A program made the position numbers and the translations under genes. The notes under the pieces are model-generated. The model made no database searches, was not told the origin of the DNA, and worked only from the letters and a program-made list of their open reading frames with translations. From a virus (Duplodnaviria > Caudoviricetes): a DNA stretch of 46,015 nt. The stretch lies in IMG/VR virus record IMGVR_UViG_3300032241_002818, positions 1 through 46,015 of that record; one strand, written 5' to 3'. Shown piece after piece: positions 1 to 46,015 of this stretch. Position 1 is the first letter of the stretch. The number at the start of each line of letters is the position of its first letter.

Positions 1-776
1 ATTTTATCATCACCAAAATTGGACATAATAAAATGATAAGTATCATCATAACTATTATCTTTATATAAAAGATTATATAATTCAAGTTTAACTTTATTTG
101 ATATTGCACTAGATTTTATATTTACATCATTTGTTAATAAAAAATCTTGTGTTTCTACTAATATTTTTCTAAAATCTGGAAATTCTTTATTAACAATTGA
201 AATTAAATTTTCCTTTAATATTTCCTTTTTTTCCTTTGGTAATATTGTATCATTTATGCGTTTAAATATCTCTATCTTTAAATATTTTTCTTCCTCTGGA
301 TCTCTACAATCAAAATTTATAAGTTTTATTCTAGATTTAAGTCCCCCAAATATTTTCTCAATATGATTTGTTGATAAAATAAACCTAACACCTTTGTTAT
401 TATATTTTTCAATAAATGCTTTGAATGCATCTTGGTATTGTGGTGAAACTCTCTCAAATTCATCTAAGAAAACATATTTTATATCAGAATCCACTTCAAA
501 TATTGGTTGTGTTTTACAAAATAATGATATTTCATCTCTTAAATAGTCAATAGATGTTTCTTCTGAACAATTGACTTCTAGAAATGCTGTCTTTTTTGAA
601 TATTTACCTATTAATATTCTTGCTAAACTAGTTTTACCTGTTCCATAATGACCATGGAATATATAGTGTTGATCAACACCATTTTCAAATCGTTGTCTAA
701 TTCTAGGTAATAATATTATATCTTCAAATGTTTTGGGTCTCCATTTTTCCCAAAGTAATAGATTATTTACTGACAT
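1..776 (-). CDS. Sliding-clamp loader AAA+ subunit (T4 gp44/RFC small subunit-like), runs off the window start
   Basis: Not in the ORF track. Manual translation from ATG at 776 gives MSVNNLLLWEKWRPKTFEDIILLPRIRQRFENGVDQHYIFHGHYGTGKTSLAR: RFC box W-EK-RP, Walker A GxxGTGKT, later FLDEFE Walker B. Confidence 0.9.
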   Translation of the reverse strand, partial: MSVNNLLLWEKWRPKTFEDIILLPRIRQRFENGVDQHYIFHGHYGTGKTSLARILIGKYSKKTAFLEVNCSEETSIDYLRDEISLFCKTQPIFEVDSDIKYVFLDEFERVSPQYQDAFKAFIEKYNNKGVRFILSTNHIEKIFGGLKSRIKLINFDCRDPEEEKYLKIEIFKRINDTILPKEKKEILKENLISIVNKEFPDFRKILVETQDFLLTNDVNIKSSAISNKVKLELYNLLYKDNSYDDTYHFIMSNFGDDK

Positions 777-841
777 ATTAAAATTGTTTGTGTAGATAAT
801 ATATTTAAAAATAGGGGAAAAGTTTATTTAATATATAAAGT

Positions 842-1747
842 ATGATAGGAGAAAGCTACAATTTTGAAGACGTATTTATGAGGGACCTAACCGCCTGCGT
901 TTTGGACACTCTTGAAAATCAAATAAAATGGACAAATAGATTTACATCAGGTGATGTATTTGTTAATGTACCGATTTATTATTCAATGACAGGTGATGAG
1001 AGATATTTACTAGATTCATTTTCAGATGATATAGTATCAGATAGTAGATATGTAGAGTTAAATACAGATCAGATACCAAGAGGTCATTTAACATACACAT
1101 CACTTAACATAAAATCCGATGAATTTGCAAACCCAAATGTGTGGCTCAGAATGGTTGTTGAAAATGAGGAAGAAATGAGGAAGATAATAACTAAAGTTAG
1201 AGCTGTTCCTGTTTCAGTAACTTATGAATTGACAATATTACTTTCAAGTGAAATAGATTCTTTTAAATGTACACAAGCATTAATGGATACTCTTTGGCTA
1301 TATAGATTTATGTATTTTGAATATAATTTCATGAATATAGATGCTGTTATAATAATGCCTGATAATAATCAAATAGAAATGCAAAGAGAAAAGAATTTAG
1401 AAAGTGATAATAATATCAGACTAAAATGCACATTTAATGTTGAAACATATTATCCAGCATATAGAAGTGATAAAGTTAATGGTGTTGGGTATCCTAGAGA
1501 TTATGGATCAGGTATGAAAGATCAAAATGGATATAGCTTCAAGGGATCTGTATCTGATTATTTCAATCAGCCTGATATGGGTGTATATGGACAAACTGGT
1601 AGTTTTTATAATACGAGTGGGATTGTCACTGGTTCTGATTTTTCTGGATCAAGTGCAAGTCCTGATTATGAAATGGTTATGCCAAAAAGATCAAAATGGT
1701 TTGATAACATACTACGAGCTAGAGAACGTAATAATGGAAGTAAATAA
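842..1747 (+). CDS. Probable tail terminator/tail completion protein (T4 gp15-like)
   Basis: VPIYY, IPRG and AVPVSVTYELTI segments resemble gp15-type proteins. Late promoter motif directly upstream; structural-gene context. Confidence 0.55.
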   Translation: MIGESYNFEDVFMRDLTACVLDTLENQIKWTNRFTSGDVFVNVPIYYSMTGDERYLLDSFSDDIVSDSRYVELNTDQIPRGHLTYTSLNIKSDEFANPNVWLRMVVENEEEMRKIITKVRAVPVSVTYELTILLSSEIDSFKCTQALMDTLWLYRFMYFEYNFMNIDAVIIMPDNNQIEMQREKNLESDNNIRLKCTFNVETYYPAYRSDKVNGVGYPRDYGSGMKDQNGYSFKGSVSDYFNQPDMGVYGQTGSFYNTSGIVTGSDFSGSSASPDYEMVMPKRSKWFDNILRARERNNGSK

Positions 1748-1812
1748 ATGGAAAAAAATGGGTTTTTTCTATTAATATATACTATTATAAAATAAAAAAA
1801 AATACTTTAAAT

Positions 1813-3096
1813 ATGAAGAATCTTAAACTTGAATTGTTTAACTTTAAAAAGAACCTTTCTCTTGACCAAGAAGAAGTTTCTGGAATAGTTGAAGGGCACA
1901 TGAATGCTTGTAATCAAGCTTCTGAGAAGGCTATTATACTTTCATTAAATGAAAGACTTAAAGCTTATACCTATGATAATGACGTAAAAACTCTATTAGA
2001 GAGTTTAAACGATGATATGAAAAATAATGAATTATTATATGAATTGAAAAACTTATATAATGTTCTTAATACTAAAAATAGTGGTGAGATATATAGACAA
2101 CCAATTAATGTTTTATTACAAACTATTAATTTAGAAACAGATCAAGATAGAATGGCTAGAGTTCTTAATGAATTGGCAATTTATGATTGGGTTCCTGAAA
2201 TTAAATTATTTGTACACAATTTAACAAAATCACCTGAGCAAAGAAGTAATTTACTTAGTGGTGGTAAAGGTGAATCTATTTTCACAATTGTTGAGCAAGT
2301 GGAAGATGGTCATATTGCACTTGTTAAAGATTCTTGGTTCAATTTAAAGGAAGATTTAATTGAAAAAACACTTTTAGAAGATCATATCAAAAACCCAGAA
2401 GATTTACAAACACTTAGAATGTTGGAAACAGCTATGAAATATGCTACTATTTCTGAGGATAGAATTAATTTTAGAATTTCTGAGTATTTAACAATTGGTT
2501 TAGGTGTTGGTAAAAAAGGAGGTTATTATATTAACGAAGATGAAATGAATGAAGAAACTACATTAGAGAGTTTATTTAATTCACCAATAGTTCCTATTAT
2601 TAACAAAAACTTTTATCCTATTTTATTAGAGGTTTCTAAAAACTTAGATAAATTTGTTGAATTGGACGTAGTAAAAAGAGTTAATAACTTAATTAATCCA
2701 TATTTAGAGTGTTATGCATTTAATTATAAAAATTCTACATTTTTATATAGATGTGATGAGAGATATGGTAATTCATTCTTTGCTTACCAAAGTGCACTTG
2801 AATTAGTTAATGAAGTTAGAAATGAACTTAACTATGATTTGACCTATTTCTATGAAAATAGATTAGATAAAGAATTAATAACTAAGAGAAAGTTAGAAGA
2901 TAAAGAAAGACAAATCACTTTAAAATTGGAAGATGTTAATTTTAACATTAATAAATTGAAAAGTTCAATTAAAATGATTGGTGAATCAGAAGTTTTATCA
3001 ACAGCTCTTTCTAATTTAGATAAGAGAAGAGAAAATCTTGATGCTGAATTAAATGCTGTTAAAGAACTTAAATATAATGAGAGAATTAAATTATAA
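1813..3096 (+). CDS. Hypothetical late protein with C-terminal coiled coil (probably virion or assembly)
   Basis: 427-aa ORF with strong codon bias, an upstream TAATATATA motif and a downstream terminator. No family recognised. Confidence 0.6.
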   Translation: MKNLKLELFNFKKNLSLDQEEVSGIVEGHMNACNQASEKAIILSLNERLKAYTYDNDVKTLLESLNDDMKNNELLYELKNLYNVLNTKNSGEIYRQPINVLLQTINLETDQDRMARVLNELAIYDWVPEIKLFVHNLTKSPEQRSNLLSGGKGESIFTIVEQVEDGHIALVKDSWFNLKEDLIEKTLLEDHIKNPEDLQTLRMLETAMKYATISEDRINFRISEYLTIGLGVGKKGGYYINEDEMNEETTLESLFNSPIVPIINKNFYPILLEVSKNLDKFVELDVVKRVNNLINPYLECYAFNYKNSTFLYRCDERYGNSFFAYQSALELVNEVRNELNYDLTYFYENRLDKELITKRKLEDKERQITLKLEDVNFNINKLKSSIKMIGESEVLSTALSNLDKRRENLDAELNAVKELKYNERIKL

Positions 3097-3111
3097 TTTA
3101 TATTAACAATG

Positions 3112-3146
3112 AAAAAAGGACTTCTATTATGGAAGTCCTTTTTTTT
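3112..3146 (+). terminator. Rho-independent terminator
   Basis: AAAAAGGACTTC-loop-GAAGTCCTTTTTTTT stem with U-tract. Confidence 0.85.
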
Positions 3147-3225
3147 GTTTAAACTTTTTGAAATAATATATATATAACATGAAAGCCTAATCATTTATTA
3201 GGTTTTAAAAAATTAATTAATATGG

Positions 3226-3591
3226 ATGTATCTTAATAATCGTGAATTATATGTAGAATTAGTAATAAGTAAAGCACAGGGTAAATTAACAAGACCTGCA
3301 CAAAAAATGCTAGAACTCTTAGCAAAAAAAACAATCAAAAAAATGAGATATTGGTCTAATGATGATAAATTGGATTGTTATCAAACCGGACTATTATATA
3401 TGTTCCAAAATTGGTACAATTTTAATGAGGAAAAATCAATAAATGCGTTTGCATATTTCACTGAAATATTTAAACGAGGCATTGCGTCCGGGCATAACCA
3501 ACTACATAAGAAAAAAGGTGATAATGACCATTTAATAAAGCTTATATCAATAGAAGGAAGTAATGAGGGGATGGGTTTACATTCATTATAA
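3226..3591 (+). CDS. Late-transcription sigma factor, T4 gp55-like (minimal, 121 aa)
   Basis: YLNNRELY N-terminus and NFNEEKSINAFAYFTEI match the gp55-family F-[DN]-x-x-K-S-x-N-x-F-A-Y-F-T signature. Confidence 0.8.
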   Translation: MYLNNRELYVELVISKAQGKLTRPAQKMLELLAKKTIKKMRYWSNDDKLDCYQTGLLYMFQNWYNFNEEKSINAFAYFTEIFKRGIASGHNQLHKKKGDNDHLIKLISIEGSNEGMGLHSL

Positions 3592-3627
3592 AAATAAACA
3601 AGCAACTCCTCTTTTAATATATATTAA

Positions 3628-5430
3628 ATGATAAAAGAAAAATATGTTTTAATAAAGGGACATCCTAGAAATATCAAATATTATAGTGATCTAGGTTATG
3701 ATATTCAAGTTCGTCAGGAAATTGAGGTGTTAACAACAGACTTAATGAGCGGTTCATCAACTAAAATTACATCTATATGTTCCAATTGTGGGACAGAAAG
3801 TAGTAATACCTTTAAAGATTATTGGATTTATACAAATGGTTTGGTGAATAAATTTTATTGCATCAAATGTAAGGGCATTAAAACTGAAAAAACTTGTTTA
3901 GATAAATATGGTGTTTCTAATCCGATGAAAAATGATAATGTCAAAAATAAAATTAAACAAAATAATTTAGATAAATATGGAGTTGAGCACACTCTTCAAT
4001 TGGATTTTGTTAAGGACAAAATAAAAAAAACTAACATTGAAAGGTATGGTTTTGAAAATCCCTTTTCAAATGATGATATTAAAGAAAAAATAAAAAAAAC
4101 TAATATTGAAAATTTGGGTTGCGAATATTCATCACAATCCAAAGATGTTAAAGATAAAATAAAGGAAAGTAATTTAAATAAATTCGGTTTTACATCATAT
4201 TCCAAAACAGAAGATTATAGGAAAAAAGTAAAGGAAACATCTTTGATTAAATATGGTGTTGATCATTATTCTAAGACAGGTGAATATAAGAATTTAACAA
4301 AAGAAACGTGTTTATATAAATATGGTGTTGATCATTATTCCAAAACAGAAGAAAGTAAAAAAAATACAAAGATATTTAGAGAAAGAAACACTTGGCGAAA
4401 ATTTTATAATCTATTAAGTGATGAATATAATATCATATCATATAAAGATGAATTTTTTAATATAAACCATCTTAAATGTGGTACAGATTTTGAAATATCA
4501 AAATCTCTATTAACGGCTAGATATAAATTAAAAAATATTTTATGTACTAAATGTAATCCAATTGGTGTTCATTTTTCATCAATAGAAAAAGAAGTAACTA
4601 ATTTTTTAGATGAATATGGTATTGAATATGTTCATAGTGATCGTGATATATTAAATGGTAAAGAATTGGATATATACATACCTAAATATAATTTGGCATT
4701 AGAAATAAATGGTTTGTTCTGGCACTCCGAATTGTATAAAGGTCAAAAATACCACTTAATTAAAACATTATTATGTCGTGAAAGAAATATACATCTTATT
4801 CATATATGGGAAGATGATTGGAAATTAAAAAGTGATATATTAAAATCAATTATTTTAAATAAAATAGGATTATTAGATAATAAAATTTGGGCTCGGAAGT
4901 GTGTTATTTCTGAAGTTAATAGTAGTGATGCTAGAAAATTTTTAGATGAGAATCATATACAAGGATTTTCAAGTTCATCTATCAAATTGGGGTTATATTA
5001 TAATAATGAGCTTGTTAGTTTAATGACATTTGGCTGGAGAATGACAAATGGTAAAAGAGAATATGAATTAATACGTTTTTGTAATAAGAAAGGTTATATA
5101 ATAAATGGTGCATCTTCAAAACTTTTCAAACATTTCATAAATAACTATCAAATAGATGAAATAATATCCTATTCTGATGTTTCAATGTTTGATGGTAATA
5201 TGTACGATATGTTAGGATTTGAAAAGGTTTCTATATCTAAACCAAATTATTTCTGGGTGGTTAATTCAGTTAGAAGACATAGGTATAATTTTTCAAAAAA
5301 GAAATTAGTTAATATGGGTTATGATCCTAATAAAACTGAGGTTGAAATTATGACAGAACTTGGTTATTATAGAATATTCTCTTGTGGTCAGGAAAAGTGG
5401 GTTTGGAAATCCCCAAATTATATTCAATAA
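3628..5430 (+). CDS. Free-standing homing-endonuclease-like protein (Zn ribbon, KYGV repeats, PD-(D/E)xK/Vsr-like nuclease, C-terminal Hef-like domain)
   Basis: CxxC pairs; repeated T-x3-KYGVDHYSK units; ELDIYIP..LALEINGLFWHS..IHIWEDDW nuclease motif; FLDENHIQG..ELIRFC C-domain. Paralogous to 13941..15563 and 19723..21273. Confidence 0.7.
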   Translation: MIKEKYVLIKGHPRNIKYYSDLGYDIQVRQEIEVLTTDLMSGSSTKITSICSNCGTESSNTFKDYWIYTNGLVNKFYCIKCKGIKTEKTCLDKYGVSNPMKNDNVKNKIKQNNLDKYGVEHTLQLDFVKDKIKKTNIERYGFENPFSNDDIKEKIKKTNIENLGCEYSSQSKDVKDKIKESNLNKFGFTSYSKTEDYRKKVKETSLIKYGVDHYSKTGEYKNLTKETCLYKYGVDHYSKTEESKKNTKIFRERNTWRKFYNLLSDEYNIISYKDEFFNINHLKCGTDFEISKSLLTARYKLKNILCTKCNPIGVHFSSIEKEVTNFLDEYGIEYVHSDRDILNGKELDIYIPKYNLALEINGLFWHSELYKGQKYHLIKTLLCRERNIHLIHIWEDDWKLKSDILKSIILNKIGLLDNKIWARKCVISEVNSSDARKFLDENHIQGFSSSSIKLGLYYNNELVSLMTFGWRMTNGKREYELIRFCNKKGYIINGASSKLFKHFINNYQIDEIISYSDVSMFDGNMYDMLGFEKVSISKPNYFWVVNSVRRHRYNFSKKKLVNMGYDPNKTEVEIMTELGYYRIFSCGQEKWVWKSPNYIQ

Positions 5431-5458
5431 AAAACCCACTTATTCAAGTGGGTTTTTT
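5429..5458. terminator. Bidirectional intrinsic terminator between convergent genes
   Basis: AAAAAACCCACTT-ATTC-AAGTGGGTTTTTT. Confidence 0.85.
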
Positions 5459-5463
5459 AATTT

Positions 5464-6531
5464 TTAATTTTCTTCTAAAATCTCTACATCTTGTAGAATA
5501 GTTCTGACCATTCTATCAACAATCAAGTATGGATCACCATTAGATGCTGGTCTTCTATCTTCAATATAACCAATTGCGTTAGGATCATTAATAGATGAAG
5601 GGATTCTAATAGATTTAGTTCTATCACCAATACCCCAACCAAAATCTTTAATAGATGATGTTTCATTTGCACCAGTTAATCTAGCATCGTTGTTTTCTCC
5701 ATACACTGCAATATGTTCAGCATGTGTTTTTTCTAATTTTTCACACATTTCAATTGCAATCTCTTTCTTATTAACTTTATCTTCTCTAATAGTTTTTGTA
5801 GAAAAGTTAACGTGCATCCCAGAACCATTCCAATTATTACCTTTAAATGGTTTAGGATCTAATTCAATTCTATAATCATATTTTTCACTTAATCTATGTA
5901 AGATATATCGTGATACCCATAATTGATCTGCTCCACCTTCTGCTGTAACAGTCCCAATTTGATATTCCCACTGTCCTAGTGCTACCTCTGCATTGATACC
6001 ACCAATTGCTAATCCAGCTTTAATACATAAGTCTGTGTGTTCCTCAACAAATTCTCTACCTGCAATATTATTTGAACCAACTGAGCAATAATAATCACCT
6101 TGTTCTCTTGGTTCACCTTCTTTTGGCCAACCTAATGGTTTATTAGTTTTATTATCAAAGATAAAGTATTCCTGCTCCCAACCATAGTTTGTCTCATCAT
6201 CGTATTTTTCTAATGTTTCAACCATTTTAGCTCTTGTATTTGTTGAGTGTGGTGTACCATCTGTATTATATACTTCACATAAAACAATAATGGAATTATT
6301 TGTAAATGGATTTAAAAAATAATTTTTTGGATATAATAGTAATTCTGATTTTGAAGTTTCTGCTTGATAAGTGGATGATCCATCAAAATTCCAAATAGGT
6401 GCTGATATACCACCATTCCTGAATACTGATAATAAATCACTTGTTGGTAAGTCTGATTTAATAATTTTTGTTTTACTTCTGATTTGCTGAGTTTTTGACC
6501 CATCTAACCAAATATATTCTAATTTTATCAT
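5464..6531 (-). CDS. glnII: Glutamine synthetase type II
   Basis: KLEYIWLDG, RSKT, WNFDGSST, EQEY, QGDYYC, INAEVALGQWEYQIG, WNGSGMHVNFS, RLTGANET and YIEDRRPASNGDPY motifs. Confidence 0.95.
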   Translation of the reverse strand: MIKLEYIWLDGSKTQQIRSKTKIIKSDLPTSDLLSVFRNGGISAPIWNFDGSSTYQAETSKSELLLYPKNYFLNPFTNNSIIVLCEVYNTDGTPHSTNTRAKMVETLEKYDDETNYGWEQEYFIFDNKTNKPLGWPKEGEPREQGDYYCSVGSNNIAGREFVEEHTDLCIKAGLAIGGINAEVALGQWEYQIGTVTAEGGADQLWVSRYILHRLSEKYDYRIELDPKPFKGNNWNGSGMHVNFSTKTIREDKVNKKEIAIEMCEKLEKTHAEHIAVYGENNDARLTGANETSSIKDFGWGIGDRTKSIRIPSSINDPNAIGYIEDRRPASNGDPYLIVDRMVRTILQDVEILEEN

Positions 6532-6693
6532 AAGTTATATTATTTTTAATGTATTTATTAAAAAAAAGTGTCTTTGTTTTATAAAAGGTATTAAAAAAAT
6601 AGGGGGTATTTAAAAAAATATTATTTTATGTATAAAAATGGAATAAAAACTTTTTAATGTATTCATTATATAAAAAATATAAAATTAAATGAC

Positions 6694-6990
6694 ATGAATA
6701 AAGTTTTTTTACAATTATGGGAAGAATCGGAAAGGGGTTGGGGGACTAGACCTGACGGATGTTCTTTACATATTGATAATATTGAATTAGATAGATATGT
6801 AGATAATATCTATTCAGATAGAGGAGATGATATCCCTGATGAATATGATAGAACGATAGGTGGCTCTATTGAGGCATTTGTTGATGATGAACTATTTGAT
6901 AAGGTTATAGTTTCTAAAAACATAAGAATATCACAAAATTCCTTTAATAATCTTATTTTAATGAATGAATTAATTATAAAAAATCCATGA
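6694..6990 (+). CDS. Hypothetical phage protein (WEESERGWGxRPDG motif)
   Basis: 98-aa ORF with an upstream AAAC-N16-TATATA motif. Confidence 0.65.
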   Translation: MNKVFLQLWEESERGWGTRPDGCSLHIDNIELDRYVDNIYSDRGDDIPDEYDRTIGGSIEAFVDDELFDKVIVSKNIRISQNSFNNLILMNELIIKNP

Positions 6991-7334
6991 TAACTATATT
7001 TTATTTATTTATATTCTTATTAACATTAAATGAAATTTATTATATCCTGAATAGAAGAAAATTGGATATTCTAGTAAAAAATAAACAAATAGATAATGTT
7101 AGAATAATGGATATTATTCCATATCTATTAAAGGTTTGTTCCTATGTAATACCAATAATAGGTCTGTTTAGTTCTTTTAAAGAATATTTTATAACATTTA
7201 TAATTATAAATTTATTTAGATTTTTAATCTATCATTTAAATAATAGATTATATCACATATATATCTATATAGTACCAATAGTTAATATAATAATTTATTT
7301 AATAATATTATTTAATAAATTTTTACTTTCCTAA
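6987..7334 (+). CDS. Hypothetical membrane protein
   Basis: Three to four hydrophobic segments; ATGA overlap with the upstream gene. Confidence 0.6.
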   Translation: MITIFYLFIFLLTLNEIYYILNRRKLDILVKNKQIDNVRIMDIIPYLLKVCSYVIPIIGLFSSFKEYFITFIIINLFRFLIYHLNNRLYHIYIYIVPIVNIIIYLIILFNKFLLS

Positions 7335-7841
7335 ATGTTTATCTGTTATAATTATAAATTTAAACCCTTTCATATTACACCACTTTATCATTGTTTCCCA
7401 TTTTGATTTATTTCTATAAGCTTCCTTTAGTGAATATTCAAAGTTTTTTAATTTTTTAAGTCCATTTTCAGGCACTTGTAATTTACCTTCATTCAATGAT
7501 AGTACCATTTCATAATCCTTTTGTGGTTTTACTTCAACTACTACATCTTTAATTTCACCACTTTGTTCTTTTATTTTATAGTAGAAATCTGGGTAATATC
7601 TATGATTTTTAATTTTAGCATCACCATCTATAAAATGTGTCATTTGATATGGTATTTCTAAATTCTCACAACCCCATAAAATAATATTTTCATTATTATC
7701 CAACCAAACCATAAATTTTTTCTCTAATCCTGATCTATAATATAAACCACCTTCATTATTTAATTTATAGACTTTGTCTTTGTTTTTTGGAATAAAATTA
7801 CCTTGATGGTACTTTTTATTATTTGGCTTTGAATTCATCAT
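7323..7841 (-). CDS. Head completion nuclease (T4 gp4-like, TnsA-N fold)
   Basis: YHQGNFIPKNKDK, YRSGLEKKFMVWLD, IPY, HRYYPDF, VEVKP, NKSKW, FIIITD match the gp4 family pattern. Confidence 0.85.
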   Translation of the reverse strand: MMNSKPNNKKYHQGNFIPKNKDKVYKLNNEGGLYYRSGLEKKFMVWLDNNENIILWGCENLEIPYQMTHFIDGDAKIKNHRYYPDFYYKIKEQSGEIKDVVVEVKPQKDYEMVLSLNEGKLQVPENGLKKLKNFEYSLKEAYRNKSKWETMIKWCNMKGFKFIIITDKHLGK

Positions 7842-7888
7842 AATATTTCATTTATTTTCTTTTATATATAAAGAAAATTATTTATAAA

Positions 7889-8587
7889 ATGGGACATCTT
7901 ACAGAATTGGTTAAATTGGACTTATTGGTATATGGTAATAATGAAGTTGATAATTTCAAAAATAATTCATTATTCTTCTATCAAAAATATCAAAAAAGTG
8001 ATGATAGTGTAAAAGCGATAAAATTAACAGATATTAAACCAGGTGGTTTTTACTTCTTCCATTATCTTGATGATTCTAATTGGATTAAATATTCACCTGT
8101 ATTTGTTATTGATTTTAAAAAATTTGATAACCAAATAGTTCTATTTTGTGTTAATTTAAATTTTATACCTCTAAAAGTTAGAGTTATGCTTTTTGATCCT
8201 TATATAAAAGAGCAAGATTTTGATAAAAAGAATTTCTTTCTAAAGGTTAATTATGAAACTATGTATAAAGTTTTAAAAAAATATTCATTCCAATATGCAT
8301 TGATGGAATATAATTTAACACAAGTTAAAATAGTCCATAGAATAGAAATTGATATGCTACCTAGGTTTTTATATTCCCAGCACCCACAAGCAAAATATGA
8401 CCCGAAAAAACTTATGGAAATATGGAATAAGAAATTTTCTGAACAAGATGCAAGAGATAAGGAAATGATGCTATCTGATATAAAAGAATTTTATGATACT
8501 AATAAAGAAATATCTGATAAATATGATCTTTTAAAGGGACATATTGATAGATTACAAAAATCCGCAAAAAAATATGGTGGTAAATAG
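7889..8587 (+). CDS. DNA end protector-like protein (T4 gp2-like)
   Basis: PGGFYFFHY..PVFVI..VNLNFIPLKVR resembles gp2 G-x-x-Y-x-F-x-Y..N-L-H-Y-L-P..R. Adjacent to the gp4-like gene. Confidence 0.55.
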   Translation: MGHLTELVKLDLLVYGNNEVDNFKNNSLFFYQKYQKSDDSVKAIKLTDIKPGGFYFFHYLDDSNWIKYSPVFVIDFKKFDNQIVLFCVNLNFIPLKVRVMLFDPYIKEQDFDKKNFFLKVNYETMYKVLKKYSFQYALMEYNLTQVKIVHRIEIDMLPRFLYSQHPQAKYDPKKLMEIWNKKFSEQDARDKEMMLSDIKEFYDTNKEISDKYDLLKGHIDRLQKSAKKYGGK

Positions 8588-8621
8588 TTTTTTTTTATTA
8601 TATTTGTATAAACAAACTTAA

Positions 8622-9098
8622 TTGAACAAAACCATGAATTACACAACTTACATCTCAGCAGCTGAAAAGTTAGCAACTTTTGGTCAAAAAAATAAATCAA
8701 TGGCAATTATTAAACATGCCATTGGTATGGAAGAGCGAAAAATAAAAGAATTAGAATTTGATATTTTAGTTGGTGAAGTAAAACCATTTAATGGTGCAAA
8801 GTTTTTATCATCCAGAGTAATTAGAGAGAAAGAGGGAATAACTATTATATTCATATTTACTTCTGGTGATCCATTATTACCTAATTCTAATACACATAGA
8901 ATAAATGTGACTATCAATAAAGATGGTAGCATAAAATGGCACGATGGAAATTTATTTCTTGATAGAAAGTCTGTTAAAAAATTTGATAATCTAGTTAAAC
9001 ATTTATTCAACTACCAAAAGGATATGGTAAAAGTTTTATCAGATTTATCACTATCCAAAGATGAATTGAATGTTATTACCAGAACATTTTATATATAA
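8622..9098 (+). CDS. Hypothetical protein
   Basis: 158-aa ORF consistent with the gene-dense + strand. Confidence 0.6.
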   Translation: MNKTMNYTTYISAAEKLATFGQKNKSMAIIKHAIGMEERKIKELEFDILVGEVKPFNGAKFLSSRVIREKEGITIIFIFTSGDPLLPNSNTHRINVTINKDGSIKWHDGNLFLDRKSVKKFDNLVKHLFNYQKDMVKVLSDLSLSKDELNVITRTFYI

Positions 9099-9330
9099 TA
9101 TTGTGGAATTTGATTATAATATTTTATTTGAATTCCTATCAGAGGAAGATAAAAAATCATTTATGGTTTGGGATAATTGCATATTAAATATGGGTGGCGA
9201 TTCTATAGAAGTGGTTTATAGAGCACATAGAGCACCTTTTTTCAAAAGGTGCTTAATTCCTTTGATTGAATATGAATTGAAGTTAAAGGAAAAAAATCGG
9301 AACGATAAGTTGAACGAATTAGGAATATAG
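9070..9330 (+). CDS. Small hypothetical protein with C-terminal RxxK[LI]xx[LI] motif
   Basis: Ends KNRNDKLNELGI*. The true start may be slightly downstream (GTG near 9103). Confidence 0.6.
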   Translation: MLLPEHFIYNIVEFDYNILFEFLSEEDKKSFMVWDNCILNMGGDSIEVVYRAHRAPFFKRCLIPLIEYELKLKEKNRNDKLNELGI

Positions 9331-9359
9331 AAAAGGGGGCATTAAGCCTCTTTTTTTTG
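9331..9359 (+). terminator. Intrinsic terminator
   Basis: AAAAGGGGGC-ATTAA-GCCTCTTTTTTTT. Confidence 0.7.
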
Positions 9360-9412
9360 TTTTGGGGGTAAATGTTTTTTTATATATACATTAAATTTTA
9401 AAAAAAAAATTA

Positions 9413-11152
9413 ATGGCATCATATAATTACCAAAACAACAATTCTGGGCAAGATTTCGGAATGCAAAACTCAGCTGTTGAAAATAAAGGTTTATTTAACC
9501 GAATATTGAGAAATTTATCAAATCATGGTATGAACTACGATGATATGATAATTAGAAATCAAGTTGGTATAGGAATAAACGAAGATCCATATGCATCAAA
9601 AGAAAACTCAATGTATTCTTTCTTTTCACAGAGAGCTGTTGCATCCGTTCTTAACAGAAAATCTGTACCATATTTAGATAAATCATATCCTGATAAAAGA
9701 AGAATTCTACGTGAATATTCTATAAAGGATGAAATTAGAGATTTCGTAAGTCAAGTAGCAGATGAATGTATAGTATATAATGATGATAGGGATTTCTGCT
9801 CACCAAGGATGTTATCTAATGATTACACACAGGATATACAAGACAAATACCAAGAGTATTTTGAAAAAGTATATAATAAATATGGATTTGCTGATAGTGT
9901 TACAGCTTGGAACATGATAAAAGATTTTTTAATTGATGGTTATGTAGCTGTTGAGATTGTATATGATGATAAAAAGAAAAACATAATAGCATTTAATAGA
10001 TTAAGACCCGAAACAATTGTACCAGCATATGAGCCAAATGTTGGTCATTTATGGATACAATTCCCAGAAGATCCACAGTTAAGAAGAATATTTTTAGATT
10101 CTCAAATTGTTTTTATTTCTTATTCTACGCAAAATGATTATTCAGAGACTTCATATGTTGAAGGTCTTATAAAACCATATAATCAACTTAAGATATTGGA
10201 GCAAACTAGAATAATGTTTAATATTATAAATGCTACTCTCTATCAAGAATTTAAAATTCCAATTAAAGGTCTTTCTAAGCAAAGAGCAGAGGAGCAAATA
10301 GGTCAACTTATACATGATTACTCAGAAGAAGTTGAGTGGGATGATTCTCTTGGGACGCTAACTATCAATGGATCTAAACACTTGCCATATAATAAGCAAA
10401 TATGGTTTCCCGAAGGTGATGCAGGATCACCATCTATGGAATTGAAATCACCTCAAGGACACGATTTAAATGAAGAAACCATGCTTAAATGGTTTCATCA
10501 AGCATTAAAAAGAGCTAGTAAAATTCCATTAAATCGCTTTGAGGGTGAATCAGGTGGTGGTAATCTAGTAACAGATGCATCTGAAATGACAAGAGATGAA
10601 ATTAAATTCCATAATTTTATTGGTAGACTTAGAGCAAATTTCAAAGAACTTATTGTCAAGCCAATAAAACTTCAGATGTTAATTGAATTTCCAGAATTAT
10701 CAAATGATGAGATATTTTTAAATCAAATGGATATAAACTTCTATTCTAATCAAGTATTTGAAGAGTGGAAAAAGTTAGGTAATTTAGAGAAAAAGGCAGG
10801 TATAGTAGGTACATTATTAGGTGTGATGAATGGTGATAAACCATATTTCCACATTGATTATATAATGGATCACGTATTCAAATTAACCCCAGAAGAAAAA
10901 GCAGAAAATCAAAAATATTGGGCAAAGGATGCAACTGCAATGGGTTCTGGTGTTCCAGGGGCACAAGGTGGGGCACAAGGTGGGGCACAAGGTGGAGTTC
11001 CAAGTATGGAAGGTGAAGCAGGTGGAGCACAAGGCGGAGTTCCAGGTATGGAAGGTGAAGCAGGTGGAGCACAAGGTGGAGCACAAGCACAAGCACCAGC
11101 ACAAGGTGGAGCACAAGCACCAGCACAAGGTGGTACTGAATTTGAGTTCTAA
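9413..11152 (+). CDS. Portal protein (T4 gp20-like) with G/A/Q-rich C-terminal tail
   Basis: FLIDG, SYVEGLIKPYNQLKILE, F..AL..ASKIPLNR and EMTRDEIKFHNFIGRLR gp20 motifs. Confidence 0.92.
   Translation: MASYNYQNNNSGQDFGMQNSAVENKGLFNRILRNLSNHGMNYDDMIIRNQVGIGINEDPYASKENSMYSFFSQRAVASVLNRKSVPYLDKSYPDKRRILREYSIKDEIRDFVSQVADECIVYNDDRDFCSPRMLSNDYTQDIQDKYQEYFEKVYNKYGFADSVTAWNMIKDFLIDGYVAVEIVYDDKKKNIIAFNRLRPETIVPAYEPNVGHLWIQFPEDPQLRRIFLDSQIVFISYSTQNDYSETSYVEGLIKPYNQLKILEQTRIMFNIINATLYQEFKIPIKGLSKQRAEEQIGQLIHDYSEEVEWDDSLGTLTINGSKHLPYNKQIWFPEGDAGSPSMELKSPQGHDLNEETMLKWFHQALKRASKIPLNRFEGESGGGNLVTDASEMTRDEIKFHNFIGRLRANFKELIVKPIKLQMLIEFPELSNDEIFLNQMDINFYSNQVFEEWKKLGNLEKKAGIVGTLLGVMNGDKPYFHIDYIMDHVFKLTPEEKAENQKYWAKDATAMGSGVPGAQGGAQGGAQGGVPSMEGEAGGAQGGVPGMEGEAGGAQGGAQAQAPAQGGAQAPAQGGTEFEF
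10950..11135 (+). repeat. Coding low-complexity repeats in the portal C-terminus (GAQG units and a 42-bp duplication)
   Basis: GCACAAGGTGG recurs many times; GGVP(S/G)MEGEAGGAQ occurs twice. Confidence 0.9.
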
Positions 11153-11166
11153 AAATAATACTAAAA

Positions 11167-11198
11167 TAAAAAACCTCTCATTTTTGAGAGGTTTTTTT
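11167..11198. terminator. Bidirectional intrinsic terminator
   Basis: AAAAAACCTCTCA-TTTT-TGAGAGGTTTTTTT between convergent genes. Confidence 0.85.
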
Positions 11199-11619
11199 AT
11201 GCAACATTATTTGGTAAATCTATATAGAAATAGTAAAAAACACCATCACTAAATTTCATTTTTATTTCCAATTTGATATCAGAATCTAATAGATTTTTAA
11301 TAATCTGACCATTGGGTGTGTTTAAAATTCTCCATTTTATTTTAAGTTTCTCAATAGTTTCATCCTTTAATGTTAAACTCATAGAAACTATGAAAATACA
11401 AGTCTTTGATAATAAAATATCAACTTCATCATTATATAAGAAGCCATATTCTGATATATCATCAATATCAAATTGTAATTTTGTATTACCCAAAAGATTA
11501 TTTAATCTAATTTCTCTTTTAAATACAACCCATTGATTATATTTTGATAAAACCCTTTCAAATTGTAATAGTGTTTCACCATTCAATTCCAAATCAGTTA
11601 TATGATATACATAATCCAT
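11197..11619 (-). CDS. Degenerate, probably inactive prohead-protease (gp21)-like protein with internal RxxR-Lxx-L motif
   Basis: RILNTPNGQIIKNLLDSDIKLEI matches the gp21-family ILxTPxGxIxKxLxxxGxxLGxSSR segment but lacks SSR and the catalytic His. Contains FKREIRLNNLLG. Confidence 0.5.
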   Translation of the reverse strand: MDYVYHITDLELNGETLLQFERVLSKYNQWVVFKREIRLNNLLGNTKLQFDIDDISEYGFLYNDEVDILLSKTCIFIVSMSLTLKDETIEKLKIKWRILNTPNGQIIKNLLDSDIKLEIKMKFSDGVFYYFYIDLPNNVA

Positions 11620-11993
11620 CAGAACCTAGTAAAGTTGATCTGTTTTTTAAATAAGTCTATTGAGTTAACAACAACTTTTATTGGATCACCTAATTGGATT
11701 TTATCACCCATTTGATTAAATATTAAATAGTGTTCCAAATCAACATTCCAATTACCACCAAGTGTGTCTAATCTAATCATCCCCTCACATTTATTTTCAA
11801 TAATCTCAACATATAGACCTCTTTCCAAAACACCAGTGACAATCCCATCAAATATTTGACCTATTTTATCTTGCAAATATTCAGCTTGTTTATATTTTAT
11901 AGAATCTCTTTGGGCTTTACTTGATAGATCCTCTCTTTTAGAGATATGCTTACATATCTCCTCTAATTTATTTTTATCTTTTAAATTATTCAT
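11619..11993 (-). CDS. rnr: RNase R C-terminal part (end of RNB helix plus S1 domain), encoded as a separate gene
   Basis: AQRDSIKYKQAEYLQDKIGQIFDGIVTGVLERGLYVEIIENKCEGMIR..LGDPIKV..KQINF is the S1 domain of RNase R. Confidence 0.85.
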   Translation of the reverse strand: MNNLKDKNKLEEICKHISKREDLSSKAQRDSIKYKQAEYLQDKIGQIFDGIVTGVLERGLYVEIIENKCEGMIRLDTLGGNWNVDLEHYLIFNQMGDKIQLGDPIKVVVNSIDLFKKQINFTRF

Positions 11994-12010
11994 AATAATT
12001 ATTTGTTTAT

Positions 12011-13576
12011 TTATTTTCTTGGATAACCATCATTGCCCAAAGCTAGTGATAATAACCGGTGTGAGTACAGGTCACTTGCGCGTCGTATTGGGCTAGTATA
12101 GTGACTGTAGTCCTCAAATCCCAAACCAAAATGTGGAATTTCCTCAGTAGAATAATATGCTTTCTTCATTGATCTAATAGTTAATGTACTCAATATATTT
12201 TCTTCGGGAGTATCTTTAATATTCTTTATTAATTTATTAAGCTCTTCTTTAGTTGTATCGGGATCACTTATATCTATATCATGTCCAAAATTCATAGCAA
12301 CTTTTTTAAGATTTAATAATTTTTCATCATCTGGGCTAGGGTGAACTCTATTAACACAAGGTAAATCTTTTGATTTTATAAATTTAGCAACTTCTTTATT
12401 AGCTAATAACATATATTCCTCAATTAATTTATTTGCATCTTTTTGTTCTTTGAAATACACACCAAGTGGTTTCCCATTCTCATCTAATTCAAATTTAACT
12501 TCTTTACCACCCATTTCAATTGAACCATCCTTAATCCTCTTCTTTCTTAATATTTTAGCAATTTTATCTAATTCTAATATGATATTATCAGTATCACTAC
12601 CATCACTACCATTTTCAATAACTTCTTGTGCTTGTTCATAGGAATAATCTTTATCAACATTTATAATTGTTCTACCAAACCATTTACTTTTTATCCCACC
12701 ATTATCATCAATACACACTGTTACTGTATAACACAGACGATCAGCACCTGATTTTAAACTACAAATCCCATTACTTAATCTATGTGGTAGCATTGGAATA
12801 CATCTATCAACTAAATATACACTTGTTCCTCGTTTAAATGCTTCTTTATCTAATTCAGTTCCTGGCTTTACATAATATGATACATCTGCTATATTAATTG
12901 ATATATATCTCTTACCGTCTACAAATTCAAGACTTATTGTATCATCTGCATCTTTGGAATCAAATGGATCTATACCAATAGTAGTTACATTTCTTAGATC
13001 TTTTCTTTTATCTATTTCTTTTTGGGGAATTACTTCTGATATTAATTCAGCTTCATTTAAAACCTCTTGTGGGAAATCAATAGGTAATCCATATTCATAC
13101 ATAATTGCATTCATTTCTGTATTATTTTCACCCACATTACCTAATATCTTTATTATTTTACCAATAGGGGATTTTGAGCCTTGTTCCCAATTTTGAAATT
13201 CCACTAAAACTTTTTGATTATCCTCTGCATCATGTTTTCCTTTAATATAAAAATCTACTTTTATTTTTGGATTATCTATAATAACAAATGTGTGATCTTT
13301 TTTAACTTGTGTTGTTCCTACGAATTCTGTTTTAAATCTCTCAATTACTTCAATGACCTTTGCTTCTATTTTTTTATCACCTTTAATCAAAGTAGCTTTA
13401 ACTTTATCAAGATGTAAAGCATTACCTGTTCTTTTTTTACTTACAAAAAATTCTTTACCATCAAATTTAACAGCAGCATTTCCGGATATACTAAACTCAA
13501 TTTGTGCTTCTACTACATCACCCTCATTATATTTACTCATCTTTTTTATTCTTTTTTGAGATATTATCCACACCAT
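12011..13576 (-). CDS. rnr: RNase R N-terminal part (cold-shock/OB domains plus RNB catalytic domain)
   Basis: IDPFDSKDADD catalytic motif, IADVSYYV, RGTSVYLVDR, LIEEYMLLAN, HFGLG..HYTSPIRR. The real start is probably the later Met (MSKYNEG, about 13540). Confidence 0.93.
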   Translation of the reverse strand: MVWIISQKRIKKMSKYNEGDVVEAQIEFSISGNAAVKFDGKEFFVSKKRTGNALHLDKVKATLIKGDKKIEAKVIEVIERFKTEFVGTTQVKKDHTFVIIDNPKIKVDFYIKGKHDAEDNQKVLVEFQNWEQGSKSPIGKIIKILGNVGENNTEMNAIMYEYGLPIDFPQEVLNEAELISEVIPQKEIDKRKDLRNVTTIGIDPFDSKDADDTISLEFVDGKRYISINIADVSYYVKPGTELDKEAFKRGTSVYLVDRCIPMLPHRLSNGICSLKSGADRLCYTVTVCIDDNGGIKSKWFGRTIINVDKDYSYEQAQEVIENGSDGSDTDNIILELDKIAKILRKKRIKDGSIEMGGKEVKFELDENGKPLGVYFKEQKDANKLIEEYMLLANKEVAKFIKSKDLPCVNRVHPSPDDEKLLNLKKVAMNFGHDIDISDPDTTKEELNKLIKNIKDTPEENILSTLTIRSMKKAYYSTEEIPHFGLGFEDYSHYTSPIRRASDLYSHRLLSLALGNDGYPRK

Positions 13577-13922
13577 ATTTTTCTATTAGTGTATTCTTCA
13601 TTTTTGATAATACCTTTTTATTTTGTATTGGATAATCTACTCCAAAATTTTTCCTTAATGTTTCTTTGCGTTTTGCCTCCGAACATTTTCTACAAAAGTA
13701 ATCACCCCAATTATTATCATATTTAAGATAATTTTTATAGATAACTTCTTTTTCCAATCCACAATTATTACACTTACATAATATCTTATGATGTGATCCC
13801 TTTGGTAATAGTTCAACTGGTATAGTAATAAATTCACCTATAGTCACATCATAACCAAAATCCACATAATGCTGATAATTTGATTCAATTATTTTAATTT
13901 CTATTTCTCTTGTTAATATCAT
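13533..13922 (-). CDS. Short Zn-ribbon + KYGV-repeat protein (homing-endonuclease-type DNA-binding module without a nuclease)
   Basis: CKCNNCG..CRKC, NFGVDYP, EKYGVDNISK. Similar to the N-terminus of 3628..5430. Confidence 0.65.
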   Translation of the reverse strand: MILTREIEIKIIESNYQHYVDFGYDVTIGEFITIPVELLPKGSHHKILCKCNNCGLEKEVIYKNYLKYDNNWGDYFCRKCSEAKRKETLRKNFGVDYPIQNKKVLSKMKNTLIEKYGVDNISKKNKKDE

Positions 13923-13940
13923 ATACTATATATATACATT

Positions 13941-15563
13941 TTAAGTAGATTGTTTGTATTTATATTTAATTTTTCCCGAATCATATATTTTATATAAACC
14001 TGTTGAAACTGTTTTCCTAAAATTAAATTTATGAATTCTGATATTATCTTTAATATAATGATAGTCAGGTTTTATTTCATATAACTTATAGAAACCTATC
14101 TTTTCATACACATCACCATAACTATAACTATTATCAGAGAATGTGGTTATTTCATCAGAATAATTATTTACAAAATATTTTAATAATTTACTAGCAGAAC
14201 CTTGCACAGTTGTATTTAGTTTATTACAGAATCTATTTAGATCCCAAACATTACCATTTTTTAGAAAACACATAATACTTACTAATACATCATTGTAATA
14301 CAAACCTATTTTTATAGTTGATCTAACATATCCTTGTATGTGATTTTCATTTAAGAATTTTTTAACTATTAGTATATCATCAATTTCTTTTACTATACAT
14401 TTTCTAGAACCGATCTTATCCACATTTAGTTTTAATTTATTTGATATGAATGATTTTATTATATTTTGTTTATTATCCCAATCATCCTCCCAAATATGTA
14501 TCAATTGAATATTATTTATCTGACACATATCAGTTTTCATTTTGTGATAATTCCTACCTTTATATAATTCACTATGCCAATATAAACCATTAAACTCAAT
14601 AGCTATATTTTCATTTGGTAAATATATATCTAATTCTTTATTATCAATTCTATGATTTTCTAATATTTCACCACTATATATACTTTTAATGTAATTGCTA
14701 AGCATTATTTCTTTCCCAGATTGATGCTTAACCACTTTATTACAATTGGTACATATTATAGTATTTGTTTCCCTTCTTTTATAAAAGAGCATATAACTTA
14801 TCATAAAGTTGGTATTACAAGTATCACAATATATCTCAAATAATCTATTTACAGAATCTATTTTTTGGATATTTTTATTCTCATTTAATATTTTTTTATG
14901 TGATGTTTCTATATTACTTGTTTTTATCTTATCCTTGATAATTTCTGATTTAGATGGGTTATCTACACCATATTTCTCAATATTAGTTAATTTAGACTTT
15001 TCCTTAAAGTATGTACTTTGAAATAAAAAATCTACACCATATTTCTCATTATTTTCATTTTTAATTCTTTCCCTATGTTTTTCATCTTGTGTGATATAAG
15101 CATATCCATTATTTGATATTGATGTTTCAATCTTCTTATTATGAACCCAGTCAAGTTTTGATACATTATCCACACCATATTTCTCAATATTATTCTTTCT
15201 AATAGTATCAATTGATTCTTTCTTTTTCATATAATGCTCAACGCCATATTTCTCAATATTAGTTTCAATCTTTTTATTTTTTATATATTCTAACTTTGAT
15301 ACATTATCCACACCATATCTATCTAATGTTGTTTTTTTTATCTTATCCTTAACAGAATCTAATTGGAACACATTATCCACACCATATTTCTCAATATTAT
15401 TCTTCTTTAGTTTACAATTTCGACATAAATATTCACCATTAGAATATCCATAAGAGGTATATAATTTATATTTTATTTTTTTATCAATACCACAACAATC
15501 ACATATTACATCAATTTCAACATTGCTCCATTTACCCAAACCTCCCAAATTACTAATAATCAT
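13941..15563 (-). CDS. Free-standing homing-endonuclease-like protein (KYGV repeats, PD-(D/E)xK nuclease, Hef-like C-domain)
   Basis: Several NIEKYGVDNVSK repeats; ELDIYLP..IAIEFNGLYWHS; IHIWEDDW; FLNENHIQG. Confidence 0.7.
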   Translation of the reverse strand: MIISNLGGLGKWSNVEIDVICDCCGIDKKIKYKLYTSYGYSNGEYLCRNCKLKKNNIEKYGVDNVFQLDSVKDKIKKTTLDRYGVDNVSKLEYIKNKKIETNIEKYGVEHYMKKKESIDTIRKNNIEKYGVDNVSKLDWVHNKKIETSISNNGYAYITQDEKHRERIKNENNEKYGVDFLFQSTYFKEKSKLTNIEKYGVDNPSKSEIIKDKIKTSNIETSHKKILNENKNIQKIDSVNRLFEIYCDTCNTNFMISYMLFYKRRETNTIICTNCNKVVKHQSGKEIMLSNYIKSIYSGEILENHRIDNKELDIYLPNENIAIEFNGLYWHSELYKGRNYHKMKTDMCQINNIQLIHIWEDDWDNKQNIIKSFISNKLKLNVDKIGSRKCIVKEIDDILIVKKFLNENHIQGYVRSTIKIGLYYNDVLVSIMCFLKNGNVWDLNRFCNKLNTTVQGSASKLLKYFVNNYSDEITTFSDNSYSYGDVYEKIGFYKLYEIKPDYHYIKDNIRIHKFNFRKTVSTGLYKIYDSGKIKYKYKQST

Positions 15564-15618
15564 ATATCAATTATATATGATTTTTATTCAATTGTTTATC
15601 ATTAAAAAAATATGATTA

Positions 15619-15668
15619 CTATAAAAAATCCACACATCATTTTTATAGGAAAATTCAATAGATATATA
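15619..15668 (+). promoter_or_regulatory. Head-gene promoter: 17-bp upstream box, ATAGG and TATATA core
   Basis: CTATAAAAAATCCACAC (15619-15635) is identical to 17827-17843. TATATA starts 44 nt after the box start in both. Confidence 0.7.
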
Positions 15669-15698
15669 CTCTAACACATAAAAAAAATAATTTATCAC

Positions 15699-17825
15699 AT
15701 GAAACCAGTTTTGATAGTTGAAAACTCTATTAATTCTCTTATTAGAGAAAATAATAGTACTGGTAAGAAGGATTATGTCTTGAATGGTACATTTACGGAA
15801 TTTAATATTAAAAATCGTAATGAACGTATCTACACAGCAGACAAATTTCTTCCTGCTTTAGAGGAGATGAATGAAAGAATGAGCAACCTTGGTGTTGTTT
15901 ATGGTGAATTTGACCATCCGGACGTATTCGATACCTCGCTTTCAAGAGCTTCTCACGTAATTACAAAAGCTAATTACGTAAAAGAATCAAACTTAGTTGC
16001 TGGTGAAATCAGATTATTAAGCACTTATTGGGGAAAAGAAGCAAAGGCACTTGTTGATGACAATTGCCCTCTTTTTGTTTCATCAAGAGCTGCTGGTATA
16101 ACAGAATCTGATGGAACTGTATCATTGAAGAAATTGTTTACTTATGATATCGTTGCTGATCCTGGATTTGCTTCTGCTAAAATGAGTGTAACAGTTCTTA
16201 ATGAATCACTAGGTTATAAAGACCCACAATCTAACTTTAGGATATATGAATTATCTGACGAGTCAAAAACAGAAGAGTTATTTAACATGAACAAAAATGA
16301 ATTTGTTACGAAACAACAATTAACTGATTACTCACAGTATTTAGTTAAAGAATTGGCTTCTACTAAAAAAGTAGTAAATAGCGCAATTACAAAGGGTAAT
16401 GTTAACCCTAAAAAATTAGAGCAACTTTTAGAATATTACGATGAGTTGAACCAAACTAACACACAAGTTGTTAAATATTTAGATTATTTAGCTGAGAAAG
16501 TTCAAATAATGGTTAATGAAAATAAATCATTAAAAGAAACTACTGAAAAACTTATTGAACATAATGATTATTTAGCTGAAAATTTAGAGAAAGCTGTTAG
16601 TTATTCAGAATATTTAGCTGAAAACTTGGATAAGAACATTGCTTATTCCGAATATGTTGCTGAAAATTTAGATAGAAATATCTCTTATTCTGAATATATT
16701 GCTGAAAATTTAGATAAAAACATTTCTTATGCAGAGTATTTAGCTGAAAACTTAGATAGAAACATTGGTTACTCTGAGTATATTGCTGAAAATTTAGAAA
16801 AGAATATTGCTTATGCTGAATACATTGCTGAAAATTTAGATAAAAATATTGCTTATTCTGAGTATATCGCTGAAAATGTAGAGAAGTCAATTGATTATTC
16901 AGAATATTTAGCTGAACACGTTGAAGGTAATATTGCTTATTCTGAGTATATCGCTGAAAATTTAGACGAAAATATTGCTTATTCTGAGTATATCGCTGAA
17001 AACTTAGATAAAACAATTTCTTACACAGGTCTAATCACTGAAAAATTAAATGGTGGTAAATTAAATGAATCTCACGAAGATGCATTCCCATCATTGAGCG
17101 CACACGGATTTGAATCTCACGAAGATGAGGAAGAAGAGGAAGAAGGTGTTCATGGTGAAGAAGAAAACCACGAAGGTCATGAAGATGCTCAAGAAGAGGA
17201 AGAAAATGGTATTGCTGAGGTAACACCAGAACACGCTCACGCACACGATGATAATGAAGATGATGAAGAAGAATGTGGTACTAGTTATGAATTTAACGGT
17301 AACTCTGATTCTGAATTATCTGAATCTATTGATAAATTAATTGAAGAAGCTAGTAAACGAAAAGTTTCTGAAACATCTGATTTGAATTTCTTGAAATTCT
17401 TATCTAAATCACAAGTTGATAGCTATTATGCTTTGACTAACGAAGAACAAGAAGCAGTTAAACTTCACATAAACGAAAGAAGTTACTTCTCACAAAAAGA
17501 AGTATTGTCATTGATCTCTGAGTCTTTATCAACTAAAAACGAAACTCTTGAAGAAAGAGTAATCAGATTAATGCCAGAAAACACAGTGGCTATCTGGAAT
17601 GAGTTAAACGAAACAGCTAAAAAATCTATCCTTTCACAAGCTAGATTATACCCAGCTGATGTTTTAACTACAGAATCACAAATTGAGCATTTCTGGAATA
17701 CTAGAAATCTTAAGAAAAATGAATCAACTACAAAAAAATTAGTTTCTCACGAGGCATTAATTCAAGAGGATAAATTGTCTGATAGTGATGTAACTGCTAT
17801 TATGGAAAGATTCAAAAACATTTAA
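15699..17825 (+). CDS. Prohead protease (T4 gp21-like) fused to a scaffold/core region
   Basis: NRNERIY, GEFDHP, SH, VSSRAAG and TYDIVADPGFASA protease motifs in the first ~175 aa, followed by coiled-coil 14-aa repeats and an acidic/His-rich linker. Confidence 0.9.
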   Translation: MKPVLIVENSINSLIRENNSTGKKDYVLNGTFTEFNIKNRNERIYTADKFLPALEEMNERMSNLGVVYGEFDHPDVFDTSLSRASHVITKANYVKESNLVAGEIRLLSTYWGKEAKALVDDNCPLFVSSRAAGITESDGTVSLKKLFTYDIVADPGFASAKMSVTVLNESLGYKDPQSNFRIYELSDESKTEELFNMNKNEFVTKQQLTDYSQYLVKELASTKKVVNSAITKGNVNPKKLEQLLEYYDELNQTNTQVVKYLDYLAEKVQIMVNENKSLKETTEKLIEHNDYLAENLEKAVSYSEYLAENLDKNIAYSEYVAENLDRNISYSEYIAENLDKNISYAEYLAENLDRNIGYSEYIAENLEKNIAYAEYIAENLDKNIAYSEYIAENVEKSIDYSEYLAEHVEGNIAYSEYIAENLDENIAYSEYIAENLDKTISYTGLITEKLNGGKLNESHEDAFPSLSAHGFESHEDEEEEEEGVHGEEENHEGHEDAQEEEENGIAEVTPEHAHAHDDNEDDEEECGTSYEFNGNSDSELSESIDKLIEEASKRKVSETSDLNFLKFLSKSQVDSYYALTNEEQEAVKLHINERSYFSQKEVLSLISESLSTKNETLEERVIRLMPENTVAIWNELNETAKKSILSQARLYPADVLTTESQIEHFWNTRNLKKNESTTKKLVSHEALIQEDKLSDSDVTAIMERFKNI
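16569..17030 (+). repeat. Eleven tandem 42-bp (14-aa) coding repeats, consensus YIAENLDKNIAYSE
   Basis: Counted 11 units starting Y[LIV]AE. Variation is mostly synonymous or conservative. Confidence 0.95.
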
Positions 17826-17826
17826 T

Positions 17827-17876
17827 CTATAAAAAATCCACACTTGCTAAAAATAGGTAAAATAGGGAAATATATA
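17827..17876 (+). promoter_or_regulatory. Major capsid promoter: second copy of the 17-bp box, ATAGG and TATATA
   Basis: CTATAAAAAATCCACAC 17827-17843, ATAGG 17853-17857, TATATA 17871-17876. Same offsets as upstream of the protease gene. Confidence 0.7.
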
Positions 17877-17906
17877 GAATATTAAAAAAAAAATAAAAAA
17901 TAAATT

Positions 17907-19616
17907 ATGTCACACATTAGAATAGACAACGCGAAAGCGACAAAGAAATGGGCACCAGTTTTAGAAAACATGGGTGTTACAGGTGATAGAGTTGAATGGA
18001 TGGCGGAATACGCTGAGTTTCACTCAATCAATGAAAATGCATATGTAAATGCTTCTAACGTAGCAGGTATGGGTGCAGTTGTTAATCCAGGGATTAGCTC
18101 ATTAGCTGGTAGTACTTTACCATCTTCTGGTTATGCTAACTCAATGGCTGGATCAGGAGACGTAGGTCAAAACCTTTTACCAGTTGCTATGAAAATTGCT
18201 GCTCAAACTATCGGTTTGGACTTAGTAGCAGTTAAACCAACACCAGGTCCGAAAATTGATTTACTTTATATTGATTTCCAATATGATGATACTAGAATGG
18301 ATCCTAACAATGAAAACGAAAGACCACAAGTTTTCAAATTACAAGCAACTAACCAAGCTGCTATTAATGCTGTATTAACAGCTAACTTACCTGCTGGTGC
18401 TAACTTAAACTCTGGTGGTATCGTTGGTGGTAGATTATTCGTAGCTAACTTTACAACTTCTACTGCATTATCAGCAACTGAACCAACAGCTAATCAAAAT
18501 TCAAAATATGGTGTTTTGGAATTCTTAGGTTTTTCAAGAGTTGATGGTTTCCCAATGTTTAGAGCTTATAGACAAGCAAACGTTGCTGGTACATCTGCTA
18601 ACACATTATGGTCTTTTGATCAAACTAAAAACTCTTTTGGTCCAACAACTTCTATGAATTCTCAATTGTTGTTCATCGGTACTCAATCTGTATCTGGTGC
18701 TGCTGTACAATTAGTATCTGCATTAGAGGATCATATCCCAGGTTTCTCTGCTAACTGGACTGCTAATTTAGCTTCTGGTGATTACCCAATGGGTCGTCAA
18801 GCTGATGATGATTCTTACTCAGGAGTTATCGGACCAAAAATCTCTTCTAAAACTATTGCAGTTGGTACTATTGAAGTATCTTCAGCTTTAAGAAGAACTG
18901 AAATTGAAGATATCAAAGCTAACACAGGTATGGACATCGTTCAAAAAATGGAATCTATCCTTGTTAATGAGTTATCTCAAACAATTTCTAAACAAATCGT
19001 TCAAAAAATATTTGAAATGGGTACTTTAAATAGAAGTAATGCACCTCTTGCTAATGCTCAAGCTGGTACAATTGCTAACCAAACTATATTTGACTTAGAT
19101 ACTGCTTATGCTACTGTATCTGGTGGAAATGGTAATGTTGGTGGTGAAACTACTCACGCTGTTCAAAGAAAGTTGATCACTAAAATTGCTCACGCTTCTA
19201 ACTACATCGCAACTGAGGGTCGTGTAGGTCCAGCTCAATACCTTATCACAAACGGGGGACTTGCTGCTGCTCTTCAAGATATCGCTGGTTATACTATTAA
19301 CCCAGTTAGATCTAAATTAAACGGACAAGGTCAATTATACCCTGTTGGAACAATAGGAGATATCGCTATCTATGTTGATCCTTACATGAGATATAATGAT
19401 AACAGAATCGTTTTAGGTAGAAAAAACAATCCTGATCAACCAGGTATCATTTTCGTACCTTATTTAATGGCACAATCTATCTCAGTTATATCTGAGGCGA
19501 CTTTTGCACCAAGAATGCTTTTGAGATCGAGATATGCTGTAGCAGAAGTTGGTTGGTTCCCACAAAAACAATTTATGACTATTCAAGTTAAAGATGCTGC
19601 TCAATTATTGAACTAA
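17907..19616 (+). CDS. Major capsid protein (T4 gp23-like)
   Basis: KKWAPVLE N-terminus, LDLVAVKP, IYVDPY, GIIFVPY and TFAPRMLLRSRYA motifs. Strongest codon bias in the window; follows the protease/scaffold gene. Confidence 0.93.
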   Translation: MSHIRIDNAKATKKWAPVLENMGVTGDRVEWMAEYAEFHSINENAYVNASNVAGMGAVVNPGISSLAGSTLPSSGYANSMAGSGDVGQNLLPVAMKIAAQTIGLDLVAVKPTPGPKIDLLYIDFQYDDTRMDPNNENERPQVFKLQATNQAAINAVLTANLPAGANLNSGGIVGGRLFVANFTTSTALSATEPTANQNSKYGVLEFLGFSRVDGFPMFRAYRQANVAGTSANTLWSFDQTKNSFGPTTSMNSQLLFIGTQSVSGAAVQLVSALEDHIPGFSANWTANLASGDYPMGRQADDDSYSGVIGPKISSKTIAVGTIEVSSALRRTEIEDIKANTGMDIVQKMESILVNELSQTISKQIVQKIFEMGTLNRSNAPLANAQAGTIANQTIFDLDTAYATVSGGNGNVGGETTHAVQRKLITKIAHASNYIATEGRVGPAQYLITNGGLAAALQDIAGYTINPVRSKLNGQGQLYPVGTIGDIAIYVDPYMRYNDNRIVLGRKNNPDQPGIIFVPYLMAQSISVISEATFAPRMLLRSRYAVAEVGWFPQKQFMTIQVKDAAQLLN

Positions 19617-19636
19617 TCTTAACTAGTTAAAAATAA

Positions 19637-19674
19637 TAAAAACCCCTTAATTTCTAAAATTAAGGGGTTTTTTA
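19637..19674 (+). terminator. Intrinsic terminator after the major capsid gene
   Basis: TAAAAACCCCTTAATTT-CTA-AAATTAAGGGGTTTTT. Confidence 0.9.
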
Positions 19675-19722
19675 TTAAATATTATAAACATTTTATTATT
19701 ATTTTAATATAATAATAAGTTT

Positions 19723-21273
19723 TTGAATAAAAAGTATTATATTTATATAATGGATAATCGCAAAACTAAAATATTAGAAATATTAAACAACTCATCTTCT
19801 AGGTTAAGAGAAACATATTTTATTAGAAATTATTCTGAAATTCACAATGATATAATTTCATTTATATCCAAAATAGATGATATTGGCGAAATTTCATTCC
19901 CTGAAAAAATTTGGTATTGGGTAAATGATCTAAATAAACCATTCACTTGTAAATGTGGTAAAAGAACAACCTTTAATAAAAATTGGTTAGATGGATATAG
20001 GAAATCATGTTCTGCTAAATGTGCACAAACAGACAAAGAAGTCAAAGAAAAAAGAAAAAAGACAACCATAGATAAATATGGTGTTGATAATATTGCAAAA
20101 TTAGATTCAATAAAAGAAAAAACTGAGAATACCAATATGGAAAGATATGGTACTAAATCAACATTCCAAAACCAAGAAGTTCGTGATAAATGGAGTAATA
20201 CTATAATGCAGAGATATGGTGTTGATCATTATTTTAAAACCGATGAGTTTAAAATAAAAACTAAAAAATATTATTTACAAAAACATGGAGTTGAACACCA
20301 ATTAAATATAGATGAGGTAAAAGAACAAATTAAAAAAACTTGTTTATTGAGGTATGGTGTTGATACGTATTTAAATACCGAACATTCTAGAAACTCTATT
20401 AAAAAAATAAATAGATCATCACATGAAGATGTCATAATATCTTGGTTATTATCAATAGGTATTGATGAAAACGATATTATAACTACTGAAAAACAATTAT
20501 TGAAACCATTACACTTAGATATATATCTACCCAAGTATAAACTTGCAATTGAATTTAATGGGTTATACTGGCATTCTGAATTATTTAAAAGTAAAAATTA
20601 TCATTTAGATAAAAGTCTAAAATGTGAGGAAAATGGTATACATTTACTTCATATATGGGAAGATGATTGGAAAAATAGTAAAGATATTATAAAATCAATA
20701 ATACTTAATAAATTATCTAAAATTGAGACTAAAATATATGCAAGGAAATGTGAAATAAGAATAGTTAATAACGAAGATACGTCAATATTTCTAAATGAAA
20801 ATCATATACAAGGATATGCAAATTTTAACACTGCATATGGATTATACTTTAATGATGAATTAGTAAGTCTTATGTGTTTTGGTTGGAGATCAATCAATGG
20901 TAATAGAGAATATGAATTAATTAGATTTTGTAATAAAAAAAATACAAACATTATAGGCGCTGCTTCAAAATTATTCAGTTTTTTTATAAAAAATAATAAC
21001 CATATAGATAAAATGATATCATATGCCGATCGTTCTATGTTCACTGGTGACATGTACAAATCATTAGGATTTATCTTTACACATAGAACAAATGGGAATT
21101 ATTGGTGGGTTGTTAACGGATTACGTAAACATAGATTCACATATAATAAAAAGAAATTAGTTAAAATGGGACATGATCCTCTCAAAACCGAAGTTGAAAT
21201 AATGCACGAAATGGGTAATTATAGAATATTTGGTTGTGGTCAAGATAAATGGACTTGGAATAGATTTATTTAG
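19723..21273 (+). CDS. Free-standing homing-endonuclease-like protein (KYGV repeats, PD-(D/E)xK nuclease, Hef-like C-domain)
   Basis: Same architecture as 3628..5430 with a closely similar C-terminus (LDIYLP..AIEFNGLYWHS, YELIRFCNKK, DPLKTEVEIM). Likely start at ATG 19750. Confidence 0.7.
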   Translation: MNKKYYIYIMDNRKTKILEILNNSSSRLRETYFIRNYSEIHNDIISFISKIDDIGEISFPEKIWYWVNDLNKPFTCKCGKRTTFNKNWLDGYRKSCSAKCAQTDKEVKEKRKKTTIDKYGVDNIAKLDSIKEKTENTNMERYGTKSTFQNQEVRDKWSNTIMQRYGVDHYFKTDEFKIKTKKYYLQKHGVEHQLNIDEVKEQIKKTCLLRYGVDTYLNTEHSRNSIKKINRSSHEDVIISWLLSIGIDENDIITTEKQLLKPLHLDIYLPKYKLAIEFNGLYWHSELFKSKNYHLDKSLKCEENGIHLLHIWEDDWKNSKDIIKSIILNKLSKIETKIYARKCEIRIVNNEDTSIFLNENHIQGYANFNTAYGLYFNDELVSLMCFGWRSINGNREYELIRFCNKKNTNIIGAASKLFSFFIKNNNHIDKMISYADRSMFTGDMYKSLGFIFTHRTNGNYWWVVNGLRKHRFTYNKKKLVKMGHDPLKTEVEIMHEMGNYRIFGCGQDKWTWNRFI

Positions 21274-21305
21274 TTTTTATATATTAAATCTTTAATATAT
21301 ACTAT

Positions 21306-21824
21306 ATGAAGGTTTTAAAATATAATGAATTTATAAGTGAAACACTTATGAACCCATCTAATGATGATTTGAAGTATTTCAAACAAATGGATTTAAATAT
21401 TAAACATAAATATTTATTTGATCAATTGGGTAGAAGATATAATATTTGGTGGTCATTAGACAATAAATCAAATGATTTTTTAGTAAAGATGTATACAGGT
21501 AGATATGCAATTGATTTGGGTGGATTTGGCCCTAGCTATAATGATATATGGATGAAAGCTACAGGTGAATTAAATGGTGATAATATAATCGGTGCTAACT
21601 TGCTTATAAAAGCTATTGGTGATGATAAGATACCAAGTGAAATAATAAAGGATGCTAGTTTAATAGTTAGAAAAAATTCATATAAGATAGTTGATGATGA
21701 AGAAATTTCACTTAGTAAAATAGATTATGTTGATATCATATTTTGTGGTAAAGACTATGTAAATAATTATCAAAATAATGAATATTACGTTAAAATAACA
21801 CCTGGAAATATATCAATACAATAA
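21306..21824 (+). CDS. Hypothetical late protein with T4-like capsid-targeting N-terminus (putative internal head protein)
   Basis: Starts MKVLKYNEFISE; AATATATA lies 4 nt before the ATG. Confidence 0.6.
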   Translation: MKVLKYNEFISETLMNPSNDDLKYFKQMDLNIKHKYLFDQLGRRYNIWWSLDNKSNDFLVKMYTGRYAIDLGGFGPSYNDIWMKATGELNGDNIIGANLLIKAIGDDKIPSEIIKDASLIVRKNSYKIVDDEEISLSKIDYVDIIFCGKDYVNNYQNNEYYVKITPGNISIQ

Positions 21825-21826
21825 AT

Positions 21827-22633
21827 ATGAAAAAGATAAAATTAGATAAATTTGAATATAATCCAAAAGATCCAAGATCTACATTTCTATCTTTGGTAAC
21901 TAAAACATATCCTCATGGATATGAAGATAAAGTATTAGAATTTTTACCAAGTTTGAAAAAGGATATAGTTGGTAATTATTATCATATTATTGGATCTGAA
22001 CCAACAACAATGTTTACCTCCCATTTAGATTCTGCTGACCAAAAACAAAATGATGTAAATCTTTATAGCTATATTGAAGATGGTGAAGAGATGATAGTTT
22101 CTGATGGTAAATCTATTTTAGGAGCAGATGATAAGGCCGGTGTAACTATAATGCTTTATATGATGGCTAATAACGTTCCTGGGCTTTATTATTTTTTCAT
22201 TGGTGAAGAAGTGGGTGGTATAGGATCTAATGAACTATCTGAAAAATTAATTAACATTGATTATTTAAAAAGTATCAAAAGGTGTTTATCATTTGATAGA
22301 AGGGATTATTCATCCATAATAACACATCAGATGGGTGGTAGATGTTGTTCAGAAGAATTTGCTAATGAGTTGTGTAACGAATATAACAAATTAGGTTTTG
22401 ATATGAAACCAGATAATACTGGTATATTCACTGATTCTGCTTTCTTTATTGATTTGATACCGGAATGTACTAATATATCTGTTGGTTATTTCAATGAACA
22501 CACACATAAAGAAAGACAGAATATGTCATATTTGATTAAATTATGTAGTGCTAGTGTATCAGTTAATTGGGATTCTTTACCACCGATTAATAAATTAGAA
22601 GAAAGAATAAAAAAATTTAAAAACTTTATTTGA
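21827..22633 (+). CDS. Zn-dependent peptidase, M28/M20 family
   Basis: SHLD, LGADDKAG, GEEVGGIGS, SFDRR, TD and NEHT metal-ligand motifs. Confidence 0.85.
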   Translation: MKKIKLDKFEYNPKDPRSTFLSLVTKTYPHGYEDKVLEFLPSLKKDIVGNYYHIIGSEPTTMFTSHLDSADQKQNDVNLYSYIEDGEEMIVSDGKSILGADDKAGVTIMLYMMANNVPGLYYFFIGEEVGGIGSNELSEKLINIDYLKSIKRCLSFDRRDYSSIITHQMGGRCCSEEFANELCNEYNKLGFDMKPDNTGIFTDSAFFIDLIPECTNISVGYFNEHTHKERQNMSYLIKLCSASVSVNWDSLPPINKLEERIKKFKNFI

Positions 22634-22674
22634 TTATTAATATATAATATATATCTTTGTAAGATAATAACAAG

Positions 22675-23036
22675 GGGGGTGTCATTAGATTTGCCTAGCA
22701 GATTGGTGATAATTATGCAAGTATCGGGTTTTCATATGTCCGATTAATAAATTAGATGATAAACGTCGTAAATGGCAAAACAAATGAAGTAGGAACTCGT
22801 GAAGACTTAGTAGCGACCCTTAAAGCAATTGGAGTTAACACTCCTGAGTTGGTTTAATAAGAGAACCAATTAAAAAAATTCTCCGACTGTATCACACAGT
22901 AAATGTGAAAACCATTTTGTTGGACTTTGGGTTAAAATCAACTATTTTGTGTGTGTAAGAAAAACACACTAAGCTTGTAAACGAATAGTTGTTAACAACT
23001 GATTAGTACATGGGAGGCAGTTTCCCTTCACCTCCA
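22675..23036 (+). ncRNA. ssrA: tmRNA (one-piece)
   Basis: 5' GGGGGTG pairs with 3' CACCTCC(A), including the G3-U alanine identity wobble; T-arm-like GGGAGGCAGTTTCCC; 362 nt long; internal tag ORF after GTAAAT ends in tandem TAA TAA. CCA is not encoded. Confidence 0.88.
22774..22857 (+). other. tmRNA tag reading frame: (A)GKTNEVGTREDLVATLKAIGVNTPELV*
   Basis: Resume codon GGC follows a TAAAT context; 27 sense codons, then TAA TAA. The resume position is inferred from context. Confidence 0.7.
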
Positions 23037-23039
23037 CAA

Positions 23040-23068
23040 AAGAAACCCACAATTTATTGTGGGTTTTC
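23040..23068. terminator. Terminator hairpin downstream of the tmRNA, overlapping the stop of the convergent HNH gene
   Basis: AAACCCACAAT-TT-ATTGTGGGTTTT. Confidence 0.75.
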
Positions 23069-23683
23069 TATTTTATCCTTTTTAATATCTCTATTAGTTC
23101 TACTACAAAGAGGTTGTAAATTACTATAATGTGATAGATTATAAATATCATCTTCCGTTTTTGCCTTTGATAATGGAATTATATGATCCAAGTCCCACCC
23201 ATAGTCCAACTCACCATTATACTTACCATAGTTTTCCCACGTCATCCAATCTTCAAATTTTGATTCTAAATAAGTTTTAAGTTCTTCAAATGAACATCCT
23301 AGCTTATCCAAATAATATGATTTATTAGGTGATTTATTACACCCACCTCTTTTTAAAAATCTATTTAGTCTTCTAGAAAATGATACTTTTAACTTATATA
23401 CTGGATCTTCCATTCTTTTTAGGTGATTTTTTCTTCTTTTGATTTTCTCTTTTAATTTAAATTCTGGATCATCTATATTATTTTTCAAGTATTTTCTATT
23501 TATTTGATTTTTTATCGTTCTCCTTCTATTCTTTTCTTCTTCGCTTAAATTATCAAATCTAATTTTAACAAGTTCATTTAAACAAGTTTTGCATTGATTC
23601 CTATAACCATCTTTTGCATTTTTCCTTCTACTAAATTCATTAAGTTCTTTTTCTCTTTCACATCTTATACATATCTTTATCAT
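23054..23683 (-). CDS. HNH homing-endonuclease-like protein
   Basis: N-terminal CxxC..CxxC; LGCSFEEL..LESKF..MTWENYG..WDLDHIIPLS..HYSNLQPL..N. Confidence 0.8.
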   Translation of the reverse strand: MIKICIRCEREKELNEFSRRKNAKDGYRNQCKTCLNELVKIRFDNLSEEEKNRRRTIKNQINRKYLKNNIDDPEFKLKEKIKRRKNHLKRMEDPVYKLKVSFSRRLNRFLKRGGCNKSPNKSYYLDKLGCSFEELKTYLESKFEDWMTWENYGKYNGELDYGWDLDHIIPLSKAKTEDDIYNLSHYSNLQPLCSRTNRDIKKDKIENPQ

Positions 23684-23737
23684 AACTAATTATTATTTTT
23701 TTCATATAAGTATATATAAAAAAATATCTCTCTCCTT

Positions 23738-23905
23738 ATGGAAAAATATAAAGAAACTAATAAAAAATCAAAGAAAAACTACAATTCTGATAAAACATTT
23801 ATTCAGATATCAAAGGTGTTACATAACAGAGTAAAGGAATATTGTAAAGATAATGATATTAAAATAAAAGATTTTATTGAAAAGATTATAACAGAAAGAT
23901 TATGA
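23738..23905 (+). CDS. Small ribbon-helix-helix-like DNA-binding protein (55 aa, not in the ORF track)
   Basis: MEKYKETNKKSKKNYNSDKTFIQISKVLHNRVKEYCKDNDIKIKDFIEKIITERL has the RHH beta-helix-helix pattern. Confidence 0.55.
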   Translation: MEKYKETNKKSKKNYNSDKTFIQISKVLHNRVKEYCKDNDIKIKDFIEKIITERL

Positions 23906-23951
23906 GGAAATTATTAGATCAGTTGTAAGTACTCAAAAAATAAATTACAAT

Positions 23952-24266
23952 ATGTGTAAACATTTAAGCAAACATCTAAATAAACATTGGCTTTATGAAA
24001 AAGAATATTTTTCATTATATGATGAGTATATTTCTTATGATACCTGTGGGTTTATATTAGAAACAACAAGAGAATATGAAATTTACAATAGATTAATAAA
24101 TAGATTTTATAATTTATATAAAATGAGAAATGCACCAAAGAGTTTTAGGAAAATAAGAAATAAATCACAAAAAGCAAAATCTAAACAAACCTTAATAAAA
24201 ATATTAAAAGGTTATAATATAGAATTCAATGATAATTATAAAGATGCTTTTTGGTATTATTGGTAA
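23952..24266 (+). CDS. Hypothetical basic protein
   Basis: 104-aa ORF; NAPKSFRK..WYYW C-terminus. Confidence 0.55.
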   Translation: MCKHLSKHLNKHWLYEKEYFSLYDEYISYDTCGFILETTREYEIYNRLINRFYNLYKMRNAPKSFRKIRNKSQKAKSKQTLIKILKGYNIEFNDNYKDAFWYYW

Positions 24267-24286
24267 AAAATAAATAAATAAATAAA

Positions 24287-24802
24287 ATGATTGATAGATT
24301 TGACGGAAGATATGGGTTTTTATCTAATTTTTATCCTTGTGAAATAGAATTCCAAGGAATAAAATATAATAGTGTCGAAGCATATTATGTTGCGATGAAA
24401 TGTAATAATGAGCAATTACTCAATGGCACACAATATAGTGTAGCTGATTTTAGAGAAATGTTATCCAAAATAAATAACCCAGGTTTAGTTAAAAGAATAG
24501 GGCAACAAATGAGAGTCAGAAGGGATTGGGATGATAAGAAACTAACATTTATGAATTGGGCGATCAGGGAGAAATTTAAAGATGAGAATTTAAAAGAACT
24601 TTTAATATCAACTGGTGATTTAACTTTAATTGAAGGTAATTATTGGCATGATAATTTTTATGGTCAATGCACTTGTGATAAGTGTAAAGGTAAAGGTAAA
24701 AATAATTTAGGTAAAATACTTATGGAGGTTCGTAATGAACTAAATGGTATAATTAAACAAGATTTTTTAGGTGATATATTAAAACAATCTGATAAGATAT
24801 AA
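24287..24802 (+). CDS. NADAR (YbiA-like) family hydrolase
   Basis: FLSNFYP, SVEAYYVAMK, KF..LKELLISTG..LIEGNYWHDNFYG..GKNNLGKILMEVR. Confidence 0.88.
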   Translation: MIDRFDGRYGFLSNFYPCEIEFQGIKYNSVEAYYVAMKCNNEQLLNGTQYSVADFREMLSKINNPGLVKRIGQQMRVRRDWDDKKLTFMNWAIREKFKDENLKELLISTGDLTLIEGNYWHDNFYGQCTCDKCKGKGKNNLGKILMEVRNELNGIIKQDFLGDILKQSDKI

Positions 24803-24814
24803 TATAACTTAATA

Positions 24815-25522
24815 ATGGATATAATTGATTTGATTATTGATGGAAATTTTACACTTTTTGAATATAATGATTATTACAAAGAGGATAAATATCTTATAGA
24901 CTTCCAAACATATAAAATTTCAGTTGCTTCACCAATTTCATATCCGAATATTGATGAAATGTATGTATTAAATCATTACATCTCACAGATTAAATCTGAT
25001 ATTAGAAATCATATTGATAAAAAGTTAATTGAAGAATTTAATACATCTTATGAGTATGAAGTTATAGATTTAAGAAAAAGTGGATTTAAAGTAGGTAATG
25101 ATTTAAACAATTATATAATAGGATTTACTGAATATAAGAATTTAATATCAAATGTAAGGATTTGCTCTAATATACAAGATGGTGTACAATTTAATACACT
25201 ACCCTTTAAAAATGCATCATATGGTACATCATATATTGTTGGAACTCTTTATGATAAAAATATCTATGTTAATCCATTTTTTAAATACAGTGATACTAAA
25301 TTATTTTTACTTAATGATATTAAATTAAATATAGGTGAAATTAAATTTAATGTTGTATCAGAAGCTGCCATTAGTCCTAGATTAATCCTAGATATACCTA
25401 TATCATTTAAAATTGGAGAATCAAAGATTATTTACATAAGAGATGAAGAGCAACCAGATTTACCATCCGAAGTAATTTCTAGAATTAGAAATGAGAAAAT
25501 AAATAATATTTTAAATGGATAA
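24815..25522 (+). CDS. Truncated major-capsid paralog with C-terminal RxxK-Ixx-I motif
   Basis: YIVGTLYDKNIYVNPFFKYSD and VVSEAAISPRLIL align with MCP YPVGTIGDIAIYVDPYMRYND and VISEATFAPRMLL. Ends IRNEKINNILNG. Confidence 0.7.
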   Translation: MDIIDLIIDGNFTLFEYNDYYKEDKYLIDFQTYKISVASPISYPNIDEMYVLNHYISQIKSDIRNHIDKKLIEEFNTSYEYEVIDLRKSGFKVGNDLNNYIIGFTEYKNLISNVRICSNIQDGVQFNTLPFKNASYGTSYIVGTLYDKNIYVNPFFKYSDTKLFLLNDIKLNIGEIKFNVVSEAAISPRLILDIPISFKIGESKIIYIRDEEQPDLPSEVISRIRNEKINNILNG

Positions 25523-25802
25523 GAAAAAAAGAAGTTCTGCATTATTTGTAACAACTGATACAAACAATAACAATAACAATGTTAGTTTAATTGGGAAAAT
25601 TACCGAACCACCAGAGATATCAGTAGATATCGATGGCATTGGTAGAATGGATCGGTTGGTTTTAGTTGACCAAAAGACTGGTATTGAATGGGAGTTATCA
25701 ATTTCAGATGGTAATATTTTAATAGAACCATATGATTTGGTAGAGAAAAGGGATTTTCGTATAAATAAAGTTATATACAATGGAAATAGAAGAGGAATTT
25801 AA
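25515..25802 (+). CDS. Small hypothetical protein with near-C-terminal RDFRINKVI motif
   Basis: 95-aa ORF overlapping its neighbours in an operon. Confidence 0.55.
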   Translation: MDKKKRSSALFVTTDTNNNNNNVSLIGKITEPPEISVDIDGIGRMDRLVLVDQKTGIEWELSISDGNILIEPYDLVEKRDFRINKVIYNGNRRGI

Positions 25803-26127
25803 TAGAATACATGAATTGGGTTTTAATATTACAATAGATTGGAATATGTGCTTTGCTATTGATTATATAAACCCCAATTCATCTTCACCATTAAATGATA
25901 TGATAAACATACTAGTATGCTCTTATGAGCTCTCTATGGACATTAAATTCATAGAGATTATGGAATACTCAATAGATATATTTTATGAATGGTATAACAA
26001 ATATAAAAACAATCTACTTAAAATGAATGATGAGGATTTATTTGATATAACTTTGGGAAATGTATCAAAAAGAGTTAAAAGAGATTTAAACTTAGACAAA
26101 CTTCTACCAAGAAAAAAAGAGAGTTGA
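25780..26127 (+). CDS. Small hypothetical protein with near-C-terminal RDLNLDKLL motif
   Basis: 115-aa ORF followed by a hairpin. Confidence 0.55.
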   Translation: MEIEEEFNRIHELGFNITIDWNMCFAIDYINPNSSSPLNDMINILVCSYELSMDIKFIEIMEYSIDIFYEWYNKYKNNLLKMNDEDLFDITLGNVSKRVKRDLNLDKLLPRKKES

Positions 26128-26141
26128 AAACTCCCTTTTTT
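26112..26141. terminator. Probable bidirectional terminator
   Basis: AAAAAAAGAGAGTT-GAA-AACTCCCTTTTT between convergent genes. Confidence 0.6.
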
Positions 26142-26143
26142 AA

Positions 26144-26605
26144 TTATTTCTTTTGGAACATAGTATCCATTATTTGATACATCGCATCAGCAACTCCATA
26201 TGAATCTACACCAAATTTACCTGAATATTTATCAGCCAATTCAACCATATCCTTCTCTAGGTCTGTCCAAGGATCATTTTCTATTTCTTTCTTAGTATTA
26301 TTTTTACCTAATACTTCATCCCAATCAAAATCTTCACTAAATTTTTTAATAGTATTACTTTCTTTGGTGTTTTCAACTTCTTCAATAGCATCTAACTTAT
26401 CCTTAATCTCTTCAGGTGTTTGTTGTGTTACTTTATGAGTAATTGGATCAAATTCATTTCTAAAATTTCCAATATGTTGCTGATCTTCTGAATTACGTTT
26501 TGTTTGTAGATTAGCTTTTTTTAAACTATCTTTATTACTAGCATAATCACTGAAGTTAGCAATTTTTCTATTAACATTAAATGTTGGTTGGTTATCTCTA
26601 TTCAT
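26144..26605 (-). CDS. Hypothetical late protein (possible internal head protein)
   Basis: AATATATA 4 nt before the ATG; internal KIANFSDY and IKKFSE segments resemble the targeting motif. Confidence 0.55.
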   Translation of the reverse strand: MNRDNQPTFNVNRKIANFSDYASNKDSLKKANLQTKRNSEDQQHIGNFRNEFDPITHKVTQQTPEEIKDKLDAIEEVENTKESNTIKKFSEDFDWDEVLGKNNTKKEIENDPWTDLEKDMVELADKYSGKFGVDSYGVADAMYQIMDTMFQKK

Positions 26606-26628
26606 ATCTTATATATTATTTTATAAAA

Positions 26629-27285
26629 TTATTTTTTTGGTGTTATTGTTATTGTACAATCAACCCCATCTGGTATTCTAGGTGGCATAGGTGATTTTAC
26701 AAATCTTTCATCAAAATTTAAATCCCAATCTGATAAATCAATACCTTTTACATAATTATCAAATTTTCTTTTTGAATAATAACTAACACACTTAACAATT
26801 ATCTTATCACCATCTATCCAGCAAGATGTATTTTTACCAAAATCAGTTAGTGCACGTTTTGATTTTAAATCACTTAATAATTTCTCTAATTTGAAATCCA
26901 AGTTATTATCTACTTTATTATGTAAATATGATATTTCTATATCAGCAGTTGTCAAATGTATAAATACTTTATCGCTCATTAATCGCTTATTAAGTGTTTT
27001 AATTTCGGTCAATATATCCCATATACGATCATCATAAATGGTACCATAATCTAAACCTGTATCATCTTGAATTCCAATTTTTTTCATATTTTGTAAGGAA
27101 ATTCTAATAGTTGTAATTTCCCTACCCTCATATTCACCCTTCAGTATAAGTCTTTTAGGTTGTATTTTAATCTCTGATCCCAAATCCTTAATATGTACAC
27201 AGAATTCATCAATTTCTTCACTATCCCATTCAATACTATCAATATTTTCTTTTAAAAAATATTTAAATTTATCTAAGTGTTTCAT
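26629..27285 (-). CDS. Hypothetical protein with capsid-targeting-like N-terminus
   Basis: Starts MKHLDKFKYFLKE. Confidence 0.6.
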   Translation of the reverse strand: MKHLDKFKYFLKENIDSIEWDSEEIDEFCVHIKDLGSEIKIQPKRLILKGEYEGREITTIRISLQNMKKIGIQDDTGLDYGTIYDDRIWDILTEIKTLNKRLMSDKVFIHLTTADIEISYLHNKVDNNLDFKLEKLLSDLKSKRALTDFGKNTSCWIDGDKIIVKCVSYYSKRKFDNYVKGIDLSDWDLNFDERFVKSPMPPRIPDGVDCTITITPKK

Positions 27286-27983
27286 TAATTGTTTTTTAAT
27301 TTTTTATCAAGTATTTTTGCAATATTAGACCCAACAAAATAATGTATATTTTTAAGATCATCTGCTTCTTCTGTCATTATTTCATCCATAAATCTAAATT
27401 GAAATTTATACTTATTAGTATCATCTTCATCCTTAGCATCTATTTTATAGATAGATAGATCTATGTTATAATTATTGTTTATATTTATTTTAAAATCAAA
27501 TGTAGTTTTATCACAAGGTGTAGTTTTAAACTTTGGCTCATATTCAACATCAAAAATTGAATAATCTTCAATCTTAGCTCTCTTCATGTAATAATTTAAA
27601 AATAGAGCTGGTGATTCAATAAAATCTGAAAGTATTATAATATCTTCACCAAAATTATTAGATTCTAAAATATCTTCAATATTTTTTTTCATATCAATAA
27701 CACTTGAAAAATCTATTTTATGATAAACACAATTTATATCATATAGATATAAGAATGATTTATCAATTAAGTGTCTTTTATGTGTATCTGTTTTGAATAT
27801 AAATTTAGTGTGTATTATAGTATTTTCATCAGTTGATAATCCTTGAATAGATATTACTAATTTTAGAAAATTCTCACCATCTTTAGGTTTTTCATACAAC
27901 GTTTCAATAGATGAAACAACCCCTTTTTCATCATCAAATATTTCTTTAAAAATATTTTCTATTTCACCTATCCCTATATCCAT
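27285..27983 (-). CDS. Hypothetical protein
   Basis: 232-aa ORF coupled to both neighbours. Confidence 0.6.
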   Translation of the reverse strand: MDIGIGEIENIFKEIFDDEKGVVSSIETLYEKPKDGENFLKLVISIQGLSTDENTIIHTKFIFKTDTHKRHLIDKSFLYLYDINCVYHKIDFSSVIDMKKNIEDILESNNFGEDIIILSDFIESPALFLNYYMKRAKIEDYSIFDVEYEPKFKTTPCDKTTFDFKININNNYNIDLSIYKIDAKDEDDTNKYKFQFRFMDEIMTEEADDLKNIHYFVGSNIAKILDKKLKNN

Positions 27984-27985
27984 TT

Positions 27986-28750
27986 TTATTTAAATTGTTT
28001 ATCATAAGCATCACGCTTTAATTCCATCACCATATTAACATAACCATTACGTCTAAGTAATTTAAATACTAGATTACCAATTGATAATTCACCTCCCTCA
28101 CTTTCTAGACCACTTTTACGGAAATTTTTAACTTTATCCCAAACTTTATCAATTTTCTCTTTAAATTCAGGATATGTATATTCATCAGCATTTTTCTTTA
28201 ATTCATCAATTTTTTCCATAACTGGTTCAGCCTTTGCTCTAATTGTTTTCTCATCTGGTTTAAAATCAACCTTCTCAGGCTTTTTAATCCACTTATTGAA
28301 CATAAGTGAGAAAACACCACCCATTCTACCTGTATCCATTGCCATATCTAAATTCTCTTTATCTTGTATAGCAACTTCAACTTCATAACCTTTAATTGTT
28401 ATATCATGTTGTGAGTTCCATAATTTTTTAGCAAAATCACATAATTTTTCAGCGGTTTCTAGATCCTCATCTATTTTTGATTGATCTACTATGATATGTA
28501 AATCATAATCTGAATATCTTTCTGACCAATTATAATTACACAATGATCCTGTAAGTACAATATCAATTACATCACTATGTATATCAGTACCCTCAAAAAA
28601 ATCCTGACCAATTTGTAAAAGATCTTTTCTAACTTTATCATCCAAATTAAAGTTATCCCATAATTTAGTATTTAACTCCTTCTTTATATGAAAGGAGCTC
28701 ATAGGCTCAAAATCAGCCTGTACGAATTCGTAAAATTTATTAAGTTTCAT
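27986..28750 (-). CDS. Pol-beta-superfamily nucleotidyltransferase with capsid-targeting-like N-terminus
   Basis: DIVLTGSLCNYNWSERYSDYDLHII (hG[GS]..D-x-D) and a third acid in YEVEV. Starts MKLNKFYEF. Confidence 0.75.
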   Translation of the reverse strand: MKLNKFYEFVQADFEPMSSFHIKKELNTKLWDNFNLDDKVRKDLLQIGQDFFEGTDIHSDVIDIVLTGSLCNYNWSERYSDYDLHIIVDQSKIDEDLETAEKLCDFAKKLWNSQHDITIKGYEVEVAIQDKENLDMAMDTGRMGGVFSLMFNKWIKKPEKVDFKPDEKTIRAKAEPVMEKIDELKKNADEYTYPEFKEKIDKVWDKVKNFRKSGLESEGGELSIGNLVFKLLRRNGYVNMVMELKRDAYDKQFK

Positions 28751-28788
28751 AGTGTATATATTAAATATTTTTTATCATTTTATCAAAA

Positions 28789-29334
28789 TTAGAAAACTAA
28801 CCTAACATCCTTTATATCAAAACCACCAGGTAATGACAATTCTTTATTATAACTCAATTCACCAATATAAGAACTATTCATAAACCATTTTTTAATATAA
28901 TAGCGCATATCTTTATCATATAAGCCATATCTATCTTTTATATCTTTCAATGAGCGATAATCAACACATAAAGAATTTATTATTTTAATACTATTAGTTT
29001 TCTCATCTAAAATTTTATAAAGCTCCAAATCCAATAAACGACTATTCTCATCTTCATTTATAAAGTAATAACCAACAATAGGGAAACCAAAACTTTTTCT
29101 TTTATAATTTCTAACTAATAATTTCCCAAATCTTTTATCTAGAAATGAAATAATATCATCTTCCATGGTTTCAAATTTATTATCACCCATTGAAGCATTC
29201 TTTAAAACCGATTTTTCATAATCGGTCAAACTATCCATACCAGTATCATTTATCTTATCTAATATAGAATTTATCAACTCAGTATTTTCATTTAGTTTAG
29301 TTAGATTAAATTCATTAAATTTTTTAATTCTCAT
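28789..29334 (-). CDS. Hypothetical protein with capsid-targeting-like N-terminus and DUF6576-like motif
   Basis: MRIKKFNEF..LNE, then INSILDKINDTGMDSLTDYEKSVL (ILDKI..G..SLT..EK..L). Confidence 0.6.
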   Translation of the reverse strand: MRIKKFNEFNLTKLNENTELINSILDKINDTGMDSLTDYEKSVLKNASMGDNKFETMEDDIISFLDKRFGKLLVRNYKRKSFGFPIVGYYFINEDENSRLLDLELYKILDEKTNSIKIINSLCVDYRSLKDIKDRYGLYDKDMRYYIKKWFMNSSYIGELSYNKELSLPGGFDIKDVRLVF

Positions 29335-29412
29335 ATATTATATATTAATAATTAATTTTAATATTTTAAACTTTTTAATATTTTACCATATATTTAATAT
29401 AAGGTATATATT

Positions 29413-32400
29413 ATGTTAAAAGTAAGAGCACACACTTGTTATTTGGGAAAAACTGGATATGCAGCACATGCAAGATCATTTTTTAGAGAATTATCAAAAC
29501 ACGTAGATTTAAGAGTAAGAAACTACACATATGATAACAATTTGGATTATTTAAATGATATAGATTATAAAATACTAGATACTATTACATTAAATGACAA
29601 TGGAGTTGAAAGGGATTTTCATATAAAGGATGGGCTATCAAATTTACCTTGGGTAAACACTAATAACAATTTTAATCAAGATATTGATATAGTCTTGATG
29701 GATATGAATCATTATTATTTTTATGAGGACTATTCTAGTAGAGTTAAAATAGCATATACTGTTTGGGAAAGCACCGAATTACCACAAGATTTCTTTAATC
29801 AATTATTAAAATTTGATTATTTATGGGTTGTATCTAAGTGGCATAAGGATGTTGCTATAAATCAGGGATATCCTGAACATCGAATATTTATTATACATGA
29901 GGGTGTTGATGATGTTTTATACACAATGGATAGTGATCATCTTAAAAATGATAAATTCCAATTTATGTTTTTTGGTAGATGGGATTATAGAAAGGCATTA
30001 CCTGAAATTATAAGATCTTTTTTAGAAGCATTTAAAGATAATGAATCAGTTGAATTAATTCTAAGTGCTGATAATCCTTATTCAATAGATGGTCTTTCAT
30101 CAACAGAAGAAAGACTTACTCATTATGGATTAAATAATGATAAGATAAAGGTTAAACATTTTTTATCAAGAGAACAATATGAAAATTATTTAAAAAATGG
30201 TAATGTATTGATAACCTGTGCAAGAAGTGAAGGATGGAACATACCATTAATAGAGGCAATGGTAGCAGGAACACCTGTTATATATTCAGAGTGGGGTGCA
30301 CAATTAGAATTTGCAATTGGTAAAGGCAATCCTGTTAAAATAAAAGAGGAAAGATTAGCTAGTATTGGTAAAAATTTAGGATTTGCTGAAGACACACCTG
30401 GTTTTTATTCAGAGCCTGATTTTGATAACTTAAAAGATGTACTGATTGATTGTTATAATAATTGGGAAATTAAAAAGGAAAAAGCATTATTAGAAGCTAA
30501 AATGATTCATGATGAATTTAACTGGATAAAGATTGGTATTGAGGGATATAATGAATTATTAAAAGTATATCCAACAAAAACAGAGATAATTAGAAATGAC
30601 GAGGCTTGTATTATACTATCACATGCTGATACAATTGAAAAAGAATCTTTATTAAGAAGATGTGTTATATCATTAAAAAACCAAGGTTTATTTGTAATAA
30701 TATCATCACATATTGAGGTATCAAAGGAATTCCATGAAATAGCTGATTATATCATATACGATAAAGATAACCCAGTTGTATATCCAGATGAATATAATAA
30801 ACTATCAAATACAATTCCAATACACTGGATCAAATACGATGGCTTTGATTTATCATATTCTTTTGATTTTAACCATGGTTTCGCTGCAATGAAACTAATA
30901 AAAAATGGCTTAGGTATTTCTTATATAAACAATTGTAGGGTTACACATTTTATAAATTATGATTATATAATAGATGATCAAATGGTCTTAAAAAATCATT
31001 ATGATAAATTAAATGAGTATGATATGATCGCATATTCTTGGAATGATAATGATTCTATAAATTCAGCATTTTTCTCAGCAAGGACAAATAAACTCATAGA
31101 AACACTAAATCCTTTTAAAACTAAAGAGGATTATTTCTGTTATGAAAATAAAGTAATATTAGAAGATGTTCTATATAGTGCTTGTTATAATAATAAATTA
31201 AATATAAATATCAATGATATCAACACGATTAAAGAAAATAACATAATAAATAGTTTTATACTCTCTACTTATCCCCAATTAACAACAAAATCAGGTGGTA
31301 GTGGATTTGTATATCTATCAGAAAACAATGTTGGTGAAAATTATCTATGCTTAATTGGATCAGAAACAGATAATATATCATTTAATATAAACTATCAAAA
31401 AAATATAAAATCATATAATCTTTCTCCACATGAAATAATAGCATATAAAATATCAGATAGTCTAATAGAAGAGGGTTTCCAAGTCAATTTCCCTAATATA
31501 AATACTAAAAAAAAATATGATAATAAAACAAAAAAAGCAAATGTTATGATAACTAACCAAAACTACATCAAAGAATTAGAAATTGATAATATCAATGAAA
31601 ATATAAAATTTAATATAAATTTCACAAATGGGGCATTTGTTGAGATTTTAGGAAATAGTAATAGTTTATTCCTAGTTGAATTAATAAACAATAAAACCAA
31701 CCAAGTAATATACACAAATACCATAGGTGTTAATAATTGGGTTAGGAGTAATATAAAATATTATATTGATTGGAAAGTTAAGATTACTAATTTAGATACA
31801 GAAGAAATATATGTAAAAAATATTAACTTAACAAATGAAAGGGTTTTAATATCAATAGAATCTAGTGCATTAGGTGATAATATTGCTTGGTTTCCACATA
31901 TTGATGAATTTAGAAAAAAACACAATTGTGAAATAATAGTAAGTACATTTAAAAATGAATTATTTATTGACAATTATCCAGAATTAACATTCATAAATCC
32001 AGGTACATTAGTAGATAATATCTATGCTCAATATAGAATAGGATGGTTTTATAACCAAGATAATTCAGTTAATTATGATTTACACCCAAATGATTTTATC
32101 AATATACCCATGCAATCAACTAGCACTGATATATTAGGACTAGATAGAACAACATTAAAACCAAAAATAACCATACCTAATGATAATTCTCCAATATGTG
32201 GTGATTATATATGTATTGGTATACATGCAACTGCACAAGCTAAATATTGGAATAACCCAACCGGATGGCAGGAATTAACAGATTATTTTATAAATAAAGA
32301 TATAAAAGTTATAACTATTGGTCTCGAAGATGATGGTTATATGGATAACTATTACCCAAATGGATCAATTAGAAAAAATGGTGATAATTCGTTAAAGAAT

Positions 32401-33309
32401 ACAATAAATCATTTAAAACATTGTAAAATGTTTATTGGTGTTGGTTCTGGACTAAGTTGGCTATCATGGGCTGTTGGAACACCAACAATTTTAATATCAG
32501 GTTTCAGTCTACCACTAACTGAAGTAATAGATGATAATTTAATTAGAATATTCAAAGGTGGTGGTTGTAATGGGTGTTTTAATAAATATAAATTAGATCC
32601 AAGTGATTGGAACTGGTGCCCTGAACAAAAAGGAACCCACAAACAATTTGAATGTACTAGAAACATAACAGCATCGGATGTAATAAAAGAAATTGAGAGA
32701 TATAACAAATTAGGATATGCTGAAAAAACAGTTGAAGTGATAATTCAAGAATCATATGATTTAGGAATGGTACAAAATCATAAAGAGATATTAGAAGCCG
32801 CTAATTTTTTTAAATCATTAAACGTAACCAATTTTATGGAAATAGGGACTGATCAAGGTGGGACATTTGCTATATGGAGCAAATTATCAAATGATGGTAT
32901 CAGAATATCAGTTGATATACCACAAGGTCAATTTGGAAGGGGTGATTACAATGAATATAAAAGAGATGAATATCTTAAATCATTAGGGTCAAATGTGAAT
33001 ATGTTCTGGGGCTCATCACATGACCAAACAATGTTAGAAAGTGTTGAAAATACCTTATGTGGTATGTTATTAGATTTTTTATTTATTGATGGTGACCACA
33101 CATACGAAGGTGTAAAACAAGATTATGAAATGTATAAACATTTAGTTAAACCTGGTGGCTGGATTGGTTTCCATGACACAAAAGATACTGAATTCCATAG
33201 AAATGCCAATTGTAGAGTTGATAAACTATGGGATGAATTACAAGGTAATAAAATGGATTTTTTAGATAATAAATCATCATTTGGTGGAATTGGGTTTATC
33301 CAAGTTTAA
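29413..33309 (+). CDS. Multidomain glycosyltransferase/methyltransferase: GT4-like GT-B, uncharacterised middle domain, TibC/Aah-like (GT9-type) transferase, class I SAM methyltransferase
   Basis: TGYAAHAR, YTVWES, RSEGWNIPLIEAMVAGTPVI (GT4); IESSALGDNIAW, FIGVGSGLSWLSWAVG, C..C..C..C (heptosyltransferase-like); MEIGTDQGGT, FLFIDGDHTYEGVKQD, PGGWIGFHD (Methyltransf_24-like). Confidence 0.85.
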   Translation: MLKVRAHTCYLGKTGYAAHARSFFRELSKHVDLRVRNYTYDNNLDYLNDIDYKILDTITLNDNGVERDFHIKDGLSNLPWVNTNNNFNQDIDIVLMDMNHYYFYEDYSSRVKIAYTVWESTELPQDFFNQLLKFDYLWVVSKWHKDVAINQGYPEHRIFIIHEGVDDVLYTMDSDHLKNDKFQFMFFGRWDYRKALPEIIRSFLEAFKDNESVELILSADNPYSIDGLSSTEERLTHYGLNNDKIKVKHFLSREQYENYLKNGNVLITCARSEGWNIPLIEAMVAGTPVIYSEWGAQLEFAIGKGNPVKIKEERLASIGKNLGFAEDTPGFYSEPDFDNLKDVLIDCYNNWEIKKEKALLEAKMIHDEFNWIKIGIEGYNELLKVYPTKTEIIRNDEACIILSHADTIEKESLLRRCVISLKNQGLFVIISSHIEVSKEFHEIADYIIYDKDNPVVYPDEYNKLSNTIPIHWIKYDGFDLSYSFDFNHGFAAMKLIKNGLGISYINNCRVTHFINYDYIIDDQMVLKNHYDKLNEYDMIAYSWNDNDSINSAFFSARTNKLIETLNPFKTKEDYFCYENKVILEDVLYSACYNNKLNININDINTIKENNIINSFILSTYPQLTTKSGGSGFVYLSENNVGENYLCLIGSETDNISFNINYQKNIKSYNLSPHEIIAYKISDSLIEEGFQVNFPNINTKKKYDNKTKKANVMITNQNYIKELEIDNINENIKFNINFTNGAFVEILGNSNSLFLVELINNKTNQVIYTNTIGVNNWVRSNIKYYIDWKVKITNLDTEEIYVKNINLTNERVLISIESSALGDNIAWFPHIDEFRKKHNCEIIVSTFKNELFIDNYPELTFINPGTLVDNIYAQYRIGWFYNQDNSVNYDLHPNDFINIPMQSTSTDILGLDRTTLKPKITIPNDNSPICGDYICIGIHATAQAKYWNNPTGWQELTDYFINKDIKVITIGLEDDGYMDNYYPNGSIRKNGDNSLKNTINHLKHCKMFIGVGSGLSWLSWAVGTPTILISGFSLPLTEVIDDNLIRIFKGGGCNGCFNKYKLDPSDWNWCPEQKGTHKQFECTRNITASDVIKEIERYNKLGYAEKTVEVIIQESYDLGMVQNHKEILEAANFFKSLNVTNFMEIGTDQGGTFAIWSKLSNDGIRISVDIPQGQFGRGDYNEYKRDEYLKSLGSNVNMFWGSSHDQTMLESVENTLCGMLLDFLFIDGDHTYEGVKQDYEMYKHLVKPGGWIGFHDTKDTEFHRNANCRVDKLWDELQGNKMDFLDNKSSFGGIGFIQV

Positions 33310-33416
33310 ACTTAGATAAACCATTACACTAAATATTTTAATTTATACGTGAAATATTTAATATATAAAGGAAATATTCGTTATAAAAACAAAAAACGAA
33401 AGAATTATAAACTATT

Positions 33417-34745
33417 ATGGGAAAACTTATAACATTAAATGACTTAGAAAGTCAAGAATTATTAGATAATATTCTTAAAGATGAAATAATTGTAATTGAG
33501 GATATACAAGGAAGTAAAATATGGGTAAATTGGAATGGTAAAGAATTTACAATAAAACCAAAATCTATTAGTAATGATGCTATCAATTTAATTGATTTAG
33601 CTATGCAGAACTATTATAATCCAGCAATGGAATACTTCAACTCACTAGACATAAGAGTTAAATCACTTTTAAATAAAAAATGGTGGTTTTGTTTTGAATA
33701 TTTTCCTGATAATCAACCAGCCAATATAGAATATGAAAAAGAACCTAAAAATAAACTAGTATTAACATCAATTAATAAAAATGGTAAATATGATTTTATA
33801 ATAGATGAATTGGATGAATATTCTAGATTGTTTAATGTTGATATGATTCCAGTTATATTCCAAGGTAAATTATCAGAAAGAATGACCGAAGCCATTAAAT
33901 ATTTTTTAAATACAAGTGAAGATGATTTAGAATATGTATTTGGTGAAAAATCATTTGCTTTTTTCTTTTATAAAATATTAAACCCATATATTGAAAGTTC
34001 TTTCCTAATGGATGGTGATTTCCAAAAAAATATAGAAAAATTAATAGTTAGAACTAAAAATGGTGATAGATCATTTGAATTATTAAATCCTTTATATAAA
34101 AAAGTAAGTGATACAAATTCAACAGATTTTGTTGAGATATACACACTAATACTCATAAATTTTCTAACTTTTTGTCAATCAATTAATTTAGATGATATAA
34201 AATTAAAAGGTAGTAAAAAAGATGAGATTTATATTTTTTTAATTTCAAAATTATATAATATGTATTTATCTGATGTTAAAGATGATCTCATAAATTTTGA
34301 ATTCATCATACCCGAATTTTATAACAAAGACAAGTTTAAAATTAACACCGAATTAATCGATAATAAAACAACAAAGGAATATTTAGACGAAGATCCAAAA
34401 TTAGAATATATTTTTAAATGTCTATTATCATCATTTTCTAAAAAAAGAAAAAAACCTATTGGCATATTCACTGAAAATTCTGTAAAACTCTTTAATATAT
34501 TCGTTGATGATATAAATAAATACATTGAAAATTATTTAAACAAAATACATGAAATAGAACTAATGAGAGCAGGTTTATTAGATTTTGATGATTTTGAAAA
34601 TATTATGTATGATGTCGATGGTGATAACCAAGTTTATTTAGATATTTACGATGAGTTTCAAAAAGGATCTGATAATCATAAAAAGAAAAAGGGTAAAGGT
34701 GGAAAACCAACAACTTCTATAATTGATGAAAAAGGAGCTGAATAA
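33417..34745 (+). CDS. RNA/DNA-ligase-fold (Rnl2-like) protein, apparently lacking the catalytic lysine
   Basis: IEDIQGSKI sits at the motif I position (normally EKxDGxN); CFEYF, IPVIFQG, IEKLIVR and LLNPLY follow in the order of motifs III-V. Confidence 0.45.
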   Translation: MGKLITLNDLESQELLDNILKDEIIVIEDIQGSKIWVNWNGKEFTIKPKSISNDAINLIDLAMQNYYNPAMEYFNSLDIRVKSLLNKKWWFCFEYFPDNQPANIEYEKEPKNKLVLTSINKNGKYDFIIDELDEYSRLFNVDMIPVIFQGKLSERMTEAIKYFLNTSEDDLEYVFGEKSFAFFFYKILNPYIESSFLMDGDFQKNIEKLIVRTKNGDRSFELLNPLYKKVSDTNSTDFVEIYTLILINFLTFCQSINLDDIKLKGSKKDEIYIFLISKLYNMYLSDVKDDLINFEFIIPEFYNKDKFKINTELIDNKTTKEYLDEDPKLEYIFKCLLSSFSKKRKKPIGIFTENSVKLFNIFVDDINKYIENYLNKIHEIELMRAGLLDFDDFENIMYDVDGDNQVYLDIYDEFQKGSDNHKKKKGKGGKPTTSIIDEKGAE

Positions 34746-34957
34746 TGAAAGAAATTAATTTAAATAAGAAGTCTGTAGAAGTCAAGACAACAAGACCTAT
34801 TATAGTAAATTGGACTCATGAGTTAGCACAAGATCTTTCAAATTATCATGGTATGGATAGCATATCTAGTATAGAATTTGCACTTTATAAGGAAATTATA
34901 AAAGAAAAACGAAAAAATAAGATAAATAAAATCTACAAATCACAAAAACATAACTAG
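34745..34957 (+). CDS. 70-aa gp23-like capsid fragment with C-terminal RxxK-Ixx-I motif
   Basis: KKSVEVKTTRPIIVNWTHELAQDLSNYHGMDS matches the canonical T4-type gp23 segment (..R.LKA.W[TS].ELAQDL.A.HG[ML]DA). Ends KRKNKINKIYK. Confidence 0.65.
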   Translation: MKEINLNKKSVEVKTTRPIIVNWTHELAQDLSNYHGMDSISSIEFALYKEIIKEKRKNKINKIYKSQKHN

Positions 34958-34977
34958 TCAATATTGATATAAATTAT

Positions 34978-36219
34978 ATGACAACTATTGTGAAAAAAGT
35001 AATTCCATTATCCAGTGTAAAAGGATATTCAAGTATCAGAAAAAAATTAGAAGATAAAAAACACAGTCTTCAGTTCTTACCAAAAAGTTTAGAAGATATA
35101 TCATCTAGTAAAAATTTTATTTATAAAAATAAAACATTAAAAACATCATATATAATTGATATTATCCACAATTTGATTTTAAAATATTACTTTAAAAAAG
35201 AGAATAAATTCAATCTAATGTCAACTATACTTAAAGATAAATATGGTTATATGTATAATTATTATATGGATTATCTAGTTGAGAAAAAAATACTAGAGAT
35301 AATGTCAAATTATAAAGCTGGTAGAAATGCAAGAGTTTATAAAATAAATGATAATATATTAAAATCTGAAATAAAAAGATACTTAAATACTGATAGAACA
35401 TTATTAAAAAAATATAGAAATAATGTATCTCAAGTAGAAGAGGATGGTATAAAAAACTCACTAATTGAAAACAATATAAAAGCAAAATTAATAGATGATC
35501 TATTCTACGTTGATATAGAATTTGATAAATCTATATTCTATTTAGATAATCTAAAAGACAGAGAGGGTGAAATTTATAATAGAAATAGATATTCAGTTGA
35601 ATGTATAAATGATAAACATATATTTTACCATTTTGATAATTATGGGAGATTACATACTAATTTTACCATATTAAAATCATTCATACGTAAAAACTGTCTT
35701 TTAATAAATGGTGAACAAACCTATGAATTAGATATACCAAATAGCCAACCATTATTTTTATTAAAAATAATAAAGGATTCAAATACAAAATGGGTAAAGG
35801 ATGATGAATTTGAATTATTTAAATATTTAACAATAAATGGAAAATATTACCAATATGTAATGGATTATCTTGGGATAAAAAACAAATCCATAGTTAAAGA
35901 AATGACTTATAAAGTTCTTTTCGGTAAAAACGCATCTAATAGTAAAGCAGATAAAATATTTATAAAATTATTCCCAACTATACACAATTTCATAAAGATA
36001 TACAAAAGAGAAAACAAAGATTACAAAATTCTTGCATATGATCTACAAAAAGCAGAATCAAATCTTATATTCAATAAAATAGTAAAGGACATAATGTTAT
36101 TATATCCTGATGTTAAGTTAATAACAATACATGATAGTATAGTTATACCAAATTCTTATAAAGAAGAAATATCAACTATTTTTTATACCAAACTATATGA
36201 AGAATTCAATTTGATATAA
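34978..36219 (+). CDS. Compact family-A polymerase-like protein (PolA/T7-RNAP palm motifs)
   Basis: GRLHTN, ELDIPNSQP (motif A), KEMTYKVLFG (motif B), LQKAES and ITIHDSIV (motif C). Confidence 0.6.
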   Translation: MTTIVKKVIPLSSVKGYSSIRKKLEDKKHSLQFLPKSLEDISSSKNFIYKNKTLKTSYIIDIIHNLILKYYFKKENKFNLMSTILKDKYGYMYNYYMDYLVEKKILEIMSNYKAGRNARVYKINDNILKSEIKRYLNTDRTLLKKYRNNVSQVEEDGIKNSLIENNIKAKLIDDLFYVDIEFDKSIFYLDNLKDREGEIYNRNRYSVECINDKHIFYHFDNYGRLHTNFTILKSFIRKNCLLINGEQTYELDIPNSQPLFLLKIIKDSNTKWVKDDEFELFKYLTINGKYYQYVMDYLGIKNKSIVKEMTYKVLFGKNASNSKADKIFIKLFPTIHNFIKIYKRENKDYKILAYDLQKAESNLIFNKIVKDIMLLYPDVKLITIHDSIVIPNSYKEEISTIFYTKLYEEFNLI

Positions 36220-36249
36220 AAAGAAGATATTTAATTTAATATATACAAT

Positions 36250-36804
36250 ATGAATGGACTTGAACAACCAAATACATCATATGCTATATTATCATCTAAA
36301 AATTTAGATGCATTATCATCTATTTTATATGCTAATGAGTATCAAATACTCCCAATACAAGGTTATTACAAAGGACAATTTGAAGAAAGTGTAATGGCAT
36401 TCAAAATGGGTGATAATGACAATCTTCGCAAAGATATTATATTTATATTAGACCACTTTAACGTTGATTCGGCTATTATAAAATATTTAGGTGATACAGA
36501 GGTTAAAAAGATTTTTAACAATGGCACTGAACAACCCCTTGATGTTATAATGTATAATACTAATGAAAATAATAAATCATACATACATAATGGTATATCA
36601 TTTTCTTTTATTGAGAAACCAAGATATTGGAAGCCTAAAACAATGAACGATCTAAAAGTAGGTATGATTGTAGAATATTTAAACAATAATAAATGGTGTG
36701 AAAAAATTATAAAAAATCCAGAAGAGGAATGGAATAAGATGTTTGCACTATTGACAAAATACGAAAAGGTGAGAATTGCACAAAATAAACCAATTTTTTC
36801 ATAA
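36250..36804 (+). CDS. Hypothetical late protein, possible SAM-lyase-like/DUF3293-like fold
   Basis: QGYYKGQFEESVMAF..FNVDSAII resembles the G-x-Y..E-x-S..F-x-Q-D-S pattern, with the Q replaced. Confidence 0.35.
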   Translation: MNGLEQPNTSYAILSSKNLDALSSILYANEYQILPIQGYYKGQFEESVMAFKMGDNDNLRKDIIFILDHFNVDSAIIKYLGDTEVKKIFNNGTEQPLDVIMYNTNENNKSYIHNGISFSFIEKPRYWKPKTMNDLKVGMIVEYLNNNKWCEKIIKNPEEEWNKMFALLTKYEKVRIAQNKPIFS

Positions 36805-36807
36805 AAT

Positions 36808-36838
36808 AAAAAAAGCACTCAATTAGAGTGCTTTTTTT
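36808..36838. terminator. Bidirectional intrinsic terminator
   Basis: AAAAAAGCACTC-AATTA-GAGTGCTTTTTTT. Confidence 0.85.
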
Positions 36839-37568
36839 ATTTTATTGTAAACCACACATATTGTCTTTCCCAATTAGGAGTTTCTTTAAAGTAATAAGTA
36901 TTATCTAAAATATTATTAACTAAAATTAAACCTGGTTTATTTTGCGAACTTCCTCTACAAACAATTATCTTATCATTGGTTATATTCTCATCAAATATTA
37001 TATCAATACCTATATTAAAATCACCGTTGAACCAACGCCAATTGTTTCTACCAACTATAACTGATGTTGCTGTACCAATTCTACCTTCTGTTGCAATAAA
37101 ATTTGAAGCAAACATTATCTTAGTAAGAATCTTTCTGAAGTTAATATTATTATTTTCTTCTAATGTTTTATGTGGATCATTCATTGCTACATAATCTAAA
37201 TTTAGAGGACTATTATGTTTTTGCTTTGTATTCTTTTCTAAGAAATTAATAACATTATTATATAAAAACTCATTATCTTTATAATTTTGAGCACTTACAT
37301 TCATAGTCATCATCTGTGGTGTTATAAAACCACCAATAGTATCATCACCCCATTGTGATAAGTTAGATTCGCTATAATCACCATTTTCTTCAATCTCATC
37401 CAATACGGTATCAATAGCAAGATTTCTTTTCTTTCTCTTCTCTTCTCTTTTTATTTCTTCGTTCTCATAAACGAAGTCCACATACATGATCTGAGCGCTT
37501 GAAGCCATTGTTTTATTCTCTTCTGAATAGTTACAAATTTTTTCTAATTTATCTTTAAAAGCTATCAT
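36837..37568 (-). CDS. Internally deleted major-capsid paralog carrying an internal RxxA-Ixx-VL motif
   Basis: IMYVDFVYE ~ MCP LLYIDFQYD; RKILTKIMFASNFIATEGRIG ~ RKLITKIAHASNYIATEGRVG; NDKIIVCRGSSQNKPGLILV ~ DNRIVLGRKNNPDQPGIIFV. Confidence 0.75.
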   Translation of the reverse strand: MIAFKDKLEKICNYSEENKTMASSAQIMYVDFVYENEEIKREEKRKKRNLAIDTVLDEIEENGDYSESNLSQWGDDTIGGFITPQMMTMNVSAQNYKDNEFLYNNVINFLEKNTKQKHNSPLNLDYVAMNDPHKTLEENNNINFRKILTKIMFASNFIATEGRIGTATSVIVGRNNWRWFNGDFNIGIDIIFDENITNDKIIVCRGSSQNKPGLILVNNILDNTYYFKETPNWERQYVWFTIK

Positions 37569-38313
37569 ATTTATTTCTCATTCCTATTTTTTGTAAGCTA
37601 TTATTAATAACTTTTTGTAATTCTTCTTTAGATAAAGAACCCAATTTTTGAAGTAATTGGAGATTTCTTTGATACCACTTCATATCAGGTGCTGGACGAT
37701 CGTGATATAAATGATAACATCTACCAGGAACTTCAGCCCATGTAAGAAAGTTTTTAACTTTTACTTCTTGAAAGTCATCTTCTCCACCCCAGCCTATAAA
37801 ATCTTCAGACCAACCACCTATTTTATTAATAGCATCTTTTCTGAAAATACAAATTCCACCACACATAGGCACTTTCTGAATATCAGTCTCACCTCTACCT
37901 GGTCTATCTACTTTTAACATCTCTCTTAATTGTAAATTAGATTCTTGTTGTGTTAGATCAACAACAGAGTTATATGGACTTACCATTTCATATTCATTAA
38001 TTAATTTAATTGATTCAATGAACTTATTAGGATCCATTATCAAATCACTATCACCAAATATAATAACATTGGAATTTGCATATTTAGCACCAACATTAAA
38101 TCCCCAAGATTTATTAAATGGCATATCTGATTTAACAAAAATATGCTTTGCATTTATTTTTAAATTTGATATTTTAGAATGCTTATCTTGCTCAACAACA
38201 ATTATTTCTGAGCCAGTAAATGAATTAACCCATTCAAGTGTTCTCTTTAAATTATTATATCTTTCTATATTGTGTCTATAGCTGATTATATAAGTGAAAT
38301 TAAAATTTGACAT
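37555..38313 (-). CDS. Glycosyltransferase (GT2/GT7 galactosyltransferase-like)
   Basis: IIVVEQD, FNKSWGFNVG, FGDSD (DxD), GGWSEDFIGWGGEDD, HLYH. Confidence 0.88.
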   Translation of the reverse strand: MSNFNFTYIISYRHNIERYNNLKRTLEWVNSFTGSEIIVVEQDKHSKISNLKINAKHIFVKSDMPFNKSWGFNVGAKYANSNVIIFGDSDLIMDPNKFIESIKLINEYEMVSPYNSVVDLTQQESNLQLREMLKVDRPGRGETDIQKVPMCGGICIFRKDAINKIGGWSEDFIGWGGEDDFQEVKVKNFLTWAEVPGRCYHLYHDRPAPDMKWYQRNLQLLQKLGSLSKEELQKVINNSLQKIGMRNKYDSF

Positions 38314-38385
38314 ATTTTTAGTTAATATTTTATTTATTTTATATATAATTACTATCTTTGTTTAAAAAATATATATAAATAATTA

Positions 38386-38928
38386 ATGATTGATTTAAAA
38401 AGATGTAATTATATAACAGGTGATTTATCACAAGTTGGCTATGGTGTTTCTGATATAATAAATATGTTAGAACTAAGTGGCTTAAATTGTTTATTAATAA
38501 CTAGACCCAAACCTCTTGATTCATCCACTAAGAATGAAATAACAACACTAATTCATCACATGAACCCACAATATATGTTTAAGAATTTTGATGAGTTTGA
38601 AAAACTACTTAGTGATAAATCCAATTTTTTCAGAACTGATTTGATCGTATTTGATTTTTGGTCAATAAATAAAATATCTTTATTTAAATATAAAGAACTT
38701 ATTGATAAGTTAGAAATTGATTATATAATAATCGCTAAGGAATATACATATAAAACATCTGATGATGTAACTGATTATCACATAACATCACAGTACGATT
38801 ATAGCTCCACAATATATAAAAGTGAACGATTAATAAAAGATAATATAAATGGTTGGTCATCTACTTTTAAATCATTGAAAGAAGCTTATATAAGAGATAA
38901 GAAACTAGATGAACTATTAGGTGATTAA
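38386..38928 (+). CDS. Hypothetical protein (degenerate P-loop/RecA-like pattern) with C-terminal RDKKLDELL motif
   Basis: NYITG N-terminal strand without GKT; DLIVFD is Walker-B-like. Ends YIRDKKLDELLGD. Confidence 0.5.
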   Translation: MIDLKRCNYITGDLSQVGYGVSDIINMLELSGLNCLLITRPKPLDSSTKNEITTLIHHMNPQYMFKNFDEFEKLLSDKSNFFRTDLIVFDFWSINKISLFKYKELIDKLEIDYIIIAKEYTYKTSDDVTDYHITSQYDYSSTIYKSERLIKDNINGWSSTFKSLKEAYIRDKKLDELLGD

Positions 38929-38965
38929 AGATAATTAAAAAAGCCACCCTTAAAGTGACTTTGAT

Positions 38966-39157
38966 TTATCCTAATATAATACCTGGTGATCTATATCCTA
39001 TCTGTGTAGTGATTTCCAACATTTGAGAAGTAGTCAATTCTTTTGAGTTCCAACCTTTCTTTTTTGAATACTCATTGATAAATCTTTCTCTCATTAAAAT
39101 AGTTTCATCCATTGGAATTGGTTCATTCTTAATCAATTTTAAGTTTTTATCCTCCAT
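38966..39157 (-). CDS. Small hypothetical protein
   Basis: 63 aa, with AATATATA and an A-rich leader upstream. Confidence 0.55.
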   Translation of the reverse strand: MEDKNLKLIKNEPIPMDETILMRERFINEYSKKKGWNSKELTTSQMLEITTQIGYRSPGIILG

Positions 39158-39219
39158 AATTATTTTTATTTTTTATTTATATATTAAATTATTTTATTAT
39201 CTTTGTCTAAAAAATATTT

Positions 39220-39720
39220 ATGCTTGTATTCATAATATCACTTATATCAATAATAATCATCATATATTTCTTTTATATGAATAAGAAAATGATGGATAAT
39301 AAGATAAATTTAAATTGGGAAATGAAAACTGGTACTACTTGCTATTCTTGTAAAAGTAAAATATCAGATCCCATATTTTCATTTCCTATGAAACAAGATA
39401 TGGAAAATTTAACTTTATGTTTATCTTGTGAAAGAGAAGAAAAGTTAGATGTTGTAATTAAAAATAAAAAAAGTACAATAAATAAAGTAAAAAGATTTTT
39501 ATTATCAAAAAAAGGTGATAGGATAATCATGTTTAATTATATTGGGATATTAATATTCGGTTTCTCATTAAATATATTTTTAATGCTTATGGGAATTAAA
39601 AACACTTTTATATCCTTATATACATCTAACATATTAAATGTATCATATATTTATTTATTATATTATAAAACAAAATTAACAAGAGGGGATGATAAATTAA
39701 TTTTAAAAAACAATGTTTGA
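39220..39720 (+). CDS. Hypothetical membrane protein with CxxC..CxxC
   Basis: N-terminal and C-terminal hydrophobic helices; CYSC..CLSC followed by EREEKLDVVI. Confidence 0.6.
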   Translation: MLVFIISLISIIIIIYFFYMNKKMMDNKINLNWEMKTGTTCYSCKSKISDPIFSFPMKQDMENLTLCLSCEREEKLDVVIKNKKSTINKVKRFLLSKKGDRIIMFNYIGILIFGFSLNIFLMLMGIKNTFISLYTSNILNVSYIYLLYYKTKLTRGDDKLILKNNV

Positions 39721-40243
39721 GATAAAAGGCATATTAGAATTTGATCCTATTAACATATCCAAAAAACACTCACAACAATCAACTTGGAAAAAAGTTGCAA
39801 TGGTTCGTTTTTATAATGATGATACATATTTATATTATAAATGGTTATTAGAACAGAGATTTGGTATAAGAATTCCCGACACAAATGTATTTGAGTGGAA
39901 AGGAAGACTTAATGAACCAATAAGAGGAACCCACGTCACTGCTATAAATGATATCATAGATGATGAGATTTATACACAAGCTAAAGATATATTCCATGGT
40001 AAAGAAGTTTCTATTACATATGATCCAACATTAATTAGATGTAATAGAAAAGGAGATAAAATGTGGTGGCATATGAAAGTTTATTCAGATGATATTATGA
40101 ATATACGAACTGCTATGGGTCTAGGTGAACCTTATCATAGTTTACACTTGACTATTGGATTAGTCAATCCAAAGTTTATAGATCATAATGAATGGGTAAT
40201 TGATACTTGTGAAAAATTAAATATATATTTGCCAATAAGATGA
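39713..40243 (+). CDS. 2H phosphoesterase (Acb1/gp57B-like candidate)
   Basis: Two H-x-T motifs (GTHVTAI, LHLTIG) about 70 aa apart. Confidence 0.7.
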   Translation: MFEIKGILEFDPINISKKHSQQSTWKKVAMVRFYNDDTYLYYKWLLEQRFGIRIPDTNVFEWKGRLNEPIRGTHVTAINDIIDDEIYTQAKDIFHGKEVSITYDPTLIRCNRKGDKMWWHMKVYSDDIMNIRTAMGLGEPYHSLHLTIGLVNPKFIDHNEWVIDTCEKLNIYLPIR

Positions 40244-40521
40244 ATAAACAAATAATAAACATGTTAAAAATGTTAAAATTTGAAAGATATTTATTATCGG
40301 GTGGCATTGATTATGCATACTATAGATTTTATAATGGGTATATGATGGATTATTATTATGATAAAAATATAAAGAAAAATATCTTAATAATAAATTCAAG
40401 TCATACTCTATATAAAATTACAATAGATGATGAAAAAGAAATTATAGATAGTTTATTTTTATATTTTAAAGATCAAAAAGACATAATAAGAGAAATTAAA
40501 TTAAAAACAATAGGGTTATGA
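40240..40521 (+). CDS. Small hypothetical protein with C-terminal REIKLKTIGL motif
   Basis: ATGA-coupled operon gene. Confidence 0.55.
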   Translation: MNKQIINMLKMLKFERYLLSGGIDYAYYRFYNGYMMDYYYDKNIKKNILIINSSHTLYKITIDDEKEIIDSLFLYFKDQKDIIREIKLKTIGL

Positions 40522-40718
40522 AATTCAATATAGGTGATAAAGTAGTTAAGAATGACGAAAATTGGATGCCAAACGATTTTGATAGTTGGGGAAGAGGAAT
40601 AGGCATAGGTATTATAGTTGATCCACCATTTGATCTAGAAGATGATTCATTTGATGTTAGATGGCCTAAAGGTAGATGTTTTGAAAAAATAAACCAAATT
40701 AAAAAAATAACTAATTAA
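40518..40718 (+). CDS. Small SH3/KOW-like hypothetical protein
   Basis: MKFNIGDKV..GIGII..DVRW pattern. Confidence 0.55.
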   Translation: MKFNIGDKVVKNDENWMPNDFDSWGRGIGIGIIVDPPFDLEDDSFDVRWPKGRCFEKINQIKKITN

Positions 40719-40732
40719 TAATATTTATATGA

Positions 40733-41089
40733 ATGGAAGATTTTTTTGATAGCTTTAAAAAACCAGAACCTAAGTATGAACATAAAATAAAAGTAGTTCA
40801 TTTCAAAAAAGAACCTTATGATATTTACATCGGTAGACTACCTGGTGGTAAATATAATAAATGGGCTTATCCGAAAGAGCTTAGAAGTAAATTTCCTGAG
40901 GGAACCCCAAGAAAAGAAATTATAGCAGCATATGAGGAATATCTTATTTCAAATGAAGATCTAATGAATTCACTTTGTGAATTAAAAGATAAAGTAATTG
41001 CATGTTGGTGCAAAAATTTAGGAGGTGGTGGAAAGTCCTGCCACGGAGACATATTAGTTAAATGGGTTAAAAAAAAGTGCAATGACTGA
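40733..41089 (+). CDS. DUF4326-family protein
   Basis: YDIYIGR..KWAYP..ELKDKVIACWC..CHGDIL. Confidence 0.8.
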   Translation: MEDFFDSFKKPEPKYEHKIKVVHFKKEPYDIYIGRLPGGKYNKWAYPKELRSKFPEGTPRKEIIAAYEEYLISNEDLMNSLCELKDKVIACWCKNLGGGGKSCHGDILVKWVKKKCND

Positions 41090-41402
41090 AGAACAAATAT
41101 TAGAATGTACTAAAGTAGTATATGATTTTTTATGTGATGATTTTAATCGGAGGGATTATGATTCGTTAAATGAAATTCCAACCTTAAATGCCATGAGCAA
41201 AGTACTTAAAGTATATGGTTTTGGTATGATAGATTTTTGTCAATTTGTAAATGATAAATACAATTTCTACGAAAAACCCCTTTGGGTAAAAACAAGTCAA
41301 GAATTCTTCTCTGATGATTTTTCACAACCAGGTCCATCAAAGGCCAAACTTATGCTAAATTCGTTATTAAGAGATCAAAAACTAAACGAAATTTTATGTT
41401 AA
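41082..41402 (+). CDS. Small hypothetical protein with C-terminal RDQKLNEIL motif
   Basis: Overlapping operon gene; ends LLRDQKLNEILC. Confidence 0.6.
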   Translation: MTEEQILECTKVVYDFLCDDFNRRDYDSLNEIPTLNAMSKVLKVYGFGMIDFCQFVNDKYNFYEKPLWVKTSQEFFSDDFSQPGPSKAKLMLNSLLRDQKLNEILC

Positions 41403-41647
41403 AGATACACAGTAAAGTAAATACTCCATACGGAGAAGGAATATTAGTTTCTATGATTACCGAGTTTAATGGACTATACATTAAATACGAAAAAACAAAA
41501 TGTGTTGTTTGGTTCGGTTCAAATAATCCAGGTAAAAGTGATAATGGTCACGGTAGCTGGATATCAAGAGAAATATCCCTAAGTGAACTAATCAAACTAA
41601 ATCAAGATATATTAAGAGATGATAAATTATCAGAAATAGGCATTTAA
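41396..41647 (+). CDS. Small SH3-like hypothetical protein with C-terminal RDDKLSEIGI motif
   Basis: KVNTPYGEGILV..VVWF; ends ILRDDKLSEIGI. Confidence 0.6.
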   Translation: MLKIHSKVNTPYGEGILVSMITEFNGLYIKYEKTKCVVWFGSNNPGKSDNGHGSWISREISLSELIKLNQDILRDDKLSEIGI

Positions 41648-41776
41648 ATTATTTAAAATTACTTAAGAAAATTGAGAGAAATCCAAATTATTATTTATAT
41701 ATATCATGATGTTGCATGTTTTTGATCAAAATTACCAAAATATAAAACTTTTTTAACATCTACTAATATAATATCT

Positions 41777-41995
41777 ATGTTTGATAAAAATGTAAATATT
41801 ATAAAAACAAAACAAAAACAAGGCGCAACTTCTTTTTTAGAAATGTTCTCTAAATCTTTAATGGATTCTGGATATAAAGTATGTTATATAGGCTCGTCAA
41901 GAGAAAATTATATAAATTATAAAGATAATTTTAATTTTCATAGGATAATTTCATATTTTTTTAGTGAAGATTATAAAATGCTAAGTCTATCATAA
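41777..41995 (+). pseudogene. 5' fragment of an IS607-interrupted degenerate P-loop ATPase-like gene
   Basis: NIIKTKQKQGATSF..GYKVCYIG is a Walker-A-like region. The frame stops just before the IS607 tnpA upstream region. Confidence 0.55.
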
Positions 41996-44102
41996 TTATG
42001 TTTATAATATAGAAAATTTTTGATAAAGTTTATTATTTATGTATATTTTAAAAATGGAAAAAAATGACTTTTTATACTTAATATATAAACTATGGAAAAA
42101 TGGATAAAATTAAGTAAATGGGCTAAAAGTGTTGGTCTTACATATAGAACAGCAAATAGACATTTTAAAGAAGGTAAAATACCACATAAAACAAAAATAT
42201 TACCTTCTGGTGGTTTATTAGTGTGTGTAGAAGAAAATAATATTTTTGTTGATAGAGATTGTATATTATATTGTAGAGTTTCATCTCCTAATAAAAAAGA
42301 TGACCTTATTAGACAAATTGAAAGATGTAAAGAATATGCCATTAAAAATGGTTATAATATAACTAAAATTTATAAAGAGGTTGCTTCTGGTATGAATGAT
42401 AATAGAAGAGAACTAAATAAAATATTTAATGATTTAGATACTAAAAATTTTACTCTAATTATAGAAAATAAAGATAGATTAACAAGATTTGGATTTAGAT
42501 ATATTGAAAAATTCATATACTCTAAAAATTCTAAACTAATAGTTATAAATAATACAGATGATGATCAACAAGATCTTATGAAGGATTTAATATCCATTAT
42601 AACATCATTTTGTTGTAGAATATATGGTTTAAGAAGAGGTGCTAATAAAGCAAGAAATATAAAAAATAATATAGTAGATAGATGAAAACTATAGTTTATA
42701 AGATAAATGTATCAGATGATGATAGATGTATTATAAAGAAATTCCAAGAGGAATATTCTATGGATTTTCGTAGAATATATTCTAATCTTGAACTATGTAA
42801 AGATAAAGAATTTCTAATACATCTAAATACTAAATCTAGTAAACTAAAAGAATATCTAACCAAAGAAGTTATTTCATTTTATGAGAAATATCAATCAGGT
42901 AAAGATCGTATTTGTAAAAGAATAGAAGAATTAGAAAATGGAGAAATAGATAATAAAATATTCAAAAACCTAGTAAATCTAAAAAAATCACTAAAAGGTA
43001 ATATATGTTTCGGTGGTAGATTAAACTTACAAAGAAGAACTAAAGGTCTAATATCTAATGAGGAATGGAAAGATTTAAGATTATATCCTATAGTTTTCTA
43101 TGGTGAAACATCTAGAAAGGGAAATAGATTCTTTGACTTCAAAGACCTTTCTAACGGAAATATAATTTTTAAAATGGAAGGAACTGGTGTTAAAATTCCC
43201 ATTAGAATATCTAATAAAAAACACATAAAAGAATTATGTAAATTAGAAGAATTTGCTATTTTATCTAAAATTCCAATAACTATTAAACTATCTTATGATA
43301 AAATCTATTTAACTTTTGATGAAACAATTTTAAATGGTACTCACTTTGATAGTAAATTACACCAAAAGAATAAACCAAAAACTCTATCAAAAGAAGAAAG
43401 TAAAATATACTGGAAAGAGAAATATAGAGAACATGAATTATTATTAACAACAGGTAAATTAGATCGTTATATCAGTATTGATATAAATCCTAACGAAATA
43501 GGATTTTCTATATCTGATAGAAAACTAAATATAATAGATAAAGGATGCTATAAAATAATTGGTAAGGTTAATGAAACAAAAAGAAAACACGAATATTCTC
43601 AGATAATTAAAGAATTATTCAATAAAGTAAACCATTATAAAGTTAGCTATTTCATTATTGAGGAATTAAACCTAAATAAAGATAATTTTGGTAATAAAAT
43701 ATCAAATAGAAAAAATAAACTAGAATTTAAAAAGAATTTAATATTTTCTATAATAAAGAGAAGATGTAATGAAACAGGAACTATTCTTAGAGAAGTCAAT
43801 CCATGTTATTCATCATTTATTGGAAATGTAATTAATAAAGAATACGATCCAATATCTTCTTCAATAGAAATATTAAGGAGGGGTATTGATAAATATACTA
43901 AAGGATTTAAACTGATCCCGGATTTTGATAAAGACAACATATTCACTGATAAGATAGATGGATATGTTGATCTTAATCATTTTAAAGGATTTGTGGATTT
44001 GTTTAAATCTATCCGAAACAAGAGTTATCGGAGAAAGGATATATCCTTTTCAAGTCAAAAATTTACCAAAAGTGATAAAAGTCACGTTTGTCTATGTTTT
44101 TG
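41981..44102 (+). mobile_element. IS607-family element (tnpA serine recombinase + tnpB); ends approximate
   Basis: An ATGA-coupled tnpA-tnpB pair lies between two halves of one interrupted gene. No terminal inverted repeats seen, as expected for IS607. Confidence 0.8.
42092..42685 (+). CDS. tnpA: IS607 transposase (MerR-like HTH + serine recombinase)
   Basis: N-terminal HTH (LSKWAKSVGLTYRT), YCRVSS, DLIRQ, EVASGMNDNR, IENKDRLTRFGF, DLISIITSFCCRIYGLR. Confidence 0.93.
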   Translation: MEKWIKLSKWAKSVGLTYRTANRHFKEGKIPHKTKILPSGGLLVCVEENNIFVDRDCILYCRVSSPNKKDDLIRQIERCKEYAIKNGYNITKIYKEVASGMNDNRRELNKIFNDLDTKNFTLIIENKDRLTRFGFRYIEKFIYSKNSKLIVINNTDDDQQDLMKDLISIITSFCCRIYGLRRGANKARNIKNNIVDR

Positions 44103-44103
44103 A
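42682..44103 (+). CDS. tnpB: TnpB-like RNA-guided nuclease (RuvC, no C-terminal Zn finger)
   Basis: RuvC-I ISIDINP, RuvC-II FIIEEL, VNPCYSSFIG and RuvC-III YDPISSSIEILRRG. Lies downstream of the IS607 tnpA. Confidence 0.8.
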   Translation: MKTIVYKINVSDDDRCIIKKFQEEYSMDFRRIYSNLELCKDKEFLIHLNTKSSKLKEYLTKEVISFYEKYQSGKDRICKRIEELENGEIDNKIFKNLVNLKKSLKGNICFGGRLNLQRRTKGLISNEEWKDLRLYPIVFYGETSRKGNRFFDFKDLSNGNIIFKMEGTGVKIPIRISNKKHIKELCKLEEFAILSKIPITIKLSYDKIYLTFDETILNGTHFDSKLHQKNKPKTLSKEESKIYWKEKYREHELLLTTGKLDRYISIDINPNEIGFSISDRKLNIIDKGCYKIIGKVNETKRKHEYSQIIKELFNKVNHYKVSYFIIEELNLNKDNFGNKISNRKNKLEFKKNLIFSIIKRRCNETGTILREVNPCYSSFIGNVINKEYDPISSSIEILRRGIDKYTKGFKLIPDFDKDNIFTDKIDGYVDLNHFKGFVDLFKSIRNKSYRRKDISFSSQKFTKSDKSHVCLCF

Positions 44104-44429
44104 TAACTCTAATTAGTGAAATTATACAAAGGGATAATTATGATTATTTATTTATAGACGATATTTCATATTTTTATTCAAGTAAATTCTATAGTAAAAA
44201 TCAAATAGACGATCTTATAGAAAAAATACATAATATTCCTATTAAAAAAATATTAGTATGCGATAGATATGAATATTCATCATTACCAATATATTCTATT
44301 ATTTCAAATAATTTTCTATCTGATGAAGAAGAACATATTTTTGATAATTATTTAATTGATGGTATTGAGCCAACTCAAATGATAAAATCATATATAAGAG
44401 ATATAAAAATAGAAAAAATATTAAAATGA
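44088..44429 (+). pseudogene. 3' fragment of the IS607-interrupted gene (Walker-B-like YLFIDD; C-terminal RDIKIEKIL motif)
   Basis: The frame opens at the tnpB stop with no convincing start of its own, and it complements 41777..41995. Confidence 0.55.
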
Positions 44430-44599
44430 ATAAATTAAACCAAAATCTGGATCTAAACAATCCTGCTCATAAAATTGTTTATGATATAAACATAAAAAAT
44501 GAAGAATTATACGGACCATATCATGAAGAATGTGGATTATTCCAAAAATTTTGTAGATGTGAAAATTTAAAAGAAAAAGAAAATGAACAAAGCAGATAA
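44426..44599 (+). CDS. Small hypothetical protein (57 aa, not in the ORF track)
   Basis: MNKLNQNLDLNNPAHKIVYD..HEECGLFQKFCRCE..; ATGA-coupled upstream and overlaps the thyA start. Confidence 0.5.
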   Translation: MNKLNQNLDLNNPAHKIVYDINIKNEELYGPYHEECGLFQKFCRCENLKEKENEQSR

Positions 44600-45449
44600 G
44601 TATTACCTTTCTAATTTAAAAAGAATTCTAGAAGAAGGTTCTTGGGATGAAGACCCTAGACCAAGATGGGCAGATGGTACACCAGCACATACCAAATTCA
44701 TTACACAAGTATTTGAAGAATATGATATATCAAAAGGTGAATTTCCAATTACGACACTAAGAAATACCGCAGTTAAAACTGGTATTAAAGAGATATTGTG
44801 GATTTATCAAAAACAAACTAGTTCACTAAAAAAAGCTCGTGAGTTAGGTGTTAATTGGTGGGAAGAATGGAATATAGGAAATGATTCAATTGGAGTTAGA
44901 TATGGTGAAACTATTTACCGATATGATCTAATGAATAAAGTATTAAAGGGTCTAAAAGAAGATCCATTTGGTAGAAGACATATAATTAATATGTATCAAT
45001 ATTCAGATTTGAATGAATCTGAGGGTTTATATCCTTGTGCTTATGAAACATTGTGGAGTGTTAGAAAAGTTGATGGTGAGTATTACCTTGATATGACATT
45101 AACTCAGAGAAGCAATGATTATATTATGGCTGGAGCGATCAATAAAATTCAATATGTGGCACTTCAAATGATGGTTGCATCACACGTTGGATATAAAGTA
45201 GGCAAATTTTGTCATTTAGTACAAAATCTACATGTCTATGATAGACATATGGATGCAGTTAAAGAGATATTAGATAGAGAAGAATTATCAATACCTAGTA
45301 AAAATACACAACCAACATTTATTAGAGAATATCCTTCATTAGAATTGACAACAAATAAAAGTTTTTATGATATAACAATAGATGATTTCAAAGTGAAGGG
45401 TATTGAAGGAATTCAAAAACTTTCAAAAAAATTAGAAATTGCAATATAA
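44583..45449 (+). CDS. thyA: Thymidylate synthase
   Basis: FPITTLR, EILWI, RRHI, LYPCAY, QRSND, N..QY and NLHVYDRH motifs. Confidence 0.95.
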   Translation: MNKADKYYLSNLKRILEEGSWDEDPRPRWADGTPAHTKFITQVFEEYDISKGEFPITTLRNTAVKTGIKEILWIYQKQTSSLKKARELGVNWWEEWNIGNDSIGVRYGETIYRYDLMNKVLKGLKEDPFGRRHIINMYQYSDLNESEGLYPCAYETLWSVRKVDGEYYLDMTLTQRSNDYIMAGAINKIQYVALQMMVASHVGYKVGKFCHLVQNLHVYDRHMDAVKEILDREELSIPSKNTQPTFIREYPSLELTTNKSFYDITIDDFKVKGIEGIQKLSKKLEIAI

Positions 45450-45464
45450 AAATAATACATAATA

Positions 45465-45974
45465 ATGATTGAGAAATTAGAACAAGTTTTTATAGAAAAT
45501 GAAAAAAATATCTATGAAACAATACAAGAACAATTAATGGGTATTGATACTACTGATTTATCTGATGATGTATCAGAAGAAATTATCACAGATATAACAC
45601 CTGAAAAAGTTTATTTCTGGACTAGAATTTACCTAAAAGATGAAAATCCTAATATTGAAATTGGTGATGAAATAATTTTAAAATGGACTCCATCCGGAGA
45701 AGAATTAAAAACACAATTCATTACATATGGAAAGAAAGGATTGGAAAAAGATCATGATGATCAAGTAGTGAATTATAATTCAGAAGATGATAAAAAAATT
45801 ATCTGTCTTATGGTAGATGAAAAGGTAATAAACGAAAGTAATGATATTCCATTTATCAGAACTCTATTTAAATTAGGTAGACATTACGAAAACCAATTAG
45901 TCCGAAGAGATGAACTGGTTTTTATAAACCAAAGAAATGGAATTCAATTGGATTATTATGATTGTGATTTCTAA
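45465..45974 (+). CDS. Hypothetical acidic protein
   Basis: 169-aa ORF followed by a terminator. Confidence 0.6.
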   Translation: MIEKLEQVFIENEKNIYETIQEQLMGIDTTDLSDDVSEEIITDITPEKVYFWTRIYLKDENPNIEIGDEIILKWTPSGEELKTQFITYGKKGLEKDHDDQVVNYNSEDDKKIICLMVDEKVINESNDIPFIRTLFKLGRHYENQLVRRDELVFINQRNGIQLDYYDCDF

Positions 45975-46004
45975 AAAAAGCCTCTCAAATTGAGAGGCTT
46001 TTTT
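45973..46004 (+). terminator. Intrinsic terminator
   Basis: AAAAAAGCCTCTCAA-A-TTGAGAGGCTTTTTT. Confidence 0.85.
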
Positions 46005-46015
46005 ATTTTAAAATA

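Follow-up and report, generated by a model that had tools for sequence, protein, structure and literature searches.

A nine-residue peptide shared by unrelated small proteins of large phages is a candidate docking tag

Why do small phage proteins with unrelated bodies carry nearly the same short peptide? A preliminary description of the window (the whole analysed stretch of phage DNA, 46,015 nt) had named 13 ORFs with such a peptide, each by its low coordinate, and all 13 peptides were found there. They comprise nine residues with the consensus R-[DNE]-x-K-[LI]-[ND]-x-[IL]-[LG]. The shorter pattern RxxK[LI]xx[LI], under which they had been summarized, fits 8 of the 13 copies, misses the other five and has an extra, probably fortuitous site in ORF 19723. 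The arginine of the ten terminal copies is located 10, 11, 17, 15, 15, 11, 10, 10, 10, and 10 residues from the end. With a loose pattern, 10 of 57 window ORFs matched within the last 18 residues compared to a mean of 0.11 (maximum 1) in 300 shuffles. Shuffling the last 30 residues of the window ORFs 1000 times gave a mean of 0.15 and a maximum of 3. A position matrix trained on two genomes other than the window assigned at least 12 bits to 12 of the 57 ORFs versus 0.3 in shuffles. The glycosyltransferase ORF 37555 also scored 13.4 bits and was rejected as a chance match, as five orthologs scored 7 or less.

Conservation acts on the protein. Codon use within the tags was genome-like. Matches from six-frame translation were in frame in 95 of 99 and 31 of 33 cases, in line with the proposal that the peptide is conserved despite codon differences. 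The tag was also kept in orthologs, for example in 52 of 56 for ORF 11197 (see below), and pN was lower than pS in 10 of 10 window ORFs having an ortholog (14 were queried). Screening of 16 proteins by PADLOC gave a single weak match, and no RNA holder was listed between positions 33400 and 42000 of the window.

Many of the bodies had been described as broken copies of core phage proteins. Six of the 13 have a recognizable parent; the remaining seven have none. No assignment was obtained for the 86-aa protein encoded at 9070..9330 (plus strand; tag at 9298-9324, 22.8 bits, present in 2/2 orthologs). Further plus-strand ORFs encode proteins of 95 aa (25515..25802; variant tag 25749-25775 with a weak score of 10.6 bits, kept in 22/22 orthologs), 115 aa (25780..26127; variant tag 26080-26106, 18.7 bits, 17/18 orthologs), 93 aa (40240..40521; tag 40489-40515, 20.9 bits, no ortholog found), 106 aa (41082..41402; tag 41370-41396, 25.4 bits), and 83 aa (41396..41647; tag 41615-41641, 21.0 bits, no ortholog found). 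Of three copies reported as internal, those in 11197 and 36837 stood, and the one in the 166-aa protein at 39220..39720 (plus strand; 39433-39459) is doubtful because it scored only 10.3 bits and is kept in only one of four orthologs.

All three reported fragments of the major capsid protein were recovered. The ORF at 24815..25522 (plus strand; terminal tag 25487-25513, present in 21/23 orthologs) corresponds to residues 444-505 of the window's own capsid protein (E 1.5e-7), and the ORF at 36837..37568 (minus strand; internal variant tag 37401-37427, 3/4 orthologs) to residues 418-448 (E 2.2e-7). The 70-aa product of 34745..34957 (plus strand; variant tag 34910-34936, at least 10 bits in 2/7 orthologs) matched Pfam Gp23 (E 1e-11) and was closer to residues 254-308 of T4 gp23 (E 5.5e-6) than to the own capsid protein (E 0.048). 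The ORF at 11197..11619 (minus strand), which adjoins the portal gene, encodes a copy of the prohead protease domain (phrog_207, E 0.0075) with an internal tag at 11491-11517. The copy is predicted to be catalytically dead, as had been suggested: Asn and Lys stand where T4 gp21 has His85 and Ser140 (numbered by the T4 sequence), and these catalytic positions are replaced in 3/3 aligned copies. Its tag aligns with the stretch N-R-N-x-R-[IL]-Y of the protease itself. The intact parents at 15699..19616 (plus strand), identified by family matches, are the protease-scaffold (15699-17825), which retains the catalytic His, Ser, and Asp, and the major capsid protein (17907-19616). Both are untagged on the tag matrix, in agreement with the reported absence of the tag from the C-termini of intact core proteins.

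Two degenerate P-loop ATPases had been proposed, of which one was substantiated. The product of 38386..38928 (plus strand; tag 38893-38919 in the last helix, residues 161-178) lacks the Walker A lysine. Its profile had no match among PDB sequences, and a fold search was needed to reveal the RecA fold: Foldseek with the AF2 model (pLDDT 87.8) found RadA/RecA/KaiC at E 4e-5. R170 and K173 are invariant across 32 sequences. The call for 44088..44429 (plus strand; tag 44397-44423, 28.7 bits) was based on motifs seen by eye, and its intact ortholog matched ATPases only at E 0.76. This ORF is the only body to which the term "broken copy" applies; most pieces are conserved genes. It is the rear half of a P-loop-like gene: in tblastn, it matched residues 72-120 (E 2e-5) of a 164-aa ortholog in genome G001 that is intact and tagged. 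The untagged front half lies at 41777..41995 (plus strand) and matched residues 1-43 of this ortholog (E 1e-4). The halves are separated by an inserted element at 42092..44103 (plus strand), which we take to be of the IS607-like TnpA/TnpB type. It encodes a serine resolvase/transposase (42092-42685; Pfam Resolvase E 6e-20, phrog_6620 E 3e-50) and a 473-aa ORF without family match. The 108-aa ortholog in the relative W01 likewise consists of the rear half only.

The window is one example of a much larger phenomenon. In the complete relatives W01 and W06 (635-642 kb), 177 of 1005 ORFs (held-out count 165 versus 3.7 in shuffles) and 173 of 975 ORFs (versus 3), respectively, were tagged, and in G004 13 of 185 (versus 0). 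Across this phage group, which likely infects Bacteroidota, the tag occurs on 7-18% of ORFs, up to one in six proteins. Of the 160 loose-pattern sites in W01, 61 have the arginine 10 residues before the end. The 174 tagged small proteins of W01 fell into 172 families, a Pfam match was obtained for 5 of 150 tagged proteins scanned, and 56 of 68 multi-genome families keep the tag. Some proteins bear two tags, and intact-looking enzymes (a helicase, a riboflavin kinase) are also tagged. In a DinG-type helicase, the tag is an insertion that is present in W01 and G001 and missing in W02.

In sister lineages, the peptide is shifted or replaced. W07 carries a shifted version, R-K-x-[IRK]-I-x-x-L, on 107 of 971 ORFs (27/343 versus 0 in the held-out part), and such a shift of a whole proteome fits a single co-evolving reader. 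W02 has an unrelated tag, DPYGEExW, on 94 of 1066 ORFs; here too, carriers include pieces of capsid, portal, protease, and sheath proteins. This tag also occurs on capsid-targeting-like, late genes (15/95; 24:43). Two unrelated tags on like pieces suggest a design that was repeatedly selected. Neither tag type was found in a sample of 271 ORFs from W03, nor was the tag found in AT-rich relatives. Nine W03 proteins share a possible acidic 5-mer.

Tagged genes abut the upstream gene in 65-67% of cases compared to about 30% of the others, and the genomes are AT-rich, as would be expected if the peptide were a DNA-level element, a by-product of translational coupling, or an artefact of composition. 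The shuffles and the restriction to one frame exclude this as the main cause; with genome-like codon use, internal copies, and AT-rich relatives lacking the tag, we regard it as extremely improbable. The tmRNA peptide was also rejected as the source, since that of the phages scored -5.7 bits on the tag matrix. The suggested modular amphipathic docking helix was borne out insofar as a portable, predicted helix is kept at the protein level on unrelated bodies and in their orthologs. A literature search retrieved no description of such a tag system.

The upstream regions point to early expression of the tagged genes as a class. By inferred promoter labels, the ratio of host-type to late promoters was 66:26, 71:29, and 34:13 for tagged genes and 3:123, 8:90, and 2:57 for genes with an N-terminal capsid-targeting-like sequence; 80 of the 177 and 70 of the 173 tagged genes showed no promoter motif. 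The late motif was present upstream of 2% of tagged genes versus 51% of the capsid-targeting-like class, and at the operon level 26 of 177 versus 123 of 133 were late. The tag is nearly excluded from the latter class (2 versus 21 expected; 0 versus 7.5). These numbers make it unlikely that the tag is a second signal for capsid packaging or scaffold binding, like the capsid-targeting sequence of T4. With small, hypervariable bodies and a constant peptide at the terminus, the tagged proteins resemble the T4 internal proteins as described in the accessible part of PMC3012670, the tag of W02 does occur on late genes, and the alignment of the 11197 tag with a stretch of the protease would also fit this role.

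Are core-protein pieces preferred carriers? Recognizable core pieces were tagged in 21 of 30 cases compared to a baseline of 484 of 2073 (23%), with 0 of 3680 matches in the reversed-sequence control; the p value of the pooled enrichment is inflated by orthologs. By genome, enrichment was not significant in W01 (4/8) and absent in W07 (0/2), and first fragment tests were weaker (3/8 in W01; pooled 5/10, p 0.02). Family scans of five genomes gave extra capsid pieces and few pieces of portal, terminase, or polymerase. Tagged G001 proteins that resembled portal, terminase, helicase, or polymerase by eye failed the profile test and were therefore left uncounted. G002 encodes an inactive terminase ATPase with two tags. 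Core pieces account for about 4% of tagged small proteins (21/505) and about 96% of the tagged bodies are not recognizable as such, so a decoy function would cover a subset. Overall, the tag marks a large class of genes, most of them early, that includes the bait-like ones.

For this subset, the parents are informative. Core phage proteins are triggers of Avs/STAND sensors (PMC13581612; PMC13601566), and Avs20 binds RecA-type domains irrespective of catalysis (PMC13581612). The capsid pieces, the inactive protease, the RecA fold without Walker A lysine, and the terminase copy are homologous to known triggers and appear non-functional. The earlier idea of variable bait domains that soak up immune sensors gains from the enrichment, from the match to published triggers, and from the repetition of the design in W02 with another tag, within the limit of about 4% of tagged proteins. 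Points against it are that Avs sensors read whole folds and that T4 vs.8, a stand-alone terminase-like ATPase, was toxic with Avs2 (PMC13601566).

Alternatively, the tag may determine, as degron or shield, how long the phage's early proteins themselves persist, and the core pieces would be assembly poisons against co-infecting phages or timers of the phage's own assembly. The early bias and the presence of Clp and tmRNA genes in these phages would fit, and 34745 as a relative of T4 gp23 would suit a poison. Since 24815 and 36837 are most like the own capsid, RecA-fold and ClpC pieces are not assembly parts, and insertion into loops of the pieces would be needless for a plain degron, we consider this rather improbable.

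The phages encode Clp machinery of their own. A ClpC without N-domain is present in W01, W06, W07, and G001, and its best bacterial matches are ClpC proteins of Bacteroidota. W01 also encodes three ClpP and a ClpS; a Clp ATPase and ClpP are thus available. The Clp N-domain is the usual adaptor-binding domain, and no stand-alone version was found in tagged phages. A protein with a UVR domain occurs in the same four genomes and in G003; it was not found in W02, W03, W04, and W05, nor in tagged G002, which is likely a partial genome. Three tagged proteins are pieces of the ClpC middle domain. The Clp link consists of co-occurrence alone: 51 W01 genes share the presence pattern of the Clp genes, over few lineages with unsure branching. 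No ClpC was found in W03, W04, and W05 by a search without positive control; tag-poor W03 has a ClpP, and W02 has the tagged-piece design without ClpP, ClpS, or UVR protein. The UVR gene adjoins an S1-like gene in 4/4 genomes, which hints at translation. The AF2 model of the UVR protein (pTM 0.32) gave no fold match, and an Atlas search yielded viral UVR clusters only; the same search with a tag piece gave no lead. A single three-chain prediction without controls, in which residues 149-180 of 38386 were combined with the UVR protein and the N-domain of a Bacteroidota ClpC, scored 0.00 and weighs neither for nor against docking.

The tag shifted and was replaced clade-wide, it is portable (terminal or spliced into loops), and it is enriched on core pieces. 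We propose, with a probability of roughly 0.3, that it is an amphipathic helix through which small proteins dock on a single common partner. This partner is most likely part of a Clp unfoldase/protease route, by which whatever the body has bound would be removed. Clp is favored because the phages encode the N-domain-less ClpC, ClpP, ClpS, and the UVR protein. The predicted helix would dock small, likely early-made proteins on a common reader, either the ClpC of the host or the phage's UVR protein, which would itself bind the middle domain of ClpC, and the variable bodies would act as binders. Where the body is a piece of capsid, protease, portal, terminase, or RecA/helicase, it would bind a pattern sensor of the host. 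Such a sensor could be activated by a bare piece, but a tagged piece would hand it over for unfolding. It is a doubtful extension that this amounts to a programmable system of targeted degradation or capture, with more than 170 modular adaptors per genome, including tagged mimics of the phage's own immune triggers (capsid, portal, protease, terminase, helicase, sheath), and one swappable peptide that a phage-tuned Clp machine recognizes; sensors would then be caught and removed before the real late proteins appear.

Every argument for one reader also applies to a non-proteolytic hub, be it a scaffold of the phage, some abundant protein of the host, or other tags, on which baits, targets, and a few enzymes would be gathered and sensors held rather than destroyed. 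A degradation handle would not be expected on the apparently intact enzymes that carry the tag, the design exists in W02 in the absence of ClpP, and some proteins have two tags. The tag is internal in 17 of 28 core pieces versus 65 of 482 elsewhere; a free C-terminus is thus not needed. None of the 51 candidate genes stands out as such a hub, and holding an activated sensor may not silence it. We consider this alternative about as probable as the Clp route.

The spacing D-x-x-L-x-x-L-L resembles that of the PIP box and of the tails that bind the T4 clamp gp45. A motif for the phage sliding clamp would explain the tag on the DinG-type helicase and the 12.6 and 9.4 bits at the start of the rear half of the polymerase. 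Nearly all carriers are small proteins without assignment, the peptide at the end of the polymerase is a different one, and the late sigma factor is untagged; we consider a clamp motif very unlikely.

In some of the largest known phage genomes, up to a sixth of the genes, nearly all unannotated, bear this one peptide. Its reader, once found, would provide a shared mechanism for hundreds of unknown proteins. The tag can serve as a filter for candidate genes of host takeover and counter-defence, and the tagged core pieces allow a direct test of the evasion of sensors that recognize indispensable folds, where point escape is hard.

How does the tag compare to known systems? Among eukaryotic viruses, poxvirus ankyrin/F-box-like adaptors combine varied binding bodies with one C-terminal docking module for a degradation machine; they are ubiquitin-based with paralogous bodies, and the likeness is an analogy only. 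MecA, SspB, and ClpS are Clp adaptors with a variable target-binding part and a short docking part. Phage use of ClpCP has a precedent in SPO1 Gp53, which acts on ClpC (PMC6873191, accessible part), and phage-encoded ClpP and ClpS are known from the available text of PMC7824862. Known Clp adaptors are single, whereas in the tagged phages one peptide, with a putative Clp link, is common to more than 170 unrelated bodies per genome. PIP boxes and gp45-binding tails have the L-x-x-L-L spacing near C-termini in common with the tag, but the invariant R1 and K4 are foreign to them and the expected clamp clients are untagged. Capsid, portal, terminase ATPase, and RecA/helicase, to which the tagged pieces trace back, belong to the Avs triggers, and T4 also has stand-alone partial copies. 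One of these, the terminase-like ATPase vs.8, is toxic with Avs2 and not protective (PMC13601566); no tag is reported for it, and a library of tagged trigger pieces was not found in the literature. According to the accessible part of PMC3012670, the T4 capsid-targeting sequence is likewise short and constant and is carried by a hypervariable set of small proteins, some with counter-defence functions. It is N-terminal and serves packaging, whereas the tag of the window's group usually stands 10 residues before the stop and rarely has the late motif upstream of its gene, and the tagged phages own a separate N-terminal capsid-targeting-like class with the late promoter motif, nearly without tag.

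All 13 window open reading frames (ORFs) for which the preliminary description had listed a nine-residue peptide were found to carry it (tag A; consensus R-[DNE]-x-K-[LI]-[ND]-x-[IL]-[LG]). C-terminal enrichment also held: a loose form of the pattern lay at most 18 residues from the end in 10 of 57 window ORFs, compared to 0.11 in shuffled sequences (maximum 1, n = 300). Genome-wide tests were run on relatives of the window phage (W01–W07 and G001–G004), with ORFs called by our own script (ATG start, at least 35 aa, overlaps removed). A first matrix, trained on G001 and G002 alone and used with a cut-off of 12 bits, detected the tag in 12/57 window ORFs (0.3 when shuffled) and 165 W01 ORFs (3.7 when shuffled). 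With the full matrix the tag was present on 177/1005 ORFs of W01, 58/474 of G001 and 21/277 of G002 and, outside the training genomes, on 173/975 of W06 (shuffled 3) and 13/185 of G004 (shuffled 0). The 181 terminal sites gave the consensus R181, D95/N40/E39, x, K144, L94/I87, N/D/K/E, x, I100/L67, L96/G39; lysine was also overrepresented four positions upstream of the tag. The tag DNA pattern had 50 matches in W01 (control 4), and 7 in W02, 5 in W03, 1 in PTm1 and 5 in Lak-C1 (controls 4, 12, 3 and 6). The original observation is confirmed and extended.

The window comes from an AT-rich phage and covers a T4-like set of clustered head genes for portal, protease-scaffold and major capsid. The capsid protein shares 72% identity with that of W01 (LR756502, 642 kb), 71% with that of W06 (LR745206, 635 kb), 53% with that of W07 (LR756504) and 51% with that of W02 (LR756501); in the capsid tree W02 grouped with W07 (support 88/97), both on long branches. 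Al-Shayeb et al. (PMC7162821) assign genomes of 634, 636, 642 and 735 kb to the Mahaphage clade, with predicted replication in Bacteroidetes. The top bacterial matches of the phage ClpC were from Bacteroidota. Four large ORFs between the head genes (3628–5430, 13941–15563, 19723–21273 and 23054–23683) appeared homing-endonuclease-like by eye, and an open frame leaving the window edge (1–800, minus strand) showed a clamp-loader-like P-loop in translation. A tmRNA at 22675–23039 (plus strand) escaped ARAGORN but gave a full-length match to Rfam RF00023 (E 7e-8) that scored under the gathering threshold. Its reading frame is conserved clade-wide and longer than typical tmRNA tags. RNase R is encoded at 11619–13576, split over two ORFs, and SmpB is present in W01.

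Most terminal carriers in W01 were shorter than 200 aa (115/125), and the 174 small carriers fell into 172 families; Pfam matches were obtained for 5 of 150 scanned (of 177 carriers). A second class of ORFs begins with a peptide similar to the capsid-targeting sequence of T4, as defined by our own pattern. It includes the window ORFs starting at 21306, 26629, 27986 and 28789 and 120/1005 W01 ORFs. Tag and capsid-targeting-like peptide were close to mutually exclusive (2 overlaps versus 21 expected; 0 versus 7.5 expected). The motif AATATATA, which we take to be a late promoter, was located upstream of 51% of the capsid-targeting-like genes versus 2% of the tagged genes. When we walked upstream of the tagged genes, a TAnnTTTG-type motif, presumably a host-type promoter, outnumbered AATATATA by 66:26, 71:29 and 34:13, and neither motif was met for 80/177, 70/173 and 10/58 tagged genes.

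Conservation of the tag at the protein level, as claimed, agreed with the genome-like codon use at tag positions. Six-frame matches lay in the frame of a called ORF in 95/99 cases in W01 and 31/33 in G001. The tag-to-stop distance peaked at 10 (61 sites), beyond which the number of sites fell to 19, 11 and 8, and internal copies were also present; a free carboxyl end is therefore not needed. Among 32 relatives of ORF 38386 at 39–88% identity, R170 and K173 were two of the seven invariant columns, and an AF2 model predicted the tag within the last helix. Five window genes kept the tag in 52/56, 21/23, 22/22, 17/18 and 6/6 orthologs, while retention was weak for 34745 (2/7) and 39220 (1/4). Of 68 tagged families present in several genomes, 56 kept the tag in every member and 11 included a clearly untagged member. 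The tag is also portable: W01 and G001 have it in their DinG-type helicase, within a stretch absent from the W02 copy. In ORF 11197 the tag (11491–11517) lines up with N-R-N-x-R-[IL]-Y, a segment conserved among gp21 proteases, and this segment is possibly its origin or an easy mutational path to it.

The tagged bodies in the window include three capsid pieces and an inactive protease copy, as proposed. Of the two degenerate P-loop ATPases also proposed, one is a RecA-fold protein without the Walker A lysine; the other is encoded by a P-loop-like gene that an inserted element has interrupted. The description of such pieces as broken copies did not hold in general: pN was lower than pS in all 10 measurable genes (uncorrected, pS 0.35–0.80), and these are therefore maintained genes. 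Profiles from T4 and clade proteins were then run on tag-masked small ORFs (tag cut-off 9 bits), excluding capsid-targeting-like ORFs, family members and the two halves of the split G004 capsid gene; none of 3680 reversed sequences matched. In genomes with tag A, 21 of 30 such core pieces were tagged, versus 484/2073 other ORFs (odds ratio 7.7, with a p value inflated by orthologs). By genome, the tagged fraction was 4/8 in W01 (p 0.22), 7/10 in W06 (p 0.006), 3/5 in G001, 5/5 in G002 and G004 together and 2/2 in the window, where 34745 and 11197 escaped the test. Of the nine untagged pieces, several end in degenerate tags. The core pieces derive from capsid, protease, portal, terminase and gp41 helicase; pieces of the scaffold repeat and of the ClpC middle domain were seen as well. 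Core pieces made up 21/505 tagged small proteins, a floor because the test has low sensitivity. The tag was internal in 17/28 core pieces versus 65/482 other tagged proteins. Capsid, terminase and portal pieces that lack a tag were also seen, in W02 (542326, 276342, 623865, 15148) and W01 (316849, 542908).

Such pieces could serve as baits for immune sensors. Avs families detect capsid, portal, terminase and polymerase, as well as RecA-type domains irrespective of catalysis, through binding to their core folds (PMC13581612), and PMC13601566 describes a stand-alone terminase-like ATPase of T4 as toxic together with Avs2. A bare piece may therefore trigger a sensor rather than mute it. This problem would be resolved by a handle on the bait through which the bait–sensor complex is removed. 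These findings also argue against the smallest pieces as baits, since those are not whole folds. On this analysis a full immune-bait system seems quite improbable.

The tag differed between lineages. In W07, 107/971 ORFs carry the form R-K-x-[IRK]-I-[END]-x-L-[LN] (held-out part 27/343, shuffled 0); the tagged ORFs are partly in paralog arrays, and 0/2 W07 core pieces were tagged. At W07 1–28000 (pieces L231–L232), tandem paralog arrays encode tagged proteins of 70–100 aa, compared to the singleton bodies of W01. Both tags are lacking in W02 (6/1066 versus 3 shuffled). Instead, DPYGEExW was found on 94/1066 W02 ORFs (L154–L190; 95 matches, one dropped), with up to four copies per protein and often 10 residues from the end, as for tag A. 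It marked 5/13 W02 protease, portal, capsid, sheath and scaffold pieces versus 61/812 others (p 0.002). Unlike tag A, it sits on capsid-targeting-like genes (15/95) and leans late (24:43), in addition to early-type genes. DPYGEExW did not occur in W03–W07. In a W03 sample (L263–L270), the 5-mers NADDF/DDFGF recur in up to 9/271 proteins, possibly a further tag. The proteome-wide shift in W07 suggests to us one co-evolving partner, and we rate it as likely, at about three in four, that the tag serves as a docking signal for a single partner.

The genes of W01 that are common to W06 and W07 and absent from W02 numbered 51. The coherent set among them relates to proteolysis and comprises three copies of ClpP, ClpS, and a 135-aa protein whose UVR domain follows an N-part of no known domain (535 clusters, viral in the Atlas). 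The UVR gene is conserved and adjoins an S1-like gene (G001 L092:10810–11217). W01, W06, W07 and G001 have a ClpC that lacks the N-domain and keeps the middle domain (G001 L095:14957–17092; W01 440544–442667), and W02 has a ClpB-like protein with an N-domain and without a middle domain. Three ClpC middle-domain pieces are themselves tagged. A ClpC adaptor made by a phage has a precedent in SPO1 Gp53 (PMC6873191), and jumbo phages are known to encode ClpP or ClpS (PMC7824862). A Clp adaptor would be the best single mechanism, although a doubtful one, since the link is co-occurrence, the UVR gene has a fixed place next to the S1-like gene, tag-poor W03 has ClpP, enzymes carry the tag and W02 shows the tagged-piece design without ClpP. 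A partner acting as a non-proteolytic hub is level with it and just as tentative.

The proposed tagged-decoy system had been described as having no known counterpart, and our literature search, which covered mainly the main texts of open-access papers, turned up no account of the tag or of trigger pieces that carry it; annotation of some carriers may exist in the supplements to PMC7162821. Among known systems the T4 capsid-targeting sequence (PMC3012670) comes nearest, and the tag differs from it in two tested features.
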